Shown here piece by piece: positions 1 through 64,000 of a DNA stretch of 64,000 nt (positions are counted from its first letter, which is position 1; every line of letters begins with the position of its first letter). The position numbers and the translations under genes are program-made. This DNA comes from an archaeon (GTDB taxonomy: Archaea > Iainarchaeota > Iainarchaeia > Iainarchaeales > JAAZKV01). The notes under the pieces were generated by a model. The model made no database searches and had not been told where the DNA came from. It was given only the letters and a program-made list of their open reading frames with translations. The stretch is from the NCBI GenBank assembly GCA_041661245.1, contig JBAZUY010000001.1, positions 156,355 through 220,354 of the forward strand, written 5' to 3'.

Positions 1-592
1 CAGTGTATTTTATTGTTTTATTTTGAATAGTTTGAATATAAGGCGCACTATCTAATGAACAATCTCTTCCAATTAATTGGCAATCAATTATTACTGAAGA
101 AATTGCATGGCTTGCTTGGAAATTTAAGTTAATTGAGTTTTGTGCTTGTAAAGTTACTACTCCGCTAAGCGTTTGTCTATCAGCACCACAAAATACTGTT
201 CCAACTGGATCTCCAGGGTTTGCATATCTATCAATAGTTGTTCCTATTTCTGTTCCGTTAATTGAAATTGTTGTTACTTCATCAGGTTGGTTTTGGTTTG
301 GAGCATCACTTGCATTACCAAATCCGGTTGAAACAACTTGAACAGAACAAATGTGTTCCCCGCTTGATTGAGAAGTAAAAGAATACGTGCATGGTTCACT
401 GCCGCCAGGACCACAATTACCATACATTCCGGGCAATGCTTCTTGTCCGCCATGCAAAGCACAATAATCATCCGCTCTGCAATTAAAAACACTTGAACAA
501 TCAAGAGTAGTTACACTTGCATGAGCAAAAACAGTCATTGCCAATATTAGTAATAAAATTCCACCTAACAAACAAACGTGATTGAACTTCAT
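1..592 (-). CDS. Partial CDS (continues past window start): Cys-rich secreted protein
   Basis: ATG at 592..590 on the minus strand. The frame was hand-translated to position 1 without a stop; it is absent from the ORF track because it is incomplete. N-terminal signal-peptide-like MKFNHVCLLGGILLLILAMTVFAHA, then a Cys-rich region (CSSVFNCRADDYCALHGG...). Confidence 0.5.
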   Translation of the reverse strand, partial: MKFNHVCLLGGILLLILAMTVFAHASVTTLDCSSVFNCRADDYCALHGGQEALPGMYGNCGPGGSEPCTYSFTSQSSGEHICSVQVVSTGFGNASDAPNQNQPDEVTTISINGTEIGTTIDRYANPGDPVGTVFCGADRQTLSGVVTLQAQNSINLNFQASHAISSVIIDCQLIGRDCSLDSAPYIQTIQNKTIKYT

Positions 593-593
593 G

Positions 594-1175
594 TTAATTC
601 CCCCTCTTTACTACTCTTGCAATAAAAGCGACTACCAAAACTGCAGCCACAATAACTAAAATCCAAAACAAAACCCAATCTGTTAAAGTAAAACTACTTA
701 ATTCTCCGCCCCCTAAACTAAATGAAAATAAACCACTCAAAACTTTTGTTGCATCTTGAGAAAAATTAGAATTTGCTTTTGGTTTGAATACTAAAACAAT
801 TTCTTTTTGAACAGTTTCATTATTTGTAATTGCTTCAATTGTTGCATTAACTTCTCTCTCATCACTAAATTTATTATAAACCGTTACTCGCGCTGTTGCT
901 TTTGAATTAGGTGCAATTTGGTTTGGCACTACAACTTCAACTTTTACTGGTGCGAAAACATTTACTGATAAATTCACTGCACTATTCGAAGGGTTATTTA
1001 TTTCAACTAAAAAAGAAGTTTTATCAAACACTGTTACTGTTTCTGGTGCGCTAATATCTAACGCATATGCTTTGGAAGTAAAAATAACTATTACGAATAA
1101 TATTAACACGAGCAAGTACTCTTTGTCAAAAGAAGAAATTTTCTTTGAAACACTCGAAATGTAATTTGTGACCAT
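594..1175 (-). CDS. Hypothetical surface protein with N-terminal hydrophobic segment and C-terminal TM anchor plus basic tail
   Basis: 193 aa ORF. C-terminus WVLFWILVIVAAVLVVAFIARVVKRGN has the TM-plus-KR pattern typical of archaeal surface-anchored proteins. Same strand and tightly spaced with downstream genes. Confidence 0.5.
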   Translation of the reverse strand: MVTNYISSVSKKISSFDKEYLLVLILFVIVIFTSKAYALDISAPETVTVFDKTSFLVEINNPSNSAVNLSVNVFAPVKVEVVVPNQIAPNSKATARVTVYNKFSDEREVNATIEAITNNETVQKEIVLVFKPKANSNFSQDATKVLSGLFSFSLGGGELSSFTLTDWVLFWILVIVAAVLVVAFIARVVKRGN

Positions 1176-1370
1176 AATTAATTTACCCCTTAATTTGGAT
1201 CTTCAATAATAAACCCTGATTAACCCCTTAACCAGACTTTTGTTAACTTTGATAAATTACAAAGTTAGTTCTATTAAGTAATTCCTGTGGAAGAAGTATT
1301 TAAACTTAACGTGTTCACTAAAAGAAGGGACTTTAGGCTATTTTTGCTTAAAACAGCTAAATGAATTAGT

Positions 1371-2015
1371 TTACTTCCGTCTAAGAGACTTAAGTTTAGT
1401 TACAGTTTTTCTTCCAAAAGCAGCAGTATTTTGTTTCCAAACTTTCGCTCGCTCTCTTGCCCGCACTAATTGACTTGGAGAAACTCTTCCATCTAAAATA
1501 GCAGCTTGTAATTTTTCAAGTCGTTTCCTTTTTCTTACACCCAAAGCAACACCCACAGCCGCACCAGCAACAGCACCAGCCGCGCCAACAGGAATAGCTT
1601 GCTTTGTTAGAGGAATAGTTGGTTTTAAACTTAAATAATCTGGAGCCCCACCCAAAATACGATCCTTACCAATTGAAACTAAATGATTATTTGAATCCCT
1701 AACTGTTCGCCATTGTTTTCCAACAGGAATTTGGGCAGGCTTTTGACCTTTTCGAAATAATTTTTGTGCAATACTCCTTGAATCTCTTTCCTGAACTAGC
1801 ACTCTTGCAACTTCTTCTTGCGCGGATTTACTATGCAAATAAGAATTAACTACATTTTCTTTATAACCTAAAGCCAGACCTGCCGCAATAACTCCAACTA
1901 TTGCACCGCGTTTTGCAGAACCCCAAATACCAGGAATTCTTCTTGCAATTCTATTCGCAGCAGCAATTCTCTCTTGCTCAGTAGTAGGTTCAGCCATTTT
2001 TTTCACCAAAAACAA
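1371..2015 (-). CDS. Hypothetical basic protein with two glycine-zipper segments
   Basis: 214 aa. Segments GAIVGVIAAGLALGY and GAAGAVAGAAVGVALGV; Arg/Lys-rich termini. Confidence 0.45.
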   Translation of the reverse strand: MFLVKKMAEPTTEQERIAAANRIARRIPGIWGSAKRGAIVGVIAAGLALGYKENVVNSYLHSKSAQEEVARVLVQERDSRSIAQKLFRKGQKPAQIPVGKQWRTVRDSNNHLVSIGKDRILGGAPDYLSLKPTIPLTKQAIPVGAAGAVAGAAVGVALGVRKRKRLEKLQAAILDGRVSPSQLVRARERAKVWKQNTAAFGRKTVTKLKSLRRK

Positions 2016-2039
2016 TATTCACATTCAACAAAAATAATT

Positions 2040-2903
2040 TTATTTAATTGAATTAACTATAACTTTGTCTTGTGCGATAAGATTATCCTGAAGTTCAACA
2101 ACCACAGTATTACTATTTGCCCCAGAAGTAAAAGTTATTGAAAAAGGATTAGTCCCAGAAACAGTTGCATTTGTGTTTTTAGTTTGAATAAATTTATCTG
2201 ATTTATCCAAAGTTGCAGAATATTCTCCGGAAAAGTTTGTTCCAACATATTTTACAGTAAATGAATCTCCTTCATTAAATTCTTTATCCTTAGAAGAAGA
2301 AGTCACAACAAAAAAAGGACTTATATTTGGCAAAGCACTTGTAGAATCTTTTGGAGTTGCAATATACTGTGAAGCAGAATCAAAAATTAAAACCCTATAC
2401 AAATTAGTTCCAACTTTCTTTGATTCAAATACTACAGGATTATTTACTTTTGTAATTTTATAATTTGAATAATCATTATCTTTTATTACGAAAAAGGAAA
2501 TTCCAACCTTGCTATCTACTTCCCCTGACAAATCATAACTCACATCCGCAGGATTTTCTACAGGCAAAAAAGTAAATGATTTTAAGTCCCCAACAACACT
2601 AGGCGCTGCAGACCCCGTTGCGGCAGGAGCGCCTTGTGCAACTCCGCTTTGGAGAATGTTCACCTTTGATCCAGTGGATTCAATAACAATTTTTGCATTT
2701 AAAGTTTTCAAATAATACTCAATAGACTGCCCTGAAAGAACATTAAGATTTACTTGAGGAATATTTAACTGCTCTTTCCCGCTTGTCATATCCCCAATTG
2801 TTGATATTTCTTGCCCTGCGGAAAATACAAGTCCAATCAAACAAACAAATAATGCAAAAGAAGCCAAAATAATTAAACTATTTTTAGTAATCATATGAAC
2901 CAT
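2040..2903 (-). CDS. Hypothetical secreted protein (N-terminal signal/TM)
   Basis: 287 aa. N-terminal LIILASFALFVCLIGLVFSA; Ser/Thr/Asn-rich body. Separated by 2 bp from the next gene (operon-like). Confidence 0.5.
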   Translation of the reverse strand: MVHMITKNSLIILASFALFVCLIGLVFSAGQEISTIGDMTSGKEQLNIPQVNLNVLSGQSIEYYLKTLNAKIVIESTGSKVNILQSGVAQGAPAATGSAAPSVVGDLKSFTFLPVENPADVSYDLSGEVDSKVGISFFVIKDNDYSNYKITKVNNPVVFESKKVGTNLYRVLIFDSASQYIATPKDSTSALPNISPFFVVTSSSKDKEFNEGDSFTVKYVGTNFSGEYSATLDKSDKFIQTKNTNATVSGTNPFSITFTSGANSNTVVVELQDNLIAQDKVIVNSIK

Positions 2904-2904
2904 A

Positions 2905-5010
2905 TTAACTCACCACTCTCATTCCTATTGTTGTTCCATCATTCACATACAAATACTTCTTTGCAATATTTGGATATGCTGAATTAAGCACTGCATAATT
3001 AACGTTAACTGAATAGGTCTCATTCTTTGTTGGTTGACCATCAACAAAAACAACTGAGATAATATTTTTCCCATCTTTAATATCTTTTTTAATTTCTTTA
3101 ATTACAGAAATCCCTTTGGAATCAGTCATACTAATAACTGAATTAATCTTACTTAACTCACTATCGTAAAGCCACTTATCTACATTTATTCCTCTCCAAA
3201 CAGTATCATTTCCAGAATAACTAACTCCTGAAATTTCAAACACACCAGGATTTGAAGGGAATCCTGCCGAAGTCAAAAATGACATCGCTGCAGATTTATC
3301 TCCAGATTTATAATAAAGGTTTCTTACAAAATCAGGAAGATTAGGCAACGCAGGGCCCTCCCCAGTCATTACTTTTTCAGTGTACTCTTGATTAAATCTT
3401 GCAAACACCATTAACATGTGAGTCCCATTAGGCAACTCGAAATTATTATATCGGTCATTTTTAATGTCTGAAATAATACACTTTTTATTTTTGAAATATT
3501 CTGCCAAAGCAGCAGGATCTGAATCTGTAGCCACCGCAACTGAGCAACCATTTTGAACCAAAAACTTCTGTTCATTATCCTTCATAGCAGGCAAATAATC
3601 CGCACCCAACCAAATAAGTTCACTAGGATCAAAGAATGCGGTTGTTTCCCAAACAAGATTACCAGCTCCCCCATAAGATTCATCTATTGCACCATCAAAA
3701 GAATCTTTCAGAGCTTTAAATCGTTTAACGTTCAATTCAAATTGCGGATCAACAATGTACTTTGCACCAATTAATTTCCCATCAACACTTGTTGCATCCT
3801 TCACCATTAAACTTGGAGGAGAAACATTGGGCAAACTTGTTAGAGCTAAAACCCCAATAGCAGTATTATTTACAATTGCATGAGGAATACCCAAGTAAAT
3901 ACCTCCAAATTTAAATATTTTTGAAGCACCTTTAACTACACGAGTATTTTTTATTGCTTGATAAGCTCGACTAATAATTCCCGGTTTAGCTGCAGCAGTA
4001 ACTGCAAATGCATTATCTGCATATCTTGCGCCTGTACCCGCAATTTCTACTATTGACCCGCCAACTTCTTCAGTTGCTTTCAACATTTTACCTGCCCCAG
4101 CAACATCATCAATTGTGAAAAGTAATTTTTTTCCATCAGCAAGAACAGTGTAAACAGTTCTACCTGCAGAATCAGTTTTTGTAACTAGTGGACTTCCAGC
4201 TTTGTAAAGTTTTTCTAATTTAGCAGTTATTTCTCCAGTCATCCTAACCTTGTCAGCATTTAATGCAGGATTAGCTACTGCCCCACTATAAGCAGGACTA
4301 TTAACATAACTTCTAACATCATTTGCAACTTGAGAAAGCATTTTGTATGCCCCTCGAGATTCTTTTAGACCTTTTAACTCACCAGATTCTTTAAGAGTAT
4401 TTAACAAAGCCTTGTACGAAGTAGCATTTTCTAATTTTAAAATATTTTTACTTGAAGTCATGGATTTTATTGTCCTACTTGCATCATCAAAGAAAACTCC
4501 TTTAGTTTGTAAAAATGTTCGTTCAGAATCAGTAATAGCATTAACTGGATCTTTAATTCGATCAACAATAGTTGCAAACTTGGAAGCATCATCAGGAGTT
4601 GCCATTAATCCTTTAAAAAATTTTCCAGGTTCCCCAACAAATTTTGAACCAAGCGGCAAACCAGATGCCCCTGCTTTAGATACATCAATTGCAACCGCAG
4701 TATCTGCAAGAACAGTAGCTGCTTGTCCAGTTTCTTGGATTGTATCCAAAAACTTTGTTTCTACTGTGTTTGTTGAATCAAAAGTTTCATCTAAAACAAA
4801 ACAAACTACATTAAAGTCCTTTCCGGTCCCAACGTCCCCATAAAATGGACTCCCCTTATTCTTTAATGCCTCTTCAATTAAACTCAATCTAACTCCTTGA
4901 TCAACATTCATACAATTATCAAAATCATAATCTGCAAAGGTAAAACTAACTAGGAAAAGCAAAAAAGCAAAAAGACAAATAAGTTTACTATTCATTTGTA
5001 ACAACCTCAT
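2905..5010 (-). CDS. Large hypothetical secreted protein
   Basis: 701 aa. N-terminal signal-like KLICLFAFLLFLVSFTFA. Overlaps the upstream gene by 23 nt. No recognisable catalytic motif. Confidence 0.55.
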   Translation of the reverse strand: MRLLQMNSKLICLFAFLLFLVSFTFADYDFDNCMNVDQGVRLSLIEEALKNKGSPFYGDVGTGKDFNVVCFVLDETFDSTNTVETKFLDTIQETGQAATVLADTAVAIDVSKAGASGLPLGSKFVGEPGKFFKGLMATPDDASKFATIVDRIKDPVNAITDSERTFLQTKGVFFDDASRTIKSMTSSKNILKLENATSYKALLNTLKESGELKGLKESRGAYKMLSQVANDVRSYVNSPAYSGAVANPALNADKVRMTGEITAKLEKLYKAGSPLVTKTDSAGRTVYTVLADGKKLLFTIDDVAGAGKMLKATEEVGGSIVEIAGTGARYADNAFAVTAAAKPGIISRAYQAIKNTRVVKGASKIFKFGGIYLGIPHAIVNNTAIGVLALTSLPNVSPPSLMVKDATSVDGKLIGAKYIVDPQFELNVKRFKALKDSFDGAIDESYGGAGNLVWETTAFFDPSELIWLGADYLPAMKDNEQKFLVQNGCSVAVATDSDPAALAEYFKNKKCIISDIKNDRYNNFELPNGTHMLMVFARFNQEYTEKVMTGEGPALPNLPDFVRNLYYKSGDKSAAMSFLTSAGFPSNPGVFEISGVSYSGNDTVWRGINVDKWLYDSELSKINSVISMTDSKGISVIKEIKKDIKDGKNIISVVFVDGQPTKNETYSVNVNYAVLNSAYPNIAKKYLYVNDGTTIGMRVVS

Positions 5011-5584
5011 TTACTGCAAAAGAAGCACAAACTGCAAAAACAGAATCATAATACCGAGTATAAAAATCTGCAGAAGCAACGTATCTTTCGCTGTTTAAAT
5101 CAATAATTAACGTGTTACCTTGCAAATAACTGTTTTTTAGTGCATTTAATCCAGAATACTTTGCACTCAAACTAGACATATTAACATCCAAATCCCCTAA
5201 ATAATCAATATTTTCGCACAAAGTATTTTCATCGGAAGTATACTTATCTAAATCAGCTAAAACAATTTTTTCTTCTTTTTTCAAATCAATTACTCCCAAA
5301 TAGTAAGATTTTAAAGCAGCCGAATTTACATCCCCTATAACTAGATCAATAGAACTAATTCCTTGTCGGAGTTTATCTAACTTAGAAACATCAACCTCGG
5401 CAGAACCCTCGTTTACTAATGAAGAAAAAGTGTATCCATTTTTTGAAAAAACATCCTTTAAAGAAGATTCAAAACTTGTAAGAACTGGTTTTTTCTCAGA
5501 AGGTTGATTGAAATAAAAAAATGCACCTGCAACAATAAGCACTACTAGCACTAGTAACCCCAAGTTTCGCCAGCGTTTATCCAT
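4988..5584 (-). CDS. Hypothetical membrane-anchored protein (first gene of the 5584->594 minus-strand cluster)
   Basis: 198 aa. N-terminal TM LGLLVLVVLIVAGAFFYF. Divergent from the 5734 gene. Confidence 0.5.
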   Translation of the reverse strand: MDKRWRNLGLLVLVVLIVAGAFFYFNQPSEKKPVLTSFESSLKDVFSKNGYTFSSLVNEGSAEVDVSKLDKLRQGISSIDLVIGDVNSAALKSYYLGVIDLKKEEKIVLADLDKYTSDENTLCENIDYLGDLDVNMSSLSAKYSGLNALKNSYLQGNTLIIDLNSERYVASADFYTRYYDSVFAVCASFAVNEVVTNE

Positions 5585-5733
5585 TGAATATCACTTTATT
5601 ACTATTATAGATTAATTGTTCGGGAATATAAATACCTTTGCCCTAAAGCATTTTTCCCAACTTTCACTAATTGTCGAAACTGAGTATGCTACTTTAAATA
5701 TTCTTTTTCTCTATTTATCTTAGTGCTTAATTT

Positions 5734-6513
5734 ATGGCTAAGGTTATTGGAAAAAATATTACTCTTAATTCTGAAGAAACCTCTCTTTTAGGAGAAGGAA
5801 AAGAGTTTGAACTTATTCCAAACAACAAAGGAGTGTTTTTACTAATTGACAAATCACTCTTAAAAGAAAAAGAAGGACAACAAGTTTGTGTAAGTGTTCC
5901 CCAAAAAGAAAATTTGGAAGAAGAAGCACAGCAAGTAATTGGTTTAATTAAACAAGGCAAACTTGGGGACTTAGTTGAAGGAAAGTTTGAACTTACTTTA
6001 AATGAAAAACAAAAAAAAGCCCTACTTGAACTTATTTTGAAAGGAACTGTTTTTGTTTTCAAACTAAACGAAACTTACAAAAAAGGAGTTTATAGAGTAA
6101 AAGAGGAAGAACTTCCAACAGAAAATAACCCTGAAAAGAAAGAATCAGAAAGCATTAATGCCCCTGAGAAACCATTTGACAAATACACTCTTGAAGAAGA
6201 TGGGTTTTTGATAATTAAAGGAAAAGAAAGTGCAGCAAGAGCGTCATTTCAATTTGAAAAAGATATTAAAGAAGGGTTATTAAAAGGAATAAAAAGTTTT
6301 GACGGAAATTATTACTTAATTCAAACAGATTTATTACAAAATTATATTAGCAAAGCAATGGGAGCATTCACAAAAAAATCCACTCAATCCTTAGAAGAGC
6401 TTTCTACAAATTTAAAAGTTTCAAAAATGCTAATGAAAGTAATCTGCGAATTCTTAAAAGACGAAGGCGAAGTAATGGAAAGAAAAAAAGGAATGATAAG
6501 CTATATTAGATAA
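5734..6513 (+). CDS. Hypothetical acidic/Lys-rich cytoplasmic protein
   Basis: 259 aa clean ORF. No motif recognised. Confidence 0.5.
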   Translation: MAKVIGKNITLNSEETSLLGEGKEFELIPNNKGVFLLIDKSLLKEKEGQQVCVSVPQKENLEEEAQQVIGLIKQGKLGDLVEGKFELTLNEKQKKALLELILKGTVFVFKLNETYKKGVYRVKEEELPTENNPEKKESESINAPEKPFDKYTLEEDGFLIIKGKESAARASFQFEKDIKEGLLKGIKSFDGNYYLIQTDLLQNYISKAMGAFTKKSTQSLEELSTNLKVSKMLMKVICEFLKDEGEVMERKKGMISYIR

Positions 6514-6553
6514 AAGAGGATAAAATAAATACCAACAAAACTACTTTTTAAAA

Positions 6554-7540
6554 TTAATTTCCACTTAAAGCATTATTGTATAATGCATTAACATCACTTG
6601 CACTCAAAGCTTTATTCCAAATAGAAATTTCCCCAATTTTTCCTTTGAAATTTACTTTGTTTGGGTCAGCATCAGGCACAATATCCCCAAATCTTATTCC
6701 GGGGCTTGTAGCATTTCCAGTCCCATATGCCCCAGCAACTAATGAAACTCCGTTCAAATAAATACTTTTGAAATTACTACTTTTTGAAGAAACAACTGTT
6801 AAAAGATACCACTTATCTTTTTCCATCAAAACTGAATTAAAAATATCCTTTTCAACGCCACACGAATTATCTATGTTGAAGGAACAAACATAAAATATCA
6901 AATCCTGGTAATAATTTCTTAAAAAAACACCCCCCATATTATTCCCACTAGCCACGTTAGTAATAAACAAACCATAATTTTTTCCATCTCCGGAATCAAC
7001 TAAAGTAAAGCCTGGAGATAACCAAACGGAAATAGTTCTTTCAATACTATTGGGATAAGTATCTAAAGAAAGAACATCATTTTGTCCATCAAATTGCAAA
7101 GCATTCTCACCAAATAAACCAACCACCGGAAGTGGACAAGAATCACCAGAGCAAGTTAAAGAATTCTCGCCAATTGTATCTGCAACTTTCCCCCCAACAA
7201 CATTGTCCATTCTCCAAACAGAATTCAATTCAACAACTAACGGATCTGATTTCAAGTAATAATGATTATTCACCCTATAATACGCCCCACTAGTTTCTTT
7301 GAGTTGATCAAATGAACTATTCGCAGAAGTTATTCCAGAAATACTTTGCTGTTGACCTTGATTCAAAACACTTGTGATTGCAATTGTAACAATTGCTACA
7401 ACCAAAATCGCAGCACCAATAATCAACAAATACTCAATCGCACCCTGTCCACGCAAGTGGGCCTGCGCCCTAGAATTATCAAAAAACATATCCACAATAG
7501 CACTTTTCCACTTAAAAAACTCTTCGAAAAGTCCTTTCAC
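6554..7540 (-). CDS. Archaeal type IV pilin-like protein (class III signal peptide) with LamG/ConA-like C-terminal domain
   Basis: RGQGAIEYLLIIGAAILVVAIV matches the archaeal prepilin (K/R)G-Q..EY hydrophobic-stretch pattern. The true start is probably the internal Met (MFFDNS...). C-terminal ...KGKIGEISIWNKALSASDVNALYNN resembles LamG jelly-roll ends. Confidence 0.6.
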   Translation of the reverse strand: MKGLFEEFFKWKSAIVDMFFDNSRAQAHLRGQGAIEYLLIIGAAILVVAIVTIAITSVLNQGQQQSISGITSANSSFDQLKETSGAYYRVNNHYYLKSDPLVVELNSVWRMDNVVGGKVADTIGENSLTCSGDSCPLPVVGLFGENALQFDGQNDVLSLDTYPNSIERTISVWLSPGFTLVDSGDGKNYGLFITNVASGNNMGGVFLRNYYQDLIFYVCSFNIDNSCGVEKDIFNSVLMEKDKWYLLTVVSSKSSNFKSIYLNGVSLVAGAYGTGNATSPGIRFGDIVPDADPNKVNFKGKIGEISIWNKALSASDVNALYNNALSGN

Positions 7541-7580
7541 TAGAAATATAAACCTTGTTTGAAGTAAATTAATTACAACT

Positions 7581-7651
7581 GGGGTTATGGTATAGTGGTA
7601 TTACGAGCGGCTCCAGACCGCTATAACGGGGTTCGATTCCCCGTAACCCCA
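7581..7651 (+). tRNA. tRNA-Trp (anticodon CCA)
   Basis: Hand-folded cloverleaf. Acceptor GGGGTTA/TAACCCC, anticodon stem AGCGG/CCGCT with loop CTCCAGA, T-arm CGGGG-TTCGATT-CCCCG, discriminator A. No encoded CCA. Confidence 0.85.
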
Positions 7652-7679
7652 CTAAGTTATCTTTTTATTTTATTTAAAA

Positions 7680-8012
7680 CTAATATCTCACTTGAAAATC
7701 AATAAATTTTTCTGAATTCTTTATTTCATCCATCACAACATTATCCACTCGCACGTGAGAAGGATTCTCTTTGAAATAAAAAATAAATTCATTAATATTT
7801 TCCTTTTCTCCCTGCAAAATAGTTTCAACACAATTAAAATCAAAAGAATTTTTTACCCAACCGGTTAATCCAAGAGAATTTGCTTTTCTTAAAGCCAAAA
7901 ACCTAAACCCTATCCCTTGAACCCTGCCAAAAAAGTTAACTGAAAAAGTTACAATTACCATAGCAATTAGACAGGCAAAACAAAGTAAAAAGGTTTTGGA
8001 AAGCACAAACAA
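7680..8012 (-). CDS. acyP: Acylphosphatase
   Basis: FFGRVQGIGFRF matches the acylphosphatase signature V-x-G-x-V-Q-G-V-x-F-R. The ORF likely carries a spurious N-terminal extension; true start probably MVIVTF... Confidence 0.65.
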   Translation of the reverse strand: MFVLSKTFLLCFACLIAMVIVTFSVNFFGRVQGIGFRFLALRKANSLGLTGWVKNSFDFNCVETILQGEKENINEFIFYFKENPSHVRVDNVVMDEIKNSEKFIDFQVRY

Positions 8013-8103
8013 AACTTTAAATGTCTTTTATTTCTTAATTAACTTACTAAAGCGCTGTTTTTACAGAACGTTTTAGGCGATTACCCAAGTCTAAGGTGTT
8101 TGT

Positions 8104-10509
8104 TTGATACAAGAAAAAAGATTTACTAAAGAAATGGAACTCATTGCTTATGAAGAATGGCGAAAAGAAAACGCATTCAAGTTTGATAAAAACTCAAAAC
8201 TCCCTGTTTACTCAATTGATACTCCCCCGCCATACATTAATTCTCCAATACACATTGGGCACGCTTCAACTTATGTAATAATGGATTTTATTGCAAGATA
8301 TAGAAAAATGACAGGACATGAAGTACTATTTCCACTAGGACTTGATCAAAACGGATTACCAATTGAAATAAGCGCTGAAAAAAAATACAATGTTAATTTT
8401 ACTAAAACTAGTAGGGCACAAGCAGTAGAGTATTGTAGAAAACTACTGGATGAAACTAGTGCTGAAAGTATTGATTCATTTTTCAAATGCGGAATCGGAT
8501 TCTCTTCATGGAACGAAGGAGAGGAATTGGGGGAAATATACCAAACTGATTCCCCGGCATACCGATCAGTTACACAAAGCACATTTGTTACACTTTATGA
8601 AAAAGGATTAATTTACGAAGCAAACAAAGTAGTAAACTGGGATCCAAAATTACAAACAACTGTATCTGATTCAGAAATAATTTACGAAGACAGACCAGGA
8701 TTTTTCCACGAAATTATTTTCAAAGTAAAGGGCACAGAAGAACAAGTAATTATTGCAACAACAAGACCAGAACTTGTTTGCACATGCGCAATGGTAATAT
8801 TTAATCCAGAAGATAAACGATACCAACATTTAGAAGGCAAAACTTTAATCACCCCCTATTTCAACAAAGAAGTCCCATGCAAATCACACCCTGTTGCAGA
8901 AATCGATAAAGGAACAGGAATAATGATGATGTGTGCTTATGGAGATTTAACAGACATTCGATTTTTCATGGAACAAAAATTAGAGGGAAAAGTTGCAATC
9001 AATAAAGATGGAACACTAAACGAAAATGCGGGAGATTTAAAGGGATTAAGAATCAAAGAAGCGAGAGAAAAAATAATTGAAGGACTAAAAGCACAAGGAT
9101 TACTAAAAAACATGACTCCAACTGCAGCACACCGAACACCAATCGGAGAAAGAAGCGGAGCAGCAATTGAGTTCATTGAAATGAAAGAATACTATTTAGA
9201 ACAATTAAAATTCAAAGACGAAATGAGAAGAATTGCCAGTGAAGTAAATATTTACGCGCCACAATCAAGACAAATATTACTTGATTGGATTGATTCCGTT
9301 TCAATTGATTGGCCAATTACTAGAAGAAGATTTTACGCAACTGAAGTACCTGCATGGTATTGCAAAAAATGTGGAACTATTTGCTTAGCAGAAAAAGGAA
9401 AATACGTACAACCTTGGAAAGAAGAATACACTGGAACTTGTAAAAAATGTGGAGCTAGTGGAAAAGAAAACTTTGTTGGAGATGAAAGAGTATTTGATAC
9501 TTGGTTTGATTCCTCAATTTCCCCACTTTATATCTTAGGATACGAAAGACACCCTGAATTTTTTAAAGCACACGACAAGTGTTCACTTAGACCACAAGGA
9601 AAAGAAATTGTTAGAACTTGGTTATACTACACTCTTTTGAAAGATTATTTACTAACTGGAAAAACTATTTTCAAAGATGCTTGGATTCACCACCACATTG
9701 TTACTGAAGATGGAACAAAAATGAGTAAATCAAAAGGAAACGGAATTGATCCGCACAAAGTTTTGGAACTGTATGGATCCGGACCATTTAGAACATGGTG
9801 CGCTGTTGAAGGAAACTTGGACAAGAATGATTTCCGTTGCTCAATGCAAAGAATTGAAAACGCTGGAAAATTACTTGAAAAACTTTGGAATGTTTCAAAA
9901 TTCGTTTCAATGTTTGAATTCACTAGCGAACAAGAAAAAAATGTTGAACTAATGGAAATAGATAAATGGATTACTCAAGAAGTAGACAAACTAGTTGTTG
10001 AAGCACAAGAAGGATATGAAAAATATGATTTCCACAATCCAGTTGTTCACATAATTAACTTCATTAGAGACGAATTTGCTTCACACTATGTTGAAACAGT
10101 AAAGAGAAGAGCATACAATAATGACCCAACAATTAAATTCACTAGTGCACAACGAAACGCCGCAGTAAAAACTCTAAGGGATTCACTCAAAACATTACTT
10201 GAACTACTCTACCCAATTAACCCTGCAATGACACACTTCATTTACTCACAATTATTTAACGCACAAATAATTAAAGCAAAATTCCCTACTACAAAAGGAC
10301 TCACAAGCACAATAATTGGAATGGAAATGATTGAATTTAATTCAGCATGCTGGAAAGCAAAGAAAGACAACAATCTAAGTTTAAAGGACTCCATGAAGAG
10401 TGCAACTGCCCCTGAATCACTAAAACCAATCGAAACGGAACTAAAAGCAATGCACAATTTACTTGCAATAGAATTTAAAGGCAAAGAAAGCAAAGTTGAA
10501 GCAAAATAA
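8104..10509 (+). CDS. leuS: Class Ia aminoacyl-tRNA synthetase, most likely leucyl-tRNA synthetase (short form)
   Basis: HIGH motif PIHIGHASTY; KMSKS motif TKMSKSKGNGIDP (KMSKSKGN is LeuRS-like, whereas Val/IleRS have KMSKSLGN); Cys-rich insert CKKCG...CKKCG. 801 aa is short for an archaeal LeuRS. Confidence 0.6.
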   Translation: MIQEKRFTKEMELIAYEEWRKENAFKFDKNSKLPVYSIDTPPPYINSPIHIGHASTYVIMDFIARYRKMTGHEVLFPLGLDQNGLPIEISAEKKYNVNFTKTSRAQAVEYCRKLLDETSAESIDSFFKCGIGFSSWNEGEELGEIYQTDSPAYRSVTQSTFVTLYEKGLIYEANKVVNWDPKLQTTVSDSEIIYEDRPGFFHEIIFKVKGTEEQVIIATTRPELVCTCAMVIFNPEDKRYQHLEGKTLITPYFNKEVPCKSHPVAEIDKGTGIMMMCAYGDLTDIRFFMEQKLEGKVAINKDGTLNENAGDLKGLRIKEAREKIIEGLKAQGLLKNMTPTAAHRTPIGERSGAAIEFIEMKEYYLEQLKFKDEMRRIASEVNIYAPQSRQILLDWIDSVSIDWPITRRRFYATEVPAWYCKKCGTICLAEKGKYVQPWKEEYTGTCKKCGASGKENFVGDERVFDTWFDSSISPLYILGYERHPEFFKAHDKCSLRPQGKEIVRTWLYYTLLKDYLLTGKTIFKDAWIHHHIVTEDGTKMSKSKGNGIDPHKVLELYGSGPFRTWCAVEGNLDKNDFRCSMQRIENAGKLLEKLWNVSKFVSMFEFTSEQEKNVELMEIDKWITQEVDKLVVEAQEGYEKYDFHNPVVHIINFIRDEFASHYVETVKRRAYNNDPTIKFTSAQRNAAVKTLRDSLKTLLELLYPINPAMTHFIYSQLFNAQIIKAKFPTTKGLTSTIIGMEMIEFNSACWKAKKDNNLSLKDSMKSATAPESLKPIETELKAMHNLLAIEFKGKESKVEAK

Positions 10510-10571
10510 ACAAAAAAAAGCTTTGACAGGAACTATTTAATACCCCTTTTTCCTTTCTAAATAAGGGATTT

Positions 10572-11903
10572 TTGTTGAAGAAACTTGCACTACTATTATT
10601 ACTATTACTAGTACTAAGCACGGCTGTAAGCGCACTAAGTTCGGATGAAGCAATAGCACTTGTTTCAGTAAAAAATAATTACTTACTAACAGGGGAAAGC
10701 GCAACTACTACAAAAGACCCAATAACCTACCAAGGAAGCCAATACTTAGTTGTTGCAACAATGTCAGGAGATGCTGTAACTTGCTACATCCCAATTAGAA
10801 GTTCTGATTCAAAAATAGCAACACTTGATCTTGAAATAAGAGAAATAATCAAAACAACAATTGCTTATTCTAAAATGACTGAACTAAAAAATAATACTAC
10901 TCCTGCAGACTGGCCATTTTCATATTCCACTAAAAACTTTTTTTATGATTTGAGTAATGATTTCACAAGCCTCGCAAACGATATTTTAAGCACACAAACA
11001 ATACTAAACGGAATTGGAACTACAGAAGCAAAAACACTCGCACTACAAGTTGGTTTGGCAAAAAATGCTGCTGAAGATCTTTCAGACAAAAGTAAAACAC
11101 TATCAACACAAATAGAAACTTCAAGACTTTATGAAGAAAGTTATTTATCCGGCCCGGACACAAATAAAACAAATAAATACGAAACAAATTACAAAAACTT
11201 TTTTACTTCAGTTGCGGATTTTAAACAAGAATTTGTGGATTTACAAACAACCATCACTGAAATTAATCAAGGAGTAAGCACACTTGATCCATCAAAATTA
11301 ACTACAGACCAGCAAAAAACCTACCAAATATTACTTACAAAAGTACCAATAGCAATCTCAAAAGGAACAAGAACTAACCCAGGAAAACTTGACTCATTCT
11401 TTAGCACAACAGACCAATTACGAACAATGATTGAAGGAGTATTTAATTCTTCAAGAAACTCAGAGGGATACGCTACCACACTTGATGCAAGAAAAGTAAG
11501 AAGCGACGCATGGATCAAACTATATGGAACAAACGAAACAATGACTAAATTAGACCCAAGTTTTACTACACTGCAAAAAGCAGCCACTGCAGTATTATCC
11601 ACTGAAAATGTAGATTATTGGAAAGACCAAGATTCCGTAGAAGCACTAAAAGTAAACTGGAACGGAGCAGAACAAAGATACAACAATTCAGAGTACACAA
11701 AAGCAAAAGAATACGCACTAAAGGCAGAAAAAAATGTTACTAGTATAATGAGCCAAGGATTAAAACAAACAGAAAGTCCAATTAACCAAGACCTAATAAT
11801 TAAAATAGTCGGAGGACTAGTAATACTACTAATAGGATTATTCATTTTTGAGAAATACAAAGCAAAGAAAAAAAATAAAGAGGACGAGTACAATGAAGCA
11901 TAA
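10572..11903 (+). CDS. Surface protein (signal peptide, C-terminal TM anchor, Lys-rich tail)
   Basis: N-terminal LALLLLLLLVLSTAVSA; C-terminal IVGGLVILLIGLFIFEKYKAKKKNKEDE. Confidence 0.55.
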   Translation: MLKKLALLLLLLLVLSTAVSALSSDEAIALVSVKNNYLLTGESATTTKDPITYQGSQYLVVATMSGDAVTCYIPIRSSDSKIATLDLEIREIIKTTIAYSKMTELKNNTTPADWPFSYSTKNFFYDLSNDFTSLANDILSTQTILNGIGTTEAKTLALQVGLAKNAAEDLSDKSKTLSTQIETSRLYEESYLSGPDTNKTNKYETNYKNFFTSVADFKQEFVDLQTTITEINQGVSTLDPSKLTTDQQKTYQILLTKVPIAISKGTRTNPGKLDSFFSTTDQLRTMIEGVFNSSRNSEGYATTLDARKVRSDAWIKLYGTNETMTKLDPSFTTLQKAATAVLSTENVDYWKDQDSVEALKVNWNGAEQRYNNSEYTKAKEYALKAEKNVTSIMSQGLKQTESPINQDLIIKIVGGLVILLIGLFIFEKYKAKKKNKEDEYNEA

Positions 11904-12726
11904 ATTACTAACAATCCTAATGATACTTGCGCTATTTGCTACTGTTGCACACGCGAGCCTCTTAATTTCTGCAACAGTGGACAAAGATTCCCTATCTACT
12001 AACGAAGTTGGATTACTTACAATAAAAATATTTAATGACGCGGATATGAATGCAAAAAATGTTATCCTAACAATCAAAGGGGATGAACAAATTAAATTCT
12101 TTGAAGACGCAGTAGAAAAATCAAGCATTTACAAAACCATTGATTCAATTGGAGCAGGACAAGGAATCGAAGCAAAAATAAAAATCAAATCCATTTCATC
12201 AAAAAACCCAAGTGCAAACATATACGTATACTACGGATTTGAAGTAAACCCAAAAAATGCGGCGGTTACTGTGGTTCAAACAGTGGATTTACCACAAACA
12301 ATTACTTCCACAATGGAAAAAAAGAGTGTTAATGGAAAAGACCTTATTGTAACAACATTCAAACTAATTAACAATTCAAGTTACCCAATTACAAAAGTAA
12401 GCGCAGAAGTAATTGCCCCCACTGGATTTGAGGAAAACACACAACCATTCTTTTCAGAAACTATTAGCGCAGGACAAACAATAAATCAAACCTTCAACAT
12501 AGCTGCCCCGCTTGAAGCACGAGGAGAACAAAAATTCATTTTAGCATACGGATACTTTGATGCAAATGTACCACACTACTTTGAAAAAAGTTATTCAATG
12601 AACTTCCAAAAAGCGGACTATGGATTTTTGATTTTGATTGGAGTAATTGTTCTAATTATTGGAGTTTATACTTACATGAAAAAAGATACTAAACCAGCAG
12701 TAAAAGGAACTGCCGAAAAGAAATAA
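11848..12726 (+). CDS. Surface protein (signal peptide, C-terminal TM anchor)
   Basis: True start likely MKHKLLTILMILALFATVAHA at about 11893. C-terminal GFLILIGVIVLIIGVYTYMKKDTK. Confidence 0.55.
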   Translation: MRNTKQRKKIKRTSTMKHKLLTILMILALFATVAHASLLISATVDKDSLSTNEVGLLTIKIFNDADMNAKNVILTIKGDEQIKFFEDAVEKSSIYKTIDSIGAGQGIEAKIKIKSISSKNPSANIYVYYGFEVNPKNAAVTVVQTVDLPQTITSTMEKKSVNGKDLIVTTFKLINNSSYPITKVSAEVIAPTGFEENTQPFFSETISAGQTINQTFNIAAPLEARGEQKFILAYGYFDANVPHYFEKSYSMNFQKADYGFLILIGVIVLIIGVYTYMKKDTKPAVKGTAEKK

Positions 12727-12778
12727 GTACTAATTGTAAATTACAAAAACAAATTCAGACAAAATGAATAACTAGATT

Positions 12779-13864
12779 CTAAACTGAAATTTCAATAATA
12801 TCCTTATTCTTTAAAACAAAATCCGGACCAACTGTCTGCCCAGGGAATTTTGCCGAACCCCAAACCTTTGCATACTTTAAATTCTTTGCAAAATCCTTGT
12901 GCAATACTTCAGCAAGATCAAGAACAGTTGCACCTTTATCAAGCGCCATTGGATCATTCAAATCCGCATCCTTTCCTGGTTTTTTTGTGTAAACTAAAAT
13001 TTTTTCCAAAAGCAAAAACAACCTATCCTTCACATCAACCAAATTATGATCAGTTATTTGATAAGGATTAACAAAAACTGCACGCTTATAACAAATCTTT
13101 TCATTCAATGCCTCAGCAACTTCACTTAGAGAATTAATTGTTCCAGAAATAATTACTTGCGCATTAGTATAACCTGAATTTTTTAAATACTGTTCTAATT
13201 GTTCAACTGGAAATTTTAAAAATTCTTTTCCGGACAGTGCAATTCCTGGAAAAGAAGAAACCTTAACTGAAATAGGGGGCTTTGTTTTGTTAATGTAAAT
13301 GTACGCCTTATTCATTTCATCCAAAATTATTCTTTTGTGTTCATCTGAATTAAAAGTAAATAAAACCGCATCAGAATTTCTAATTACCCCCATTATTTCT
13401 CTCCCTTGAGCTTTTCCTTCTGCAGAGCCTTCAATTATCGCAGGAATCTCAACTAATTGAATTCTCGCACCATCGTAATCAAACATAGCAGGAGTAGGTT
13501 CTTTTGTTGCAAATGGATAAGGAGTATCATCAGTAATATGTTTTCCAACAAGTCTATTTAATATCCAAGATTTTCCTGAGTTAGGCAACCCAACAATAAC
13601 AATCTGGCCAATCCCATCCTTCTTAATATACATTGAAGGCCCGCCAGAGCCTTTCTTAGCAGAACCCGCAGATTTTTGTTTTTCAAGTTCATTTCTATAC
13701 TCCGAAACCTTTCTATTCAAATCAGCCCTAAGTTTTTCAGCACCCTTATGTTTTGGCGCCTCGGATTGCATTTCAAGAAGAGCTGTTAATTTTTCCTCAG
13801 GCGTTTTAGCTTCCTCAAATTTCTTTTGAGCAACACCATATCCCACAGAAGTATTTGTTGTCAT
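12779..13864 (-). CDS. DRG/Obg-family GTPase with C-terminal TGS domain
   Basis: P-loop GLPNSGKSW; switch region LVEIPAIIEG; C-terminal beta-grasp/TGS-like tail. The architecture is typical of archaeal/eukaryotic DRG. Confidence 0.7.
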   Translation of the reverse strand: MTTNTSVGYGVAQKKFEEAKTPEEKLTALLEMQSEAPKHKGAEKLRADLNRKVSEYRNELEKQKSAGSAKKGSGGPSMYIKKDGIGQIVIVGLPNSGKSWILNRLVGKHITDDTPYPFATKEPTPAMFDYDGARIQLVEIPAIIEGSAEGKAQGREIMGVIRNSDAVLFTFNSDEHKRIILDEMNKAYIYINKTKPPISVKVSSFPGIALSGKEFLKFPVEQLEQYLKNSGYTNAQVIISGTINSLSEVAEALNEKICYKRAVFVNPYQITDHNLVDVKDRLFLLLEKILVYTKKPGKDADLNDPMALDKGATVLDLAEVLHKDFAKNLKYAKVWGSAKFPGQTVGPDFVLKNKDIIEISV

Positions 13865-13917
13865 AATACAAAATAAAGAACTAAAACGTTTAAAAACTTG
13901 AAATCAAAGAGAAAAAA

Positions 13918-14517
13918 TTATAATTTAACCCTTAAAACCAATAATTCTTCAAAAAACAATTTTCTTCTTCCGACAACCTTAACACCAAAACCCAATTCAA
14001 TAAGTTTCTTTTTAATTTCACTTGGTTTATTAAGTGAAGAGACCAAAAGCAATAAAACTCCATTTTTATTTAAATGCGCAGGAAAAGAGGAAAGAAATTT
14101 ATCAATCGTTTCCCTTCCATTTTCCCCCCCATCCAAATCCACCCACTTTATTTCATCACTAGGAACATAAGGAGGATTAAATGCAATAAAATCAAATTTA
14201 TCTTTTTTTAAAGAAGAAAACAAATTACTTTTTTTGAATTTTATTACGGACCCAACGTGTCCAGGAAATTGAGTCCTCTCTTTGGTTGAATTTTTAATAT
14301 ACCCCAAAATATTTTTTTTAGATTGCTTTAATGCAACCGCATTAATGTCAACAGAAACTAATTCTTTTGCCCCACACTTAAGCATTGCAATTCCTTGCAC
14401 CCCACTGCCCGTACCAATGTCAAGACATTTCTTTCCACTTAAGTTTTCTTTTAGAATACATTCTTCAAGCAAATAAGAATCCTCAGCAGGAGAATAAACT
14501 TCTTTTGAAACTTTCAT
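13918..14517 (-). CDS. HemK/Mtq2-like SAM-dependent methyltransferase (NPPY family)
   Basis: Motif I LDIGTGSGVQGI; motif IV FIAFNPPY. The about 200 aa size fits the archaeal Mtq2-type release-factor/N6-amino methylase. Confidence 0.65.
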   Translation of the reverse strand: MKVSKEVYSPAEDSYLLEECILKENLSGKKCLDIGTGSGVQGIAMLKCGAKELVSVDINAVALKQSKKNILGYIKNSTKERTQFPGHVGSVIKFKKSNLFSSLKKDKFDFIAFNPPYVPSDEIKWVDLDGGENGRETIDKFLSSFPAHLNKNGVLLLLVSSLNKPSEIKKKLIELGFGVKVVGRRKLFFEELLVLRVKL

Positions 14518-14552
14518 TTAAACAACCACACAAAATAGTTCTTTTCAAAAAA

Positions 14553-15293
14553 TTAATTTGCTTTATCTGAAATACTCCACAAGTGATCAAAATCAGATTT
14601 AAACTCGGCAGCAATAGAATAACTCTCAATAAAAACCAAATTCTCATCATTCCGTGTATCCGCATTTTGAGAATAATTAAACGAACCAGTTGCAACAAAA
14701 TTACCATCAATAATTGTATATTTACTATGCATATACCCCGAACCATTTCTTCTTGAAACCTTAATCCCCGCATCAATTAATTTCTCATCATCACTAGAAG
14801 CATTAGCACTCTGATCATAATCAAACACAACTTCAATCTCAATGCCCCTCTTCTTTGCATTAACTAAAGCATCACTAATACCATCATGAGTAAATGAATA
14901 AATTGCAATGAAAATATTTTTATCAGCTGAATTAATTTTTTGAATTAGTTGCTCTGCACACGCATCCCTGGGACAAAAAAATACTCCGACTTTGTCCACT
15001 TTAACTGGTTCAATAGGTTTTGAATTAGTATCAAACAAATCAATTCTAAAATTAGAAAGATTACTATCCGAATTTGCCCCACTTGAACTAATAGTAGGAA
15101 TAATGGAATACCCATTATCAGTTCTAGCAAAAAATACAAATAACCCTCCAATGGCTATTACGAAAACTAAGAACCAAACTCCCGAACTAATTCCTTTACC
15201 TTCTCCAAAACCCACACTAGACCCCACCAAGGATGGAATAAAGCAGTTTTTATTCATTTCCCCCCATTGGTTAAGGTAAAGAAAGGGATACAA
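14553..15293 (-). CDS. Secreted/membrane-anchored PLD-superfamily (single HKD) Nuc-like endonuclease
   Basis: HKD motif MHSKYTIIDGNFVATGSFNYSQNA (H-x-K-x4-D...GS-N). N-terminal TM VWFLVFVIAIGGLFVFF. Confidence 0.65.
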   Translation of the reverse strand: MYPFLYLNQWGEMNKNCFIPSLVGSSVGFGEGKGISSGVWFLVFVIAIGGLFVFFARTDNGYSIIPTISSSGANSDSNLSNFRIDLFDTNSKPIEPVKVDKVGVFFCPRDACAEQLIQKINSADKNIFIAIYSFTHDGISDALVNAKKRGIEIEVVFDYDQSANASSDDEKLIDAGIKVSRRNGSGYMHSKYTIIDGNFVATGSFNYSQNADTRNDENLVFIESYSIAAEFKSDFDHLWSISDKAN

Positions 15294-15722
15294 AAGATGA
15301 CAGTACAGAAAATGGCAGAGCTCAATACAAAAGAAATCAATCTTTGGGTAGGTTCAGACAAAGTAGTACGCTTTATAGTAGTTACAAAAAATCTCACTGC
15401 ATTCGCAACAATAAAATATTTAATTAAAGTAATACTCTCAAAACACTCTGAACCCCTCCCACTACTTTTAGATACAAGAGGGGCAGATTCAATTTCAGAT
15501 TTATCAATTTCAATACTCTTAAGTCCAAGATTAAGAAAAATGACTCTTGCATCAGCCCTCCTAGTAAAACGCCCAACCCCTGCCAGGATAATTGGAATGA
15601 TTAACAAGGAACTTTTAGAGAGCAAAGTAAAATATCCATTGAAAATATTTACCGAAGAAGAGGAAGCTCTGGATTGGGCAAAACAATATTCCCCAAAGAA
15701 TTATGATTTCTCAAAACTTTAA
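15267..15722 (+). CDS. Hypothetical protein, paralog of 26805..27209 (STAS/SpoIIAA-like fold suspected)
   Basis: The C-terminal block ...KIFTEEEEALDWAKQY aligns with ...KVFMDEKKALAWLKSF in the paralog. Confidence 0.45.
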   Translation: MVKVKKGIQKMTVQKMAELNTKEINLWVGSDKVVRFIVVTKNLTAFATIKYLIKVILSKHSEPLPLLLDTRGADSISDLSISILLSPRLRKMTLASALLVKRPTPARIIGMINKELLESKVKYPLKIFTEEEEALDWAKQYSPKNYDFSKL

Positions 15723-15736
15723 TATTAATAAAAAAA

Positions 15737-16501
15737 ATGATTTTTATGCTGTACGATGCACACTGCCACCTTGATTTGATAACTGACGAAGAACTACAAA
15801 ACGCACTTACCCAAGCAAAAGAAGAAAATGTTTTCCAAATGATTTCTTGCGCCACTTCATTTTTTTCAAACGAACGAACACTTGAACTAGCAAAAAAATA
15901 TCCTTCTATTAAAGCCGCTATTGGAATATACCCCCTTGATGCACTTGAACTAAACGAACTGGAACTGGACAAAGCCTTTTATTTTTTTGAAGCAGAAATA
16001 AAGAAAGCTATTGCAATAGGAGAAGTTGGACTTGATTTTAAGTATTCCAAAAAAAAAGAAGAACTGGAAAAACAAGTTCAAATCTTTTCCAGATTTATTG
16101 ATTTGGCAATAAAATACAATAAACCCCTAATTATTCATTCAAGATTTGCTCAAAAACAAGTACTTGAACTACTCGCAGAGAAAAACGCTAAAAAAGTTTT
16201 ACTACATTCATTTATTGATTCACAAAAACTAATGGAACAAGCTGCAAAAAAAGGATACTTTGTTTCAGTAGGACTAAGTGTATTATACAATATTGAAGTT
16301 CAGAAGAATATTTCTTCTTTCCCACTTGAAAACTTACTCTTTGAAACTGATTCCCCAATTAGATTTAATGGAGAAAAAGCAGCCCCATCAAAAGTAAGTT
16401 TAATTGCAGACAAAGTTTCAGAACTTAAGAAAATCCCTGTGGAAGAGATAATCAAACAACAAGAAAAGAACTTTACCGCCCTTTTTGAAAAAGTAAAGTA
16501 A
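15737..16501 (+). CDS. tatD: TatD-family metal-dependent hydrolase/DNase
   Basis: N-terminal MLYDAHCHLD (TatD signature 1); length 254 aa. Confidence 0.8.
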   Translation: MIFMLYDAHCHLDLITDEELQNALTQAKEENVFQMISCATSFFSNERTLELAKKYPSIKAAIGIYPLDALELNELELDKAFYFFEAEIKKAIAIGEVGLDFKYSKKKEELEKQVQIFSRFIDLAIKYNKPLIIHSRFAQKQVLELLAEKNAKKVLLHSFIDSQKLMEQAAKKGYFVSVGLSVLYNIEVQKNISSFPLENLLFETDSPIRFNGEKAAPSKVSLIADKVSELKKIPVEEIIKQQEKNFTALFEKVK

Positions 16502-16551
16502 CCGAATATTTTTTATACTTCCCCCACAGAAGATGTTTAAGTGAAAAGCGC

Positions 16552-16872
16552 ATGATACTGATATTTCTTTTCGTTTTAATAGTTGCACTAATTATAGCAA
16601 ACATACTCGTTTCAGTTTCAAGAGAAAGAAAAACAAAATCAAACGAAAAAGGCTTTGCTAAACCCCCGCTCGAATACGTGGAAGAACCCGAAGTAGTAAG
16701 CGCATCCGTAGCCAACCTACAAGAGAACAATGCCCTCTTACAAGGCTCACTACAAGCAACAAACAAAAAACTTGAAATGCTCAACGAAAGAGTAGCCAAT
16801 GTCGAAAAAATAGTAATGAGCATGATACAAAAGAAACTTGATGATGAAACAAGCGACGAAACAAAATACTAA
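16552..16872 (+). CDS. Small membrane protein with coiled-coil tail
   Basis: N-terminal TM ILIFLFVLIVALIIANILVSV. Confidence 0.4.
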   Translation: MILIFLFVLIVALIIANILVSVSRERKTKSNEKGFAKPPLEYVEEPEVVSASVANLQENNALLQGSLQATNKKLEMLNERVANVEKIVMSMIQKKLDDETSDETKY

Positions 16873-16891
16873 TTCTTAAGGGAACAATACA

Positions 16892-17026
16892 AAAACTAAT
16901 TCCAAAAAAAATAAGTGGCCTCAGAGCTGTCTTAGCCATGTCCAGCCATGGCAGAACTGAAGATTCCAACGTCCTTTCTACGAAAGGACTGAAAACTAAT
17001 TCCAAAAAAAATAAGTGGCCTCAGAG
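16892..17026 (+). repeat. 35-nt direct repeat x2 with exact 100-bp period, plus internal hairpins
   Basis: Copies of AAAACTAATTCCAAAAAAAATAAGTGGCCTCAGAG at 16892-16926 and 16992-17026. The intervening sequence contains the palindrome GCCATGGC and the hairpin GTCCTTTCtacgAAAGGAC. Confidence 0.6.
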
Positions 17027-17112
17027 TTGGATTAACTAATCACTAAATCATTAGGGATTTACTTCATCATTGGCCAATAGAATTATGTTTGCCAATAATT
17101 AAAAACTCTCTT

Positions 17113-17673
17113 TTAGAGCCACAAAAAGAAAAGAAATGCAAGAGTGTTTGCACAAAAACTTAATGCAACAAGTTCAGGTTCGCTCAGTTTTGAAATAATG
17201 GCAACAAGTTTCTTTCCAGTGTCATTAGGCAAGGGTGCTGCAACAATCCATCCTGCAAGAGCAAAAGAAGCATAGTTAACTAATTTCCTGCCAAACCAGT
17301 TCTTTGAAAAAAAACCATTCAATTGAATTAACTGTTTATCTTTAACATGAATAAAATCATTCTTGAATAATCTCCTAATTAACCTAAAAATGGATAAATC
17401 CACTATTACAGCCCCAATTCCTGCAAGTAAAGCCGCTGCAAAAATATCCGGAACGTACGTATTAACCATAAATGAAGCTGAAAAAGGAGCAAGTATTCCA
17501 AAAGGAAACAATGCCCCGGCAATAAAAACAAAAATATATGCGGTATTCCCTAAGCCAGTTGCCCATTGCAAAAGATCTTTATTTAGAAATGGTAAAAATG
17601 AAATCGCTATTAAAATAAGCAACACCCAAAGCTTTGGATACTTAATTCGCAAGAAAAGTTCTTTGGAAAACAT
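17113..17673 (-). CDS. Polytopic membrane protein (DedA/TVP38-like?)
   Basis: Multiple hydrophobic helices; no catalytic motif. Confidence 0.45.
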   Translation of the reverse strand: MFSKELFLRIKYPKLWVLLILIAISFLPFLNKDLLQWATGLGNTAYIFVFIAGALFPFGILAPFSASFMVNTYVPDIFAAALLAGIGAVIVDLSIFRLIRRLFKNDFIHVKDKQLIQLNGFFSKNWFGRKLVNYASFALAGWIVAAPLPNDTGKKLVAIISKLSEPELVALSFCANTLAFLFFLWL

Positions 17674-17786
17674 GTTAAAAGTAAGGAATTTGGGGTTTAA
17701 AACGCTAACTCTAACGGGGCTTTTGAGTTAACTCAGAAAAACCAGCCTTTAGCAATGATTAAATAGACCTGAAGAATTAATTAATT

Positions 17787-18407
17787 ATGAACAATAAAGT
17801 AAAACTCCTTTTACTTGGATTAGTACTTATCCTATTCTCAGTAAGTGCCCTTTCAATTGCTTCTCCAGAACAAGGAAAATCAATTGCATTTTATTTACAG
17901 ACAATTAACGCGAGTCTTTTAGGAAACCAAACTACTACCCAACAAACCACTCAAATTACTACTACAGGAACAGGCACAAGTGTTATTGCAAATCAACAAA
18001 CACTCACTGCAGAATGTATTGAAAGAGTTTTAGTTCAATATGATTCCCCTGTAAAAAATATGGGACTTGGAGAAAAGATTATTAGTGAAGCAAAAAAATA
18101 CAACATTGAAGCAGGATATGCATTAGCAACTTTTAGAGCAGAAAGTACTTTTGGAAAAAATGGTTATGCAGTAGATAACAAATCAATTGGAAATAGGAGA
18201 GATACTAGCGGAAACTTTATCAAATACAATACATGGGAAGCAGGAATAGAGGATTGGTTTAGTTACATCAACAGAAAGTACATTAGCGAAAAGATTACAA
18301 CTGTAGAAACAATTGCCCCAATTTATGCTCCATCCTCGGAGAATAATACTGCAAAATATATTACTGACATTACTGGATTCATGGCACAACACAAAGGAAT
18401 GTGCTGA
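17787..18407 (+). CDS. Secreted protein with glucosaminidase (GH73/FlgJ)-like domain
   Basis: Signal peptide LLLGLVLILFSVSALSIA. ALATFRAESTFGKNGYAV resembles the GH73 A-x-A-x-x-E-S-x-x-G catalytic-Glu block. Assignment is tentative. Confidence 0.45.
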   Translation: MNNKVKLLLLGLVLILFSVSALSIASPEQGKSIAFYLQTINASLLGNQTTTQQTTQITTTGTGTSVIANQQTLTAECIERVLVQYDSPVKNMGLGEKIISEAKKYNIEAGYALATFRAESTFGKNGYAVDNKSIGNRRDTSGNFIKYNTWEAGIEDWFSYINRKYISEKITTVETIAPIYAPSSENNTAKYITDITGFMAQHKGMC

Positions 18408-18417
18408 AATTGTCACA

Positions 18418-19203
18418 TTAAATAATGGACCTCATTACTTTTAGTCTTTCTTTTGCGAACGCTTCGGACTCAACAAATGCGGAAGTTTTATCATTAATCG
18501 TATTTGAGGAAACCATAACCAATTCCCCGTTAGTAAGTGCAAATACTTTGTCTGAAAAAAGTAAAGCGTCATCAGGATTATGAGTGACAAAAATTGCAGA
18601 AATGTTTCGGGATTTAAGTATTTTTCTTAAATCTTTAATTAGTTTTTCTTTTACATTCCAATCAAGCGCACTAAAAGGTTCATCAAGCAAAAGCACTTTT
18701 GGATTAGCTGCCAAAGCTCTTGCAATCGCAACGCGTTGTTTTAATCCCCCCGAAAGTTCTTTTGGGAGTTTATCTTTATCATCAAGAACCCCAAGCAGGA
18801 CTAAATTCTTCAAAACAATTTCCTCTTTTTCTTTATCAGTTACTTTTTTTGAAAGAAGCCCCAAAGCAACATTTTCATACGCATTCTTCCATTCAAGAAG
18901 ACCAAGTTCTTGGAACACCATTGCTGCAAAAATATCCCCCCTTGACTCGAGATGAACTATCTTTCCAGAAGTAGGAACACTAAAACCCGCAACTAAATTT
19001 AACAAAGTTGATTTACCAGATCCGTTCTTTCCGCAAACTGAAATTATTTCTCCGCAAGAAACTTTCAAATTAATGTTTGAAAGAAGAGAACGTTTTGTTT
19101 CCCCCTTTTGAGCACAAGGATAAGAAAAACTAACTCCTGAAAGATTAAGACAAAGTTCATTCACCATGCGAAACACTCCTCCAAGAAGTAAGTTTTGTTT
19201 CAA
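18418..19203 (-). CDS. ABC transporter ATP-binding protein (NitT/TauT family)
   Basis: Walker A GKNGSGKST, signature LSGGLKQR, Walker B LLLDEP. Overlaps the permease gene. Confidence 0.8.
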   Translation of the reverse strand: MKQNLLLGGVFRMVNELCLNLSGVSFSYPCAQKGETKRSLLSNINLKVSCGEIISVCGKNGSGKSTLLNLVAGFSVPTSGKIVHLESRGDIFAAMVFQELGLLEWKNAYENVALGLLSKKVTDKEKEEIVLKNLVLLGVLDDKDKLPKELSGGLKQRVAIARALAANPKVLLLDEPFSALDWNVKEKLIKDLRKILKSRNISAIFVTHNPDDALLFSDKVFALTNGELVMVSSNTINDKTSAFVESEAFAKERLKVMRSII

Positions 19204-19924
19204 TAACTTGAATTACTTTTTGTAAAATTAAACCAATTACCCCAATGATTAACATTGCTGAAATTACACTAGAAGTATTCAATGAAAAACGATTTATTTC
19301 AATGAAATACCCTAAACCCTGACTTGAAGCAATTATTTCCGCAGCAATAACACACATCCAAGCCCAGCCTATTGCAGTTTTACAACCATTAATCAAATAC
19401 GGAACTGAAAATGGAAATACTATATGAACAAATTTCTGACTAAATGTAAGGGAATAGTTCTTTGAAACTCTTTCACAAACAATTGGGAGCGAAGTAACTC
19501 CAAAATACACACTTGTAAATACTGGAAAGAAACTTGCAAGAAAAATAATAAAAAATGCAGAAGCATCCCCAATACCAAACCACAATATTGCAAGTGGAAT
19601 CCATGCAATTGGAGGAATTGGACGAAGTAACTCAATTATTGGCTTAAGCACTGCATCAATGTATTTGTTCATCCCAGTCAAATACCCTAGAGTACTTCCT
19701 AGAATTAATCCTAACAAAAATCCAATTATTGCCCTGTTTAATGTTGCTAAAATATGAGGAAATATTTCCCCTGTAAAAATTAAAGTAATTAAACTCTCAA
19801 ATACTTCCAATGGCCCTGGAAAAATGAAACTGTTGAAAAGCATTGCAAAAGTTGCCCATATTGAAATGAAGAGAATTGCAGCAAAAACTGCCCCCATCCA
19901 TTTCAATAAATGCTTTTCAACCAT
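19157..19924 (-). CDS. ABC transporter permease (NitT/TauT family)
   Basis: Six-TM ABC permease pattern, immediately upstream of the ATPase. Confidence 0.75.
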   Translation of the reverse strand: MVEKHLLKWMGAVFAAILFISIWATFAMLFNSFIFPGPLEVFESLITLIFTGEIFPHILATLNRAIIGFLLGLILGSTLGYLTGMNKYIDAVLKPIIELLRPIPPIAWIPLAILWFGIGDASAFFIIFLASFFPVFTSVYFGVTSLPIVCERVSKNYSLTFSQKFVHIVFPFSVPYLINGCKTAIGWAWMCVIAAEIIASSQGLGYFIEINRFSLNTSSVISAMLIIGVIGLILQKVIQVIETKLTSWRSVSHGE

Positions 19925-19937
19925 TTTTTCACCAATT

Positions 19938-20933
19938 TTAGTTTACCATTGACAAATCTACTTTGCTATTGAAATCATATCCTTTCTTTAGTATGTTTTG
20001 ATCTCTTGCAAAATCTACTCTTGATTGCAAATCAATTATATCCTCTAAAGTCAAGTCAAAATTCACTTGAGCAATTGTATTTGCATCAAAATTTGGATCT
20101 GTGTAAGAGATTTTTTTTACCACATCTAGATTCATTTTTGCATCTTCTGAAACCCAAGCATATACTTTGTCTTTGTTTTGTGCAAAGTAAAGACTTGATT
20201 CTTTCATTGAATCCATGAATGCTTTTGCAGCACTAGGATTTTTAGCAATGAACTCTTTAGACATTGTTACAATTGCATAATCTTTTTCGCACACAATAGT
20301 TTCCGCTAGACCTTTAGATTCAAGAGCAACCATTGTACTTTTTCCCCACCCAACCCCATCAACTTGGTTTGAACTCAAAGCTGAAGCAAAATCATTTGGA
20401 CCAATATTAACCAAAGTTACATCTTTGTTTGGAACAAGTCCATTCTTTGCTAATTGCTGATAAACAACAATGAATGGCCCAGAACCAAAAGGAACACCAA
20501 ATTTTTTTCCTTTCAAATCCGCAACAGTACTAATTCCCGAACCTGTTTTTGCTAATAAGCAATCATCAAAGTAAGCGAATTTTCCAACAACTTCCCAACT
20601 AGGATCTTTTTCCAATAAGAATGAAGTTGGAGCCCAACCCATTAACATTACATCCAAATTTTTTGCTGCCGCTGCCTCAGACATTGGAGGACCAGTTAAA
20701 AATGCAGTAAATTTTCCTTCAAGTCCATTCTTTTCTAATATATCTGTTTTAATTAAAGGCTCAGAAACATAAGCGCTCTCCGCGAATGTATTAATCCACC
20801 CTACTCTAACCACATTAGTTTCTTTTGAAGCACTAAGCCCAAAAAACCCGCTTTGCGCTCCAAAGTTCACCGCAACAGCCAAAACAGCTATTGCAAGTAC
20901 TACTCCAATAACTAAACCAATATTCTTATTCAT
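19938..20933 (-). CDS. ABC transporter substrate-binding protein (NMT1/SsuA-like)
   Basis: Signal/TM N-terminus, 331 aa, first gene of the SBP-permease-ATPase operon. Confidence 0.65.
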   Translation of the reverse strand: MNKNIGLVIGVVLAIAVLAVAVNFGAQSGFFGLSASKETNVVRVGWINTFAESAYVSEPLIKTDILEKNGLEGKFTAFLTGPPMSEAAAAKNLDVMLMGWAPTSFLLEKDPSWEVVGKFAYFDDCLLAKTGSGISTVADLKGKKFGVPFGSGPFIVVYQQLAKNGLVPNKDVTLVNIGPNDFASALSSNQVDGVGWGKSTMVALESKGLAETIVCEKDYAIVTMSKEFIAKNPSAAKAFMDSMKESSLYFAQNKDKVYAWVSEDAKMNLDVVKKISYTDPNFDANTIAQVNFDLTLEDIIDLQSRVDFARDQNILKKGYDFNSKVDLSMVN

Positions 20934-20975
20934 TTACTCACCGTAGTAAGTTTCTTTCGCCGGGCATATATACTT

Positions 20976-21770
20976 ATGTGGTATTGGTACAACACCACAT
21001 TTATAAAAAGATTGACAGTTAGTCTTTGTATGGACTTTTCAATAATAAAAAAGCTTGGACTCTCTGATGGAGAAATAAAAGTTTATGAAGTTTTGTTAAG
21101 TAAAGGGGCCTCCCAATTAAATGTGATTCATGAATCAACAGGAATTGAGAGAAGAAACATATATGACATCTTAAACAAATTAATTGAGAGAGGACTTGTA
21201 ACTTACATTAACGAAAATAGAAAGCGAAAATTTCACATCAGCCACCCAAATCAATTAATCCATTATATCGAAGAGAAAGAAAGTGAACTTGAGAAAGTAA
21301 AAGAAGATCTTTCAAAAGAACTCCCGCCCCTAATAAAACAATTTAATGCACGAAGAGAATCCCCAACTGTAGAAGTTTACCGTGGAGAAGAAGGACTAAA
21401 AGCGGTTTGGGAAGATTCCCTAAATTATCCCGAGCTATACTGGATTGGGGCTGGGAGATATATTCCAAAACAAATGCCCACTTGGTTTAATTACTGGAAC
21501 AAAAAAAGACTTAAGAAAAAAGTTGTTTGGCACAACTTACTTCGATATGAGCTTAAAAAAGAAACTAAAGAAATGGAATATGAAGAAATCAAATTCCTCC
21601 CTGAAGAGTTTAGTAAAAACCCAACTGTAATCGGAATTTATGGAGATAATACTATTAACGTTTGGACAGCAAAAGGATTCTATTTCGTAGTACTAATCAA
21701 AGATAAAGCAATGGCTGAAAACTATATAGCATATTTCAAATATCTTTGGGATAATGTTGCAAAGAGATAA
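20976..21770 (+). CDS. TrmB-family HTH transcriptional regulator
   Basis: LSDGEIKVYEVLLSKGASQLNVIHESTGIERRNIYDILNKLIERGLV is the TrmB winged-HTH pattern. True start likely MDFSII... Confidence 0.7.
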   Translation: MWYWYNTTFIKRLTVSLCMDFSIIKKLGLSDGEIKVYEVLLSKGASQLNVIHESTGIERRNIYDILNKLIERGLVTYINENRKRKFHISHPNQLIHYIEEKESELEKVKEDLSKELPPLIKQFNARRESPTVEVYRGEEGLKAVWEDSLNYPELYWIGAGRYIPKQMPTWFNYWNKKRLKKKVVWHNLLRYELKKETKEMEYEEIKFLPEEFSKNPTVIGIYGDNTINVWTAKGFYFVVLIKDKAMAENYIAYFKYLWDNVAKR

Positions 21771-21791
21771 ACAGGACTTTACCCCTTACCG

Positions 21792-21850
21792 GCAAAACGC
21801 TTGTGTTTTGGATAAACCCACCTACCCCTGGCAAAACGCTTGTGTTTTGC
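21792..21850 (+). promoter_or_regulatory. Two copies of inverted repeat GCAAAACgcttgtGTTTTGC plus motif copies and TATA-like CTTTAAATA upstream of the radical-SAM gene
   Basis: Read directly: the inverted repeat occurs at 21792-21810 and 21831-21850. Confidence 0.5.
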
Positions 21851-21903
21851 ACCGGCAAAACACTTCCTCTGCTCTTTAAATACCAAAAAATAACAACTAA
21901 TTC

Positions 21904-23250
21904 ATGATTCTTGAGAAACTACAAAAACTAGGAATGGCTGCTAGTTACGATTCATGCGGGGGAGGAAAAGAAAAATCCTTTAGAGAATATGGAATACCAT
22001 ATGAGTATCAAAATTTTATTTACAATTGCACACAATCAAGTGAAAATGTATTCACAAGAAAAGTAATGAATAGTGCAAATAAATCAAATTTAAGGAACAC
22101 AAAACTCTATGAGAAGCAAGAGGTTACAACTCAAGATAAAAAAGAGTTGTGGGGCAAAATGTCAAAAGTTCTTCCAACTTCAAAAAGAGAAGAACTAAAC
22201 AAACCCAATAAGTGCTTACTAATGAAAGTACTTCAAGACAATACCTGTGTTCATGATTGCAATTATTGTGTTAACACTACTTGCAAACAAAAAGTCAGTC
22301 TTGAACCAAAAGAACTAGCTGATTCATTTGAATACTTATGGAAGAATGGATACACAACAGGATTATTTCTTAGCAGCGCAGTACACGGCACACCCGAACT
22401 CAGCACTGAAAAAATGATTGCAAGTACGCGCTTACTCCGCGAAAGAGGATACAAAGGATACATTCACATGAAAGTACTCCCTGACACACCGGATTATTTA
22501 ATTAAAGAAATGGCACTTTATGCAAACAGACTATCAATCAATATTGAATCAACTACCACTCAAGGCTTTGAAGAAATCACTACAACAAAAAACTACAAAG
22601 AAGGAGTATTAAGAAAAATTAATACGCTTGATTTGATTAAGAGGAAAGTTGATCGTGAACAAAACAAAAACGCAGGTTGGTTTTGTGACAATGACCAAGT
22701 AGAAAATGGAACTGATATGCGATTCAAGTCATTTACTACCCAAATAATTATTGGTGCAAACGAAGAAACTGATCAAAACATTTTAGATAGAATGAACTCA
22801 CTCTACGAAGAAACTCAACTCTATAGAACCTACTTCTCCGCTTTCTCCCCAGTAGAAGGAACTGCATTTGAGAAAAGAAAAGCTGAAGACAAAACACGCG
22901 AACATAGATTGTATGAGACTGATTGGTTGTTCCGAGTGTATGGATTCACGAAAAAAACAATTGAAAGTGGACTTAATGAATATGGAAATCTTCCCCGAAC
23001 ACAAGATGTAAAGGAAAGCATTGCGATTGCGAACAAACAACTCTTTCCACTTGACCTTAACTCTGCAACACGAGAAGAACTCTTACTCGTGCCAGGATTT
23101 GGACCAAAAACTGTTGAAAAAGTACTACAAGTACGCGAAGAAAAAAGAATAAGAGAATTTACTGATCTGCTTGAAGTCGGAGTAAGAATCTCAAAATCAA
23201 AAAACTATTTGAATATTGAAGGAAAACAATCAAAACTAACTTGGTACTAA
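21904..23250 (+). CDS. Radical SAM protein with C-terminal helix-hairpin-helix (putative DNA modification/repair radical SAM family)
   Basis: CxxxCxxC motif CVHDCNYC; C-terminal HhH LLLVPGFGPKTVEKVL. Architecture is radical SAM plus a DNA-binding HhH. Confidence 0.65.
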   Translation: MILEKLQKLGMAASYDSCGGGKEKSFREYGIPYEYQNFIYNCTQSSENVFTRKVMNSANKSNLRNTKLYEKQEVTTQDKKELWGKMSKVLPTSKREELNKPNKCLLMKVLQDNTCVHDCNYCVNTTCKQKVSLEPKELADSFEYLWKNGYTTGLFLSSAVHGTPELSTEKMIASTRLLRERGYKGYIHMKVLPDTPDYLIKEMALYANRLSINIESTTTQGFEEITTTKNYKEGVLRKINTLDLIKRKVDREQNKNAGWFCDNDQVENGTDMRFKSFTTQIIIGANEETDQNILDRMNSLYEETQLYRTYFSAFSPVEGTAFEKRKAEDKTREHRLYETDWLFRVYGFTKKTIESGLNEYGNLPRTQDVKESIAIANKQLFPLDLNSATREELLLVPGFGPKTVEKVLQVREEKRIREFTDLLEVGVRISKSKNYLNIEGKQSKLTWY

Positions 23251-23275
23251 GATTTATTCAAAAACCACACACTAT

Positions 23276-24190
23276 TCAAATCCCGCTTTGGGATAATAAT
23301 ATCGCACCAATTACCATGATTCCAATAAAAAGTGCTTTTTGAAGAATAGATTGCTTAGAAATATTTTCCTTCCCCAACCAAGGCGCAAACAAAGTAATCA
23401 ACACGCCAATGGATAAAATGAAAAATGGCTGAAACCCATTCACAATTGAAACTAAGCCAAGCGGAGCAAGGAGAGTAACAAAAGAAAAAAGAAATGCAGC
23501 TAAGATGTTAATTATTTCATTAAAAATATTCAAACCCAATACTTTCCCAGAGTTCTTTTTGAAAACCGCAAAAAACTGTTCGCGATATTGCTTTTTTAGA
23601 AGTAATAAAAGCCCAAAAAGGAAAAATCCTATTTGTTCCCAAAACAGAGTAGTAAAAAAATCTGTTTGAACAGCAACATATTTTAGAATCACATAACTTA
23701 AAGCAATTAAAAAAGAAGCAAACAACATATATGCCAAAACTTTTTTGTTAAAGTGCAATTTTCTAGAGATAAAATTAGTTGAAAGTCCAAACGCACCAAA
23801 TACAATTAACGCACCAGCAACTAATTGCAACCCTGATAAACTTTCCCCCAAAATCAAGAAACTTAAGATTACTCCAAACACCGGAATTGATTGAAAAATT
23901 GGAACAACTTTTGAGGCCTCATCAAGCTTAAGCGCCCAAAAATAAGGAAACATGTAAAGAATGTAAATAAAACCTACAAAAATCATTACAAGTGCGTAAA
24001 ATAAAGAAATCGAGAAAACTGCAGGGTGAATTAAATAAATTACAGGGAGAGTCAAAAGACTAATAAAACTTGAGAACAAAATTAATGCCCCAGTTTCACC
24101 CTTAAAGTAGCCATCAATTAAATATTTGTCAATTCTATTACTAAGCGCAAAAAGAAACGGAGGAATCAATGCAAGCCAAAGCCAATCCAT
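23276..24190 (-). CDS. Polytopic membrane transporter (EamA/DMT-like)
   Basis: About 10 predicted TM helices; 304 aa. Confidence 0.5.
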   Translation of the reverse strand: MDWLWLALIPPFLFALSNRIDKYLIDGYFKGETGALILFSSFISLLTLPVIYLIHPAVFSISLFYALVMIFVGFIYILYMFPYFWALKLDEASKVVPIFQSIPVFGVILSFLILGESLSGLQLVAGALIVFGAFGLSTNFISRKLHFNKKVLAYMLFASFLIALSYVILKYVAVQTDFFTTLFWEQIGFFLFGLLLLLKKQYREQFFAVFKKNSGKVLGLNIFNEIINILAAFLFSFVTLLAPLGLVSIVNGFQPFFILSIGVLITLFAPWLGKENISKQSILQKALFIGIMVIGAILLSQSGI

Positions 24191-24289
24191 AATAAAAGAA
24201 AGAAAACTTCAATTTTTAACTTTGTGGTATTAAAAAATATGTCCAGGAAATAGTGCCCTTCGAGATAATTTAAAAAGTACAAAGTAGTA

Positions 24290-24910
24290 ATGAATAGTAT
24301 GAACTCGCCAGGAAAAAAATCTATTTTGAAGAAAGCAATCTACAAATTAGGAAAAACACGAACTGAAGAGGTAAACTCCAGAATAAAAAGCATAAATCGA
24401 AGACTTGCTAATCGAGATCTCACTAAGGCACGATTCACACTTGTTGAACCATATCACCCGCAATCGTTAGGGCACCTTAAAAGAAATGGACTCCTATTCA
24501 ATCCAAATAAAGGAGGAAACTGTTCAGGGTATGCAACAAGAATTGCAACCGCGGTTTTTGGCAAACAATACACTAGGGGCGCGGCTTGGGAGCTTGCAGC
24601 ATTAAATGAAGTAAGTTACAGAAAACCAAAGAATGCAATTGAAATAAGCAAACAAAGATTGTTAAGACTGATAAGAAAGAATGTGATTAGGCCCGGAACA
24701 ATAATTGGAATATATTACCCAAATAGCCCACAAAATATTAAAGGAAGAGAAAATACTCACGTAATGACTTACGCAGGAGAAGGACAATTTTGGCACAACT
24801 ATGGGGGGCCAAGAGCAATTTCAATAGACTCCATTTACAGTAAAACAAACAAAGAGGGCGAGAGAGTTTTCTTCCCAGTGATTGTGATTAATCCAAAAAG
24901 GACGAAATAA
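24290..24910 (+). CDS. NlpC/P60-like papain-fold peptidase/amidase
   Basis: Catalytic-Cys block GGNCSGYATRI (compare DCSGF) and His block THVMTYAGEGQFWHNYG (compare HVGIYIGNGQFIHA). Basic N-terminus; no signal peptide seen. Confidence 0.5.
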   Translation: MNSMNSPGKKSILKKAIYKLGKTRTEEVNSRIKSINRRLANRDLTKARFTLVEPYHPQSLGHLKRNGLLFNPNKGGNCSGYATRIATAVFGKQYTRGAAWELAALNEVSYRKPKNAIEISKQRLLRLIRKNVIRPGTIIGIYYPNSPQNIKGRENTHVMTYAGEGQFWHNYGGPRAISIDSIYSKTNKEGERVFFPVIVINPKRTK

Positions 24911-24939
24911 AAATAAAGAGCTTAAAATAAAAAAAAGCA

Positions 24940-24986
24940 TTGGCTTAATTAGGCCAACACTTTCGTACTCGCAACTATGCGAGTAC
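24940..24986. terminator. Two hairpins between convergent genes, likely bidirectional terminator
   Basis: Hairpins TTGGCttaattagGCCAA and GTACTCGCAactaTGCGAGTAC (9-bp stem) between convergent genes, flanked by A/T runs. Confidence 0.45.
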
Positions 24987-26141
24987 TTTTGCTTCAGCCT
25001 TTAGTTTATCAGCAAGATCTGTTTTTTCCCAAGTGAAATCAGGATCATTTCTTCCAAAGTGACCATAAGCAGCAGTCTTTCTATAAATTGGTCTTCTTAA
25101 GTTCAATCTATCAAGAATGTCTTTTGGTTTAAGTGGGAAATACTTTCGCACTAAAACAACTATTTTGTCTTCAGAGATTGTATTTGTCCCAAACGTATCA
25201 ACAAATATTCCTGTAGGTTCAGCAACTCCGATTGCATAAGCTAATTGAACTTCACATTTAGTTGCAAGCCCTGCAGCAACAATATTTTTTGCAATATACC
25301 TTGCAGCATATGCAGCACTTCTATCAACTTTAGTTGGGTCTTTTCCAGAGAAAGCTCCTCCTCCGTGTCTACCCATCCCACCATAAGTATCTACAATTAT
25401 TTTTCTTCCAGTTACACCAGTGTCCCCTTCAGGCCCACCAATAACAAACTTCCCAGTTGCATTAATGTGAATCTTTGTATCCTTGTCAAGCATACTGCCG
25501 CAAACAGGAGTGATAACCTTTTCAAAAATGTCTTTCTTTAGTTGAGCCTCAGAAACTATTTCTAAGTGTTGTTGTGCAATAACAACTGCCTCAATTCTTT
25601 TTGGTTTACCATCATCATATTCAATAGTAACTTGAGTTTTTCCATCAGGACCAAGATCTTTTATGATACCTTTTTTTCTCACTTCAGCAAGTTTCATTGC
25701 TAATTTATGCGCAAGCATTATTGGTAATGGCATTAATTCAGGAGTTTCATTGCAAGCAAAACCAAACATCATTCCTTGATCTCCAGCACCCTGTTCTTTG
25801 TTTGAAGATTCATTAACTCCTTGAGAAATGTCAGGAGATTGACCATGTAAAGAAACCCAAACACCAGCATCTTCCCCATCAATTCCAAATAAAGGATTAG
25901 TATATCCAATTTCTTTTAGCACAGTTCTTGCAACTTTTTGCACGTCAACGTAACCTTTAGTAGTAACTTCTCCAGCAACGTGAATTGATCCTGTTGTAGT
26001 TAAAGTTTCAACAGCAACTCTTGAGTAAGGATCTTGTTTTAGTAATTCATCAAGCACTCCATCTGAAACTTGATCACAAATTTTATCAGGGTGTCCTTCA
26101 GTCACACTCTCTGATGTAAAAAAATATTTCTTCTGTTCCAT
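24975..26141 (-). CDS. metK: S-adenosylmethionine synthetase, bacterial/eukaryotic MetK type
   Basis: N-terminal [22 protein letters not shown] is the canonical MetK signature; 388 aa. Confidence 0.9.
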
Positions 26142-26347
26142 TCTAAAACCTCCAAAAAAACTATCCGACTAGTTCAAAACCCAAAACGAGGGGTTAATTA
26201 CTAGTTGCTGATTAGTTGCTGACTAGTGATAGGAGGTTTGAAGGGTAATTTAAACCTTTCCAAGGAAAAAATCAATTTAGTTGCTGCAACAGCACTGCAA
26301 TAGAACTGTTGAGATAATTTTTGACTTGAAACAAAAAGGTGGATAAA

Positions 26348-26509
26348 ATGAAACAAGAAAACAGAGTGAGCCCATATTTTTCTGATGAACAAGTAAAAAT
26401 TATTGATGAACTAATAGATAAAATTGGGTGCACAAGAGCGGACGTAGTAAAACAACTCGCACTAATCAAATTAACAGAAATGGGTTACTTTAATAAAAAT
26501 AAAAAATAA
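26348..26509 (+). CDS. Small ribbon-helix-helix-like protein (53 aa; not in ORF track, below size cut-off)
   Basis: Hand-translated MKQENRVSPYFSDEQVKIIDELIDKIGCTRADVVKQLALIKLTEMGYFNKNKK, an RHH/CopG-like pattern. Confidence 0.35.
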   Translation: MKQENRVSPYFSDEQVKIIDELIDKIGCTRADVVKQLALIKLTEMGYFNKNKK

Positions 26510-26734
26510 TTATTCAAGCATTGATTTAACCCAAAGCTCGATTTTTCTCTTTGATGCATTCGGCCCAAACTTTTTTCTTGCAAGAGTAAGGAGTTCTAAC
26601 TTGGAAGGATCTATCCAGGGTTTATTTCTTGCCGCCCTAGTTGCCCTTGCGCTTTTTGTAAAAAGTCTTTTGCTTAGTACTGCTTTCGGCACGCCCGCAA
26701 ATATTCTTCCAGTCATAGGAAAATAATTTTCCAA
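26510..26734 (-). CDS. Small highly basic protein, function unknown
   Basis: 74 aa, K/R-rich. Weak resemblance to the L19e N-terminus (KPWIDPSK) but too short. Confidence 0.3.
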   Translation of the reverse strand: MENYFPMTGRIFAGVPKAVLSKRLFTKSARATRAARNKPWIDPSKLELLTLARKKFGPNASKRKIELWVKSMLE

Positions 26735-26804
26735 AAAGATTATTAATGCCCTCTAAAACACCCCCAAACACTAAATATAAATAGACTAAATCCCAAAGAT
26801 AAAC

Positions 26805-27209
26805 ATGGCAAAAAAGATAAACTACACTGAAACCAAAGGATTTGTTGTTTGGATTGAAGAAGGAATTGCAAGAGTCAAAGTGAAACCAAACGCAGAAATT
26901 GACTTAATGGACGTTGTGTGTTACGAGAAGGCGATTACTTGTTTTGCAAAAAATACTCCTATGCTGGTAATCTTTGATATTCGCGAATTATTATCCATTT
27001 CAGACCCTGCATTAAATTATTTGCTTACTAATGAAAAAACCATGAAACCACTCACGATTGCGGCTGCGATACTTTTTTCATTCCCCACAATGAGGATAAG
27101 ACTTATTCTTAACGTCCTAACACTATTAAAAAAACCACCTTTTCCAATGAAAGTTTTCATGGATGAAAAAAAAGCACTTGCTTGGCTGAAATCCTTTCCC
27201 CAAAGATAA
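26805..27209 (+). CDS. Hypothetical protein, paralog of 15267..15722
   Basis: Shared C-terminal block with the paralog (KVFMDEKKALAWLKSF). Confidence 0.45.
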   Translation: MAKKINYTETKGFVVWIEEGIARVKVKPNAEIDLMDVVCYEKAITCFAKNTPMLVIFDIRELLSISDPALNYLLTNEKTMKPLTIAAAILFSFPTMRIRLILNVLTLLKKPPFPMKVFMDEKKALAWLKSFPQR

Positions 27210-27240
27210 GGATTAGATTAATTGACTTATTTAATCAATT

Positions 27241-29208
27241 TTAAGGACTCTTTTTTTGCATAAGCTCTTTTTGCATTGAAGATATTTGGTCTCTTAATGC
27301 AATTGCCAGTTCAAAATCAAGTCTTTCTGCAGCAGCACGCATTTCAACTTCTAGTTGAGTAACAAGTCTTTCTTTTTCTTTATTAGGAATATGCTTTGTA
27401 TCCTTAATTATAATGCTCTGCTCTTCAATTGCTTTAATTATTGTTTTAGGAGTAATGTGATTCTTCTTATTATATGCTAATTGAATTGTTCTTCTTCTAT
27501 TTGTCTCAGCAATAGCTTTTTGCATTGAATCCGTATTTTTATCAGCGTATAAAATTACTTTAGAAGTAGAATTTCTCGCAGCCCTCCCAATAATTTGAAT
27601 CAAACTCTTCTGGTCTCTTAAGAATCCTTCTTTATCAGCATCAAAAATAGCAACAAGCCCAAGCTCAGGAATATCAATTCCTTCTCTTAGTAAATTAATT
27701 CCAACTAAAACATCAAACTTTCCTACTCTAAATTGCCTAATAATTTCACTTCTATCAAGGGTTTTAATTTCAGAATGCAAGTATCTTGCCTTAATTCCCT
27801 TTGAAGCAAAAAAATCCGCTAACTCTTCAGCAAGTTTTTTTGTTAAAGCAGTTACTAAAACTCTATTTCCTTTCTTTATTACTTCATCAATTTCTTTTAG
27901 CATATCTTCCATTTGCCCTTTTGTTCCCCGCACTGTAACTTCAGGATCTACAAGTCCAGTCGGCCTAATGATTTGTTCAACAAAATTCTTTGAAACCAAG
28001 CGTTCGTATTTATCAGGAGTTGCACTAACAAAAACAACATTTTGTTTGTTCAAATACTCCTTTTCAAATTCACTAAACTTAAGCGGCCTATTATCAAGTG
28101 CACTTGGAAGTCTGAATCCATAGTCTACAAGAGTTTGTTTTCTTTGTCTATCTCCATTATACATTCCATTAAGTTGTGGAATTGATTGGTGAGATTCATC
28201 AATTACAATCAAAAAATCTTCTCCAAAATAATCCATTAAAGTATAAGGTTTTTCCCCTTCCGCTCTTTTATCAAAATGTCTTGAATAATTTTCAATCCCT
28301 TTACAAAACCCAAGGGTTTTCATTAACTCAAGATCATAATTTGTTCTTTGTTTTAATCTATGCGCTTCAATTAAACCCAGTTCTGGAAGTCTCTTGTCAA
28401 GTTCTTTTTTTATTGAATCCATCGCACTAATTGTTTCGCTTTCAGGAACAACAAAGTGACGGGCAGGAAATAAATGATAATGCGTCAAGCGTTGTAGAAG
28501 TGCATTAGTTTGTTTATCAAGAATATGAATTCTATCTATTTTATCCCCATCAAGTTCTACCCTTAGAATATTTCGCTCATACCCTGGGATAATGTCAATA
28601 ATACTTCCTTTTACTCTAAATCGTCCACTCATTAATTCTAAATCATTTCTCTCATACTGTGCATCAAGCAACTTTGACATTAATTCGACCCGAGGAAAAT
28701 TCATTCCCTCTTCAAGTTCAAACCCCATCCCCAAATAGTTCTTTGGATTACCCAACCCATAAATGCAAGAAACACTTGCAATAACAATAACATCATTTCT
28801 TGATAACAGAGAAGTTGTTGCAGAGAGACGCATTCTTTCAATATATTCATTAATTTGAGAATCCTTCTCAATGTATTGATCAGTTGAAGGAATATAGGAT
28901 TCAGGTTGGTAATAATCATAAAAAGAAACAAAATATTCCACTCGATTATTTGGAAAAAAAGCTTTGAACTCATTGTATAATTGAGCTGCAAGAGTTTTGT
29001 TGTGCGCAAGAACTAAAGTTTTCTTTTGCACATTTTGAATTACATTTGCTATTGTAAAAGTTTTTCCTGAACCCGTAACTCCTAAAAGAGTTTGGGGAGA
29101 TTTTCCTGTTTTGATTCCTTTAGTGAGTGAATCAATTGCCTCTGGCTGAGAACCCGCAGGCTTAAAACTCGAAACAAGTTTGAACTTGTGCTCTTCAACT
29201 TTTTGCAT
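27241..29208 (-). CDS. uvrB: Excinuclease ABC subunit B (UvrB)
   Basis: 655 aa. N-terminal F-K-L-V-S-x-F-x-P-x-G-x-Q-P..A, helicase motifs GSGKTF, DESH, QIIGRAAR, C-terminal UVR coiled coil. Confidence 0.9.
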   Translation of the reverse strand: MQKVEEHKFKLVSSFKPAGSQPEAIDSLTKGIKTGKSPQTLLGVTGSGKTFTIANVIQNVQKKTLVLAHNKTLAAQLYNEFKAFFPNNRVEYFVSFYDYYQPESYIPSTDQYIEKDSQINEYIERMRLSATTSLLSRNDVIVIASVSCIYGLGNPKNYLGMGFELEEGMNFPRVELMSKLLDAQYERNDLELMSGRFRVKGSIIDIIPGYERNILRVELDGDKIDRIHILDKQTNALLQRLTHYHLFPARHFVVPESETISAMDSIKKELDKRLPELGLIEAHRLKQRTNYDLELMKTLGFCKGIENYSRHFDKRAEGEKPYTLMDYFGEDFLIVIDESHQSIPQLNGMYNGDRQRKQTLVDYGFRLPSALDNRPLKFSEFEKEYLNKQNVVFVSATPDKYERLVSKNFVEQIIRPTGLVDPEVTVRGTKGQMEDMLKEIDEVIKKGNRVLVTALTKKLAEELADFFASKGIKARYLHSEIKTLDRSEIIRQFRVGKFDVLVGINLLREGIDIPELGLVAIFDADKEGFLRDQKSLIQIIGRAARNSTSKVILYADKNTDSMQKAIAETNRRRTIQLAYNKKNHITPKTIIKAIEEQSIIIKDTKHIPNKEKERLVTQLEVEMRAAAERLDFELAIALRDQISSMQKELMQKKSP

Positions 29209-29267
29209 AAGTAGTACTTCCTATAAGAGATTTAAAGAACTTTCTAGAGCAATTTGCCGGGCGATTT

Positions 29268-30809
29268 TTATTTTCCAAAAACTTCTTTTCTCTTTAGAAC
29301 TTTTCTATACGCATTGGCAAACCTGTGCGCTTCATCCCTAATAGCTTGAAGCATTTGTAAGCCTTTATGTTTCTTATCAAGTTTAATTGGAAATTTTCTA
29401 TCAGGGCGATAAATTTCTTCAAATTGCTTTGCAAGCGAGATAATAGGAATATTAAGTTTGAGTTGTTGCAACACTTCACTTGCAACCCCTAATTGAGTTG
29501 GCCCCCCATCAATTACAATAAGATCCGGATTTCGCATTGTTTTTGATAATGATCCCGAATATCTTCTTTCCACAGCTTCCCGCATAGCCATTAAATCATC
29601 ATTATTAGTTTCTGCCCTAATTTTGAATTTTCTATACTCCGATTTATTTGGAAAACCATCTTTAAATGAAACCATTGAAGCAACAGTATTTGTTCCACTC
29701 AAGTGAGAGATATCAAAACACTCAATAACGTGAGGAACTTTTTCTAAGCCTAACGCTTTTTGAAGCTCTGTAATTCTCTCACTTCCTGCAAAAAAAGTTG
29801 CAGTAATGTTTTTTGAAACAAATTCAAGAAGTTCTTTCTTTTCTCCACTCTTTGGAACGATTACTTGCACTTTCCTTTTTTCTTTTTCACTTACTTTTTT
29901 TGTCAAGTATTCTTGGATAGTTGGATTCACTTCCACTGGAAGAATAATTTCTTGAGGAATGTTTGACTCGTCATAAAATTGCACCAAAAACTCTTCCAAA
30001 AAATCCTCTTTTTCAGGAAAAACAAATTCTTGTTTATCTTCGACAACCCCTTTTCTAACATTAAACAGCAAGAGATGAACTTCTCCGGCAGAGATGGTGT
30101 AATTAATTACGTGCGCATCAATGGTTTTTGTAAACTCCACTCTCTGACGTTCCTTTAATGTTTTAAGCGCAGCGATTTGGTTTCTTAGAGTAATAGCATA
30201 TTCAAAATTATTCTTTTCTGAATTTTCTTTCATATTTTTTTCGAGTTCTTCTATTAATTCATCCACATTCCCTTTGAGAATCTTTTTTACTTGATTCACT
30301 CGTTTATTGTACTCCTCTTTATTCATTAATTTTCTTAATTGGGGAGAAGGTTTTTGAGTGAGAACTTTAAAGTTTCGGCTCACAGTATCCATTATTACTT
30401 TTCTAATACTCCCACTCACAAACGGGCCAAAGTATTCTCCCTTTTCATTCCTAATTCTTGCAACTTCAAGCCAAGGCAATTCATCCCCGCTTACTCGAAT
30501 ATAAGCATATCTGCGCGAATCCTTCAAATCAAGATTAAAATGAGGATAATATTTTTTTATTAAATTATTTTCAAGCAATAATGCTTCAACTTCAGTTGAA
30601 ACTAAAACAAAATCAATCTTTTTTATTTTTGTTACTAATAGTTCTGTTTTTGGATCATGTTCTTTTTTTTGAAAATAGTTAGAGACTCTTTTCTTCAGGT
30701 CCTTGGCTTTTCCAACATAAAGCACAACATCATTCTCATCTTTGAAGAGGTAACACCCAGGAGAATTGGGCAAGAAACTAATTTCATTTGGAGAAATCAT
30801 ACAATTCAC
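29268..30809 (-). CDS. uvrC: Excinuclease ABC subunit C (UvrC)
   Basis: GIY-YIG N-terminus (GCYLFKDENDVVLYVGKAKDLKKR), UvrC central region, RNase H-like/HhH C-terminus. Confidence 0.85.
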   Translation of the reverse strand: MNCMISPNEISFLPNSPGCYLFKDENDVVLYVGKAKDLKKRVSNYFQKKEHDPKTELLVTKIKKIDFVLVSTEVEALLLENNLIKKYYPHFNLDLKDSRRYAYIRVSGDELPWLEVARIRNEKGEYFGPFVSGSIRKVIMDTVSRNFKVLTQKPSPQLRKLMNKEEYNKRVNQVKKILKGNVDELIEELEKNMKENSEKNNFEYAITLRNQIAALKTLKERQRVEFTKTIDAHVINYTISAGEVHLLLFNVRKGVVEDKQEFVFPEKEDFLEEFLVQFYDESNIPQEIILPVEVNPTIQEYLTKKVSEKEKRKVQVIVPKSGEKKELLEFVSKNITATFFAGSERITELQKALGLEKVPHVIECFDISHLSGTNTVASMVSFKDGFPNKSEYRKFKIRAETNNDDLMAMREAVERRYSGSLSKTMRNPDLIVIDGGPTQLGVASEVLQQLKLNIPIISLAKQFEEIYRPDRKFPIKLDKKHKGLQMLQAIRDEAHRFANAYRKVLKRKEVFGK

Positions 30810-30835
30810 TTATCCTTAAATCAAAAATTATGCCC

Positions 30836-31528
30836 TTATTCCTTACCTAAATCAGTAGTCCCCAAATAATCCCTTAATAAAACTGGAAGTAATTTACTTT
30901 CAGCTTTTCGCAAATGCTCCTGGTAAGCTCTTCTTTTCATTCTATTTTTTTTTGCAAGTGCATCCAGTGTTGCCCCTCTTGGCCAAGAATAATATTTTTC
31001 ATTAACTGCAAATCGTAATGCATCAGTTTGTTTTTCTGTCAAAAAATCTTTTTCCATTTCTGGGGCCACATCCCCAATTCTTGTTACTTTCAAGTCCCCT
31101 ATTTCATGAAGTTCTTTAAGGACACCTTTTAGACTTTTGAAATCAGTTGTAATAATTGAATGAACATCAACCCCCCCTTTCATTTCAGGAGGCTTAAATA
31201 ATAATGCGCCACTTGCAATTATTTCATCATAACTTGAAGTAGGAACTTTAACTTTAATCATTGCAAGAGTAGTATTTGCCTGACTCTTAAGCAACTCAAC
31301 ATCAACTACTGCGGAATGTTTCTTTAATTCTGAGAAAAAAGCACTCACTTGTTTTTTACTTTCCCCAGTAACATTAATCAACGCCAAATATCCATTTTTG
31401 CCAATACTCTTTCTTATGAATTTCATGGAAACAAGTTTCATTACAAGCCCAGGATAATTTTCTGTAACCTGACTAAAACAGTCATGGTGAAAAATACTCA
31501 AATCAAGAACCTTAACATCTGAATTCAT
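30836..31528 (-). CDS. HTH_10 (bacterio-opsin activator/Bat-type) family regulator
   Basis: C-terminal LTEKQTDALRFAVNEKYYSWPRGATLDALAKKNRMKRRAYQEHLRKAESKLL is the HTH_10 pattern. Sits immediately upstream of uvrC-uvrB. Confidence 0.6.
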   Translation of the reverse strand: MNSDVKVLDLSIFHHDCFSQVTENYPGLVMKLVSMKFIRKSIGKNGYLALINVTGESKKQVSAFFSELKKHSAVVDVELLKSQANTTLAMIKVKVPTSSYDEIIASGALLFKPPEMKGGVDVHSIITTDFKSLKGVLKELHEIGDLKVTRIGDVAPEMEKDFLTEKQTDALRFAVNEKYYSWPRGATLDALAKKNRMKRRAYQEHLRKAESKLLPVLLRDYLGTTDLGKE

Positions 31529-31563
31529 ACTAAACTTGATTTTTGTAATTGTTTATAAAATAG

Positions 31564-31577
31564 TGACATACGTCACC
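31564..31577 (+). promoter_or_regulatory. Palindrome GTGACatacGTCAC in the divergent HTH_10 / LivJ-like SBP intergenic region
   Basis: Perfect 5-bp inverted repeat about 50 bp upstream of both start codons. Confidence 0.35.
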
Positions 31578-31623
31578 CACGGGGTAATATCCCTCCGACA
31601 GGGAAGGTTACTTGTGGTGATTT

Positions 31624-32769
31624 ATGAATAAAAAAATAGTAATCGGAGTAATAATAATTTTAGCAATAGTATTAGTAGAAGGGGCAGTAGCAATTAATTT
31701 CTCTTCAAGTACTGGACTTTTTGCCTTGCCCGCAGAAAAAGAAATCTTAATTGGAGTAATACAGCCATTAACAGGAAATGCAGCAAACTTTGGACAAAGC
31801 GGGAAAGCTGCGCTTCTTCTTGCACAAGAGGAAATTAATTCTAATGGAGGAATCAATGGAAATAAAATAAAATTAATTTTTGAAGACTCGCACTGTAGTT
31901 CTGAAGCAGCTACTACTGCTGCACAAAAATTAATTGAAGTAGACAGGGTAAGCGCAATTATTGGGGGAAATTGTTCCTCAGAAACTCTTGCAATTGCGCC
32001 TATTGCGGAGAAAGCAAAAGTGCTTGTTTTGTCAAACGGTTCTTCAAGCCCTGCAATAAGTGATTCAGGAGATTATATTTTCCGAGACTATCCATCAGAC
32101 AGTGTTTCTGGAAAAATAGCTGCAGAATATGCATACAATGTTCTTGGAGCTAGAAGCGCAGCAATTCTTTACTGGCAATCAAATTGGCCAATGGGAATAA
32201 AAAAAGTGTTTAAGGAAACATTTGAAAACCTTGGAGGAAAAGTTATTTTGGAAGATTCATTTTCTACCGGAAGCATAGATATGAAAACCCAATTAACAAA
32301 AATTAAGAATTCAAAAGTAGACGTGGTTTACTTTCTCGCAATGACTACTGAATCATTAACCGGAGTACAACAAGCCAAACAAATTGGTTTAGAAACACAA
32401 ATGATTGGGGGAGAACCTTGGGATGACCAAGCATTGTGGGACTCTGCAAAAGATGCCGGAGAGGGAAAAATATTTGTTGCTCCAAAAGCAAGTGAAAATG
32501 AATGGTTCATTAACGAACTAACCAAACAAAACACTCAAAACATTCCTGGTGCGGCACAAGCATATGATGCACTAAAAATAATTGCTAACGCAATTACAAA
32601 GTGCGGAACTAACGGAACATGTGAAAAGGACTACCTTTACGCAATGCCAGAATACAATGGAATAAGTGGGAAAATACAATTCGATTCAAAAGGAGATTTG
32701 AAAAATCCTCTATTCACAATAAAGAAAATAGAAAATGGAAAAATAATAGAAGTGGCTGACGCAAGTTAG
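31624..32769 (+). CDS. LivJ/LivK-type (type I periplasmic) substrate-binding protein, orphan
   Basis: IGVIQPLTGNAANFGQSGKAALLLAQEEINSNGGINGNKIKLIFEDSHC and later blocks match the branched-chain-amino-acid-binding family. No permease or ATPase nearby. Confidence 0.7.
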   Translation: MNKKIVIGVIIILAIVLVEGAVAINFSSSTGLFALPAEKEILIGVIQPLTGNAANFGQSGKAALLLAQEEINSNGGINGNKIKLIFEDSHCSSEAATTAAQKLIEVDRVSAIIGGNCSSETLAIAPIAEKAKVLVLSNGSSSPAISDSGDYIFRDYPSDSVSGKIAAEYAYNVLGARSAAILYWQSNWPMGIKKVFKETFENLGGKVILEDSFSTGSIDMKTQLTKIKNSKVDVVYFLAMTTESLTGVQQAKQIGLETQMIGGEPWDDQALWDSAKDAGEGKIFVAPKASENEWFINELTKQNTQNIPGAAQAYDALKIIANAITKCGTNGTCEKDYLYAMPEYNGISGKIQFDSKGDLKNPLFTIKKIENGKIIEVADAS

Positions 32770-32795
32770 CCATTTTTATTTATTTGAATTCAAAA

Positions 32796-33650
32796 CTATT
32801 TTTTGTTTTCTAATTTTTTCTTTTCTGTTAGGTGCAAATAGTTTTGATTAGTTATTGTACTTTTTCCTGTTTCGGTTTCAATTTCTTTTCTTGTATTGTG
32901 AGCGATTTCTCCCCCTCTTTTCGCTGAACTTTTTAATTCAGGCAATTCTTTTGCATCTCTTGCTTTCGTAATATCGGTTGTTGCTTTTTCTCCAACCATT
33001 GTGAAAATCAATTCCCAATCATTCATGTGATCTCGCAAGTTCTGGTTTTTCTTGGGCACGCTTTTGAATTCTTTGTATTCTTGCACTGTTTTTCCGAATG
33101 TTGCTTTAGTTATTTCGTTTGTTAAAATAGCAAAATCTGTTTCTTGTTTTACTCCTCTTTCTTTCCATTCATCAGTTAACTCTTGCCTTATCGCCATTCC
33201 CCTTAGTCGTTTATCTATCCACTCTTTTGGATAACCTTTGAGTTCATAGTATCCTTTTGCCCTGTTTTGGGCTAGTTCGGGGTTTTCTATTTCTTGTATT
33301 CTTTCATACCCTGTTTTTGCTAGCCATAATTTGAAAGGTTCAGCTTTTGGCGAAGGAATTGATTGGATTATTCTAAATGCACCTTCAGTATTAGCGCAAT
33401 TCATTTGTTGTTTGCCCCCAGCAGTATCAATCGGAAGGGTATGTACAAGTTGTACCCACCCTTTGCTAAGCTCTTCATCTCTTTCACGCATTCTGTTAAT
33501 ATACTGTTTGACATCAGTAGAATCAGTTAATGCAAAGACAATGTCTTCAAGCACAAACCACCATTCTTCCTTGTGCCAAGTTTTTCGTATTTTTTTTCCT
33601 TCAAAAACCGCTAAAGCATTTTCTTGATTCATTAAGTTCACTAATAACAA
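32796..33650 (-). CDS. Bro-N domain protein (phage antirepressor/DinD-like)
   Basis: N-terminal EWWFVLEDIVFALTDSTDVKQYINRM matches the Bro-N/AntA core (WF-V-DV--AL). Confidence 0.55.
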   Translation of the reverse strand: MLLVNLMNQENALAVFEGKKIRKTWHKEEWWFVLEDIVFALTDSTDVKQYINRMRERDEELSKGWVQLVHTLPIDTAGGKQQMNCANTEGAFRIIQSIPSPKAEPFKLWLAKTGYERIQEIENPELAQNRAKGYYELKGYPKEWIDKRLRGMAIRQELTDEWKERGVKQETDFAILTNEITKATFGKTVQEYKEFKSVPKKNQNLRDHMNDWELIFTMVGEKATTDITKARDAKELPELKSSAKRGGEIAHNTRKEIETETGKSTITNQNYLHLTEKKKLENKK

Positions 33651-33716
33651 CGCTAGTTAAAGAGTATAAAAACATTTGTGGAGTGCTTTGCCGGTGGTCG
33701 TAACCAATTTTTTATT

Positions 33717-34421
33717 TTAAGGTTTGGCAATCTTCCAAAGTAACCCAAAGTGTTTTCTAAACATGGAAGCAACTAGTTCTGAGCGGATTACTATCGCAAC
33801 CAGATTTGGTTCCCAAATATTGATGTTCACAGTATTCCCGTAAATGAATGTAGCAACTGGACCAGAAAATTCCTCCGAAACATACCGCAGTTCAGTAAAG
33901 TAGACAGGATTATTTCCTTTTTTAGTATAAATCCCATAATATGGAATTTTTTTGCTTTTCATTTCTCTTATCCATTTCTCTCCAAAAAGAGGCAATTTTT
34001 CTCTTAACTGCCCTTTAACCCCATATGCATAAATTGGTCTCCCAACTTGAATCATTTCTCTCCAGGCTGATTTCATTCCCTCAGGGCCTTTGTAAACTTC
34101 AACCAGTATTTCGCTCTTTTGAGATTTGAACAGATCCTGAAGTTCCGGCAAAAAAGTTCCCAATAACTCTTCTTTCTCTTTAATGAATGCATACAAATTA
34201 TTCGGATCAGATGCATGATACCGCGTAGTTTTTCCTTCCTTAAATATTGTCACAAGACCTTTTTCTCTCAACTGCTCAAGCACATCGTATATATTTGTTC
34301 TGTGAAATCCACATTCTTTTGAGATTTCCCTAGCAGTGCAATCATTTAGTTTCAGCACAGCATAGTACACCAAAGCCTCGGCTTTAGTTAATCCTAACTC
34401 CACTAATTTTTCTACACCCAT
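33717..34421 (-). CDS. TrmB-family HTH transcriptional regulator
   Basis: LTKAEALVYYAVLKLNDCTAREISKECGFHRTNIYDVLEQLREKGLV. Confidence 0.7.
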   Translation of the reverse strand: MGVEKLVELGLTKAEALVYYAVLKLNDCTAREISKECGFHRTNIYDVLEQLREKGLVTIFKEGKTTRYHASDPNNLYAFIKEKEELLGTFLPELQDLFKSQKSEILVEVYKGPEGMKSAWREMIQVGRPIYAYGVKGQLREKLPLFGEKWIREMKSKKIPYYGIYTKKGNNPVYFTELRYVSEEFSGPVATFIYGNTVNINIWEPNLVAIVIRSELVASMFRKHFGLLWKIAKP

Positions 34422-34498
34422 GACAAATTAATGCTGGCCCCTATTTTTAAAGTTGTCTATTATTAGACACACCTTGGATATATACCTCCTCTGCAGGA

Positions 34499-35359
34499 GT
34501 GTATATGGTGATGCCTCAAATGAACGCTAAATCAAAAACAATTCAGGACGGATACAAGATACGAAATGTTAGATATGAAGAAATCCATAATGTTCCCCAG
34601 GATTTTTTTGATACAATTGTAAAAGGGTTGAGTATAAAAAATGGGGACAATATAGGCGACCTTATGTCAGGGTATGGAGCAATTAGTAGAGAAGTATTAA
34701 AGTACGCTGAAAAAAACAAAAAGCGCATTGAACTATGGTTGCTAGATAACCATCTTGAACAACTCGACAGATCCCATGAGGAACTAGCGCATTGGGAACA
34801 CCCATCAAATTTACAACAATTGAAAATCCATCGAATCCATTCAGATGCGCGGTTTTCAAATGTACTCAAGGAAAATTCACTTGACCATGCAGTAATGAAA
34901 ATGGGGCTACACGAAATACCTCAATGCGATCAACAAGGCGCAGTGGATAATGCGTATAACTGGCTAAAAAATGGCGGAACATTAATGATTTGGGATCGAA
35001 TGGCAAGAAAGAAAGAAGACCAAGAATTATTTTCCAAAATAATTTCTGAAAAAGACCGCTTGGCAGGATTTGATAGTTTTGTAAAAAACAGGTATTTCTT
35101 TAGACTCGACGAAGGAATAGAATATATGAAAAAATCCGGATTTAAAGAAGTCAAGGTGTTCAAGGAGATATACTTGAACTTCACAAGCAAAGTTAGATTA
35201 CATACAGAATTTGGAGGAAACGAGAACACTCTCAAAAGCTGGAACGAATTTATTCGAGCAAGTGTTCCAGAAGCTATGAAAAAAAGATTAAAGTATCAGG
35301 ATAACGGAGATGACATAAAAATGGTTTTTGCAAAAGCAATAATTTGCGGAAAAAAATAG
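34499..35359 (+). CDS. Class I SAM-dependent methyltransferase-like protein
   Basis: Motif I-like IGDLMSGYGAIS; 286 aa. Confidence 0.45.
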   Translation: MYMVMPQMNAKSKTIQDGYKIRNVRYEEIHNVPQDFFDTIVKGLSIKNGDNIGDLMSGYGAISREVLKYAEKNKKRIELWLLDNHLEQLDRSHEELAHWEHPSNLQQLKIHRIHSDARFSNVLKENSLDHAVMKMGLHEIPQCDQQGAVDNAYNWLKNGGTLMIWDRMARKKEDQELFSKIISEKDRLAGFDSFVKNRYFFRLDEGIEYMKKSGFKEVKVFKEIYLNFTSKVRLHTEFGGNENTLKSWNEFIRASVPEAMKKRLKYQDNGDDIKMVFAKAIICGKK

Positions 35360-35371
35360 ACCAAGAATCGC

Positions 35372-38179
35372 CTAGTGCCCTTTCTTCAAAACAGGCGCAA
35401 GGAATTTTCCAGTATAACTTTCTTTTACTTTTGCAATACTTTCAGGAGTTCCTGTTGCAATTATTTTTCCTCCGCCCTCTCCCCCTTCAGGGCCAAGATC
35501 AATTAAGTAATCTGCGCATTTAATTACTTCCAAGTTGTGTTCAATAACAACAACTGTATTTCCTTTGTCTACTAAAACTTGTAAAACATCAAGGAGTTTT
35601 TTAATATCGTGGAAGTGAAGTCCTGTTGTAGGTTCGTCCAACAAATAGAGGGTTGAACCTGTTCCTCTTTTTGCAAGTTCTTTTGTAAGTTTAATTCTTT
35701 GTGCTTCTCCCCCAGAAAGAGTAGTTGCGCTTTGACCAAGTTTTATGTATCCTAGTCCAACTGAATTTAGTACCCCAAGTTTTGTTCTAATATGCGGAAT
35801 TGCTTCAAATAATTTAGTTGCTTCTTCAACACTCATGTTTAATACATCAGAAATATTTTTTCCATTAAACGTAACAGTAAGTGTTTCATCATTGTATCTT
35901 TTTCCTTTACACTCTTCACACTCTACGTAAACATCAGGCAAAAAGTTCATTTCAATTTTTATTGTTCCATCACCCTGACACTTTTCACATCTTCCGCCAG
36001 GCAAATTAAAAGAAAATCTTCCCTGATCATATCCTCTCATTTTTGCTTCCTTTGTTTGTGCAAATAGCGCACGTATTTCATCAAATACTTTAATGTAAGT
36101 GGCTGGATTTGATCTTGGAGTTCTGCCAATTGGAGACTGATCAATTACAACAACTTTGTCAATCTTTCCATCAACTTGAATACTCTCGTGCTTTCCTGGA
36201 TTAATATTTGCAGTTGAGAGGCCTAGTTTTTTTATTAATCCTTTTTGAATAATTTCTTCTAACAAAGTAGATTTTCCTGAACCACTAACCCCAGTTAAAC
36301 AAGCAAATATTCCCAGCGGGAGTTCTACATCAATATTTTTGAGATTGTGTTCACTACAACCCTTGAAAGTAATACTTCCTTCTCCTTTCCTTCTCACTAG
36401 CGGGATTGGAATACTCATTTTTCCTGATAAGTATTGCCCTGTAATTGATTTTGGATTCTTTTCGATTTCAGTAGGAGTCCCTTCGGCAATTACTTCCCCA
36501 CCATGAATTCCAGCACCAGGCCCCATATCAACAACATAATCTGCTTTTCTAATTGTATCCTCGTCATGCTCAACAACAATCAAAGTATTTCCAATATCTC
36601 GAAGTCTGTGTAACGTTTCAATTAATTTATTATTATCTCTTTGGTGAAGTCCAATTGAAGGTTCATCAAGAATGTAAAGTACTCCCATTAAGTTAGAACC
36701 AATTTGTGTTGCAAGTCTAATTCTTTGAGCTTCTCCTCCAGAAAGAGTGCCCGCTTGTCTTGAAACAGTTAAGTAACCCAACCCCACATCATTAAGGAAT
36801 TTTAATCTTGAAATTATTTCTTTTAAAATTAATTTTGCAATTTCTCTTTCTTTGTCCGTGAGAGAAATATTTTCAAAGAACTCAAGTGCTTTTGTAACTG
36901 AAAGATCAGTAAGATCCACAATAGATTTATTGGTTATTGTTACAGCCAAAACTTTATCCTTTAGTCTTTTTCCATGGCAAGTTGGGCACTCTCTTGATTT
37001 CATGTACTTTTGCAATTCTTCTCTTCGATACTCAGATTCGGTTTGTTTGTAAAGTCTATCCGATTGAGGGATTAATCCTTCCCAACCATCAGCAAAATTC
37101 ATGTTAGCTCCCGTATCCCAATGCCCCTTAATCGGAGTAGAATCTCCATTCATTAACACATCAAATTGTTTTTTTGTAAATTTTTCAATCGGAGTAAATA
37201 AATCAAAGCCATGAACTTTTCCAACTGCCTGAAGTTGTTGTGACCTCCAAGAGAGATCCATTTTTCCGTAGATATCAATAGCCCCATCGATAATACTTAG
37301 TGATTTATCAGGAACAATTAAGTCACTATCAAATTCTATTTTTACGCCCAATCCTTTACATTCCTCACAAGCACCAAAGGGAGAATTAAATGAAAACATT
37401 CTAGGTTGAAGCTCTTCAAAACTCATTCCACAAACAGGACACATTAATGCACTCGAATACAGGTGTTCTTTTTCTTTTGAATCAAGAACAATAACAATTC
37501 CGCTTCCACGCTTAAGAGCACTTTCCACTGATTCAACTAATCTTGTTTTTTCTTTTGCATTAATTCTATCAACCACTGCTTCAATATCGTGCATTTGATA
37601 TTTTGAAAGAGTAACTTTTTCATCACTTCGCATTATTGCCTTATCCACTCTAACTTTTGCATAACCTTCTTTTCCCAAATCCAAAACTAATTGTTCATAC
37701 GTTCCTTTTTTTTGTCTAATAATTGGAGCAAGAATTGTCAAGTCCCCGTGGAGTTGCTCGCGAATTCTTTTTGCAATTTGCTGTGGAGTTTGTGATTCAA
37801 TTTTTACGTGATGAATTGGACAATGCGGAATCCCAACCCTTGCATAAAGCAGTCTCAAATAATCATAAATCTCAGTAACCGTCCCAACAGTGGACCGCGG
37901 ATTATTTGAAGTAGATTTTTGTTCAATTGAAATTGCAGGAGATAAACCCTCAATTGAATCAACATCAGGTTTGTTCATTAAACCAATAAATTGCCTAGCA
38001 TAAGCACTCAAAGATTCCACATATCTTCTTTGCCCTTCAGCATAAATAGTATCAAAAGCCAAAGTTGATTTTCCCGAACCTGAGAGCCCAGTTATCACTA
38101 TGAATTTATCTCTCGGCAGTGAGATTGTAACATTCTTCAAATTGTGTTCCCTTGCTCCGCGAACAATAATATCCTTCAT
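35372..38179 (-). CDS. uvrA: Excinuclease ABC subunit A (UvrA)
   Basis: 935 aa. Two ABC modules (GLSGSGKST / GVSGSGKST; LSGGEAQR x2) and Zn-finger Cys clusters. Confidence 0.9.
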   Translation of the reverse strand: MKDIIVRGAREHNLKNVTISLPRDKFIVITGLSGSGKSTLAFDTIYAEGQRRYVESLSAYARQFIGLMNKPDVDSIEGLSPAISIEQKSTSNNPRSTVGTVTEIYDYLRLLYARVGIPHCPIHHVKIESQTPQQIAKRIREQLHGDLTILAPIIRQKKGTYEQLVLDLGKEGYAKVRVDKAIMRSDEKVTLSKYQMHDIEAVVDRINAKEKTRLVESVESALKRGSGIVIVLDSKEKEHLYSSALMCPVCGMSFEELQPRMFSFNSPFGACEECKGLGVKIEFDSDLIVPDKSLSIIDGAIDIYGKMDLSWRSQQLQAVGKVHGFDLFTPIEKFTKKQFDVLMNGDSTPIKGHWDTGANMNFADGWEGLIPQSDRLYKQTESEYRREELQKYMKSRECPTCHGKRLKDKVLAVTITNKSIVDLTDLSVTKALEFFENISLTDKEREIAKLILKEIISRLKFLNDVGLGYLTVSRQAGTLSGGEAQRIRLATQIGSNLMGVLYILDEPSIGLHQRDNNKLIETLHRLRDIGNTLIVVEHDEDTIRKADYVVDMGPGAGIHGGEVIAEGTPTEIEKNPKSITGQYLSGKMSIPIPLVRRKGEGSITFKGCSEHNLKNIDVELPLGIFACLTGVSGSGKSTLLEEIIQKGLIKKLGLSTANINPGKHESIQVDGKIDKVVVIDQSPIGRTPRSNPATYIKVFDEIRALFAQTKEAKMRGYDQGRFSFNLPGGRCEKCQGDGTIKIEMNFLPDVYVECEECKGKRYNDETLTVTFNGKNISDVLNMSVEEATKLFEAIPHIRTKLGVLNSVGLGYIKLGQSATTLSGGEAQRIKLTKELAKRGTGSTLYLLDEPTTGLHFHDIKKLLDVLQVLVDKGNTVVVIEHNLEVIKCADYLIDLGPEGGEGGGKIIATGTPESIAKVKESYTGKFLAPVLKKGH

Positions 38180-38314
38180 ACCAAAACCACAAAACAGTGA
38201 CTTACTCGATTAGAAAGTACTTAATGCAATAGTTAATAAATAATTGGAGAGGAGTTTGCCGGAACAAAAATAGTAAGCAAAAAGAATTTAATACTCCCAA
38301 AGCATTAGATTAGT

Positions 38315-39292
38315 ATGTTTAAACCTAAACGAGCATCTATTCCAAGACTACTTTCAAGACAAATTACTGCTGGAAACAAGTTAGGCACAACAGGAGTTAA
38401 AGCTGGCACCGCCATTTGGGCAGGGGGAAGCGCTCTACTTTTGCAGCAAGCACACACTGCAAGTCAAAGTAACTTGCTCCCAGGAATTGGATTAATTGGA
38501 GCAATGGGCGGACGCGCACTAATGAAAGCATCAAGCAAAATGGAAACCGAGTTAAAAGAAAAAAACCTGCTTAAATTAATTGGAAAAAGAAGACTGGCGT
38601 TTGAAGTATCTCAAAAAACTAACGACCCACAAATGAGGTTATTCACCCTCCTAATAGCAAGCGCAAAAACACAATCAGAAAGAGAAATTCTAAAAAGAAT
38701 TATTTCTGGCGAAAGAACAACAGCCCTGGCCCCCGAATTAACAATCCTTGCAAGAAGAGTAATTAAACTAGAAAACTCACAACTAACAAAAGGATTCCAC
38801 AAAGAAATCAGATCAATACGCGGGATACCCCTAAAAAAACTTGATTTCCTAGCAAAAAAAATAATAGCTGAACTACAAGGAAATAAATTTAAAACACAAC
38901 AGGACTTCCAACAAAGAGTTCAAGAATACATTAACCCCTATGCACTATCGACCACAATGGATCGATTTGAAATAACAAATCCTTCATTTGGAAAATCATT
39001 TTTAAAACTCCAAAAAGCCCAATTTATCCGAACTATTCAACGAACAACAATAGCTAATCAGCGTACATTAAACGAATTGGCCCAAGACCCAATTTTACGC
39101 CAAATCAAAGAAGATATAACTCAATTAACGATAGACCAATTAGGTTCAGAAAAAAGAGCAAAGGAATTTTTAGATCACCATTCAAAGGTAACAACTCAAC
39201 TTGTAAGATACATTGAAGAAGAAGTCCATGTTGCAACACGTGTAGAAACAGCCAAAAGAATAATATTGGATCTGCGTTTATTAAAACTATAA
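38315..39292 (+). CDS. Hypothetical basic helical protein
   Basis: 325 aa. Gly-rich N-terminal segment; no motif. Confidence 0.45.
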   Translation: MFKPKRASIPRLLSRQITAGNKLGTTGVKAGTAIWAGGSALLLQQAHTASQSNLLPGIGLIGAMGGRALMKASSKMETELKEKNLLKLIGKRRLAFEVSQKTNDPQMRLFTLLIASAKTQSEREILKRIISGERTTALAPELTILARRVIKLENSQLTKGFHKEIRSIRGIPLKKLDFLAKKIIAELQGNKFKTQQDFQQRVQEYINPYALSTTMDRFEITNPSFGKSFLKLQKAQFIRTIQRTTIANQRTLNELAQDPILRQIKEDITQLTIDQLGSEKRAKEFLDHHSKVTTQLVRYIEEEVHVATRVETAKRIILDLRLLKL

Positions 39293-39336
39293 TTAACAAA
39301 ATAGCGGTAGTGAATGTTAAAAATAGTCTAATTTAA

Positions 39337-40305
39337 TTAAGCAGGAGTACTAACTTCCCAAAGAATTTTGTAAACCGCTCGCATAGAAGCAACTACTTCT
39401 TTGTTTTCAATCAAAATTGCCCCTGGCTGTTCCCCGACAGTGAAGAAACCCATTTTGTCCCCATAAATAAAAATAGTTGCTTTGAAAGTTGTAAGATTGA
39501 ATAAATAACGCACATTTCTTTTTCTTTCAGGTTCTGATTTATCATAAATTTTAGGAGTACTTTTTGAAGTAAAAATAACATTATGCCAAAATCCTTTCTC
39601 CACTCTTTTTGCAATAAAGTTTTGGATAAATAACTCTTTGAATAATTGCCCAAAAATATCATAATCAATAACAAAAAAAGTATCCTTTCCAACTACAAGC
39701 ATATCATCCCAAATACTTTTGATTCCCTTCATCCCAACAAAGGTCTTAACATTAAGAGAAGTTTTTGCCCCAATTGCAAGTTCTGCAAATTCAGGCATTG
39801 CGGCGGCTAAAAGTTTTTTCTTATTCTCAATCATTTGGAGCAAGACTTTTGGTTCAACCGCATGAAACACTTTAATGTTATCTGTTGTAGACTCAGCAAT
39901 TATTCCCCTCGCCATCATTTTATCCAAAATGTCATAAACGCTTTGACGTAAGATGTTTGTTTTCTTTGAAACTTCCGCAGCAGTGGCATGTCCAGTTTTT
40001 AGTAGTATTAAATAAATCTCAGCCTCCTTATTTGACAGACCAAATTCTTCGAGCACTTCCTTTAGTTCCATATTATTATTACTAGGGAGAATGTAATTTA
40101 TATTCTTATGCATGTGTCGCAATATTCCTACGACAATAACATAAGTACCACTTCCAAAGGGAGTTACTTTGGTGAGCACGAATATGAATGTAAAGACCAC
40201 AGTAATAGGAGTAATAGCATTAGTAGTGATATCGCTTCTTTTTTTAGCGATTTCACCAAACGCAACAGGTAACTTTGGAGTAACAGCTAGTAATGAGGAG
40301 AACAT
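39337..40305 (-). CDS. TrmB-family HTH transcriptional regulator (ORF as listed probably has a spurious N-terminal extension)
   Basis: LSNKEAEIYLILLKTGHATAAEVSKKTNILRQSVYDILDKMMARGII. Likely true start MELKEV... near 40068. Confidence 0.65.
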   Translation of the reverse strand: MFSSLLAVTPKLPVAFGEIAKKRSDITTNAITPITVVFTFIFVLTKVTPFGSGTYVIVVGILRHMHKNINYILPSNNNMELKEVLEEFGLSNKEAEIYLILLKTGHATAAEVSKKTNILRQSVYDILDKMMARGIIAESTTDNIKVFHAVEPKVLLQMIENKKKLLAAAMPEFAELAIGAKTSLNVKTFVGMKGIKSIWDDMLVVGKDTFFVIDYDIFGQLFKELFIQNFIAKRVEKGFWHNVIFTSKSTPKIYDKSEPERKRNVRYLFNLTTFKATIFIYGDKMGFFTVGEQPGAILIENKEVVASMRAVYKILWEVSTPA

Positions 40306-41254
40306 TAAGATTGGAGCAGTACTTGCTCTTAGTGGACCATCAACAATTTGGGGAGAAAGTGTTCGTAATGGAATGGAACTAGCCCTACTTGACCACCCAA
40401 ACCTGACTGTAGACTATGAAGATAGTAAAGGAACAGCGGCGGATGGAATAAGCGCATATCAAAAATTAAAACTTGAAGAACCAGACATATACGTGAGTGC
40501 ATTAAGTATAGTAAGTGTTCCACTTTCAACACTTGCAAAAGAAGATAAGAAAGTAATGATAATCACTCAAAGTGCAGCAAACAATATCACAAACGAATAC
40601 GCATTTAGATATTATACGGATGCAAATCATTTCGCAACACCATCATTTGAATCAGAAAACACTCCTCTTATGAATGTTAAGAAGATAGCAGTAGTATTTA
40701 GAAATGACGAATATGCAAAATCAGTTGCAGCAAAAATAAAAGAACTAAGCACAGAACAAGGAAAAGAAATTGTTTTCATGGAATCCTACACTCCTAACGA
40801 AACAGATTTCTCAACAATACTTGCTAAAGCAAAAGCAACAAACCCCGAAGCATTATTGTTTGTACCAACTCCTCCAAGCGAATCGTTAGCAATTTTAAAG
40901 AAAGTTAACGAAATGGATTTCAATATACCAATAGTAGAAGTATCAAACGTTCAATCAGACCCAGAGACACAAGCAAAAGCACCAAAAATGACTTTCTATA
41001 CAAACGAATTTGCTTTCTCAATCCCTGGAAACAATGAAGAGTTCAAAACAAAATATAAAGCAAAATTTGGGAAAGAACCAAACTTTGTTGCAGCATTTGG
41101 GTACGATATAATCAACTTGATTGCAAGTTGCCCAAAAGATAAAATGAAAGAATGCTTAGAAAACAAAAACGAAGTAAGCGGAGTAACTGGTGTCGCAAAA
41201 GATATTACAAACAACGACATAGTGCTCCCAATGTTTTTGGAAAGAGTGAACTAG
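40169..41254 (+). CDS. LivJ/LivK-type substrate-binding protein, orphan
   Basis: Signal/TM N-terminus; IGAVLALSGPSTIWGESVRNGMELALLD. True start likely MNVKTT at about 40184. Confidence 0.7.
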   Translation: MVSTNMNVKTTVIGVIALVVISLLFLAISPNATGNFGVTASNEENIKIGAVLALSGPSTIWGESVRNGMELALLDHPNLTVDYEDSKGTAADGISAYQKLKLEEPDIYVSALSIVSVPLSTLAKEDKKVMIITQSAANNITNEYAFRYYTDANHFATPSFESENTPLMNVKKIAVVFRNDEYAKSVAAKIKELSTEQGKEIVFMESYTPNETDFSTILAKAKATNPEALLFVPTPPSESLAILKKVNEMDFNIPIVEVSNVQSDPETQAKAPKMTFYTNEFAFSIPGNNEEFKTKYKAKFGKEPNFVAAFGYDIINLIASCPKDKMKECLENKNEVSGVTGVAKDITNNDIVLPMFLERVN

Positions 41255-41268
41255 AAACTAATTAATTA

Positions 41269-41306
41269 AGTACTATCGCTAATGCGATAGTACTATTTTT
41301 TTATTT
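41269..41306 (+). terminator. Hairpin AGTACTATCGCtaatGCGATAGTACT plus T-run
   Basis: 11-bp perfect stem followed by ATTTTTTTATTT, immediately after the SBP gene and convergent with the ATPase gene. Confidence 0.5.
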
Positions 41307-41337
41307 AACCAAAATGCACAAAGATAGTTACTTGGAT

Positions 41338-44082
41338 TTATCCAGCGTACTGTAGACTGTTAGATTGGATGATTTTCTTTCTTTTAATTTCCAATATTCC
41401 TTGAATAGATTTCTTTGCCTCAAAAAATAGTGGCAACAATAGTGAAACACCAACAACAACCAACCAATCAGTGGAATTTAACGGAGTTGTACCCATTACT
41501 TCATTCATAAATGGTATGTGAACAACAATTATTAGTAAAAGCAAAGAAATTATCCCAGACACAAGCAAAGGCTTGTTTGATAATATTCCCGTATAAAGAA
41601 GGGGCTTTTTTGACCGAGCATTAAATGCAGAGAATATTTGGAATAAAACTATTACTGAAAACGCCATTGTTCTTGCATGAACTAAATCCTTTGAAAAATA
41701 CATTAAATCAACAAAAAATACAATTATTGTCCAAAATGCAATTATTGTGGATGTCCAAATAATAAAACTCATTACTTCTGTTGAAAGAATTGGCTCTTTA
41801 GGGTTTCTGGGTTTTTCCTTCATTACCGAATCCTCTTCTTTTTCCATGCCCAAAGTTATTACGCAAGCACTATCCGTCACAAGATTAATCCAAAGTATTT
41901 GAATAGGGATTAAGACTAATGGCAATGCTTCAGGCCGGAATAGTACGCTAAATAAAATAAAAAATAAAATTAATACTTCACTTAAATTAGTCCCAATCAA
42001 ATACGAAATAACTTTTTTGATATTGTTATAAGATATTCTTCCTTCTTTTACTGCCACTGCAATTGTGGAAAAGTTATCATCCTTTAGTATTAAATCACTT
42101 GATTCTTTTGTTACCTCTGTTCCGCTTTTTCCCATAGCAATTCCCACATCTGCTTTTTTTATTGCTAAAGCATCGTTGATTCCGTCCCCAGTCATGGCAA
42201 CAACATGCCCCTTTTTTTGCAATGCTTCAACGATTCGCATTTTGTGCATTGAAGAAGTTCGGGCAAAAATAGTGGCATGGTCAAGTGCAATAGAAAGTTC
42301 TTTGTCATTCATTTCATCTAGTTGATCCCCAGTAAAAGAAAGCGAATTTTTATCCATTAAACCCAAGTAAGTTGCAATACTTTCAGCAGTTGTTTTATGA
42401 TCCCCAGTAATCATCATTATTCTAATTCCTGCTTCTTTACATTCTTTTATACTCGCTTTCACTTCTTCCCTTGGAGGATCAATCATTCCAACTAAACCCA
42501 AGAAAGTTAAATCCATAATTTCTTTTTGAGAAACCTCTTTCACACTTTTCGTTGCCAAACCAAGAACTCGCATTGCAGAAGAAGCCATTTTTCTATTCTC
42601 TTCAAGGAATTGTTTTCTTATTCCTGCGGTTAATTCCACTTTTTTCCCATTAACAAAAGCATACTTGCATAAAGCCAACAACTTTTCCGGCGCACCTTTC
42701 GCGTGAGCAATAATTTCTTTTCCTTCTTTGTTGAACGTAACCATGTATTTTTTTTCTTGATCAAACTCAAACTCTGCAACCCGAGGAGAAGAATCTTCAA
42801 GTTCATCTTTGATGTACCCTGCTTTTTCAGCCAAAACAAGTAAAGCCGCTTCTGTTGGATCCCCAATTATTGAAGTGTCTCCTTCTTTCTTTTCAAGCGC
42901 GGCATTATTGCATAAAACTGCAGTTTTAAATAAAGAAAGTAAGTGTTTTTCTTTATGCACACTTGTAACTTCTCCCCCAACCAAGAAATTTCCTTGAGTG
43001 GAATAACCATCCCCAGTAACCTCAATAATGTCTTCATTAAAATAAATTTGTTTAACAGTCATTTCATTTTTCGTTAAAGTACCGGTTTTATCTGTACAAA
43101 TAACAGTTACATTTCCCAAAGTTTCAACAGCAGGTAATTTTCTCACAATTGCATTTCTCTTAGCCATACTAGTTACTCCGATAGCAAGTACAACAGTAAC
43201 AACAATAGGCAATCCTTCAGGGATAAATGAAACAGCTTGAGCAATAGAAAGTTTTATTGTTTGAGCCAAAGTTAGATTCAAAAAAAGCTGACCTGCAACT
43301 AGGACTATTATTACTCCCAGTATAACTAATACTCCAATGTTTTTCATAAAAACATCAAGTTTTATTTGCAAAGGCGCAGCCTCATCCTTAGTTTCGGATA
43401 ACATTCCTGCAATTTGCCCGATTTGAGTATTTTGCCCAGTTGCAACAACAATAGCTTTTGCTTTACCCCCAGTAACAATTGTATCCTTAAATAACATATT
43501 TTTCATTGAACCAATAAGAGTTTTTTCTGGCAAAATTTCTACAGTTTTCTTTGAAGGAACACTCTCCCCTGTGAGCATGGATTCATCAATCATCAAATTT
43601 GATTCGTGAATTATTCTTGCATCAGCCGAAACTTTGTCCCCCACTTCAAGAAGAATAACATCTCCCGGAACAACTTCTTTTGCAGGAATAACTAACTGTT
43701 TTCCCCCCCTAATTAATCTTGCACTTGTTGCGGAGAGTTTTTTCATTGCAGCAAGAGCTTTTTCTGCTTTAAACTCTTGAAACGCACCAATAATAGCATT
43801 AACAAGTAAAACAAATCCAATTACTGCCGCATCAACATATTCTCCGGTAAAAATCGAGAACAAAATAGCAACTAATAAGGCGGCAACTAAAATACTTTTG
43901 AATTGCCTGAAAAAAACTTCTACAATAGAAGTTTGTTTTGTTTCTTTGATTTCGTTAGGACCAAATTCAATTAACTTCTTTTCAGCAGACTCAATAGACA
44001 AACCAATTGTTGAACTTGAACCAAGTGATTTTTCAATGCTTACAAGCGGCAAATGATGCCAAGCAGTAACCATTTTTTCCAT
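41338..44082 (-). CDS. P-type cation-transporting ATPase (type II, Ca2+-ATPase-like)
   Basis: CTDKTGTLT phosphorylation site, PEGLP in M4, TGDGINDALAIKKADVGIAMG hinge; 914 aa with about 10 TM helices. Confidence 0.9.
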   Translation of the reverse strand: MEKMVTAWHHLPLVSIEKSLGSSSTIGLSIESAEKKLIEFGPNEIKETKQTSIVEVFFRQFKSILVAALLVAILFSIFTGEYVDAAVIGFVLLVNAIIGAFQEFKAEKALAAMKKLSATSARLIRGGKQLVIPAKEVVPGDVILLEVGDKVSADARIIHESNLMIDESMLTGESVPSKKTVEILPEKTLIGSMKNMLFKDTIVTGGKAKAIVVATGQNTQIGQIAGMLSETKDEAAPLQIKLDVFMKNIGVLVILGVIIVLVAGQLFLNLTLAQTIKLSIAQAVSFIPEGLPIVVTVVLAIGVTSMAKRNAIVRKLPAVETLGNVTVICTDKTGTLTKNEMTVKQIYFNEDIIEVTGDGYSTQGNFLVGGEVTSVHKEKHLLSLFKTAVLCNNAALEKKEGDTSIIGDPTEAALLVLAEKAGYIKDELEDSSPRVAEFEFDQEKKYMVTFNKEGKEIIAHAKGAPEKLLALCKYAFVNGKKVELTAGIRKQFLEENRKMASSAMRVLGLATKSVKEVSQKEIMDLTFLGLVGMIDPPREEVKASIKECKEAGIRIMMITGDHKTTAESIATYLGLMDKNSLSFTGDQLDEMNDKELSIALDHATIFARTSSMHKMRIVEALQKKGHVVAMTGDGINDALAIKKADVGIAMGKSGTEVTKESSDLILKDDNFSTIAVAVKEGRISYNNIKKVISYLIGTNLSEVLILFFILFSVLFRPEALPLVLIPIQILWINLVTDSACVITLGMEKEEDSVMKEKPRNPKEPILSTEVMSFIIWTSTIIAFWTIIVFFVDLMYFSKDLVHARTMAFSVIVLFQIFSAFNARSKKPLLYTGILSNKPLLVSGIISLLLLIIVVHIPFMNEVMGTTPLNSTDWLVVVGVSLLLPLFFEAKKSIQGILEIKRKKIIQSNSLQYAG

Positions 44083-44257
44083 TATAAAACAAGAACTTTA
44101 ATTAATATAAAGACTTGGGTAATTAGATTTTAAAAAACTAACAAACAAAATACACGCAAGAACACTTAATTTTGATTGGGTTTCTTGGACTCAAAGTAAC
44201 TATACTTTATTCTATTGCCCAAACAGAGATATTGAACAAGTACGCAAGGAAAATATT

Positions 44258-44758
44258 TTAGAAAATAATAAACCTTTTTTTACTATTCTTCTTTTTTATA
44301 AAATCCGCATATTCTTTATCAAAAGTAAGCAAATGATGATCTAACCAATCTTCTAAAAAATCAACAACATCCCTAAGCTTTACTTTTCCAACTAAAACTC
44401 CATCATATAACAAGTTCGTTTTTTCGAGCAATTTTAAGTGCTCTATACTGTGTTCTAATATTTTATTATAATTAATGGATTTGAGAAACTTTTCTTCAGT
44501 ATCGAAATGCTTTCTGGCATAAGCTTCAAGTTCTTTAACAATATCATCTGCGCCACTATTAGGATTTTTTTGTTTTAGCAATTCATCAGCACGATCCAAC
44601 AAATCAATAAAATATTTATGCTGCTCGTCAATCTCCTTAACCCCAACAGAGTACTTTTCACTCCAAACAAACCTTCCCATAAATATCGTACCAAAATATA
44701 GAACTTTAAGAATAAGAAGCTTACTTAAGGAACAACTGAGTGAAACTACTCTCTTCAC
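44258..44758 (-). CDS. Hemerythrin-like metal-binding protein
   Basis: W..KYSVGVKEIDEQHK...H...E..F...H pattern of bacteriohemerythrin HHE domains. Confidence 0.6.
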   Translation of the reverse strand: MKRVVSLSCSLSKLLILKVLYFGTIFMGRFVWSEKYSVGVKEIDEQHKYFIDLLDRADELLKQKNPNSGADDIVKELEAYARKHFDTEEKFLKSINYNKILEHSIEHLKLLEKTNLLYDGVLVGKVKLRDVVDFLEDWLDHHLLTFDKEYADFIKKKNSKKRFIIF

Positions 44759-44835
44759 ACTTAGACAAAAAAGTCACCAAAGTTTTTTCTTTGGGATAAC
44801 CTAGCACTTTCTTTTTCGCAAAAAGAAAGGGCCGG

Positions 44836-44919
44836 ACGCAGAGGCCGAGATTCGAACTCAGGTACCCTTTCGGATAACGGGTTAGTAACCCGCCGCATTT
44901 GACCGCTCTGCCACCTCTG
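44836..44919 (-). tRNA. Class II tRNA (Ser-type; discriminator G) with apparent anticodon ACU
   Basis: Reverse complement is GCAGAGG-TG-GCA-GAGCGGTCAAA-TGC-G-GCGGG-TTACTAA-CCCGT-[long variable arm]-CTGAG-TTCGAAT-CTCGG-CCTCTGC-G. The 7-nt loop TTACTAA places ACT at positions 34-36. No CCA encoded. Confidence 0.7.
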
Positions 44920-45108
44920 CTTGAAGACTTTCCGCCCCTTCAGGACCAAGTGAAACTTTTGTTTCACGGGTCAAGCAAAAGCCTTACTTTTGCTTTGACG
45001 TGTGCCCCCTCGCTTCGCTCGGTGACACTGATTTATTACAAATTATGCATTCACAGAGAATTAAAAACTTAACCAAAAACCTAATTCAAAAAAAAAGGTA
45101 GAATTTAT

Positions 45109-45726
45109 TCAAGCAGAACCGACTTTACCAATCCACTCAAGCACATCTTTTGGAACAGTTACTTTAGTCCCGTAAGTTTTTTCAGCCCAATCAATTCCCA
45201 TTAAAGTATGTCTGATATCCTCAATAACTGCCCTTCTAATACCTGGGATTTTATCGTAGGTAGCCCTTTTTTCTCTTGTGCCCGCATGTTCAAGTAGTCT
45301 ACTTAAAAAAAAGTCAGCTACATCCTCTTTTGGAATAAGTCTTATTTGAGGAACTTTAGGATTCACGTGAATTGCTTTTCCCCCACTAAAACGCACATAA
45401 GCATCATTGAATCCACCAGGAGTACTCCCCCTCATTTGTTCTTCCCTAGCAGTCATCATAAAATAAGGAACTAAAGCAGGTTTTGGAGAATAATACTGCG
45501 AATAAGTTGCAGGGTTAATTTTCTCTCTTTTTAGGTTAAGCGCCTTAATTTTTGCTTCCAAGAGTACTCTATTTGTTTGTTCATGCATAAGTGCTGCCCT
45601 GCTTCTAATTGAGTGTCTAATCGAAGAAAACTTACTCTTTATTTTCCCAATCGTTTTACGCATAACTAATATACCCCAAAACAAGAATAAAAATCTGCCC
45701 CCTCTTTCAAAATTGAGGGCTTGCAA
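45109..45726 (-). CDS. Hypothetical protein
   Basis: 205 aa ORF; no motif recognised. Confidence 0.4.
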   Translation of the reverse strand: MQALNFERGGRFLFLFWGILVMRKTIGKIKSKFSSIRHSIRSRAALMHEQTNRVLLEAKIKALNLKREKINPATYSQYYSPKPALVPYFMMTAREEQMRGSTPGGFNDAYVRFSGGKAIHVNPKVPQIRLIPKEDVADFFLSRLLEHAGTREKRATYDKIPGIRRAVIEDIRHTLMGIDWAEKTYGTKVTVPKDVLEWIGKVGSA

Positions 45727-45784
45727 AAATAACCCAAAAAAATACCTTTATTAGAGTGTGTATTAGGTATTATTTTAGATACAC

Positions 45785-46324
45785 ATGGAAGTACTAAAAA
45801 TTAAAGGACATTCGGTAAATTTTATCCCAACAAAGGACAACTTTAACCGAAGAGCATTACAATACAAAAACAGGCTAATTTCAGCCCTAGAAAAACTAGG
45901 AACTGCCCAAGACCAAATAGACTTGGATTTGAATGGATTCTGCGGAAGAGAAGCAAAAGCAAGTGTTACTTGGTACTTTAATGGATTTAGAATGTACTAC
46001 GAATGCTCTACTCAAAAAAAGTACGTGGACAATATTTTTATTATCTCAAAAATAATTGAAAACGAAGTAGAATTAGTTTTATCAGAAACAAAGCCACTAG
46101 AAGAATTTATTGCAGAATTTAGAGAAGATGAAGATGTACACGATGAAAGAAAAGAAGCAAGAGAATTCTTTGGACTTGATGAAAAACACAAAGACATGGA
46201 AGAAATCAACAAAAAATACAAAGAACTCGCTAAATCATTACATCCTGACACTCCCACTGGGGATGTTGAAAAATTTAAGCAATTAAACCACCACCACAAG
46301 ATATTGAAAAGAGAACTTGCTTGA
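45785..46324 (+). CDS. Protein with C-terminal J-domain-like segment
   Basis: C-terminal INKKYKELAKSLHPDTPTGDVEKFKQLNHHHKIL contains the HPD tripeptide in a J-domain-like context. Confidence 0.45.
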   Translation: MEVLKIKGHSVNFIPTKDNFNRRALQYKNRLISALEKLGTAQDQIDLDLNGFCGREAKASVTWYFNGFRMYYECSTQKKYVDNIFIISKIIENEVELVLSETKPLEEFIAEFREDEDVHDERKEAREFFGLDEKHKDMEEINKKYKELAKSLHPDTPTGDVEKFKQLNHHHKILKRELA

Positions 46325-46620
46325 AATAATGCTAATTTTGCACCATCAATCAAATTAATAAAATCAAACAAACCTAATTATTCAAGTGATTATATATGCC
46401 TGGACCAGCTAGAAAACAAAGAACTCCAATATTCCAAAAACCAGTAGGGACTGAATTTTCTACGCTAGGCGAATCAAAAGCTAAAGAAGAACAAAAACAA
46501 AAAATTAACAAAATGCCTCACTTTGTTTCAAAGAAAAAAGTAATACTATTACCAGGACCAGTTGCAGAGAAAAAAGAATAAAACAAAAAGAGTTAAAAAG
46601 AACAAAACTCAACCATTTGT

Positions 46621-47301
46621 ATGCCTAAACTTAGAAATCTTTCTTCAAGAATAATCATCGGTCTTACTGGAAGAAGTGCTGAACAAGTTATTTCCAAAAT
46701 AAAAGAAGCTGATAAACTGGGCATTAAAGAAGCAGGACTATTTTTAGAAATCGTTCCACTAAAAGAAAGGGCAAAAATCTATTCCGCACTAAAAAAATCA
46801 AAAATACAAAAAATACCCCTTGTGCACATTAGAAACGATATGGAAAAATGGGAACTTGATTACTTAGAAAATGAATACCACCCGAAATACTTAACGATAC
46901 ACGAAAACAGTTTTAAGTATTTAACAAAATGGAATGGATATCACAAAAAATTATTCTTAGAAATGAACTTTGATAACGAGATCCCAGGTTTTGTGGATGT
47001 TAACAAGATTGGCGGATTTTGCATTGACTTATCCCACTTTAAATCCGGAGAAGAAAGATGGACAAGCGACTTTGAGTATGTTATAAAAAATATGACCAAG
47101 AAAAGACCCCTTTGCAACCACTTAAATGGATACACTTGGAAGAAAAGAAAAGACATACACCGAGTAAAGAATGTCTCAGAATTTGAATACCTAAAAACCC
47201 TCCCCTCATTTGTGTTCGGAGAAAAAATAGCTCTTGAAATGTTTAACCCAATAAAACAACAACTAGAATACAAAAAACACGTTGTAAATATGCTAAACTA
47301 A
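46621..47301 (+). CDS. Hypothetical protein
   Basis: 226 aa ORF; no motif. Confidence 0.4.
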   Translation: MPKLRNLSSRIIIGLTGRSAEQVISKIKEADKLGIKEAGLFLEIVPLKERAKIYSALKKSKIQKIPLVHIRNDMEKWELDYLENEYHPKYLTIHENSFKYLTKWNGYHKKLFLEMNFDNEIPGFVDVNKIGGFCIDLSHFKSGEERWTSDFEYVIKNMTKKRPLCNHLNGYTWKKRKDIHRVKNVSEFEYLKTLPSFVFGEKIALEMFNPIKQQLEYKKHVVNMLN

Positions 47302-47334
47302 AGTTTAACTTTTCAAATAATTGAAAATAAACAA

Positions 47335-47874
47335 TCAAGGAAGTTTTGCTATTATCGCATTTGCAAGTTGAACTACTTTAGTTTTATTATCCTCATAACT
47401 TACCCCATCATTCACTTTTACCGAAGCAAGAACTCCTTTAGCATAAAATCCTAAAGAAGCTGATTCATCAGAAGTACTTCTTTTCTTAAACCATGCTTTT
47501 TCTCCAACACCCGTAGTTTCTTCCCCGCCCTCATTAATTGCAGCATCAGCTTGAATACTCACCGTGTCAGCAGGATAATCTTTAGAAAGCATCATAAAGA
47601 AAGCAATAATTTTTCCTTTGTCAATATTTTCAATATACGCACAAGACATAGTAGTATCCACATACTTTGATCCATAAGTATCATAGATAACATCCTTTGA
47701 TACTACTCCATTAACCATGCTTAAAGAAAAATATTCACAAGCATCCTCTGCCCAAACCTTTTCCCCTGTAGGAGTAACTGAAATTGATCCCCCAGTCGCA
47801 GTAGTTGATTGAGTACAACCAAAAAGTAATAAAACTGACAAAATTATTCCAATAAAAACAATATTCTTATTCAT
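47335..47874 (-). CDS. Putative lipoprotein
   Basis: Signal peptide with lipobox-like LLLFGC. Confidence 0.5.
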   Translation of the reverse strand: MNKNIVFIGIILSVLLLFGCTQSTTATGGSISVTPTGEKVWAEDACEYFSLSMVNGVVSKDVIYDTYGSKYVDTTMSCAYIENIDKGKIIAFFMMLSKDYPADTVSIQADAAINEGGEETTGVGEKAWFKKRSTSDESASLGFYAKGVLASVKVNDGVSYEDNKTKVVQLANAIIAKLP

Positions 47875-48263
47875 TCATCCACCAATAAAACTAATGTTAT
47901 ACTTGTATTAAATACTATTGTCCTAATCAAGTCAAGAAGCCATAAATACAAATAAACTAATACGTGGAGAAAGTTACTTTCAAAAACCATTCATTGTAAT
48001 CACTGCAACAAAACCAAGTTGGAGACATGCATGAAAGTCAAATAATCATTTGCATAAGTTTAAATTTTTAGGAAACAGTATTTTATTTATGATAAAAAGA
48101 GTTCAAGCAAAAACGAGATAGAAGAAATTATTGCCGAACAAAAAAAACTTGTTGAAAATGGAATGCGAAAAGCAAAAGGAAACTAAAGCGAATTTTTTTC
48201 AGCAACAAATTCATAAAATTAGCTTTTTAATAACAAGGGCAGTATTTCTTTTAGTGTACTTAA

Positions 48264-48878
48264 ATGACTCTTAAAGAACTAGTTGATTTTTTTACAGAAA
48301 CTAATAAACTAAAGTACACAATGCGTTATAGTTCCTGCCCAAAAAAGATTCAGGATTCTTCTGCCGAACACTCCTGGCACTTAACCGTAATGATTCCTCT
48401 AATAGCTGAAGAACTCGGACTAAAAATTAACGTACTCCACGCTGTTGAAATTGCACTTGTCCATGATTTAGCTGAAAAAACATTAAAAGAAGATTTTGAT
48501 TCATTCTTAGTGGCAAGCGGAAAACTAAGCGAAACTGACAAAGACAAAGGAGAACTTGAAGAAATGAATAAACTAAGAAAAAAGTATTCTTTTGGAGAAA
48601 AGATTTATTCCCTTTGGAGAGAATATGAAGATAACAAAACTCCAGAAGCAAAGTTTGTAAAAGCAATGGACAAACTTGAAGCACACGCGCACATAATAGA
48701 AAAAGGAACATACGGCAACAACGAAGCTGGAGCAATACACCAAGTCTACTACGCAGACAAAGCAGTCAAAGACTATCCCGAACTAAAACCATTACTTAGC
48801 GAAATGAAGAAAAAACTTAGGCCAGTACTAGAAAAACAAGGATTGAAATGGAAAAAAGAATACGATTGGCCGCAGTGA
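48264..48878 (+). CDS. HD-domain phosphohydrolase (YfbR-like)
   Basis: H..H (EHSWHL) and HDLAE motifs, later D; 204 aa. Confidence 0.65.
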   Translation: MTLKELVDFFTETNKLKYTMRYSSCPKKIQDSSAEHSWHLTVMIPLIAEELGLKINVLHAVEIALVHDLAEKTLKEDFDSFLVASGKLSETDKDKGELEEMNKLRKKYSFGEKIYSLWREYEDNKTPEAKFVKAMDKLEAHAHIIEKGTYGNNEAGAIHQVYYADKAVKDYPELKPLLSEMKKKLRPVLEKQGLKWKKEYDWPQ

Positions 48879-48986
48879 AAGTAAATTAACTTATTTTAAA
48901 CTTACAGTTCTAACTAACACCGGCAAAACACTTACTCCAATATTTATAAATTCTCAAAATAAGTTTCTTTTCAAGGAGGTATTTTT

Positions 48987-49307
48987 GTGCAAAAAGAGCA
49001 TGATTCATTATTGATTCAAAATGAATCATTTAAAAGTTCTTCGTTTCAGAGTAATAGTATGAACGTTGTCGTTAAAGGAGTTCCAAAACAAGTACTTGAA
49101 GAAATGCTTGCAAAAGGTTATGCGAGTACTCAATCAGAAGCCATTAGATTAGCTCTCTTTTGGTTTGGACAAAGCAGACTAAATTTAGACGAACTCGCAG
49201 CAAAAAAAATGGACAAACTTTATGCAGACATAAAAAGCGGCAAAAGAAAAACATACACTTTGAAGCAGATGGTACAAAAATACCCTGAATTCAAAGAGCT
49301 GATGTAA
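48987..49307 (+). CDS. Ribbon-helix-helix (CopG/Arc-type) antitoxin
   Basis: GTG start preceded by SD-like AAGGAGGT. NVVVKGVPKQVLEEMLAKGYASTQSEAIRLAL is an RHH pattern. Abuts the toxin gene. Confidence 0.55.
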   Translation: MQKEHDSLLIQNESFKSSSFQSNSMNVVVKGVPKQVLEEMLAKGYASTQSEAIRLALFWFGQSRLNLDELAAKKMDKLYADIKSGKRKTYTLKQMVQKYPEFKELM

Positions 49308-49562
49308 TTGTTTGAAATAATTCCTTCTGACGACTGGTATAAATGGTGGGATAAAGTTCCTCGCGAACAACACCAAAGAATAATCAAAAAAATGCACGAA
49401 CTAAAAGAGGACAAACAATTCAGACACTTAAAATTGGGTTCCCCCCACTTTGTGCTAGAAGCAGGACAATACAGAATACTTTTCATTGAAGAAGAGAAAA
49501 AACGAATACTTATTTTTGTTGGAAATCATAAGGACTATGAGAAATGGATTGGGATGAAATAA
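49308..49562 (+). CDS. RelE/ParE-family toxin
   Basis: 84 aa; TTG start directly after the antitoxin stop. ...FRHLKLGSPHFVLEAGQYRILFIEEEKKRILIFVGNHKDYEKWI fits the RelE/ParE beta-sheet core. Confidence 0.55.
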   Translation: MFEIIPSDDWYKWWDKVPREQHQRIIKKMHELKEDKQFRHLKLGSPHFVLEAGQYRILFIEEEKKRILIFVGNHKDYEKWIGMK

Positions 49563-49636
49563 ATTAATTCTTGCTTAAATTAATCTAGCAATCATTTCCA
49601 AAATCCTTTTGCAATATTATTAAATATTCACAAAGC

Positions 49637-50455
49637 GTGAGTAATTGTATGTACCGAACGAATAAGCACTTTGGATTAAAGAAGTTAAGAAAGATTGCTG
49701 GCGCTGACTCAAGATGGTTTGTAAGTCCTCACATTGTTTTAACTTCACCAGAGCAATTCAGAATGGCACAAACAAGAGGGAAGGCAAGACTACTTGTTCG
49801 AACTGATGAAGCGGGCAAAAAATATGATTACTTTATGCATGATTATATGCCCCGATTTGAAATACCAGGACCCACTCTATTTGGACAAATAGATAATCAA
49901 AAAGTTCGACTAGCTTCACTTGGAGAAAGAGAAATACAAAAAAGACTTGCCCAAGCAAAAGAAGATGCAAATATACAAAGATACCAAGGAAGACTTAGAT
50001 ACATCCTCCACCCAACAAGAAAACGCGAGGACATCGCTTGGACAGGACGAATACTAATAAGACAAGAAAGAGAAGTTACAAGGGACAAAAGAGGATTCAT
50101 ACAATTCCCCCAAATAGAAATAAGTCTCACAAAAAGCCCAAAACCTTATGAAAAACTCCACCGAAACCTACCCCCAACAACAGAATACAAACTAACATAC
50201 AAAGAAGGAAAATTCTCTCCAACAACACAAAACGCTCCCACAAAACTACAAAAAGAACAACAAAAACAAGCCACCCAAATCCTCACCCGACTCAAAGCAC
50301 TACTAAAAACAGGAGTTGAGTCAAACCAATTAAAACTCGGCCGAACAACCCAAATACATTTTATTTCTTGGAAAGAATCTCCTACTACCCTTGAGTTATT
50401 TGACTTAGAAGAAACACGAGGAGCAACACGAGTAAGAGTAAGAAGATTGAACTAG
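49637..50455 (+). CDS. Hypothetical basic protein
   Basis: 272 aa; no motif. Confidence 0.4.
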   Translation: MSNCMYRTNKHFGLKKLRKIAGADSRWFVSPHIVLTSPEQFRMAQTRGKARLLVRTDEAGKKYDYFMHDYMPRFEIPGPTLFGQIDNQKVRLASLGEREIQKRLAQAKEDANIQRYQGRLRYILHPTRKREDIAWTGRILIRQEREVTRDKRGFIQFPQIEISLTKSPKPYEKLHRNLPPTTEYKLTYKEGKFSPTTQNAPTKLQKEQQKQATQILTRLKALLKTGVESNQLKLGRTTQIHFISWKESPTTLELFDLEETRGATRVRVRRLN

Positions 50456-50540
50456 GGGGAAAATTTAGAAAGATAAGCGGAATTAGGAGTTTTGAACTGC
50501 GGTCTGCAGATTAATAAAGGACTTTGAACTTATACTAAGT

Positions 50541-51266
50541 ATGCCGGACGCAACCAAAATAGAGACTATTAGCGAACTTTTGAAAGCCGCCAAATGGCTT
50601 GAGGGAAAAACACTTGCAGAGATTTCAGATAGCATAAAAGACGAAGATTTTGTTCCAAGAGTATCATCAAAAGCTTATGTTGGATACGTTATTGAGAAAG
50701 GGTATTTTCAAATAGAACGAAACAATGATTCTAAACCAGATTTTCCCCAACTCGGAGTTGAATTAAAAACCTGCCCTTTAAAATATAATAAATCAAAAAC
50801 TAAGCTTACTGTTAAAGAACCGCTTTCTTTGAATATAATTAATTATAAGTTAGAATGTCAAAATACTGATTTAACTGAATCATCTCTATTTAAGAAAAAT
50901 AGAACTATTTTGTTTGTATTTTATATTCACGATTTTGAGAAAAAACGCTCAGAATATTTAATTAAATACACCTTTATCTGGCATATGGATAAACAAGTTA
51001 TTTCTGAGTTAAATCCGGATTATCTGAAAATAATCAAAATGATAAACGCAGGAAAAGCACATGAGATTCATCAAGACCAACATAAATATTTGACTATTTG
51101 CCCAAAACACGGAGGCAAATTCAAAGACCCTCTTTGCAAGAAATCAAAGACTACCCAACCATTTAGCAAAGCTCCTGCCGAAGTAAGGGCGTTTAGACTC
51201 AAAAATGCATATGTTGATTTAATAATTTCTCGAGAATTAGAAACAAATCCCTACTGGCCCCGTTAA
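50541..51266 (+). CDS. MutH/Sau3AI-family restriction endonuclease
   Basis: DFPQLGVELKTCPL closely matches the MutH catalytic block DFAALGVELKTIPV (D...E-x-K). Confidence 0.65.
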   Translation: MPDATKIETISELLKAAKWLEGKTLAEISDSIKDEDFVPRVSSKAYVGYVIEKGYFQIERNNDSKPDFPQLGVELKTCPLKYNKSKTKLTVKEPLSLNIINYKLECQNTDLTESSLFKKNRTILFVFYIHDFEKKRSEYLIKYTFIWHMDKQVISELNPDYLKIIKMINAGKAHEIHQDQHKYLTICPKHGGKFKDPLCKKSKTTQPFSKAPAEVRAFRLKNAYVDLIISRELETNPYWPR

Positions 51267-51301
51267 AGCTATTACTAATCCTCGTGTGTGATTTGTTAAT
51301 T

Positions 51302-52594
51302 CTATTCAGATTCAACAATTTTCAACAAGGTCTTACCAAGTTTTTCTATTACCCCAACAACCAACGCATTGCCCATCATAAAGTATCTCCATCGCAAAGG
51401 CATCCCACAGTCAGTCCATCCTCGAGGGAACTCGTTTAATGCCTCGCATTCTTCAGGAGTCAATAAACGCAACTTATTAGTTTTTGGATCCATTACCACA
51501 TGAGTAGATCGGTTCAAAGTGGCTTCGGAAGTAAGCATTGTCCTTGAAGGTAAGTTAAGATTATCCGGAAAAGCCATTCCCCCCTCGGCATAACTATATT
51601 CATGCCCACTTTTAGATTTACGATTAATCTTTTTAGCACCCTTAAGATAATTCCATTTTTCCAAACTTCCATTTATGAATAATTTATCAGGAACGACAAG
51701 TTTAGTTTCAGTTATTATTTCATGTAACGGTTTTTGCTTAGATAAAACTGGAAGTACCTTAATTGTTTCAACAACCCCTTTGGAATCCATAAACCCCGAA
51801 TTTTTGAAACTCGCTTCAAATTTATCTGAAACTGCTTTCAAATTCCCAAATGAACCTAAATCATAAGTTTCTCTAATGGACAAATCGGATTTTTCAATAT
51901 CAAATTGATTGATAAAAAATCCTTTCGATTTTATTACATCCACGTGAGATAATCCCGAAAGTTTTTTTGCATATGAAGTAGTTTTATTTGCAGCAAAAAT
52001 AAATGTTCGTCTTCTTCTTTGAGGGTGCCCGTACTCCGCGGCATTGATTACTCGCCACTCAACAACGTATCCCAACTCATTAAGGCACTTTAGAATTACT
52101 CCAAAATCCCGACCTCTTTGTTTTGCAGGAGATTTAATCAAACGATCAACATTTTCTAAAAGAACAAATTTAGGTTTTTTGCTTTCAATAATATCTCTTA
52201 TTGACCACCACAATACCCCTTTCTTTCCTTCAATTCCTTTCGCACCAGTTGTTGCAACTGAATAATCCTGACAAGGAAATCCACCAACCAACAAATCGTG
52301 ATTAGGAACATCTTTTTTTACTTTATTGATATCAGCACAAACAACAGTTGATTCTTTATTTGAAATGTGATTCGAGTCAAGTGATTTTTCAAAAAAATCT
52401 TTTCCAAAATAATTTTGAGTATAACATTGGAAAGCATATTGAGTCTGATGACTTTTACCCGGTTCCCATTGATTCGCCCAAATAGTTTGAAACACATCTT
52501 TTGAAGCCCTTTCAAAACCAAGTCGAAATCCACCAACACCGGCAAAAAGTTCTACAACTTTAATTTTACCTTTCATGATGATAAGAGGGATCAA
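51302..52594 (-). CDS. DNA (cytosine-5)-methyltransferase
   Basis: Motif I ELFAGVGGFRLGFE, motif IV GGFPCQDYS, motif VI ENV. Convergent with the endonuclease gene. Confidence 0.85.
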   Translation of the reverse strand: MIPLIIMKGKIKVVELFAGVGGFRLGFERASKDVFQTIWANQWEPGKSHQTQYAFQCYTQNYFGKDFFEKSLDSNHISNKESTVVCADINKVKKDVPNHDLLVGGFPCQDYSVATTGAKGIEGKKGVLWWSIRDIIESKKPKFVLLENVDRLIKSPAKQRGRDFGVILKCLNELGYVVEWRVINAAEYGHPQRRRRTFIFAANKTTSYAKKLSGLSHVDVIKSKGFFINQFDIEKSDLSIRETYDLGSFGNLKAVSDKFEASFKNSGFMDSKGVVETIKVLPVLSKQKPLHEIITETKLVVPDKLFINGSLEKWNYLKGAKKINRKSKSGHEYSYAEGGMAFPDNLNLPSRTMLTSEATLNRSTHVVMDPKTNKLRLLTPEECEALNEFPRGWTDCGMPLRWRYFMMGNALVVGVIEKLGKTLLKIVESE

Positions 52595-52611
52595 AAGCTT
52601 TTAAAACATTT

Positions 52612-52628
52612 GGAGAGTGTTTTGCCGG
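52612..52628 (+). promoter_or_regulatory. Recurrent motif GGAGAGTGTTTTGCCGG in the divergent MTase/52666 promoter region
   Basis: One of 7 instances of GGAG..GTGTTTTGCCGG. The others are at 48919-48937 (rc), 21852-21869 (rc), 21789-21800 (rc), 33680-33694, 38246-38262 and 29246-29263. Lies just upstream of the A/T-rich TATA-like box TTTTAATA. Confidence 0.5.
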
Positions 52629-52665
52629 CAACAAGATTTTAATACCCTTTTTCCATTGATTCAAT

Positions 52666-53841
52666 ATGCAACCAAAAAATGAAGAAGCATATAAAACGCT
52701 TAAACAAGCGTATGAACGTATTTTAAAAGAAGCTATTAATAAGAGTCATTATTTGAAAATTAATAATTTTCCAGCATATTCTGTTGAAGAAATTCTAAAG
52801 CTCTATAAAGAATTATCTGATGGAGCAGAACTTGAACTAATAAAAAATAATGATGAAAAACTATACTTTTCAATAATATCTTACTTTGAAAGTATCAAAA
52901 AAATCAACATTTTTCAGATAATCCTTCCGAAACTAATCAAAGACTCTGCAACACAATATTTTTCAAGTAAACCTGAATCTGAAAAGCTAATTTCAGGATT
53001 TGAATTTTGGTACATTAAAAACTCACCCCTATTCAAAGAAAGCTTTATTAGCGAAGTTACAAAAGGGCAGGAATTATCCAAAAGTTACCCCCAACTTAGG
53101 GCATATGCAAATCATTGCACAGGAATGTCAATGGAAAAACTAATCACCCACATCCCTCAAGAAAGTGCTTTATTTGAAAGAATAGAGGCTGGGCTAAAAA
53201 GTACAGACGAATATAAAGTTTTCATCAAAGAATTTAATTTATTTAATAAACTCGGGACAGAACTACCAGACAGAATCCGAAAGAGAATTTCAAAAGAATC
53301 TATGGAAACCTCTGAAAAACCAACACTTTCATTTGTAAGAGACCCTTTATTTTTAGCAGTAATTGGAATTTTTGGAGGATTACTCCTTGTAGTCTTTTTT
53401 GGAAATTTTACCGGATTTTTTACACAGTTGTTGCAACCACAACACAATTCCGATTTTCAAAGAGACACAAACCAAGAGATTTTTAATCAACTACACTCCG
53501 ATATTAATATTGTCAGGCAAGATGACCTCAACACCCCACCCACAAATACGGAAAAAATACAACCCCCCACTGAACCTCAGCTCACCTTTAACAATTTCTA
53601 TGAAGGCTACAATCAAGGATTTATTATTCAAAATAATACTGATTCAGACATCAATGCAAAATTAAGCTACACACGAATCCTTGACGGATACTATAATCCA
53701 GGATATTGTTCGGGCAACTATGCCGAAACAAAAGAAGTATTTATTACAGCCCATAGCAATTATTCTATAAATATACCTGGGGGGCAGTGTTCGGGGCACA
53801 TAGATAAAAATTCAATAATGTATACACTCTACCAGAAATAA
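52666..53841 (+). CDS. Hypothetical single-pass membrane protein
   Basis: 391 aa. Central TM FLAVIGIFGGLLLVVFFGNF; N-terminal helical domain; C-terminal Asn/Tyr-rich domain. Confidence 0.45.
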   Translation: MQPKNEEAYKTLKQAYERILKEAINKSHYLKINNFPAYSVEEILKLYKELSDGAELELIKNNDEKLYFSIISYFESIKKINIFQIILPKLIKDSATQYFSSKPESEKLISGFEFWYIKNSPLFKESFISEVTKGQELSKSYPQLRAYANHCTGMSMEKLITHIPQESALFERIEAGLKSTDEYKVFIKEFNLFNKLGTELPDRIRKRISKESMETSEKPTLSFVRDPLFLAVIGIFGGLLLVVFFGNFTGFFTQLLQPQHNSDFQRDTNQEIFNQLHSDINIVRQDDLNTPPTNTEKIQPPTEPQLTFNNFYEGYNQGFIIQNNTDSDINAKLSYTRILDGYYNPGYCSGNYAETKEVFITAHSNYSINIPGGQCSGHIDKNSIMYTLYQK

Positions 53842-53870
53842 AAATTTATATAATATGAAAAAATACTGCG

Positions 53871-54701
53871 TTAAGGCCAAGTATACCCTAATTTAAGGTT
53901 TGGAATTTTCCCATCAAGCTCATCTTGAATTTTGTCAATAAATTCTGCAAGATGCTCAATATTTACAACAAAAACTGTTTTTAGGTGTGCACCAACTCTT
54001 GCTTGCTGAGGGAGTGCTAAAGGCTTACCGCCAACATCCATAATTTCCGGAAAATCGTATGCAATGTAGGGCACCTCAGTTATGGGCGCAATCTCAGTTA
54101 ATTCCCCGACTGAATTAAGACCTGCTTTAGAATAATCTATCACGCCTAATTTTGCGTTAGTAACAATAATTGGAACAAAAATTCCCTGAACAAATTTCTT
54201 TTTCAACACATCTATTAAAACACAACGCAATTCTTTAAGCACCTGACGAACATTTTCATTAACCTCTTTATAAGAAACATTTACTTGGCCTCTTGATTTG
54301 CTGAGCCGTTTTTGTTCATTAATTTCAATAACGACATCAGAATAAGTGCCCCTAATAGAAGACCCAGTAGTGTGAACCAAAGGGGCCCAGTCTTTTTTTA
54401 TATGTGCAATATAAAGATGAGCTGGACGCTCAGCAACAATCGGAAAAAGCCAAGTATATGCAGTTCTTTTACATTCAATAATAAAAGTGTAATGCCCGAG
54501 CATATTTGAAACATGACTAATTATGTCTACTTCCACTCTCGAACCATCTTCATCAGAATAAACCTGTCCCCTGTTAAGAGACACTGTACCATGTACACCC
54601 TCTAAAACTTTTACCGCTTTGTCTTCCAAAAGGAGCCCTTTTCTATTAACAACTTTTACCAATTCAGGAAGTTCAGAGCTTAAAAGTAATTCGCCGGGCA
54701 T
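53871..54701 (-). CDS. PD-(D/E)xK nuclease-like protein (second gene of two-gene cassette)
   Basis: EVDIISHV...(17 aa)...FIIECKRT gives D-x(n)-E-C-K spacing typical of the restriction-endonuclease fold; 276 aa. Confidence 0.5.
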   Translation of the reverse strand: MPGELLLSSELPELVKVVNRKGLLLEDKAVKVLEGVHGTVSLNRGQVYSDEDGSRVEVDIISHVSNMLGHYTFIIECKRTAYTWLFPIVAERPAHLYIAHIKKDWAPLVHTTGSSIRGTYSDVVIEINEQKRLSKSRGQVNVSYKEVNENVRQVLKELRCVLIDVLKKKFVQGIFVPIIVTNAKLGVIDYSKAGLNSVGELTEIAPITEVPYIAYDFPEIMDVGGKPLALPQQARVGAHLKTVFVVNIEHLAEFIDKIQDELDGKIPNLKLGYTWP

Positions 54702-54710
54702 TAATTCACC

Positions 54711-55286
54711 TTATTTTTTTAATTTTTCCAAAACAATTTGATTATCTCTCAAAACATCTTTTAGTTCGTTATAACATTGAATACCCAAATCCACAGTTTC
54801 TAAAACTTTGTTTTCAGCATCTCTTTGAAAACGAGAATCGTCAAGATAATCATTTTCGTCAAGAAGATTATAATGCCCAATATTAGAGTGAAGTATTTTA
54901 TTTCTCAATTCTTTAAAACTTTTAATCTTTTTCCTTAAACTTGCTGGAGGAAATACTAAGTTAGAGTGCTTTGGTTTAACGCTTGACCTTTTTAATAAAT
55001 CTAATTTTACCATCCCTGAGAAAAACACAAACTCTTGCCTCAGAGACAACTCAAGAAAATCAATAAGTTCGGCACATTCCTCAGTGGAATAAATTTGACT
55101 TACCACAGAGTCAAGCAAATAATCGACATAAGCGTCAAGTCTTGCAATAACTTCTAGATAATATCCCTTTTTTTTAGGTTCAATAATCTCTTTGTCAAAA
55201 TCAAGTGCAGTCTCTATTTCCCCTTTATCTAATAATCGAGTAGGCATCTTACTTACCTCTCCCTTCGTGCTTTGAAAGTTACCCAC
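54711..55286 (-). CDS. HEPN-like protein (Rx4H motif), first gene of cassette
   Basis: ELRNKILHSNIGHY contains R-x4-H, the HEPN RNase signature. 191 aa; 9 bp upstream of the nuclease-like gene. Confidence 0.4.
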   Translation of the reverse strand: MGNFQSTKGEVSKMPTRLLDKGEIETALDFDKEIIEPKKKGYYLEVIARLDAYVDYLLDSVVSQIYSTEECAELIDFLELSLRQEFVFFSGMVKLDLLKRSSVKPKHSNLVFPPASLRKKIKSFKELRNKILHSNIGHYNLLDENDYLDDSRFQRDAENKVLETVDLGIQCYNELKDVLRDNQIVLEKLKK

Positions 55287-55402
55287 CCACGAGATGTCTT
55301 AAAACGAACCCATCCCTTTTTCTTATCATCCATAACAAAAACAAAATGCGGAACTTTTTATATGCTTATCGAATGAATTAAAAACTAAATAATCAACTGA
55401 CC

Positions 55403-56209
55403 TTATTTTCTACCAATATGCAAAATGTCGTAAACTATTTGAGCCAACCAAAGCATTTTGTAGGATAGGGCATAATGTACTTGATACCAAAAAGATTTAT
55501 TTTTCCAGTTCTTATTAAGTCTCTTTTTAGCTATTAAAACTACTTTAGCATATCTCTTCCTTGACATATTGGCAACAGCATTATACTCCGCAACCCCTTC
55601 ACTGAAGGTTTGAGCAACAAAAAATAGCAAAACAGACATAATCAACGCAAAAGCAAAACAAACTAAACTTATAAATAAAAATTCAAAATTTAATCGTAAA
55701 AAGAATAGAATAATCCCCACAACAATAGCCGCCAATAACTGTATTGAAGATAACCCAAAGATAAATGAGAAAAAGAATAACAGCACTACAGTTAATTTAA
55801 GGAAAATATTTGTCTCAGAATGTCCCAACTCGTGCAATAGAGTGTACTCCAACTCGTCTTTTGATCGAGACAAAACTCGCTTATTTATTATTATTGACCC
55901 ATAAATTGTTTTTTGGCCCCCAAACCAGTCTTTGTCATCTTGGTAAATGTAAACCGTAACATTCTTTCCCGAGGACAAAGAGTAGGTTTTCTTTCTCAAA
56001 AATGCTTTGTCACACTTTTTAAGATAATAAAAAGTTTTTTCATCCATCGAACCAAAAAAAGGCAACAAATATAAGGTATCTAAAATAATCATTCTTATTG
56101 AATCTACCAAACTATGCAAAGACAACCCCATAATTAAAATAGATAATTTTTCTATATGAACCTTTTGGTTCAAAAAAACATTAAAAGCAAAGGGCTTTCG
56201 CCCTTCCAC
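55403..56209 (-). CDS. Membrane zinc metallopeptidase-like protein (HExxH)
   Basis: YTLLHELGHSE followed by several TM helices. Confidence 0.5.
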   Translation of the reverse strand: MEGRKPFAFNVFLNQKVHIEKLSILIMGLSLHSLVDSIRMIILDTLYLLPFFGSMDEKTFYYLKKCDKAFLRKKTYSLSSGKNVTVYIYQDDKDWFGGQKTIYGSIIINKRVLSRSKDELEYTLLHELGHSETNIFLKLTVVLLFFFSFIFGLSSIQLLAAIVVGIILFFLRLNFEFLFISLVCFAFALIMSVLLFFVAQTFSEGVAEYNAVANMSRKRYAKVVLIAKKRLNKNWKNKSFWYQVHYALSYKMLWLAQIVYDILHIGRK

Positions 56210-56397
56210 TTTTAGACCTTGTTTTGTTCAGACTCTAAAAAAGAACTTGCACAACATACAAGAACAACCAAAGAGCCAATGTAGCTAAAAATATTTTTTG
56301 CATCTTAAAACCTCCGTGGGATGAAGCATCAACAGAACATTTAAGAAAACTACTCAAAAAGAGTGTCTTTTTTTCAGAACTACTAAAAAAATAGAAT

Positions 56398-56423
56398 CGT
56401 AGCAGGGGCTAAGCCCCCACTAC
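56398..56423 (-). terminator. Hairpin GTAGcaGGGGCtaaGCCCCcaCTAC downstream of ppdK
   Basis: GC stem about 15 nt after the ppdK stop, followed on the minus strand by a T-rich tract. Confidence 0.4.
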
Positions 56424-56437
56424 AACTAATAATTAAT

Positions 56438-59098
56438 TTACTTCTTCTTTCCTTTAGCATCTTTTGCAGCCATCTTTTCTTTGATTGCAGCGTGCGCAGC
56501 AGCTAATCTAGCAATAGGCACACGATATGGTGAGCAACTTACATTACTCATTCCGATTCTGTGACAGAATTCAACAGTAGCTGGATCTCCACCGTGTTCT
56601 CCGCAAATTCCAATATCGATGTTTTTATTCACGCCTCTTGCGAGTGCAACTGTTTGCTTCATCAATAGTCCAACACCTTCTTGGTCGATTGATTGGAATG
56701 GATCTCTTGCATAAATTCCTTTCTCAACGTATTTGCCTAAGAATTTACCTGCATCGTCTCTTGAGAATCCGCAAGTCATTTGAGTTAAATCATTTGTTCC
56801 AAATGACATGAACTCAGCTTCTTTTGCTAATACATCTGCTGTTAATGCAGCTCTAGGAACTTCAATCATTGTTCCAACAGTGTAGTGAACTTTTCCTTTA
56901 GCTCCAGTTTCTTTTGCAACTCTGTGTGTCAATGCAGCTAATGGAGAATATTCCTTAATGTTTCCAACGATTGGGATTTCTATTTCAGGAATTGCTTTAA
57001 TTCCTTTCTTAGTTACGTTCATCGCTGCGTTAAAGATTGCTCTTACTTGCATTTCCATTATTTCTGGATAAACAACAGCTAAACGACATCCTCTGAATCC
57101 AAGCATTGGGTTGAATTCGTGAAGAGATGCTATTGTATCAACTATTGCTTTAGGAGTTGTGTTTAACTCTTTTGCAATTTCTTCTATTTCTTTTACTTGA
57201 TCTTCTTTTGGCAAGAATTCGTGCAATGGAGGATCAAGCATTCTAATTATTACTGGTAATCCATTCATTGCTGTAAAGATTCCTTCAAAGTCTTCTTGTT
57301 GGTAAGGCTCAATTTTTGCTAAAGCTTTCTTTCTACCTTCAAGATCTTTTGCTAGAATCATTTCTCTAACAGCTTTGATTCTTGTTGCTTCGAAGAACAT
57401 GTGTTCAGTTCTAACTAGTCCGATTCCTTCTGCTCCAAATCCTCTTGCAATCTTTGCATCATTTGGTGTATCAGCGTTTGTTCTAACCTTTAGTGTTCTA
57501 AATGAATCTGCCCAACTCATTAAAGTTGCGAAGTCTCCACTTAAAGTTGGTTCAACAACAGGAACTTTTCCAATTATTACGTGACCAGTTGATCCGTTTA
57601 ATGAAATGTAGTCTCCTTCTTTTACTACTGTTGTTCCGCAAGTGAATTTCTTTCCTTTTTCATCCACTGTTAATTCGTCACATCCAGCAACACAGCACTT
57701 ACCCATTCCTCTTGCAACAACCGCAGCGTGAGAAGTCATTCCCCCTCTTGCAGTTAATATTCCAACTGATGAGTGCATTCCTTCAATATCTTCAGGAGAA
57801 GTTTCTAGTCTTACTAAAATTACTTTTTCTCCGTTTTCTGCTTGAAGTTTTGCTTCTTCTGCTGTGAAAACAACTTTTCCTACAGCTGCACCTGGTGAAG
57901 CTGGAAGTCCAGTAGTTAAATTCTTAGCATCTTTTAGCGCTTTAGTATCAAATTGTTTGTGTAGTAATTGATCTAGTGAAGCTGGATCTACTCTTAGTAC
58001 TCCTTCTTCTTTAGTAATCAATTTTTCGTTAACCATATCAACTGCGATTTTTACAGCAGCTGGTGCAGTTCTCTTTCCGTTTCTAGTTTGAAGCATGTAC
58101 AATTTTTCGTGTTCGATAGTGAATTCGAAATCTTGCATATCCTTGTAGTGCTTTTCTAGTTTAGATCTAATTTCAACTAATTCTTTGTAAACTTTTGGTA
58201 GAACTTTATCAAGTTCTTCAACTTTCTTTGGTGTTCTAATTCCTGCAACAACATCTTCTCCTTGTGCGTTCATTAAGAACTCTCCGTAGAATTTGTTTTC
58301 TCCAGTTGATGGGTTTCTAGTAAAAGCAACTCCAGTACCAGAATCGTCCCCAGTGTTTCCGAAAACCATTTCTTGAATATTAACAGCAGTACCCCAATCA
58401 CTTGGAACGTTGTTTAATCTTCGGTAAACTATAGCTCTATCGTTCATCCATGATCTAAATACAGCGTCTCTTGATCTCTTTAATTGTTCAATTGGATCTT
58501 GAGGGAAACTTTCTTTTGTTTCTTTTTTATAAATTTCTTTAAACTTTTCAACTAATTCTTTTAACATAGGGATTGTCATTTCTGTATCAAGTTTGATTTT
58601 GTTTTTGTGTTTTATTTCATCCATTGCGTGTTCGAATTTCATTCTGTCTACTTCCATTACAACATCAGCAAACATAGTGATGAATCTTCTGTATGAATCA
58701 AGAACAAATCTTTCGTTCTTTGTTGCTTTAATCATTGTAGCAGCAACAACATCGTTCATTCCTAAATTTAATATTGTGTCCATCATTCCTGGCATTGAAG
58801 CTGGAGCTCCAGATCTAACAGAAACTAATAAAGGGTTTTTTGTATCATTAAATTTTTTTCCAGTTTTCTTTTCAAGTTTTTTAACAGCTGTCATCATTTG
58901 TTCGTCAACAGCAGGAGTGTGTTTTTTTCCGTTTGCGTAATAAGCTTTACAAACATCAGTAGTAATAGTAAAACCGTATGGAACTGGTAATCCAGTGTTA
59001 GTCATTTCTGCTAAGTTAGCTCCTTTTCCACCAAGAAGTACTTTCATTGATCTGTCTCCTTCTTCAAACATGTACACTAATTTTTCTGCTTTAGCCAT
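56438..59098 (-). CDS. ppdK: Pyruvate, phosphate dikinase
   Basis: 886 aa. PEP-utilizer phospho-His region GGMTSHAAVVARGMG; ATP-grasp N-terminus; C-terminal PEP/pyruvate domain. Confidence 0.9.
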   Translation of the reverse strand: MAKAEKLVYMFEEGDRSMKVLLGGKGANLAEMTNTGLPVPYGFTITTDVCKAYYANGKKHTPAVDEQMMTAVKKLEKKTGKKFNDTKNPLLVSVRSGAPASMPGMMDTILNLGMNDVVAATMIKATKNERFVLDSYRRFITMFADVVMEVDRMKFEHAMDEIKHKNKIKLDTEMTIPMLKELVEKFKEIYKKETKESFPQDPIEQLKRSRDAVFRSWMNDRAIVYRRLNNVPSDWGTAVNIQEMVFGNTGDDSGTGVAFTRNPSTGENKFYGEFLMNAQGEDVVAGIRTPKKVEELDKVLPKVYKELVEIRSKLEKHYKDMQDFEFTIEHEKLYMLQTRNGKRTAPAAVKIAVDMVNEKLITKEEGVLRVDPASLDQLLHKQFDTKALKDAKNLTTGLPASPGAAVGKVVFTAEEAKLQAENGEKVILVRLETSPEDIEGMHSSVGILTARGGMTSHAAVVARGMGKCCVAGCDELTVDEKGKKFTCGTTVVKEGDYISLNGSTGHVIIGKVPVVEPTLSGDFATLMSWADSFRTLKVRTNADTPNDAKIARGFGAEGIGLVRTEHMFFEATRIKAVREMILAKDLEGRKKALAKIEPYQQEDFEGIFTAMNGLPVIIRMLDPPLHEFLPKEDQVKEIEEIAKELNTTPKAIVDTIASLHEFNPMLGFRGCRLAVVYPEIMEMQVRAIFNAAMNVTKKGIKAIPEIEIPIVGNIKEYSPLAALTHRVAKETGAKGKVHYTVGTMIEVPRAALTADVLAKEAEFMSFGTNDLTQMTCGFSRDDAGKFLGKYVEKGIYARDPFQSIDQEGVGLLMKQTVALARGVNKNIDIGICGEHGGDPATVEFCHRIGMSNVSCSPYRVPIARLAAAHAAIKEKMAAKDAKGKKK

Positions 59099-59250
59099 AT
59101 TTAATCCCCCATAAAAATAATTGAACTTTTTGAAAATCCACCAGACTTTCTTCTGAATAGATTGGGAAAAAAAGGTTAATAAAGGTAAGTAAAGGCTTTG
59201 ACTTAACTATAAAATGTCCCTAAAATAGAGTAGAATTAATTTATTAGTCC

Positions 59251-60867
59251 TTAACCAGTTATATTACTTTGAGTGACATTAATATCATATATTTTTCCAA
59301 CTGTTTCCCATCCCCAACTCATTCCTACTCCACCATATGCTAAGGGGTATTCTCCAGCGCCATAAACTGTGTCATTAAAATCCATGGTCTCGTGCCCATT
59401 AACTGTAACTCTTGTTCTGTTTCCATCAACTTCAATCTTAATGTGATTTATTCCAGTATTAGTGTAAGCTGCAATATTTCCTGAAGCCAAACTAACTCCA
59501 ACACCATGTTTAGGATTATCATATCCTGTTCCTTCAATCCAATAATCATGACTTCTTCCAAATCCCCACTCTCCTTTAGTGGAAGATCCAGGGCAATCAG
59601 CCGTTTGTAATGAAAAAGAATACCCTGTGCTCACAGGACTATTCCAACTCTCTTGTCCATTCACTGTTCTAAAAGCAAAAGTTGAACCCCTATAACAAGA
59701 AGGAATCCAATGTGGGTTAAAACTTCCCACTGCTAAATTCTCATAATCTACTTCCATAGTATAACTCGTCCAATTAGTATCTCCAATGTGAGTCATTATA
59801 GTTGCACTTCTTCCATTTCCCCAGTGACCATAATTAAATCCAACTCTTGATGCTGAGACTACATTTAAACTTCCACTCGATTGTCCAAATTGAAATCTCC
59901 ATAAATTCCAATTAGAATCAATTGTGCCTGAGTCAAAATTGTCGGAGAATAATACTGGAGAAATAGGAATGTGATAAGAAATATTTCTATCAGAAGCCGC
60001 ACTTGCAGAATTAACTGCAGTGTAACAAGTTACATTCCAATTATAATCCCCCTCGCTTGGAAGAGAATAATTAATTGAATAATTTGTATCAGAAAGAAGA
60101 AGAGAATTAATCAAAATATGATTTGCATCAAGATTAGAATTTATTTTCAAATTACAATCCAAAACATTCGCATCTAAACTTGCAACAGCAAAGTTAAACT
60201 CAACAATTCCATTCACAGTAATATTCCCATCAACAGGACTTAGCAGACTAACTATTGGAGGTCTAATTATTGGAACTTCAATTGGAACTACCACATTTTC
60301 ATCAGCCAAATCTAACGCACTAATACAAGTTATTGTTGTACTTATTTTGTAATTGTGATCAATTCCATATTCGCTAGTTCCATAAAAAATTATTTCACAA
60401 GTTTTTGTTTGGCCAACAAAACCATCACAACTACAAGCACTCCCCAAATCATCTAACAAAAATCCATCTTTTCCAAATGAAGACCAATCAGTATCTCTGG
60501 TGTTTACTTCTTTACCATCAACATTTATTCCTGTAATAGTCAAACCTGCGCCAGTGTTATTTCCCGCAGCAATATATCCTCGCCCATTAACATCAATTAC
60601 TGCCTCACTAATACTAATGGCGCCGCTAGTCTGAGAAATTTGCCCAGAAGCAGAAGAAATAGTACCCGCAGAACCAGAACCTGTTGAAGAAATCAATCCA
60701 ACAACAACTAAACTCAAAACAACAACAACCCCAATAATCACCAAATACTCAACAGTACCCTGTGCTGATGCCTGCGCCTCAAAAGGTGCACAGGACAGGC
60801 CTTGTCCTAAAGAGAGGGCTCTCCCCCTACAGGAGGGCTTGGAAGTAGAAACTGACTTACTTTTCAT
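59251..60867 (-). CDS. Large archaeal type IV pilin-like protein (class III signal peptide) with ConA/LamG-like domain
   Basis: AQGTVEYLVIIGVVVVLSLVVVGLI prepilin-like segment; Ser/Thr/Asn-rich beta body. Confidence 0.55.
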   Translation of the reverse strand: MKSKSVSTSKPSCRGRALSLGQGLSCAPFEAQASAQGTVEYLVIIGVVVVLSLVVVGLISSTGSGSAGTISSASGQISQTSGAISISEAVIDVNGRGYIAAGNNTGAGLTITGINVDGKEVNTRDTDWSSFGKDGFLLDDLGSACSCDGFVGQTKTCEIIFYGTSEYGIDHNYKISTTITCISALDLADENVVVPIEVPIIRPPIVSLLSPVDGNITVNGIVEFNFAVASLDANVLDCNLKINSNLDANHILINSLLLSDTNYSINYSLPSEGDYNWNVTCYTAVNSASAASDRNISYHIPISPVLFSDNFDSGTIDSNWNLWRFQFGQSSGSLNVVSASRVGFNYGHWGNGRSATIMTHIGDTNWTSYTMEVDYENLAVGSFNPHWIPSCYRGSTFAFRTVNGQESWNSPVSTGYSFSLQTADCPGSSTKGEWGFGRSHDYWIEGTGYDNPKHGVGVSLASGNIAAYTNTGINHIKIEVDGNRTRVTVNGHETMDFNDTVYGAGEYPLAYGGVGMSWGWETVGKIYDINVTQSNITG

Positions 60868-60950
60868 ACTAGAATGTTGTCCAAAGAAGTATATAATGTT
60901 TTTTAGTCCTCACAAAACGATTATTAATCAAGTAAACAAATAATACTATT

Positions 60951-61544
60951 ATGGCAACCACTCAACCAAAACCGGGTAAAGGAGGACTAAGAGTACTTGC
61001 TGCAAGAAACCAAAAGTATCACTTGACCGCTCCAAGGACAATAGAAAGAAGTGTCATTGTGAAAGCCAGATTAGGAAGAGTAAGAAGAAATTATTTGAGT
61101 GAACTAAGCAAAAGAAAAGGACTTGAATGGGTTAACACAAGAACCCCCTTAGGAACAATTGCTAATAAATCAGGCTATGAATTAATTGGAACAGGAATCA
61201 AAGGAATACCAATAAAAATTATTCCCCTAAAACGCGAAATCACTTTAGATCAAATAAAACCAGAACCACACAAAATTGCATTTATTCTTGATCCACTTGG
61301 AAGAATAAGATTCTTTTGCGCAAAAGATGTTTGGAGCAGACACTTGGAATGGAACGAAATAAGACAATTCAAAGTTTTACCAGGAAATAAGCCTGTTTTA
61401 GAAGCAAAAGAAATGGAATTAGCTTCATCCGCGACTCAAGAAGATTATGACATACACCTTGAACTTAACAAACACCGACACTCCATTAGTTACATTAAAC
61501 AAAACGCAATAAGAACACTAATTTTGTTAAGAAGACTACTTTAA
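60951..61544 (+). CDS. Hypothetical basic protein
   Basis: 197 aa; no motif. Confidence 0.4.
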   Translation: MATTQPKPGKGGLRVLAARNQKYHLTAPRTIERSVIVKARLGRVRRNYLSELSKRKGLEWVNTRTPLGTIANKSGYELIGTGIKGIPIKIIPLKREITLDQIKPEPHKIAFILDPLGRIRFFCAKDVWSRHLEWNEIRQFKVLPGNKPVLEAKEMELASSATQEDYDIHLELNKHRHSISYIKQNAIRTLILLRRLL

Positions 61545-61585
61545 TAAAAAAAAAATAAAAACGATTAGAAACTTAATATAATTGA

Positions 61586-61669
61586 TGCACGGGGACGGGA
61601 TCGAACCGTCGAACGCACTAAGCGGCAGGGTCCTAAACCCTGTGGGTTTGACCGCTCCCCAACCCGTGC
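61586..61669 (-). tRNA. tRNA-Leu (anticodon UAG), class II
   Basis: Reverse complement is GCACGGG-TT-GGG-GAGCGGTCAAA-CCC-A-CAGGG-TTTAGGA-CCCTG-[long variable arm]-GACGG-TTCGATC-CCGTC-CCCGTGC-A. Discriminator A; no CCA. Confidence 0.8.
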
Positions 61670-61812
61670 AAATAATTCTAACTCGCACTTAGTGCAAGTC
61701 TAGTCAATAAAATATTAATCCAAAGGACCTTTTATAAAAGTTGCTAGAAGCCGCAAAACTAAGTCAAAAAACTACTTCTTAGCGATTTTTTTAAATTTTC
61801 TACTACTAAGTA

Positions 61813-62598
61813 TTACTTTGACTCCCAATGAACAATTCGTTTTTCTAAAAAAATTATTAGTTTATTCAAAAAATAACCAATTAACCCAATAAGCAAAACT
61901 ACGGCGTAAAGTTTCGCCATATCATAAGAATACGCTGCATCAATAAGCACTTTCCCAAGACCGTGAGTAGTTCCCACAAACATTTCAGTAACTATTATTA
62001 CTACAATTGCAAGACTTGATGCAGCCCTTAATCCAACAAATATTGTAGGAAGCGCTTCCATTAAACGAACTTGAAAAAATATTTCAAACTGGGTTTTGTG
62101 CAAACTTCTCGCAACAAGCAAATACCCTTGCGTTGTGCTCCTCAAACCTTTTGCAACATGAAGCGCAAGGTAAATTGCACAAATCCACGCAGCAAGTGCA
62201 AGACTAGTAGAATCCCCCGCACCAAGAATGATTATGCACAACGGAAACAAAGCTGTTGCAGGAATACTTCTAAAAAAATCAAGCAAAGGAGAGAATGCAT
62301 CATAAATTTTTGTTGAATGAGCTAAAATTATTCCCATAACAAAACCAATAATGCCCCCAAATACTATCGCAATAACAATCTTTAGCAAAGTACTAACTAA
62401 ATCAATTACCATTTCATTTGAAAAGAATAATTCTACACCGCGTGTGAGTACTGCAAACGGATTAGGAAACAAAAATGAATTCACTACTCCGCTTAGGGAA
62501 ACTATTTCCCAAAGAAGCACAAGCAACACTGCACCCATGTAATGCAATGGATTGAAATTCGTCAAGTGATTTTTGTTTATTGTGTTCATAATATTCAC
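61813..62598 (-). CDS. ABC transporter permease (NitT/TauT-like)
   Basis: 6-TM permease; 4-nt overlap with the upstream ATPase. Confidence 0.7.
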   Translation of the reverse strand: MNIMNTINKNHLTNFNPLHYMGAVLLVLLWEIVSLSGVVNSFLFPNPFAVLTRGVELFFSNEMVIDLVSTLLKIVIAIVFGGIIGFVMGIILAHSTKIYDAFSPLLDFFRSIPATALFPLCIIILGAGDSTSLALAAWICAIYLALHVAKGLRSTTQGYLLVARSLHKTQFEIFFQVRLMEALPTIFVGLRAASSLAIVVIIVTEMFVGTTHGLGKVLIDAAYSYDMAKLYAVVLLIGLIGYFLNKLIIFLEKRIVHWESK

Positions 62599-63359
62599 TG
62601 CCCCCTTGTTAGAATTTCATAAACTTGTTTTCTTATCCCAAGAAATGCATCGGAGTAACGCATTTCGCTTGTGCGTCTTGGCCCTAGCCCAACAGAAATT
62701 ACTGCAACAATTGATGAAGGCTTTTCTGAGAGAATAACTATTTTATCTGAAAATAAAACTGCAGTATCAATATCATGTGAAACAATTACAGCAGTATTAT
62801 TTCCATCCTTAAGTTTGAAAAATGCATTTTCAACTATTTTGCTATTTGATTGATCAAGACCTGTTAAGGGTTCGTCAAATAATAAAATATCTGAGATTGC
62901 TGAAGCTCTGGCTATTCCAACCATTTGCTTTAAACCACCAGATAATTGATAAGGATAAAACAAAGCATAATCGCTAATCCAAAAATCGGCCAATTTATTT
63001 AATGCAATAGAATCATTATTGGATTTACTATCAGAAAGAGCAAAGGCAATATTTTCTTTTGAATTAAACCAAGGAAGTAAAGTGTTATTGCTTTGAGGCA
63101 AATAACCAACTTTCATATTTTTTTGATCAATTCCGTGAAACAAAACTTTTCCAGAATCTGCACTATCAAGCCCTGCAATTATTCTTAGCAATGTTGATTT
63201 ACCACAACCATTTGGCCCCAAGATAGAAACGAATTCTCCTTTTTGGATTTTTATGGAAAGATTGTTAAGGACAGGAAGTTTTTTTTGCCCTTGACTAGTC
63301 ACATATGATTTTGAAATTTTATTCAAAACAATTTGTTCAACCATATTCAACCCCCCCAA
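62595..63359 (-). CDS. ABC transporter ATP-binding protein
   Basis: Walker A GPNGCGKST, signature LSGGLKQM, Walker B LLFDEP. Confidence 0.8.
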   Translation of the reverse strand: MGGLNMVEQIVLNKISKSYVTSQGQKKLPVLNNLSIKIQKGEFVSILGPNGCGKSTLLRIIAGLDSADSGKVLFHGIDQKNMKVGYLPQSNNTLLPWFNSKENIAFALSDSKSNNDSIALNKLADFWISDYALFYPYQLSGGLKQMVGIARASAISDILLFDEPLTGLDQSNSKIVENAFFKLKDGNNTAVIVSHDIDTAVLFSDKIVILSEKPSSIVAVISVGLGPRRTSEMRYSDAFLGIRKQVYEILTRGQ

Positions 63360-63386
63360 TTCTTTTTTTATATAAAAAATATGTTT

Positions 63387-63500
63387 TCAACGTTTAGCGT
63401 AGCACGATTTACAATAATGCTTTAGGCCACTTGCATGGAAGACACCGATGTAATCAGTGGTCTCTATTCCGCAAACATTACAAACTTCAGCATCCTCCAT
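63387..63500 (-). CDS. Small zinc-ribbon protein (37 aa; below ORF-track cut-off)
   Basis: Hand-translated MEDAEVCNVCGIETTDYIGVFHASGLKHYCKSCYAKR with a CxxC...CxxC arrangement. Confidence 0.3.
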   Translation of the reverse strand: MEDAEVCNVCGIETTDYIGVFHASGLKHYCKSCYAKR

Positions 63501-63549
63501 ACATTATCCCCCCATAATATTTTACTTATTTTTTTAATTTCTCTATCGC

Positions 63550-64000
63550 CTAGTTCCTGATTAAAATTGTTCTAACATCCGGCGCACTTTTGATTACATT
63601 GTAATCCACAAATACGTTCACGAACTTTTGGTACGCACTAATTACTGATTCATTTGCATCCGAACTCAAAACCATTAATGGAGTTGGAGTTTTCTTTGCA
63701 ACAGCCTCAGGCAAAGACAAATACTTTACCAAGTATTCTCTTGTTGCTACATTTGAATCAGTTTCTTTAATTGCTTCACCCATTACTTTGATGAATGCTT
63801 TTGCTTCAGTTGGATGTGCATTCATAAAACTTGAAGTGATTACTCCTGCCCCTCCACACCAAGGATCTGCAACATTTTTTACTAAAGGATTAGCTACTAA
63901 GAGTTTTGATACTCCTTTGAACTCCCCAAGTGTTGAAGTTGGTTCAAGAGTAAGGACCGCATCAACTGCTCCTGAAGCAAGACTAGTTAATTGATTTGGA
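63550..64000 (-). CDS. ABC substrate-binding protein (NMT1/SsuA-like), partial; continues past window end
   Basis: The frame stays open upstream of the listed Met through position 64000 (hand-checked: ...DPWCGGAGVITSSFMNAHPTEA...). First gene of the SBP-ATPase-permease operon. Confidence 0.55.
   Translation of the reverse strand, partial: PNQLTSLASGAVDAVLTLEPTSTLGEFKGVSKLLVANPLVKNVADPWCGGAGVITSSFMNAHPTEAKAFIKVMGEAIKETDSNVATREYLVKYLSLPEAVAKKTPTPLMVLSSDANESVISAYQKFVNVFVDYNVIKSAPDVRTILIRN

Follow-up and report, generated by a model that had tools for sequence, protein, structure and literature searches.

Two genes in a 64,000-nt stretch of archaeal DNA (the window) are explained here, with moderate confidence, as independent and divergent single-domain members of cell-wall hydrolase superfamilies: ORF-A likely acts against the murein of neighbouring cells, and ORF-B would be a thiol hydrolase. 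Characterised members of both superfamilies cut bacterial peptidoglycan, and the pair is in keeping with a view already in print, in which certain archaea target the walls of bacteria, whether as an attack or for food.

Both ORFs are complete, and both were found, with their quoted motifs, where a preliminary description had placed them (Table 1). Its treatment of the span 17787-24910 as a single feature was not borne out: six unrelated genes in mixed orientation separate the two ORFs (~7 kb), which form neither an operon nor a single system. Its archaeal setting is confirmed: NCBI records the DNA as 'MAG: archaeon' on a 788-kb contig, and the window encodes a DRG-type GTPase, a class III signal peptide and, among its regulators, four of TrmB and one of HTH_10 type. 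The host is probably a small-genome DPANN archaeon with kinship to Iainarchaeota. This small archaeal chromosome is the genuine home of both genes. The loci are syntenic in four relatives at ~70% amino-acid identity, with the housekeeping neighbours TatD, MetK and UvrB in conserved order; dN/dS values of 0.16 (ORF-A) and 0.13 (ORF-B) indicate purifying selection; and the GC and GC3 of ORF-A are host-like. On these grounds, neither gene is a recent import, and they constitute two independent resident chromosomal genes. The GC3 of ORF-B (0.314) is slightly higher than that of the other genes measured (0.18-0.27).

Table 1. Features of the two loci, with window coordinates and the basis for each assignment.
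Feature	Coordinates	Strand	Description or basis
ORF-A	17787..18407	+	Gene for a 206-aa predicted secreted GH73-like (lysozyme-fold) glycosidase
Signal peptide, Sec-type, residues 1-25	17787..17861	+	MNNKVKLLLLGLVLILFSVSALSIA, then SPEQ; sequence, hydrophobicity
Thr/Gln-rich low-complexity linker, residues 26-65	17862..17981	+	Sequence; predicted disorder
GH73-like catalytic domain, residues 66-206	17982..18404	+	PF01832 match (residues 97-200), Foldseek, conservation
Glu119 codon (RAESTFG)	18141..18143	+	Predicted general acid; helix 109-123 (DSSP)
ABC transporter	18418-20933	minus	Between ORF-A and ORF-B
TrmB regulator, radical-SAM/HhH protein, EamA transporter			Also between ORF-A and ORF-B
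ORF-B	24290..24910	+	Gene for a predicted NlpC/P60-superfamily cysteine hydrolase, 206 aa, pI 10.55
Lys/Arg-rich N-terminal region, residues 1-70	24290..24499	+	pI 11.1; low-confidence helices
NlpC/P60-like catalytic domain, residues 71-206	24500..24907	+	pLDDT 84-97; Foldseek; hhalign to MepS
Cys78 codon	24521..24523	+	Predicted nucleophile; N-terminus of helix 78-90 (DSSP)
His157 codon	24758..24760	+	Predicted general base; start of strand 157-163
His169 codon	24794..24796	+	Predicted third triad residue; end of strand 166-169

The ORF-A protein is identical to an NCBI entry, 'MAG: hypothetical protein WCW44_05755 [archaeon]'. The signal peptide first proposed for it is recognisable as a basic n-region followed by hydrophobic residues 7-25 (mean Kyte-Doolittle 2.71), with the cleavage site placed by eye, and 17 of the 19 relatives checked show a clearly hydrophobic segment ahead of the domain. 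In the AlphaFold model, pLDDT is below 50 across residues 20-61 and about 80-94 in the domain. The suggested profile search against PF01832 gave a match that is better than chance (E=4.3e-5) and, at 24.6 bits, lies under the Pfam cut-off of 30.2; all seven family members match (best E=4.4e-6). Structure prediction also agrees with the original assignment, as the top Foldseek PDB matches are all GH73 peptidoglycan glucosaminidases, among them LytB (7pj3, E=2e-5) and Ecd09610 (8yxk, TM 0.71, rmsd 2.3 Å), with further matches to AtlE, Auto, TM0633 and FlgJ. A PHROG endolysin family is matched as well (E=5e-6).

The AESTFG block of ORF-A, which had been likened to the GH73 catalytic region, is located in the sequence FRAESTFGKNG. 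Its Glu119 is invariant in 52/52 relatives, together with Tyr180, Tyr191 and Pro88, and aligns (HMMER, hhalign) with the Glu in the catalytic motif of LytB (ALESNWG) and Ecd09610 (IHETGNG). ORF-A resembles GH73 endo-beta-N-acetylglucosaminidases (PF01832; e.g., S. pneumoniae LytB, the C. difficile prophage enzyme Ecd09610, S. aureus AtlE and FlgJ) by its lysozyme-like fold, a central helix whose A-x-x-E-S-x-x-G motif contains an invariant Glu, and a predicted extracytoplasmic location; a conserved W-E...Y-A-P segment is common to ORF-A and Ecd09610. It differs from them by its archaeal origin, its sub-threshold Pfam score, an identity of only 11-19% to solved structures, a very short beta-hairpin, and a single-domain organization in which no wall-binding domain (choline-, SH3b-, LysM- or PG_binding module) is recognisable. 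In addition, Cys77 and the C-terminal Cys206 co-occur only in an archaeal clade of seven members and may form a disulfide.

Following export via the Sec pathway, the Thr/Gln-rich linker would bear a GH73-type domain whose Glu119 may protonate the beta-1,4 N-acetylglucosaminyl bond. The second GH73 carboxylate has no clear assignment in ORF-A; this catalytic function could come from Glu151 (present in 35/52 relatives) or from the acetamido group of the substrate. The likeliest substrate would be the murein glycan strand of neighbouring bacteria, attacked either for killing or for gaining wall fragments.

Such a role has precedents. Peptidoglycan hydrolases of archaea have been published, one of them a bactericidal PF01832 protein, and DPANN lineages are reported to be rich in peptidoglycan hydrolase genes (Strock et al. 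2025, PMC12352652). Like ORF-A, Danwoldo (PMC12352652) is archaeal and secreted, with a PF01832-type domain and a proposed anti-bacterial role, but it comes from a haloarchaeon and carries a Tat signal together with a pair of PG_binding_1 domains, whereas ORF-A has a Sec-type signal, lacks a binding domain and would fail the two-domain Pfam screen of Strock et al. 2025. In contrast to the modular archaeal hydrolases (PMC12352652), ORF-A is chromosomal and syntenic, and neither plasmid-borne nor patchy within its clade. Cell binding and lysis by a lone GH73 domain that has no binding module have also been described (PMC9405191). Peptidoglycan degradation by DPANN has also been proposed (Vigneron et al. 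2022, PMC9723730): the Woesearchaeota lytic murein transglycosylases are likewise DPANN-encoded, predicted extracellular members of the lysozyme superfamily with a proposed murein role, although they are large multidomain GH23 enzymes, with another mechanism and from another DPANN phylum.

ORF-B is publicly annotated as WCW44_05185, with a start at Met4 (nt 24299) and 203 aa. The Cys-His core of NlpC/P60 type attributed to it holds up in both sequence and structure. Its GGNCSGY (Cys78) and THVMTYAGEGQFWHN (His157, His169) motifs pair one to one with the MepS Cys (IDCSGF), His (RHVGIY) and His (QFVH), and GNCSGY/IDCSGF and THVMTYAGEGQFWH/RHVGIYIGNNQFVH align. Among 79 relatives, Cys78 is found in 77 (replaced by Ser in two close relatives) and His157 in all, while position 169 is His in 55, Gln in 8, Glu in 7 and Asp in 7 (together 77/79). 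The ORF-B sequence itself reaches PF00877 with E=0.034 and 14.6 bits (Pfam cut-off 23), again better than chance and under the gathering score; when the family profile is compared with validated MepS, hhalign assigns a probability of 87% (E=3.9e-6). One of five AlphaFold models is confident (71.9; the others about 50). In it, both His residues lie on a beta-hairpin, and the ~45 top PDB and top BFVD fold matches belong to tail lysins or to endopeptidases of NlpC/P60 type (probability 0.99-1.0).

ORF-B resembles the NlpC/P60 D,L-endopeptidases (PF00877, MEROPS C40; e.g., E. coli MepS/Spr, B. subtilis LytE and CwlO, M. tuberculosis RipA) by its papain-like alpha+beta fold, by a Cys that begins a helix and by the Cys...His...His order; the spacing of 12 residues from one His to the other is exactly that of MepS. 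In contrast to these enzymes, it has no lipoprotein or Sec signal, its pI is 10.5, and two insertions follow the Cys helix and precede the His strand. These insertions hold the most conserved non-catalytic residues (Trp100, Asn106, Ser146 and Asn149, with Trp100 and Ser146/Asn149 family-invariant), which suggests a remodelled substrate groove. Its family is essentially invisible to Pfam, large (at least 220 clusters) and enriched in Iainarchaeota: the named members, in about 220 representative clusters, are all Diapherotrites/Iainarchaeum/Iainarchaeota or unclassified 'archaeon'. Many relatives possess a transmembrane anchor in the region corresponding to residues 1-70 (26/79 above KD 1.6, and more above 1.2); it is deleted in ORF-B, where no hydrophobic segment was found in these residues.

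Under the favoured explanation, ORF-B would be a Cys78-His157-His169 thiol hydrolase, most likely cutting an amide or gamma-glutamyl-type peptide bond, which in its clade has lost the membrane anchor and is highly cationic. As no signal peptide or membrane anchor was detected in it (maximum hydrophobicity -0.43), ORF-B may never encounter a cell wall. The main competitor, less probable but deserving real weight, is accordingly an NlpC/P60-superfamily enzyme that works inside the cell or at the membrane periphery, as an amidase, a peptidase or an acyltransferase, with a function unrelated to ORF-A; its substrate would be a small molecule, a lipid or a peptide, the last either imported or endogenous (e.g., YkfC-like gamma-glutamyl peptide processing, or LRAT-/CHAP-like chemistry). 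The absence of any recognisable wall-binding domain (SH3b and LysM included), the lineage enrichment of the family and its occurrence as singletons in housekeeping contexts, the scatter of its Pfam matches over NLPC_P60, CHAP and LRAT, and the suggested remodelling of the groove all favour it. However, the transmembrane segment of many relatives would put the domain on the cell exterior, LysM is present in two relatives and DUF218 in one, the best structural matches are peptidoglycan endopeptidases, and so basic a protein would be unusual among cytosolic enzymes and more typical of binders of anionic envelopes. Small single-domain NlpC/P60-superfamily hydrolases lacking their own signal peptide also include Tae2 (PDB 6win, a type VI secretion amidase effector) and phage tail lysins with NlpC/P60 domains, which depend on other machinery for delivery. 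In the viral fold search, tail lysins rank first, and Tae2 was the sole, marginal match of a PDB sequence-profile search (E=0.37, aligned at the His strand), a weak similarity. In the surroundings of ORF-B, no immunity gene, viral neighbourhood or machinery for secretion or injection was found.

For ORF-A, a non-murein GlcNAc-containing glycan is a rather unlikely substrate: the chitobiose core or S-layer glycoprotein glycans (of an archaeal host or of the cell itself), or chitin-like polymers. The enzyme would then help in attaching to a host, or in remodelling, where the DPANN cell touches it. To our knowledge, all known DPANN-host pairs involve archaeal hosts. The lysozyme fold also accepts chitin, with a Ralstonia chitinase among the Foldseek matches (probability about 0.9), ORF-A has no peptidoglycan-binding module, and its domain also occurs within giant surface-type proteins (777-2015 aa) of other DPANN (Undinarchaeota, Micrarchaeota and an 'archaeon' MAG). 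Nevertheless, GH73 peptidoglycan hydrolases outrank the GH23 chitinase, and the closest relatives outside the clade are membrane-anchored proteins, mostly of Chloroflexota, which are murein-containing bacteria.

These bacterial relatives make a cross-domain acquisition of ORF-A plausible, as anticipated by the preliminary description, which had envisaged 'horizontally acquired weapons'. This view does not extend to recent import of either gene, nor to ORF-B as an acquired secreted weapon, given its lack of an export signal, its pI and its archaeal family. That both genes are endolysin or tail-lysin remnants of a virus or mobile element, with no cellular role, is improbable. An ORF-A relative (P0007, 40% identical) does lie on a contig that resembles a mobile element and bears an AEP primase as well as an integrase, the P0015 locus likewise has an integrase nearby, along with a phage metallopeptidase, and a Bro-N/Ant-like viral gene is present elsewhere in the window; one IMG/VR match and the PHROG match point the same way, and GH73 with NlpC/P60 is a known prophage lysin pairing (PMC9405191). 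Against this stand the conserved housekeeping neighbourhood, the host-like composition of ORF-A, the purifying selection, and the absence of viral genes directly beside either ORF.

Remodelling of pseudomurein, which had also been suggested, or of a murein-like wall, whether of the archaeon itself or of a methanogen host, is just as improbable. The relatives come from metagenomes that might hold methanogens, and an isopeptide bond is a conceivable target for a thiol hydrolase such as ORF-B. However, the pseudomurein glycan, with its beta-1,3 links to N-acetyltalosaminuronic acid, is not a GH73 substrate, Peptidase_C71 (Pei) was unmatched at E up to 1, and no Mur-type genes were found within the window. 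The polymer is, moreover, confined to Methanobacteriales and Methanopyrales (PMC11915815). Finally, chance resemblance, with neither protein a hydrolase, to which the sub-threshold Pfam scores might point, is effectively refuted by the family-wide profile matches, predicted folds, one-to-one catalytic alignments, purifying selection, and conservation across the 52 and 79 relatives of ORF-A and ORF-B.

Two wall hydrolases of bacterial type, a secreted GH73-like protein (ORF-A) and an NlpC/P60-like peptidase (ORF-B), were proposed in a preliminary description of the window, possibly as horizontally acquired weapons. The hydrolase superfamilies and the archaeal host stand, but the idea of ORF-B as a recently borrowed weapon is not supported. 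The concept of archaeal peptidoglycan hydrolases is already published; the novelty lies in two divergent proteins of a single domain each and in a family of NlpC/P60-like proteins, enriched in Iainarchaeota, which Pfam hardly detects.

Coordinates of the genes and other features discussed in the window
Position (nt)	Strand	Length	Feature
2905-5010	-	701 aa	ORF, no Pfam match at E up to 1e-5
6554-7540	-		archaeal class III (pilin-type) signal peptide, then concanavalin-A-like lectin domain (Laminin_G_3)
10572-11903	+	443 aa	ORF, no Pfam match at E up to 1e-5
17113-17673	-	186 aa	polytopic membrane protein, divergent from ORF-A; no Pfam or PHROG match
17787-18407	+	206 aa	ORF-A (WCW44_05755)
18418-21770			segment differing from L006 3463-3925
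	-		NMT1-type ABC transporter, three genes, between ORF-A and ORF-B
			TrmB-family regulator, between ORF-A and ORF-B
			radical-SAM/HhH protein (TIGR03916-like), between ORF-A and ORF-B
			EamA transporter, between ORF-A and ORF-B
24290-24910	+	206 aa	ORF-B (WCW44_05185)
24975-26141	-		MetK
30836-31528			HTH_10 regulator
31624-32769			periplasmic-binding-protein gene
32796-33650	-	284 aa	Bro-N protein
33717-34421			TrmB regulator
44837-44920	-		tRNA-Ser, anticodon ACT, unusual A at position 34 (ARAGORN)
50541-51266	+		MutH/Sau3AI-like endonuclease
51302-52594	-		C-5 cytosine DNA methylase
59251-60867	-	538 aa	ORF, no Pfam match at E up to 1e-5
61584-61670	-		tRNA-Leu(TAG), ARAGORN call; absent from Rfam tRNA-model output at gathering score

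The AESTFG block ascribed to ORF-A is present, within FRAESTFGKNG; the protein opens with MNNKVKLLLLGLVLILFSVSALSIA/SPEQ, and a Thr/Gln-rich stretch comes next. Its match to PF01832 is significant (E=4.3e-5) and spans profile positions 3-119 of 123, but the score (24.6 bits) is below the gathering score of 30.2. The same profile is matched by all seven members of the ORF-A family (seven clusters in a word-indexed search; best E=4.4e-6), and the best NCBIfam match of ORF-A reaches just 15 bits. AlphaFold yields a disordered linker and a confident domain at residues 62-206 (pLDDT mostly 80-94), with a predicted lysozyme-like fold for which the top 13 Foldseek matches in the PDB are all GH73 (probability 0.97-1.0). 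The best of these is 8yxk, the glucosaminidase domain of Ecd09610 (TM 0.71, rmsd 2.3 A, for the predicted structure); LytB is matched at E=2e-5, followed by AtlE, Auto, TM0633, and FlgJ, and GH23 and goose-type lysozymes rank lower. Weak GH73 and phage-lysin matches (E 0.01-0.35) were also obtained when alignment profile A1 was compared with PDB chains.

What defines GH73 enzymes is a lysozyme-like fold in which a beta lobe accompanies an alpha-helical lobe with a central helix. The definition also includes an invariant Glu, borne by that helix and acting as general acid, and a mobile beta-hairpin, on which a second carboxylate is not universal (PMC4752226). In ORF-A, RAESTFGK is aligned on ALESNWGR of LytB and IHETGNG of Ecd09610, and the W-E...Y-A-P segment on VDEG...KYAP of Ecd09610 (HMMER, hhalign). 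The predicted catalytic residue is not lost in the alignment: Glu119, placed by the model on helix 109-123 in the manner of the general acid, is kept in 52/52 relatives and is invariant together with Tyr180, Ala181, Tyr191, and Pro88, and Trp150 is present in 51. The beta-hairpin is predicted to be minimal, around residues 136-147. Where GH73 enzymes have a second catalytic carboxylate, which is the case for some only, it lies about 31-39 residues downstream of the Glu; Glu151 lies 32 residues past Glu119 and is invariant within the seven-member clade (35/52 relatives overall), the alternatives being Glu174 (50/52) and the acidic residue, Glu or Asp, at position 185 (49/52). Of the 19 relatives checked, 17 have a clear hydrophobic signal or anchor upstream of the domain; that of locus L043 is moderate, and locus L024 has none. 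Cys77 and the C-terminal Cys206 co-occur, exclusively in the seven-member archaeal clade, a pattern that would suit an exported protein with a disulfide bond.

According to the mechanism that we propose, ORF-A would be exported by the Sec pathway and would consist of a probably glycosylated Thr/Gln linker bearing a compact GH73-type domain. Glu119, as general acid, would protonate a beta-1,4-GlcNAc linkage, with catalysis completed by Glu151 or by substrate assistance. Bacterial murein is judged the likeliest substrate, with moderate confidence. Pseudomurein is limited to Methanobacteriales and Methanopyrales (PMC11915815), and the Peptidase_C71 profile (Pei, pseudomurein endoisopeptidase) matched neither ORF-A nor ORF-B at E up to 1.

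Scanning the GTDB species genomes gave 57 loci with ORF-A relatives, a single one of which is an archaeal syntenic locus (L010; its contig is that of L002). Chloroflexota (Chloroflexia, Roseiflexaceae, Dictyobacter, Thermogemmatispora) account for the overwhelming majority of the next-closest loci, at 33-42% identity; in these, the domain occupies the C-terminal end of membrane-anchored proteins about 340 aa long. A few relatives occur in other DPANN, with the domain embedded in much longer proteins having an N-terminal hydrophobic segment: 777 aa in an 'archaeon' MAG (L046), 2015 aa in Undinarchaeota (L049), and 928 aa in Micrarchaeota (L053). Others are from Gammaproteobacteria, Myxococcaceae, and CPR bacteria, and one IMG/VR contig also contains a relative. 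The relative P0007, 40% identical to ORF-A, is encoded at 1856-2509 of a 38-kb contig (L001, JGI 3300062781), among small co-directional ORFs, an AEP-type primase, and a tyrosine integrase, a plasmid- or virus-like neighbourhood; it pairs with Dictyobacter in a neighbour-joining tree with an arbitrary root. In the bootstrapped neighbour-joining tree of the domain, the window clade is monophyletic (100%) and stands beside a Chloroflexota-rich group, not within it, the arbitrary root giving no direction of transfer.

As GH73 is overwhelmingly bacterial, a bacterial origin of ORF-A is plausible. A recent import is a different matter, against which three observations argue. The neighbours of ORF-A in the window recur in L002 (MTS methyltransferase, PLD, DUF7793, TatD, and the 186-aa membrane protein) and in L006; the GC (0.341) and GC3 (0.217) of the gene are both those of the genome; and dN/dS against the L006 ortholog is 0.16, a value to be read qualitatively, as are the others given here, since dS is about 1.35, near saturation.

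ORF-B carries the two motifs reported for it, GGNCSGY and THVMTYAGEGQFWHN. Its proposed PF00877 membership failed on the profile search (E=0.034, 14.6 bits, under the cut-off of 23), and the profile is matched by three of nine close relatives (best E=3.8e-4) and two of 79 wider ones. Because these scores fall below threshold, ORF-B is assigned to the NlpC/P60 superfamily and not to PF00877 (MEROPS C40). NCBIfam and PHROGs gave no match to it, and the Pfam scan of the 79 relatives returned NLPC_P60 (2), CHAP (2), LRAT (1), LysM (2), and DUF218 (1). The word-indexed search retrieved 4, then 9 relatives; an HMM search run exhaustively over 1.84 billion representatives gave 220 family matches at E up to 1e-3.

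Against PDB chains, profile A2 gave nothing relevant, profile A4, which included columns from long multidomain members, gave noise, and the trimmed family profile A5 gave Tae2 as its sole match (E=0.37). AlphaFold predicts a papain-like NlpC/P60 fold in non-permuted order (residues 78-206, pLDDT 84-97), confident in just one of five models. About 45 top PDB matches to it by Foldseek are almost exclusively NlpC/P60 (probability 0.99-1.0, TM by target 0.43-0.58), including T. thermophilus 4xcm, MepS/Spr, LytE, RipA, CwlO, Acd24020, and a Trichomonas NlpC, and the BFVD search returned NlpC/P60 tail lysins and endolysins. In the model, helix 78-90 opens at Cys78, and the two His flank a beta-hairpin (strands 157-163 and 166-169). 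When A5 was aligned by hhalign with E. coli MepS (PDB 8xud, identical over residues 28-188), the three triad residues were matched (probability 87%, E=3.9e-6) through the pairs GNCSGY/IDCSGF, THVMTYAG/RHVGIYIG, and QFWH/QFVH, with a spacing of 12 between the two His in both proteins. Conservation among the 79 relatives agrees with the Cys-His core that had been noticed, Cys78 being kept in 77 and His157 in all; in two close relatives, P0013 and P0015, Ser replaces Cys78. Position 169 is His in 55, Gln in 8, Glu in 7, and Asp in 7, and such variation is expected of the third triad residue. ORF-B would be a thiol hydrolase that uses Cys78, His157, and His169 to cleave an amide bond; that this bond lies in a murein stem peptide, and not elsewhere, is a tentative proposal.

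ORF-B departs from MepS by two insertions, which hold the most conserved non-catalytic residues of the family: Ala99-Trp100 (78/79), Asn106, Ser146 (75/79), and Asn149. Unlike NlpC/P60 wall endopeptidases, it has no export signal or wall-targeting module (lipobox, Sec signal, SH3b, LysM), and its Pfam scan showed no accessory domain, whether SH3b, LysM, or other. Hydrophobic segments are lacking in ORF-B (maximum KD upstream of Cys78, -0.43) and in its closest relatives, whereas many other family members carry an N-terminal transmembrane helix, visibly deleted in ORF-B, and two carry LysM. The protein is strongly basic (pI 10.55, 38 K+R vs 12 D+E), with Cys78 as its only cysteine.

All named members of this family, including distant ones (E 1e-19 to 1e-9), are Candidatus Iainarchaeum, Diapherotrites, or unclassified 'archaeon', and the relatives are singletons among archaeal housekeeping genes. 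No conserved partner genes were found in the loci of these relatives (L003/L004, L005-L009, L068, and L069) beyond close-relative synteny, in which the order EamA - ORF-B - MetK - UvrB is kept. The dN/dS of ORF-B is 0.13 (qualitative, with dS about 1.35), and its GC3 (0.314) is slightly above that of the other genes measured. Given this distribution, the kept gene order, and the dN/dS, ORF-B looks like a member of an old, lineage-enriched family and not like a recently acquired bacterial weapon.

The two genes cannot be treated as one locus or operon: the 7.1-kb span 17787-24910 is not one feature, the genes are not co-oriented neighbours, six unrelated genes of mixed orientation intervene, and the ABC-transporter/TrmB block is an indel relative to L006. 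ORF-A and ORF-B nevertheless co-occur in the clade, since L006 carries orthologs of both (68% and 74% identity, respectively), 3 kb apart, with HicAB, the radical-SAM gene, and EamA in between. An archaeal host of reduced genome is supported by hallmark genes in the window: a class III signal peptide, an HTH_10 regulator, four TrmB regulators, and a DRG-type GTPase with a TGS domain. Window GC is uniform (34%), and both ORFs are identical to NCBI 'MAG: archaeon' proteins from a 788-kb contig. Bacterial-type genes such as MetK and UvrABC are also present, as is usual in DPANN genomes. Bacterial contamination or misbinning is rejected in view of the synteny, an ORF-A composition that resembles the host's, and the presence of archaeal markers within this same window of 64 kb.

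About 5% of archaeal genomes have been reported to encode modular peptidoglycan hydrolases, with DPANN 'Nanoarchaeota' prominent among them, and killing of a bacterium was shown for Danwoldo, a PF01832 protein of a haloarchaeon, and for an M23 protein (Strock et al. 2025, PMC12352652). That screen required a catalytic and a wall-binding Pfam domain (PMC12352652); ORF-A and ORF-B, being single-domain and below Pfam thresholds, fall outside this definition and would be missed, as two domains at threshold are needed. Woesearchaeota have been proposed to degrade peptidoglycan via GH23 enzymes (Vigneron et al. 2022, PMC9723730). In the prophage lysin Ecd09610, GH73 is fused to NlpC/P60, each domain being active alone (PMC9405191), a possible parallel to the ORF-A/ORF-B pair that serves as an analogy, not as evidence.

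A further reading, which we regard as unlikely but worth stating, is that the unrecognised Iainarchaeota-enriched NlpC/P60-fold thiol hydrolase family (at least 220 clusters at 50% identity; groove residues Trp100, Asn106, Ser146, and Asn149) is a lineage-specific DPANN cell-surface or host-interaction enzyme and not an autolysin borrowed from bacteria. ORF-B, anchor-less, cationic, and leaderless, might be released or delivered non-classically, and would constitute with secreted ORF-A a glycan and peptide kit against bacterial walls. If true, this kit would point to DPANN-bacteria interactions, which to our knowledge have never been demonstrated in culture.

In genomes, the most direct hint that DPANN may interact with bacteria, and not with archaea only, comes from enzymes directed at peptidoglycan. 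As divergent single-domain enzymes are systematically missed by a two-domain survey, such genes could be commoner in DPANN than the reported value of about 5% suggests. ORF-A, small, single-domain, and probably stabilised by a disulfide, is directly testable by expression. If either protein lyses bacteria, the idea of 'archaeal antibacterials' would extend to Iainarchaeota-type DPANN and aid the search for partners; if neither does, wall-hydrolase folds would have been recruited for archaeal envelope or metabolic tasks.

Several other features of the window deserve mention. At the indel site, the NMT1-type binding protein, permease, and ATPase and the TrmB regulator are missing from L006, which has a HicA/HicB-like toxin-antitoxin pair instead, indicating an indel hotspot. 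The locus tags of ORF-A and ORF-B are about 114 genes apart, for genes 6 kb apart in the window, and the public MAG may have been assembled or ordered differently. MetK belongs to the three-domain class of bacteria and eukaryotes (PF00438/02772/02773, E down to 1e-68) and not to the archaeal class (PF01941); it adjoins ORF-B in relatives too. The 186-aa membrane protein lies beside ORF-A in both L002 and L006 (83% identity, dN/dS 0.10), in relatives too close to prove a functional link.

The lectin-domain protein is a candidate surface adhesin. The endonuclease and the adjoining methylase likely form a type II restriction-modification pair. The Bro-N protein matches phrog_15286 (E=4e-77) as well as anti-repressor Ant families, which marks its gene as virus-derived by similarity, in an archaeal chromosome; it is flanked by the periplasmic-binding-protein gene and a TrmB regulator, with the HTH_10 regulator further upstream.

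Follow-up and report, generated by a model that had tools for sequence, protein, structure and literature searches.

A promoter motif predicted to define a DNA-repair and mobilome regulon in a DPANN archaeal lineage

We identified in a 64,000-nucleotide stretch of archaeal DNA (hereafter, the window) a short promoter motif that we consider likely to be the recognition site of one sequence-specific regulator, which would define a DNA-repair and mobilome regulon in a DPANN lineage. Close homologues carry source labels by which this lineage is probably Iainarchaeota/Diapherotrites. The conserved core of the predicted regulon would comprise radA, uvrA, uvrB (with a weak site), nurA at the head of the nurA-herA cluster, a PolB-like gene and a TIGR03916-like radical-SAM/HhH gene. 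Its variable shell would include toxin-antitoxin pairs, DNA methyltransferases, a DinD/Bro-N-like gene, LAGLIDADG nucleases and TnpB. A preliminary description of the window had proposed a shared transcription-factor site marking a repair and defense regulon, and the proposal gained strong support from orthologous promoters, which kept the motif, and from neighboring housekeeping genes, which were without it. Our literature search turned up no account of the motif.

Motif copies and promoter layout in the window

The sequence TTTGCCGG (CCGGCAAA on the other strand) occurred nine times in the window, counting both strands, against 1.26 +/- 1.11 copies expected (100 dinucleotide shuffles, maximum 5). 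Seven of the nine copies fell within the ~8% of the window that is non-coding, and the two coding copies were unrelated, one (52539) encoding the F-A-G of C5-methylase motif I and the other (34145) lying inside a TrmB gene. Together with a degenerate eighth copy (CTGGCAAAACGC, 21828-21839), the seven intergenic copies were spread over six of the ~40 intergenic regions of the window. The preliminary list had all seven, the sole shift being one copy placed at 48919-48937 that lies at 48920-48938, and had missed the degenerate copy. A position weight matrix from the window gave eight sites of 20-25 bits, all intergenic, and at most 15 bits for everything else, all coding, a gap that is circular for the eight training sites; it revealed no further weak intergenic sites in the window. 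A BRE/TATA-type core promoter element shared by all genes was rejected as an explanation, because the motif was present in only 6 of ~40 window intergenic regions and at 17 sites in 318 kb of clade DNA. The sites of the window are the following.

21789-21811, plus strand: distal unit 1 of the radical-SAM/HhH gene, CCGGCAAAACGC-TT-GTGTTTTGG, the motif plus an inverted GCAAAAC arm
21828-21850, plus strand: distal unit 2 of the radical-SAM/HhH gene, CTGGCAAAACGC-TT-GTGTTTTGC, with the degenerate copy
21852-21882, plus strand: proximal site of the radical-SAM/HhH gene; motif CCGGCAAAACACTT (21852-21865), 9-nt spacer, TATA box TTTAAATA (21875-21882); ATG at 21904, 21 nt after the TATA box
29229-29260, minus strand: uvrB site; weak motif CCGGCAAATTGCTC (29247-29260), TATA box TTTAAATC (29229-29236); ATG at 29208
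33665-33694, minus strand: site of the Bro-N/DinD-like gene; motif CCGGCAAAGCACTC (33681-33694), TATA box TTTTTATA (33665-33672); likely ATG at 33632
38233-38262, minus strand: uvrA site; motif CCGGCAAACTCCTC (38249-38262), TATA box TTTATTAA (38233-38240); ATG at 38179
48920-48950, plus strand: site of the RHH/RelE pair; motif CCGGCAAAACACTT (48920-48933), TATA box TTTATAAA (48943-48950)
52599-52631, minus strand: site of the C5 DNA methylase; motif CCGGCAAAACACTC (52615-52628), TATA box TTTTAAAA (52599-52606); true ATG at 52576

The product of the radical-SAM/HhH gene matched TIGR03916 (3e-72), and that of the Bro-N/DinD-like gene matched Bro-N (2e-13), PRK11525 DinD (4e-06) and PADLOC PDC-S13 (3e-106). 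The RHH/RelE pair consists of an RHH-like gene of 106 aa that starts at a GTG (48987) after AGGAGG and a RelE/Gp49-like gene of 84 aa (49308-49562). The core of the C5 methylase site is a palindrome (TTGCCGGCAA, 52622-52631); its second arm is directed at the gene at 52666 but lacks the canonical spacing. Contig L104 is identical here.

Toward the served gene, the layout reads (A)CC(R)CCGGCAAAACACTC, 9-11 nt, TATA box and gene. The preliminary description had the sites pointing either way; seen from the gene they serve, all promoter-proximal sites run in one direction at a fixed spacing. In the six window promoters, CCGGCAAA faces the TATA box and the gene, with 9-11 nt between the end of the 13-mer and the TATA box. 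The extended proximal site is asymmetric, spans ~20 bp, (A)CC(R)CCGGCA-A/T-rich-CAC-T-C, and abuts the BRE. Between motif and BRE is a partly conserved C-N-C, and the GGAG of the preliminary description is the complement of this element. Many motif-served genes have their start codon just 21-25 nt past the TATA box. Assuming that transcription begins 22-25 nt past the TATA box, the site would lie at roughly -57 to -38. The core promoters looked strong, with a good TATA box and an A-rich BRE, which would fit repression no less well than activation.

Strong motif promoters carried one to three extra upstream units of the form GCAAAAC-N4-6-GTTTTGC, some with ACCAC outer arms. Units like the distal ones of the radical-SAM/HhH gene preceded strong motif promoters in six other loci (L118, L127, L158, L126, L151 and L188), and the extra copies and inverted repeats were located 24-120 bp upstream, away from any TATA box. 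Only the distal units are palindromic, some perfectly so (e.g., GCAAAACAG-CT-CTGTTTTGC). They can be folded as hairpins of 7-9 bp, with complementary changes at some arm positions. The presence of inverted-repeat units upstream of strong promoters suggests that the putative regulator binds as a dimer or cooperatively.

Conservation of the motif across genomes

In related DPANN genomes, the motif was kept at orthologous promoters and the flanks had diverged. All six species compared had it at uvrA, where the alignment left as common to all only YYGGCR-N7, exactly 9 nt and then TTTATTAA. At radA (four species), the common part was CCGGCA plus the TATA box. The motif was also found in four species at the TIGR03916-like radical-SAM/HhH gene (the window, L137, L128 and L175), and in 3/3 genomes each at nurA, the first gene of the nurA-herA cluster, and at a diverged family-B-polymerase-like gene adjoining herA/rad50. 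The 9-11 nt spacing between motif and TATA box recurred at the relatives' uvrA, radA, radical-SAM, nurA and PolB-like promoters. For uvrB, the GGCA core was kept in five of seven species, at unchanged distance in L003, L004, L192 and L195; the site was lost or degenerate in L175 and L193. No motif was present at uvrC or rad50. Accessory genes with the motif included the RHH/RelE-like pair in three genomes (the window, L129 and L194) and, outside the window locus, a second C5 methylase (L171) and an N6/N4 methylase fragment (L184).

Across 318 kb of clade DNA, retrieved with protein queries, CCGGCA-N7-N8-11-TATA occurred 17 times versus 0.7 in shuffles, with 15 of the 17 sites at promoters of repair, defense or mobile genes and none at nrdD, thyA, SHMT, TGT, relA, TFE, tRNA synthetase or PPDK. 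The dNTP-synthesis genes adjoining radA (nrdD, thyA, DHFR and dCMP deaminase) lacked the motif, and no replication gene with a motif was seen in the loci read. A metagenome scan added ~40 low-GC promoters serving genes for RadA, C5 and N6 methylases, PIN, RHH, HicB, LAGLIDADG and TnpB proteins, toxin-antitoxin modules included. Because the search pattern of the scan prescribed orientation and spacing, and because accessory genes are over-represented on short contigs, the composition obtained for the variable shell is biased. Outside the search pattern, the metagenome promoters conserved A at -4, C at -2, R at -1, C at +13 and C at +15. Their common sequence was only ~20 bp plus the TATA box, with unrelated flanks, and the consensus from the promoter set was ACCRCCGGCAAAACACTC.

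Predicted mode of action and rival explanations

Location of the site upstream of the BRE at a rigid spacing favors activation through TFB/TBP contact: the bound factor would contact or recruit TFB/TBP and, given a regulator site, we lean slightly toward this mode. The label of operator, used in the preliminary description, fits less well if it means a promoter-blocking site, as archaeal activators are the factors that usually bind directly upstream of the BRE. Ptr2, EarA, TFB-RF1, GvpE and TrmBL1 are archaeal activators that act upstream of the BRE. Their sites, like those described here, lie directly upstream of BRE/TATA at constrained spacing and occur in multiple upstream copies at some promoters, an arrangement that implies TFB/TBP contact. 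They differ in motif and in the genes controlled, which are metabolic, motility or gas-vesicle genes; to our knowledge, none of these activators has been linked to DNA repair.

As for the regulator itself, the preliminary description had noted TrmB-family regulator genes next to three of the sites. The radical-SAM gene keeps the motif in L128 and L175 with hicAB, not TrmB, upstream, and the TrmB paralogues in L194 and L195 pair divergently with NMT1/ABC-transporter genes, both of which speak against a link to TrmB. The three TrmB paralogues of the window are only 25-30% identical to each other, and a TrmB-family operator, the Thermococcales TGM, reads TATCAC-N5-GTGATA. The TrmB neighbors of motif sites are probably coincidental. 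No Orc1/Cdc6 gene was found in any fetched locus, and an Orc1/Cdc6 paralogue as the binder would be pure speculation.

Several features would also suit a LexA-like repressor that blocks TFB/TBP loading, maybe aided by cooperative binding to the upstream repeats, and is inactivated after damage. The good TATA boxes and A-rich BREs need no obvious help, the perfect upstream palindromes resemble high-affinity operators, the G-TTTT that starts many TATA boxes could be a weak second half-site, and the gene content parallels the LexA regulon. We regard such a repressor as possible but doubtful, because the conserved part of the site overlaps neither the TATA box nor the start site, where most characterized archaeal repressors bind, and because a rigid spacing in one fixed orientation would rather be expected of factors that have to touch the basal machinery. 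Furthermore, no S24/LexA match was found among the scanned proteins of the window and the called genes of 11 related loci, a small part (~5-30%) of any genome. The strictly fixed orientation and spacing to BRE/TATA, together with the asymmetry of the proximal site, could alternatively reflect a promoter-class element of repair and mobile-element genes recognized by a basal-machinery paralogue, be it an alternative TFB/TBP or an accessory basal factor, with a reported precedent in the TFB3 of the Sulfolobus damage response (PMC6101594). This is quite improbable given the extra copies and inverted repeats found away from the TATA boxes. The site also extends ~20 bp past the BRE, beyond known TFB reach, and we know of no TFB that reads so far.

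A mobile promoter cassette or miniature transposable element would account for the many sites that precede TnpB, LAGLIDADG and toxin-antitoxin genes, and hairpin RNA elements or terminators for the folding of the distal units and their complementary arm changes. Both are highly improbable: a cassette would fit poorly with so short a common sequence in unrelated flanks, with the lack of visible terminal repeats and target duplications and with orthologous positions at core genes in up to six species, whereas hairpins are at odds with proximal sites that have no hairpin partner and with motif elements that had no match in Rfam. The site could also belong to a true regulator whose regulon is not damage-responsive but constitutive or tied to the cell cycle and DNA metabolism, another stress or virus infection. 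In support of this, many members are toxin-antitoxin, restriction-modification or selfish nuclease genes rather than repair genes, and the DinD-like protein matches a candidate defense family. The members kept across species are, however, all repair or recombination genes, and neither the dNTP-synthesis genes beside radA nor any replication gene seen has the motif; we therefore consider a regulon of this kind unlikely.

A gene content that mirrors the bacterial SOS and the Sulfolobus Orc1-2 damage regulons leads us to infer that the regulon is a probable response to DNA damage or genotoxic stress. Evenly balanced, in our judgment, is the broader proposition that an entire DPANN lineage (Iainarchaeota-like, with genomes of ~1 Mb) runs an SOS-like damage response through an undescribed regulator family and cis element, and that selfish and defense elements have repeatedly captured its promoter. 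If true, bacterial-type nucleotide excision repair, RadA, NurA-HerA and an inactivated-type family-B polymerase would be coupled to the expression of toxin-antitoxin, restriction-modification, homing-endonuclease and TnpB genes. Bacterial prophages and integrons have captured LexA control, and the capture of a host damage-response promoter would be a parallel to it.

Relation to known damage regulons

As with the SOS boxes bound by LexA, one short element is present at uvrA, uvrB, recombinase, dinD-like, TIGR03916-type radical-SAM and translesion-type polymerase promoters as well as at toxin-antitoxin modules and mobile-element genes, and site strength is graded, here from strong at the radical-SAM gene to weak at uvrB. 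The correspondence in SOS gene content (recA, uvrA, uvrB and translesion polymerases) is by functional analogy only. The host, in contrast, is an archaeon with TATA/BRE promoters, and its asymmetric proximal site keeps a set distance upstream from the core promoter and has no resemblance to LexA boxes known to us; no palindromic or direct-repeat operator of LexA type overlaps the core promoter or start at the proximal site.

The Sulfolobales lack bacterial-type uvrA and uvrB, which in our predicted regulon accompany toxin-antitoxin, methylase and homing-nuclease genes and set it apart from the Orc1-2 damage regulon of that group. Orc1-2 binds an ANTTTC element within AATAGTTTCRGWDTACTCWS (PMC6061795), to be compared with the consensus ACCRCCGGCAAAACACTC here, which does not match ANTTTC; the hosts differ as well (Thermoproteota versus DPANN), and no ups or ced genes were seen here. 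Both systems have in common an archaeal element of ~20 bp near the core promoter, which in Sulfolobales mediates damage-responsive activation (PMC6061795), and an asymmetric site, bound by Orc1-2 there and proximal here. TFB3 is reported to act downstream of Orc1-2 (PMC6061795, PMC6101594). The preliminary description had argued that, with no LexA in archaea, the regulon would be new. The Sulfolobales precedent qualifies that argument. We found no damage regulon described in the literature for DPANN archaea or for archaeal uvrABC. Among bacteria, the radiation/desiccation response of Deinococcus is reported to depend on the RDRM motif and on the DdrO repressor, removed through cleavage by the IrrE protease (PMC8533742, PMC5552922). 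It is likewise a LexA-independent damage regulon first recognized by a promoter motif common to repair genes, but RDRM is a bacterial repressor site and no pair of DdrO/IrrE type was seen here.

PolB-type and homologous-recombination genes are shared with the Orc1-2 regulon, here as radA, nurA and the PolB-like gene by herA/rad50. DNA damage in Sulfolobus acts through Orc1-2 to induce both recombination genes and the inactivated-type PolB2, Dpo2 (PMC6061795). The PolB-like regulon member is a 536-aa protein with a profile match to family-B polymerases (E 7e-4) and a predicted family-B polymerase fold (model pLDDT 85.8; Foldseek E 7.5e-12 to 5mdn). At the position provisionally equated, by alignment only, with polymerase motif C, it carries H-x-N-K in place of the canonical family-B D-T-D.

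Motif copies and promoter anatomy in the window

The 64-kb window has nine copies of the octamer TTTGCCGG/CCGGCAAA, where dinucleotide shuffles lead one to expect 1.26 and never exceed five; chance was rejected on this basis. Seven are intergenic, although intergenic DNA makes up only ~8% of the window; the other two are coding coincidences, at 52539 (F-A-G of C5-methylase motif I) and at 34145 (within a gene for a TrmB-family regulator). The preliminary description had located its copies correctly except for a one-base slip at 48920, and had overlooked an eighth, degenerate intergenic site (CTGGCAAAACGC at 21828). A weight-matrix scan of the window scored eight sites at 20–25 bits, all of them intergenic, and everything else at 15 bits or less, all of it coding, with no additional weak intergenic copies. 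The near-match before the TrmB gene at 20976 (CCGGCGAA at 20956) was rejected for want of a TATA box at the proper distance. Rfam and ARAGORN returned only three tRNAs in the window, elsewhere than the motif sites, and Rfam had no match in the related loci with the strongest motif arrays; on these results, a known RNA family or a tRNA-derived sequence was dismissed as the identity of the motif. ARAGORN called a tRNA-Ser at 44837-44920 with the unusual anticodon ACT, possibly at a mis-called position, and a spurious 68-aa ORF overlaps this gene. A viral origin was also rejected: the 13 IMG/VR matches, which include a recurring P-loop-like coding context, were all on unrelated contigs and none had the motif-TATA promoter arrangement.

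Oriented to its gene, every promoter-proximal copy in the window reads CCGGCAAA(ACAC)T, followed by 9–11 nt, a TATA box and the gene. Six genes carry this proximal motif and TATA box:

ATG at 21904: radical-SAM/HhH gene
29208: uvrB
about 33632: Bro-N/DinD-like gene
38179: uvrA
48987: RHH-like/RelE-like pair
true ATG at 52576: C5 methylase

The motif had been thought to occur in either orientation; once re-oriented, it is fixed relative to the gene at every proximal site. The reverse order of elements (TATA, GGAG, TTTGCCGG), which would place the motif between the TATA box and the transcript start, was discarded because the gene lies at the proper distance beyond the other side of the TATA box at every site, in many cases with only 21–25 nt from the TATA box to the start codon. 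The element is positioned directly upstream of the BRE, and nothing is conserved on its far side, away from the TATA box. Start codons lie 19–25 nt after the TATA box in several motif genes, which indicates that their transcripts are leaderless. Upstream inverted repeats take the form GCAAAAC-N4-6-GTTTTGC, some with ACCAC outer arms, and the radical-SAM promoter has two upstream units (CYGGCAAAACGC-TT-GTGTTTTGS), each consisting of the motif and an inverted arm. At the methylase promoter, the motif core is a palindrome (TTGCCGGCAA) whose second arm points to the 52666 gene, divergent from the methylase, not at the canonical distance. The TATA boxes of this gene and of the 38315 gene, divergent from uvrA, are not at canonical distance from the motif, and neither gene had a match in Pfam, NCBIfam, PADLOC or PDB searches. 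Both have a similar promoter stretch, AGAWTTTAATACYC, ~20–25 nt before the ATG (38263-38314 and 52629-52665).

Pfam, NCBIfam and PADLOC confirmed UvrA, UvrB and UvrC in the window. The radical-SAM/HhH protein is TIGR03916-like (3e-72), the Bro-N protein combines weak DinD similarity with a strong match to the candidate defence family PDC-S13, and the RHH-like/Gp49(RelE)-like pair has weak family matches only. The C5 methylase adjoins a Sau3AI/MutH-like endonuclease; the two are convergent (50541-52576) and the motif is present at the methylase promoter only. Other DNA methylases (in loci L171 and L184) carry the motif, and no restriction endonuclease with the motif was seen. The motif is missing at the housekeeping genes of the window, including those for a class-I tRNA synthetase, PPDK, MetK, a GTPase, a P-type ATPase and ABC transporters. 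The S-adenosylmethionine synthetase at 24975-26141 is of the bacterial/eukaryotic type, with all three MetK domains, in an archaeal genome, and is kept in two related loci (L001 and L192). The genes uvrA, uvrC and uvrB are adjacent or nearly so in close relatives; in the window, ~4.5 kb are inserted between uvrC and uvrA (30836-35371), holding genes for an HTH_10 protein, a periplasmic binding protein, the DinD/Bro-N-like protein, a TrmB paralogue and a methyltransferase.

Conservation at orthologous promoters

The comparison of orthologous promoters is the decisive evidence. The closest genomes, archaeal MAGs, have UvrA 92% and 85% identical to that of the window, and those with UvrA at 74% or less are labelled Woesearchaeota or Nanoarchaeota; homologues at 80–86% identity bear the source names ‘Candidatus ainarchaeum/Iainarchaeum’ and ‘Diapherotrites’. 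These labels assign the window to a DPANN archaeon, probably one of the Iainarchaeota, with a ~1-Mb genome. Across six species (UvrA identity 84–92%), the only alignable parts of the uvrA upstream regions are YYGGCR-N7, a 9-nt spacer and TTTATTAA; relatives with UvrA at 74% identity or less lack the motif. The recombinase gene radA first came up behind a motif copy in metagenome contig L134. Three more genomes keep its CCGGCA and TATA box with unchanged spacing, and the other motif positions vary (CCGGCAAGACACT, CCGGCACGGCACT, CCGGCAAAACGGC). The motif is kept at the radical-SAM gene in four species, in two of which hicAB replaces the upstream TrmB gene, and at the RHH/RelE-like pair in two loci (L129 and L194). 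In L128 (3490-3818) and L175 (3475-3990), the gene immediately preceding the motif-bearing radical-SAM gene, where the window has TrmB, is a hicB/hicA-like pair that has a motif promoter too. At uvrB, five of seven species retain a weak core (NCGGCA or TTGGCA); in the other two it has degenerated or gone. The promoters of uvrC and rad50 are without the motif, and both genes were rejected as members.

A 536-aa protein recurs downstream of the motif in metagenome contigs. Its family (~490–550 aa) is restricted to Diapherotrites and has no Pfam domain:

L146:9287-10897 and L196-L198:10001-11635: PolB-like family, predicted family-B DNA polymerase fold

The gene sits between herA and rad50, near nurA, in three genomes, and the motif is upstream of both the PolB-like gene and nurA in all three. 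An AlphaFold model (pLDDT 85.8) matched archaeal family-B DNA polymerases in Foldseek (E 7.5e-12), and a sequence profile also found family-B polymerases (E 7e-4). At the position provisionally equated with polymerase motif C, the alignment has H-x-N-K where canonical family-B enzymes have D-T-D, suggesting an inactivated or non-canonical, very diverged PolB2-like protein.

In 318 kb of clade DNA obtained by protein queries, CCGGCA-N7-N8-11-TATA occurs 17 times (0.7 in shuffles), and 15 of these sites are at the promoters described above or at a LAGLIDADG gene. The motif is absent from the genes flanking radA (nrdD, thyA or thyX, DHFR, SHMT, dCMP deaminase, TGT, relA and TFE-alpha). Scanning metagenome contigs with CCGGCAAARCACT-N8-11-TTTWWAWW retrieved 92 loci, ~40 of them low-GC contigs that share the promoter architecture. 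Positions outside the search pattern are also conserved (A at -4, C at -2, R at -1, C at +13 and +15, A-rich at 17-18, and AAA 7–9 nt after the TATA box), so the site extends to ~20 bp. Downstream of the motif in this set are:

RadA
two C5 methylases and an N6/N4 methylase fragment
PIN toxin and RHH proteins
HicB-like antitoxins
four LAGLIDADG proteins
two TnpB genes
a nucleotidyltransferase-like pair
the PolB-like protein
many small proteins of no assigned family

No housekeeping gene is present in this set. Two biases affect it: orientation and spacing were preset by the search pattern, and accessory DNA is over-represented on short contigs. The two TnpB (IS200/IS605 RNA-guided nuclease) genes under a motif promoter differ from each other (L151:300-440 and L135:1696-1800); the L151 promoter has, ahead of the proximal motif, one inverted-repeat unit (GCAAAACAG-TT-CTGTTTTGG).

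These sequence comparisons establish a conserved cis-regulatory element and its regulon. The proposal of a shared site marking repair and defence genes is supported by the motif at orthologous uvrA, radA, radical-SAM, nurA and PolB-like promoters. The core genes, those kept across species, serve recombination (radA, together with nurA at the head of the herA cluster) and excision repair (uvrA, uvrB) or encode the PolB2-like polymerase and the radical-SAM repair enzyme.

Candidate regulators and mode of action

Rigid spacing upstream of the BRE in a single orientation is a hallmark of TFB/TBP-contacting activators in characterised archaeal systems. The motif has this geometry, which favours activation: a putative regulator bound at the motif would activate by contacting TFB/TBP, a reading we hold with modest confidence. 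Repression by the motif-bound factor is the main alternative and seems less likely; that the motif marks a promoter type recognised by a paralogue of a basal factor is improbable. The upstream inverted repeats hint that the factor binds as a dimer or cooperatively.

The TrmB genes near some sites had been taken as a hint to the regulator. This now looks weaker, because the motif persists without TrmB and the TrmB genes of relatives pair with transporters. The case for the TrmB paralogues or the HTH_10 protein by adjacency is weakened too: TrmB genes are divergent to transporter genes in relatives, and the HTH_10 gene and one of the TrmB genes in the window are divergent to periplasmic-binding-protein genes. 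TrmB paralogues, mutually 25–30% identical, recur in the lineage (window 20976-21770, 33717-34421 and 39337-40305; L194:17086-19148; L195:14668-18836). Those in L194 and L195 are divergent to NMT1-type transporter genes (NMT1/ABC); in the window, the divergent partners of the three are an NMT1 gene, a Peripla_BP_6 gene and a methyltransferase gene, respectively one for each. These arrangements suggest that they regulate their divergent neighbours locally. The motif may resemble an origin-recognition box (ORB) and could be bound by an Orc1/Cdc6 paralogue, an attractive, if speculative, analogy.

The gene content of the regulon parallels that of the bacterial SOS regulon and of the Sulfolobus Orc1-2 regulon, where a ~20-bp promoter element mediates the induction of Dpo2/PolB2 and recombination genes (PMC6061795). 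From this parallel, we infer that the regulon is a DNA-damage or genotoxic-stress response and would be inducible. The Orc1-2 paper remarks that previous work on expression after UV, covering a few archaea, had not conclusively demonstrated a dedicated damage response (PMC6061795). Literature searches returned only unrelated subjects for the motif string (plant viruses, phage defence, mouse genetics) and only bacterial systems for a DPANN damage regulon. A damage regulon marked by a promoter motif is of a known kind; this element, lineage, geometry and gene set are not known. The class of mechanism is ordinary, but few findings from uncultivated archaeal lineages are as clean and informative. 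The cis element is sharply defined and has a conserved core gene set; it bears on the damage response in archaea outside the Sulfolobales, and makes the question testable without genetics in uncultivated, genome-reduced DPANN archaea (~1-Mb genome, few DNA-binding proteins). It also points to a probable repair role for two proteins with no assigned function, the TIGR03916-like enzyme of archaea and the Diapherotrites-specific PolB-like family. Archaeal mobile and defence genes seem to plug into a host stress promoter, which parallels the SOS control of bacterial mobile elements.

A small module under the strongest arrays

A conserved ~270-nt module (L118:1940-2330; also L099, L127 and L158), without a match in Rfam, is under the control of the strongest motif arrays, in which one or two inverted-repeat units precede the proximal site. 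It contains a 5′ leader with a hairpin, an SD (GAGGTG), a 25-codon ORF (MVGSRIIRFVECTGMRVPNFSYVKL), a conserved 3′ region and a T7 run. The stem of the leader hairpin differs in sequence among the four contigs, with complementarity preserved in every one. Differences in the ORF are mostly synonymous third-position changes with a few conservative replacements, and the stop codon is in the same place in all four.

What the first reader, a model, noticed from the sequence alone, without database searches (positions are those of the whole stretch)
21771..23250. Radical SAM + HhH putative DNA-repair protein preceded by duplicated palindromes
The product carries CVHDCNYC (CX3CX2C) and a C-terminal HhH (LLLVPGFGPKTVEKVL). 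This architecture matches the 'putative DNA modification/repair radical SAM' family, which in bacteria pairs with a UDG-like partner; no partner gene is adjacent here. Its 133-bp leader contains two copies of GCAAAACgcttgtGTTTTGC, each with a 7-bp inverted repeat, and two copies of the CCGGCAAAAC motif. This is unusually dense regulatory structure for this compact genome.
Basis: partly seen in the sequence, partly recalled or inferred. Interest (0 to 1): 0.55.

Follow-up and report, generated by a model that had tools for sequence, protein, structure and literature searches.

The report
Shared promoter box links rSAM-HhH to UvrAB
An uncharacterised radical-SAM enzyme with a DNA-binding tail in a small (DPANN-type) archaeon carries the same short promoter box as the excision-repair genes uvrA and uvrB in this and related genomes, which suggests an SOS-like DNA-repair regulon in these archaea.

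Summary
ORF 21904-23250 encodes a 448-aa radical-SAM protein with CVHDCNYC and a C-terminal HhH. Its best family match is TIGR03916, but at 244 bits against a cutoff of 343.5, and no DUF4130/UDG partner was found. The 20-nt repeat GGCAAAACGCTTGTGTTTTG occurs twice (0.01 expected).

The 133 bp are not a transcribed leader. A TATA box lies 29 nt before the ATG, as is usual in this genome, so the repeats sit upstream of a leaderless promoter.

The main result is the promoter-proximal CCGGCAAAACAC box.
- It lies 17 nt upstream of the TATA box.
- The same box at the same spacing precedes uvrB, uvrA, a Bro-N/DinD-like gene, a cytosine methylase and a putative toxin-antitoxin pair in the window: 6 sites against 0.27 expected.
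- In related archaeal contigs it precedes rSAM-HhH in 14/14 distinct loci, uvrB in 5/7 and uvrA in 4/5. It precedes uvrC in 0/7 and other genes in 8/260.
- Its variable half changes with the genome.

The palindromes are extra box-derived half-sites and are kept only in the closest relatives.

My best reading is that rSAM-HhH is a core member of a putative DNA-repair regulon driven by an unidentified factor. Damage-inducibility is an inference and has not been shown.

The parts
21904..23250 (+). Radical-SAM + helix-hairpin-helix protein, 448 aa. It is a stand-alone archaeal relative of COG4277/TIGR03916. CX3CX2C is at nt 22246-22269 and the HhH at about nt 23056-23130. The N-terminal motif LGMAASYDSCGG is conserved, and residues of roughly 25-103 include a clade-specific insert.
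   Evidence: invariant D16, C119, C122, P397, G400; C18 and C115 at 90% or more. AF2 model pLDDT 88.7. Foldseek finds only generic radical-SAM barrels.
21852..21868 (+). Promoter-proximal box CCGGCAAAACACTTCCT. This is the copy conserved in all orthologous promoters. CCGGCA ends 17 nt before the TATA box.
21875..21882 (+). TATA box TTTAAATA, starting 29 nt before the ATG. This predicts a leaderless transcript.
   Evidence: Read directly from the sequence. TATA-like hexamers peak at -25..-34 across 57 window genes. The same geometry is seen in all orthologs.
21789..21811 (+). Distal palindrome 1: a full box copy CCGGCAAAACGC followed by the inverted partial copy GTGTTTTGG. The arms are 6 bp with a 6-nt spacer.
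   Evidence: A homologous element GACAAAACgctggtATTTTGA is present in L007.
21828..21850 (+). Distal palindrome 2: the near-box CTGGCAAAACGC followed by the inverted GTGTTTTGC. With the proximal box it forms the arrangement forward-N6-reverse-N4-forward.
   Evidence: L021 has the same half-site spacing with different spacer sequences.
20976..21770 (+). TrmB-family regulator; the likely true start is M19 at 21030. Its conserved partner is the divergent NMT1-type ABC transporter operon (18418-20933), not the rSAM gene.
   Evidence: (TrmB-NMT1 pairs in L019).
29231..29260 (-). uvrB promoter: the box CCGGCAAATTGCTC plus TATA TTTAAATC. The gene is 27241-29208 (-).
   Evidence: Orthologous uvrB promoters carry the box in 5 of 7 distinct loci.
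38233..38262 (-). uvrA promoter: the box CCGGCAAACTCCTC plus TATA-like TTTATTAA. The gene is 35372-38179 (-).
   Evidence: Orthologous uvrA promoters carry the box in 4 of 5 loci.
33665..33694 (-). Promoter of a Bro-N/DinD-like gene (32796-33650, -): the box CCGGCAAAGCACTCC plus TATA TTTTATAC.
   Evidence: JGI names relatives 'DNA-damage-inducible protein D'. The ortholog in L148 has CGCCGGTAAATCACTCT at the same place and is followed by Hef.
48920..48950 (+). The box CCGGCAAAACACTTAC plus TATA TTTATAAA, ahead of a small two-gene pair (48987-49307 and 49308-49562). I read this pair as a putative antitoxin and RelE/ParE-like toxin.
   Evidence: The toxin-antitoxin call is my reading of the sequences; Pfam gave no hit.
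52598..52628 (-). The box CCGGCAAAACACTCTCC plus TATA TTTAAAAG, ahead of a cytosine-5 DNA methyltransferase (51302-52594, -). The core forms the palindrome TTGCCGGCAA. The MutH/Sau3AI-like endonuclease gene 50541-51266 (+) lies next to it.

Best explanation
The gene encodes a stand-alone archaeal relative of the COG4277/TIGR03916 'DNA modification/repair' radical-SAM family. It has a [4Fe-4S]/SAM barrel that would generate a 5'-deoxyadenosyl radical, and a C-terminal HhH that would hold it on nucleic acid.

The 133 bp upstream are promoter DNA and not a leader. Transcription starts at or next to the ATG, from a TATA box at -29.

Seventeen nt upstream of that TATA box sits a bipartite, non-palindromic box (c-CGGCA-N5-CTC; here CCGGCAAAACACTTCC). 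The same box at the same distance precedes uvrA, uvrB, a Bro-N/DinD-like gene, a DNA methylase and toxin-antitoxin genes, both here and in related DPANN-type archaea. I infer that an unidentified transcription factor binds this box just upstream of BRE/TATA, an activator-type position. I also infer that it co-regulates a repair and genome-defence gene set whose content mirrors the bacterial SOS regulon, and that rSAM-HhH is its most constant member.

The two palindromes are additional box-derived half-sites. They are specific to the closest relatives and most likely add factor-binding sites at this one promoter.

Shown: the protein's features, the promoter geometry, the box and its conservation, spacing and gene association.

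Inferred: factor binding, direction of regulation, damage-inducibility, and DNA (not RNA) as the enzyme's substrate.
For: Protein:
- Pfam Radical_SAM scores 30.3 bits, and the HhH models score just under their cutoffs.
- TIGR03916 is the best NCBIfam hit (E 3e-72).
- The AF2 model has pLDDT 88.7 with a radical-SAM barrel.
- The ComEA HhH domain is the only PDB sequence hit.

Promoter:
- The TATA box is at -29, and the same geometry is seen in all orthologs.
- TATA-like hexamers peak at -25..-34 for the window's genes.

Box in the window:
- CCGGCA-N16-18-TATA occurs 6 times, against a mean of 0.27 and a maximum of 2 in 300 dinucleotide shuffles.
- 6 of 15 CCGGCA copies have a TATA at that offset, against a 2.4% background (binomial 8e-7).
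- All six lie upstream of genes in the right orientation: rSAM-HhH, uvrB, uvrA, Bro-N/DinD-like, dcm and a small gene pair.

Box across genomes:
- The box precedes rSAM in 14/14 distinct loci, uvrB in 5/7 and uvrA in 4/5.
- It precedes uvrC in 0/7 and other genes in 8/260. Fisher's test gives 4e-24.
- Six of those eight 'others' are dcm, the Bro-N/DinD-like gene, two hicB genes and two PIN genes; the other two look incidental.
- The CGGC-to-ATG distance is 50-54 nt in most sites.

Co-variation by genome:
- L013 has CATGACAC at both the hicB and rSAM promoters, and L016 has CAAATTAGTT at both.
- L025 has CGGCT at both rSAM and uvrB.
- L026 has CACCGGAAGCCCGCTC at both hicB and rSAM.

Logo: positions outside the search pattern are conserved, namely -1 C in 25/34 sites, +4 A in 30/34, +10 C in 25/34 and +11 T in 28/34.

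Palindromes: L021 keeps the forward-N6-reverse-N4-forward half-sites with different spacers, and L007 keeps one palindrome upstream of its box promoter even though no TrmB gene is there.

Context:
- The uvrA-uvrC-uvrB...metK-rSAM neighbourhood recurs in L019 and L020.
- Bacterial COG1573-COG4277 operons are reported as LexA/SOS-regulated in several phyla (PMC8565304).
Against: - There is no expression or binding data, so damage-inducibility is pure inference from gene content.
- No regulator has been identified.
- The box is missing or degenerate at some uvrA and uvrB promoters (L024 both genes, L023 uvrB). It is also missing at the Bro-N gene of a more distant genome (L149) and in Methanobrevibacter.
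- Part of the box set consists of toxin-antitoxin and restriction-modification genes. The regulon could therefore concern mobile or defence genes, or some other stress, and not DNA damage.
- The CGGC core was the search pattern, so its invariance in the logo is circular.
- The inverted half-sites of the palindromes lack the CGGC core, which is the best-conserved part of the box. They may not be bound at all.
- The fold search gives only generic radical-SAM hits and does not favour a DNA substrate.
Confidence: 0.6

Rival explanations
1. The box is a real promoter element but is not a damage-response operator. It would be a constitutive upstream element, or the site of a general or another-stress regulator, used by a mixed set of mostly horizontally acquired genes (uvrA/B, toxin-antitoxin, restriction-modification, Bro-N). 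Under this reading rSAM-HhH shares it without any link to DNA repair.
For: Many box genes are mobile or defence-type: hicB, PIN, a RelE-like pair and dcm. The position upstream of BRE also fits a simple activating element. There are no expression data.
Against: The element is selective: uvrA and uvrB carry it but uvrC does not (9/12 against 0/7, p 0.002). It accompanies a DinD-like gene and a family that is SOS-regulated in bacteria. Only 8 of 260 other genes carry it.
Confidence: 0.22
2. The palindromes belong to the upstream TrmB-family gene. They would be either its operator (TrmB proteins bind palindromes such as TATCAC-N5-GTGATA) or a 3'-end or terminator hairpin, and would be unrelated to the rSAM promoter.
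For: The TrmB gene ends 21 nt before palindrome 1, and the TrmB-syntenic ortholog L021 also has a palindrome. The whole region folds better than shuffles (-26.6 kcal/mol, z -3.1).
Against: L007 keeps the palindrome with no TrmB gene upstream. TrmB's conserved partner is the divergent ABC transporter operon. The single hairpins are weak (-4.5 kcal/mol, z -0.3), and the terminator scan found none. The 5' arm of each palindrome is the regulon box itself, and the overall fold is a trivial consequence of repeated palindromes.
Confidence: 0.12
3. The enzyme modifies RNA (tRNA or rRNA, as RlmN, Cfr and MiaB do) and not DNA. Its link to the uvr genes would then be regulatory coincidence or genomic neighbourhood.
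For: HhH domains bind nucleic acid non-specifically. Weak family hits include MiaB-like and LipS/BioB models. The function of the family is untested (bioRxiv 10.64898/2026.08.19.745780). The Foldseek hits are generic.
Against: The promoter box is shared with uvrA and uvrB in many genomes. The gene lies in a conserved neighbourhood with the uvr genes. Bacterial homologs pair with UDG-like proteins and sit in LexA regulons.
Confidence: 0.12
4. The repeats and the box are chance similarities in AT-rich intergenic DNA.
For: The motifs are short and the genome has 34.5% G+C.
Against: The 20-mer duplicate has 0.01 matches expected. Box plus TATA occurs 6 times against 0.27 expected. The cross-genome association gives p 4e-24.
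Confidence: 0.01

Closest known systems
[quoted passage not shown]
   Same: Best HMM match (E 3e-72 over profile positions 50-381 of 415). It shares the CX3CX2C motif, the C-terminal HhH and the N-terminal YDxCG motif. The bacterial operon is reported as SOS-regulated (PMC8565304), which parallels the shared box with uvrA and uvrB here.
   Different: The score of 243.9 bits is below the 343.5-bit cutoff. No DUF4130 or UDG partner was found in the window or in the fetched loci around the orthologs. There is an extra segment of about 70 residues between the N-terminal motif and the cluster motif. The host is archaeal and the promoter is archaeal.
Bacterial SOS (LexA) regulon
   Same: The gene content matches: uvrA and uvrB but not uvrC, a DinD-like gene, a COG4277 radical-SAM gene and toxin-antitoxin modules. 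The E. coli memberships are from my own knowledge; the COG4277 membership is from PMC8565304.
   Different: There is no LexA-type palindromic operator overlapping the promoter. The box is non-palindromic, sits upstream of an archaeal BRE/TATA (an activator-like position), and its regulator is unknown. No recA/radA member was seen in the DNA available.
Sulfolobales Orc1-2 / DDRE (ANTTTC) DNA-damage response
   Same: It is an archaeal damage regulon defined by a short promoter motif lying -23 to -55 from the ATG and bound by an activator (PMC6061795).
   Different: The motif differs (ANTTTC against cCGGCA-N5-CTC), as does the lineage. The regulon content also differs (ups, ced and tfb3 in that system; uvrA and uvrB here).
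WYL-domain activators of bacterial damage responses (PafBC, DriD and the Moraxellaceae regulator)
   Same: They act as activators from a site upstream of the core promoter. The Moraxellaceae regulon combines DNA-damage and anti-phage defence genes (PMC12392091, title and abstract), as the box set here combines NER with toxin-antitoxin and restriction-modification genes.
   Different: They work with bacterial sigma-70 promoters. No WYL protein was seen among the window ORFs scanned.
Spore photoproduct lyase SplB (COG1533)
   Same: It is a radical-SAM enzyme that repairs DNA directly, and it is SOS-regulated in several bacteria (PMC8565304, PMC3765255).
   Different: No sequence-family hit to SplB was found, and it is not among the top 50 Foldseek PDB hits. 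SplB has no C-terminal HhH of this kind.

Membership tests
Radical SAM superfamily (PF04055) | CX3CX2C cluster motif and partial TIM-barrel; HMM score at or above the gathering threshold | tested here: met
   CVHDCNYC is at residues 115-122. PF04055 scores 30.3 bits against a cutoff of 29.5. C119 and C122 are invariant, and C115 is conserved in 90% or more of 74 homologs. The AF2 model matches HydE, LIAS, PFL-AE and BioB with probability 1.00.
TIGR03916 (rSAM_link_UDG) | Whole-protein score at or above the curated cutoff of 343.5 bits | tested here: not met
   243.9 bits, E 3.1e-72, aligned to profile positions 50-381 of 415.
TIGR03916 (rSAM_link_UDG) | Always paired with a TIGR03915/DUF4130 protein, which is often fused to a UDG-like domain | tested here: not met
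   The neighbours are TrmB, EamA, a 206-aa protein with no family hit, and metK. No DUF4130 or UDG hit was found in about 44 window ORFs or in the precomputed Pfam lists of loci L018-L027. The rest of the genome could not be searched.
TIGR03916 (rSAM_link_UDG) | C-terminal helix-hairpin-helix DNA-binding module | tested here: met
   HHH_3 scores 25.4 bits and HHH 22.5 bits, both just below their cutoffs. ComEA HhH is the only PDB sequence hit. P397 and G400 are invariant, and G398 is conserved in 90% or more of homologs.
COG4277 (predicted DNA-binding HhH protein) | Assignment to the COG | not tested
   No COG library was available. JGI labels the identical protein and close relatives 'predicted DNA-binding helix-hairpin-helix protein', the wording I recall as the name of COG4277. 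This is inference only.
LexA/SOS regulon | A LexA repressor and a palindromic or direct-repeat LexA operator overlapping the promoters | tested here: not met
   The shared element is non-palindromic and lies 17 nt upstream of the TATA box. No LexA-like (Peptidase_S24) protein was seen among the scanned window ORFs. Only 64 kb of the genome was available.
Orc1-2 / DDRE regulon of Sulfolobales | The ANTTTC hexanucleotide in damage-responsive promoters, bound by Orc1-2 | tested here: not met
   The box consensus is cCGGCA-N5-CTC, not ANTTTC (PMC6061795). The presence of Orc1-2 was not examined.
Intrinsic terminator or structured leader RNA | A stable hairpin, followed by a T-run for a terminator, or a fold beyond chance within the transcript | tested here: not met
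   No terminator-like site was found. The single hairpins give -4.5 kcal/mol with z -0.3. No Rfam family hits the region at gathering thresholds. The region lies upstream of the predicted start of transcription.

The most novel reading that the evidence does not exclude
A clade of DPANN-type archaea (relatives labelled Iainarchaeum or Diapherotrites) runs an SOS-like DNA-damage regulon through a previously undescribed upstream box, cCGGCA-N5-CTC, placed 17 nt before the TATA box, and an unknown regulator. The regulon would control uvrA, uvrB (not uvrC), a DinD-like gene, and toxin-antitoxin and restriction-modification modules. Its most constant member would be a partner-less radical-SAM/HhH enzyme that repairs DNA directly in the dark under anoxia. 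This would be the second archaeal damage regulon known after Orc1-2, and it would assign a physiological role to the COG4277 family.
Probability: 0.4. Interest if true: 0.78.

Novelty: new variant of a known kind. Interest (0 to 1): 0.62.

Why it matters
Three points would matter if the reading holds.

1. Outside Sulfolobales, no archaeal DNA-damage regulon with a defined cis-element came up in the papers I could search, and none for DPANN archaea. A box with fixed promoter geometry gives a concrete handle: a PWM for genome-wide regulon prediction and a bait for pulling down the regulator.

2. The COG4277/TIGR03916 radical-SAM family is widespread and biochemically uncharacterised. Independent regulatory coupling to uvrA and uvrB in archaea, alongside LexA control in bacteria, makes 'acts on damaged DNA' the hypothesis to test first.

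3. The box set mixes repair genes with toxin-antitoxin and restriction-modification genes. That echoes recent bacterial regulons which couple damage responses to defence.

Tried and rejected
- RNA reading of the 'leader'. The single hairpins fold no better than shuffles. The global fold (z -3.1) only reflects repeated palindromes. No terminator-like site and no Rfam family was found. The region is upstream of the predicted transcription start. Rejected.
- TrmB (20976-21770) as the box regulator or the owner of the palindromes. Its conserved partner is the divergent NMT1/ABC operon, and L007 keeps a palindrome without TrmB. This is unlikely, although it is not excluded for the palindromes.
- Partner search. 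No DUF4130 or UDG was found in the scanned ORFs of the window or in related loci. The bacterial relatives I fetched (Mahella L006) are also stand-alone, so I had no DUF4130 sequence to use for a tblastn.
- Solved structures. The PDB sequence search gave only ComEA HhH. Foldseek gave only generic radical-SAM enzymes, with no SPL-like match. Neither says anything about the substrate.
- Viral contigs. Two near-identical loci had a TATA-like hexamer nearby, and none resembled the promoter.
- RHH_12 genes that follow a box in L020 and L024 were considered as a candidate autoregulated factor. No homolog exists in the window.
- Literature. There were no hits for TIGR03916. COG4277 appears only in the Bacteroidetes LexA paper. 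Papers combining DPANN and UvrABC say nothing on regulation in their titles or abstracts.
Full report
**1. Observation**

The window has 34.5% G+C. The rSAM protein is 100% identical to a protein from an 'archaeon' MAG on a 788-kb contig. UvrB and rSAM relatives are labelled Ca. Iainarchaeum, ainarchaeum or Diapherotrites, so the source is a DPANN-type archaeon.

- CVHDCNYC is at residues 115-122.
- ...REELLLVPGFGPKTVEKVLQ... lies near the C-terminus.
- Pfam gives Radical_SAM at 30.3 bits (cutoff 29.5). HHH_3 and HHH score 25.4 and 22.5 bits, just under their cutoffs.

The 133-bp intergenic stretch 21771-21903 holds an exact 20-nt duplicate, GGCAAAACGCTTGTGTTTTG, at 21791 and 21830. The expected number of matches is 0.01. 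The first copy has 6-bp inverted arms and the second has 7-bp arms. CCGGCAAAAC occurs at 21789 and 21852, and CTGGCAAAAC at 21828. The strongest inverted repeat is GTGTTTTGC-accg-GCAAAACAC at 21842-21863.

**2. The protein**

[quoted passage not shown] In an alignment of 74 homologs, D16, C119, C122, P397 and G400 are invariant. C18, C115 and G398 are conserved in at least 90% of sequences. The N-terminal motif (LGMAASYDSCGG) and the HhH are therefore family features.

The closest 35 homologs are 396-464 aa long, almost all 439-464. More distant archaeal ones are about 375 aa. The extra length maps to residues of roughly 25-103, where model confidence is lower.

The AF2 model is confident (pLDDT 88.7). 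Foldseek against the PDB returns only generic radical-SAM barrels: HydG, HydE, LIAS, PFL-AE and BioB, with TM 0.4-0.6. Spore photoproduct lyase is not in the top 50. The PDB sequence search finds only ComEA HhH domains.

No DUF4130 or UDG partner was found.
- It is not adjacent. The neighbours are TrmB, EamA, a 206-aa protein with no hit, and metK.
- It is not among about 44 window ORFs scanned with Pfam.
- It is not in the Pfam-labelled neighbourhoods of the orthologs.

A bacterial relative, Mahella L006, is also stand-alone. The protein is therefore a partner-less relative of TIGR03916/COG4277 and not a strict member. The biochemical function of the family is still unknown (bioRxiv 10.64898/2026.08.19.745780).

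**3. The 133 bp are promoter DNA and not a leader**

TTTAAATA (21875-21882) starts 29 nt before the ATG. Over 57 window genes, TATA-like hexamers pile up at -25..-34 from the start codon: 36 occurrences in those two 5-nt bins, against roughly 5 per bin elsewhere. Leaderless transcripts are therefore the norm in this genome. Every rSAM ortholog shows the same geometry.

The palindromes lie upstream of the promoter. As RNA they are unremarkable:
- single hairpins give -4.5 kcal/mol with z -0.3;
- no terminator-like site is found;
- no Rfam family hits at gathering thresholds.

**4. The promoter-proximal box is shared with repair genes**

Orthologous loci have different upstream neighbours. Even so, all carry CCGGCA (GGCGGCA in one locus) at a fixed distance before their TATA box.

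In the window, 6 of the 15 CCGGCA copies are followed 16-18 nt later by a TATA-like hexamer. The background rate for that offset is 2.4% (binomial 8e-7). Three hundred dinucleotide shuffles give a mean of 0.27 and a maximum of 2 such sites.

| Box position | Gene downstream |
|---|---|
| 21852 (+) | rSAM-HhH |
| 29260 (-) | uvrB (27241-29208) |
| 38262 (-) | uvrA (35372-38179) |
| 33694 (-) | Bro-N domain gene with weak DinD similarity (32796-33650); JGI names relatives 'DNA-damage-inducible protein D' |
| 52628 (-) | cytosine-5 DNA methylase (51302-52594), next to a MutH/Sau3AI-like endonuclease gene |
| 48920 (+) | small two-gene pair that reads like an antitoxin and RelE/ParE-type toxin |

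These assignments rest. uvrC (29268-30809) has no box.

**5. Comparative test**

I fetched uvrB, rSAM and Bro-N loci from related contigs. I then counted CGGC[A/T/G]-N15-19-TATA within 110 nt upstream of every called gene in the 17 loci fetched by then, plus the window. Duplicates were removed by hand.

| Gene class | Promoters with the box |
|---|---|
| rSAM-HhH | 14/14 distinct loci |
| uvrB | 5/7 |
| uvrA | 4/5 |
| uvrC | 0/7 |
| all other genes | 8/260 |

- Fisher's test gives 4e-24 for rSAM, uvrA and uvrB against other genes, and 0.002 for uvrA/B against uvrC.
- Six of the eight 'others' are dcm, the Bro-N gene, two hicB genes and two PIN genes. The remaining two look incidental.
- The CGGC-to-ATG distance is 50-54 nt in most sites.

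The variable 3' half of the box changes with the genome and not with the gene.

| Locus | Variant | Promoters sharing it |
|---|---|---|
| L013 | CATGACAC | hicB and rSAM |
| L016 | CAAATTAGTT | hicB and rSAM |
| L025 | CGGCT | rSAM and uvrB |
| L026 (375-aa clade) | CACCGGAAGCCCGCTC | hicB, and two direct copies before rSAM |

This pattern is what co-evolution of a site with its binding protein would produce.

A logo from 34 sites shows conservation outside the search pattern: -1 C in 25/34 sites, +4 A in 30/34, +10 C in 25/34 and +11 T in 28/34. The element is therefore bipartite and non-palindromic, c-CGGCA-N5-CT(C), spanning about one helical turn. It ends roughly 7-9 nt before the TATA box, just upstream of BRE. 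That is the usual place for archaeal activators (my own knowledge).

The box is absent or degenerate in some cases: L024 uvrA and uvrB, L023 uvrB (CCGACA), the Bro-N gene of the distant L149, and Methanobrevibacter. The Bro-N ortholog in the L019 genome has CGCCGGTAAATCACTCT at the right place and is followed directly by a Hef helicase/nuclease gene.

**6. The palindromes**

Each palindrome is a forward box copy plus an inverted copy of the box's 3' half (CAAAACAC). Together with the proximal box, the window reads forward-reverse, 16-nt gap, forward-N6-reverse-N4-forward.

- L021 (85% aa identity, TrmB also upstream) has GGCAAAAC-aactct-ATTTTGC-cgcg-GCAAAACAC. The half-sites and the N6/N4 spacings are the same, but the spacers differ.
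- L007 (89% identity) keeps GACAAAAC-gctggt-ATTTTGA upstream of the box promoter of a hicBA pair that precedes rSAM. No TrmB gene is present there.
- Orthologs at 76% identity or less have only the single box.

The palindromes are therefore conserved among the nearest relatives, travel with the box promoter, and are not a TrmB feature. TrmB's conserved partner is the divergent NMT1/ABC transporter operon.

I read the palindromes as auxiliary binding sites for the same factor, either cooperative or acting as a roadblock to read-through from the TrmB gene. The reading is weak because the inverted arms lack the CGGC core.

**7. Mechanism proposed**

Shown:
- a conserved box with fixed spacing to the TATA box at the rSAM-HhH, uvrA and uvrB promoters;
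- the same box at the Bro-N/DinD-like, toxin-antitoxin and methylase promoters;
- a conserved uvrA-uvrC-uvrB...metK-rSAM neighbourhood.

Inferred:
- One sequence-specific factor binds the box and co-regulates these genes.
- The set is a DNA-damage or genome-integrity regulon. It mirrors the bacterial SOS regulon, in which uvrA, uvrB and dinD are members but uvrC is not (E. coli, my own knowledge), and in which the COG1573-COG4277 operon is LexA-regulated in Bacteroidetes, Verrucomicrobia and Alphaproteobacteria (PMC8565304).
- The enzyme uses a 5'-deoxyadenosyl radical on a DNA lesion while held on DNA by its HhH. This would be a light- and oxygen-independent repair route suited to an anaerobe.

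**8. Comparison with what is known**

The only archaeal damage regulon with a defined motif that my searches found is Orc1-2/ANTTTC in Sulfolobales (PMC6061795). Its motif, lineage and gene content all differ from what is seen here. Searches for TIGR03916, COG4277 and DPANN with UvrABC gave nothing on this box.

The protein is a new stand-alone member of a known but uncharacterised family. The regulon box is a new variant of a known kind of system.

**9. Limits**

- Only 64 kb of the genome and flanks of at most 10 kb in relatives could be read.
- No regulator was identified.
- No expression data exist.
- The CGGC core was the search pattern, so its invariance in the logo is circular.
- The toxin-antitoxin call for 48987-49562 has no HMM support.

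Noticed in passing
window 50541-52594: A restriction-modification pair lies here. A MutH/Sau3AI-type endonuclease (50541-51266, +; Pfam MutH 82 bits) is convergent with a C5 cytosine methylase (51302-52594, -). Only the methylase has the box promoter. The box core forms the palindrome TTGCCGGCAA, which is shared with the divergent gene of unknown function at 52666-53841.
   Followed up: partly
L007 1526-2041; L013 5383; L016 244; L026 7471-7903: A hicB/hicA toxin-antitoxin pair sits immediately upstream of the rSAM-HhH gene in four different lineages. Each pair has its own copy of that genome's box variant. The adjacency recurs even though other neighbours differ.
   Followed up: partly
L019 10001-15301; L020 10001-16369; window 21904-29208: There is a conserved neighbourhood of uvrB, a few variable genes, metK (SAM synthetase) and rSAM-HhH. 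A SAM synthetase near a SAM-consuming enzyme may be more than coincidence.
   Followed up: no
L148 4001-7291: The Bro-N/DinD-like ortholog is followed 19 nt later, on the same strand, by a Hef-type helicase/ERCC4 nuclease/HhH gene. This may be an operon linking the Bro-N protein to DNA repair.
   Followed up: no
L020 1-361; L024 2100-2643: A box promoter is followed by an RHH_12 (ribbon-helix-helix) gene. A conserved ATGTGTATTATGTGTAAA stretch lies just before the gene in both genomes. I considered this a candidate autoregulated factor, but no homolog exists in the window.
   Followed up: partly
window 33717-34421 and 14553-15254: A second TrmB-family paralog (30% identical to the one at 20976) ends 23 nt before the box of the Bro-N gene. 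A third protein combines a PLD-like domain with a TrmB effector-type domain. The genome is rich in TrmB-type proteins for its size.
   Followed up: no
window 30836-31528: An HTH_10 (bacterio-opsin-activator-type) regulator gene lies directly upstream of uvrC on the same strand, inside the uvr cluster. It is not seen at that position in the related loci fetched.
   Followed up: no
window 44837-44920 and 61584-61670: ARAGORN calls a tRNA-Ser with the unusual anticodon ACT. It also calls a tRNA-Leu(TAG) that Rfam did not report at its gathering threshold.
   Followed up: no
window 20976-21030: The TrmB ORF listed from 20976 probably starts at M19 (21030). All orthologs align only from residue 19 onward.
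   Followed up: partly
one search hit list (P0260, P0326, P0330): The Bro-N/DinD-like protein is 64-79% identical across very different hosts: Woesearchaeota, Nanoarchaeota, Methanoperedens, Altiarchaeales and even a candidate division SR1 bacterium. This suggests recent horizontal spread.
   Followed up: no
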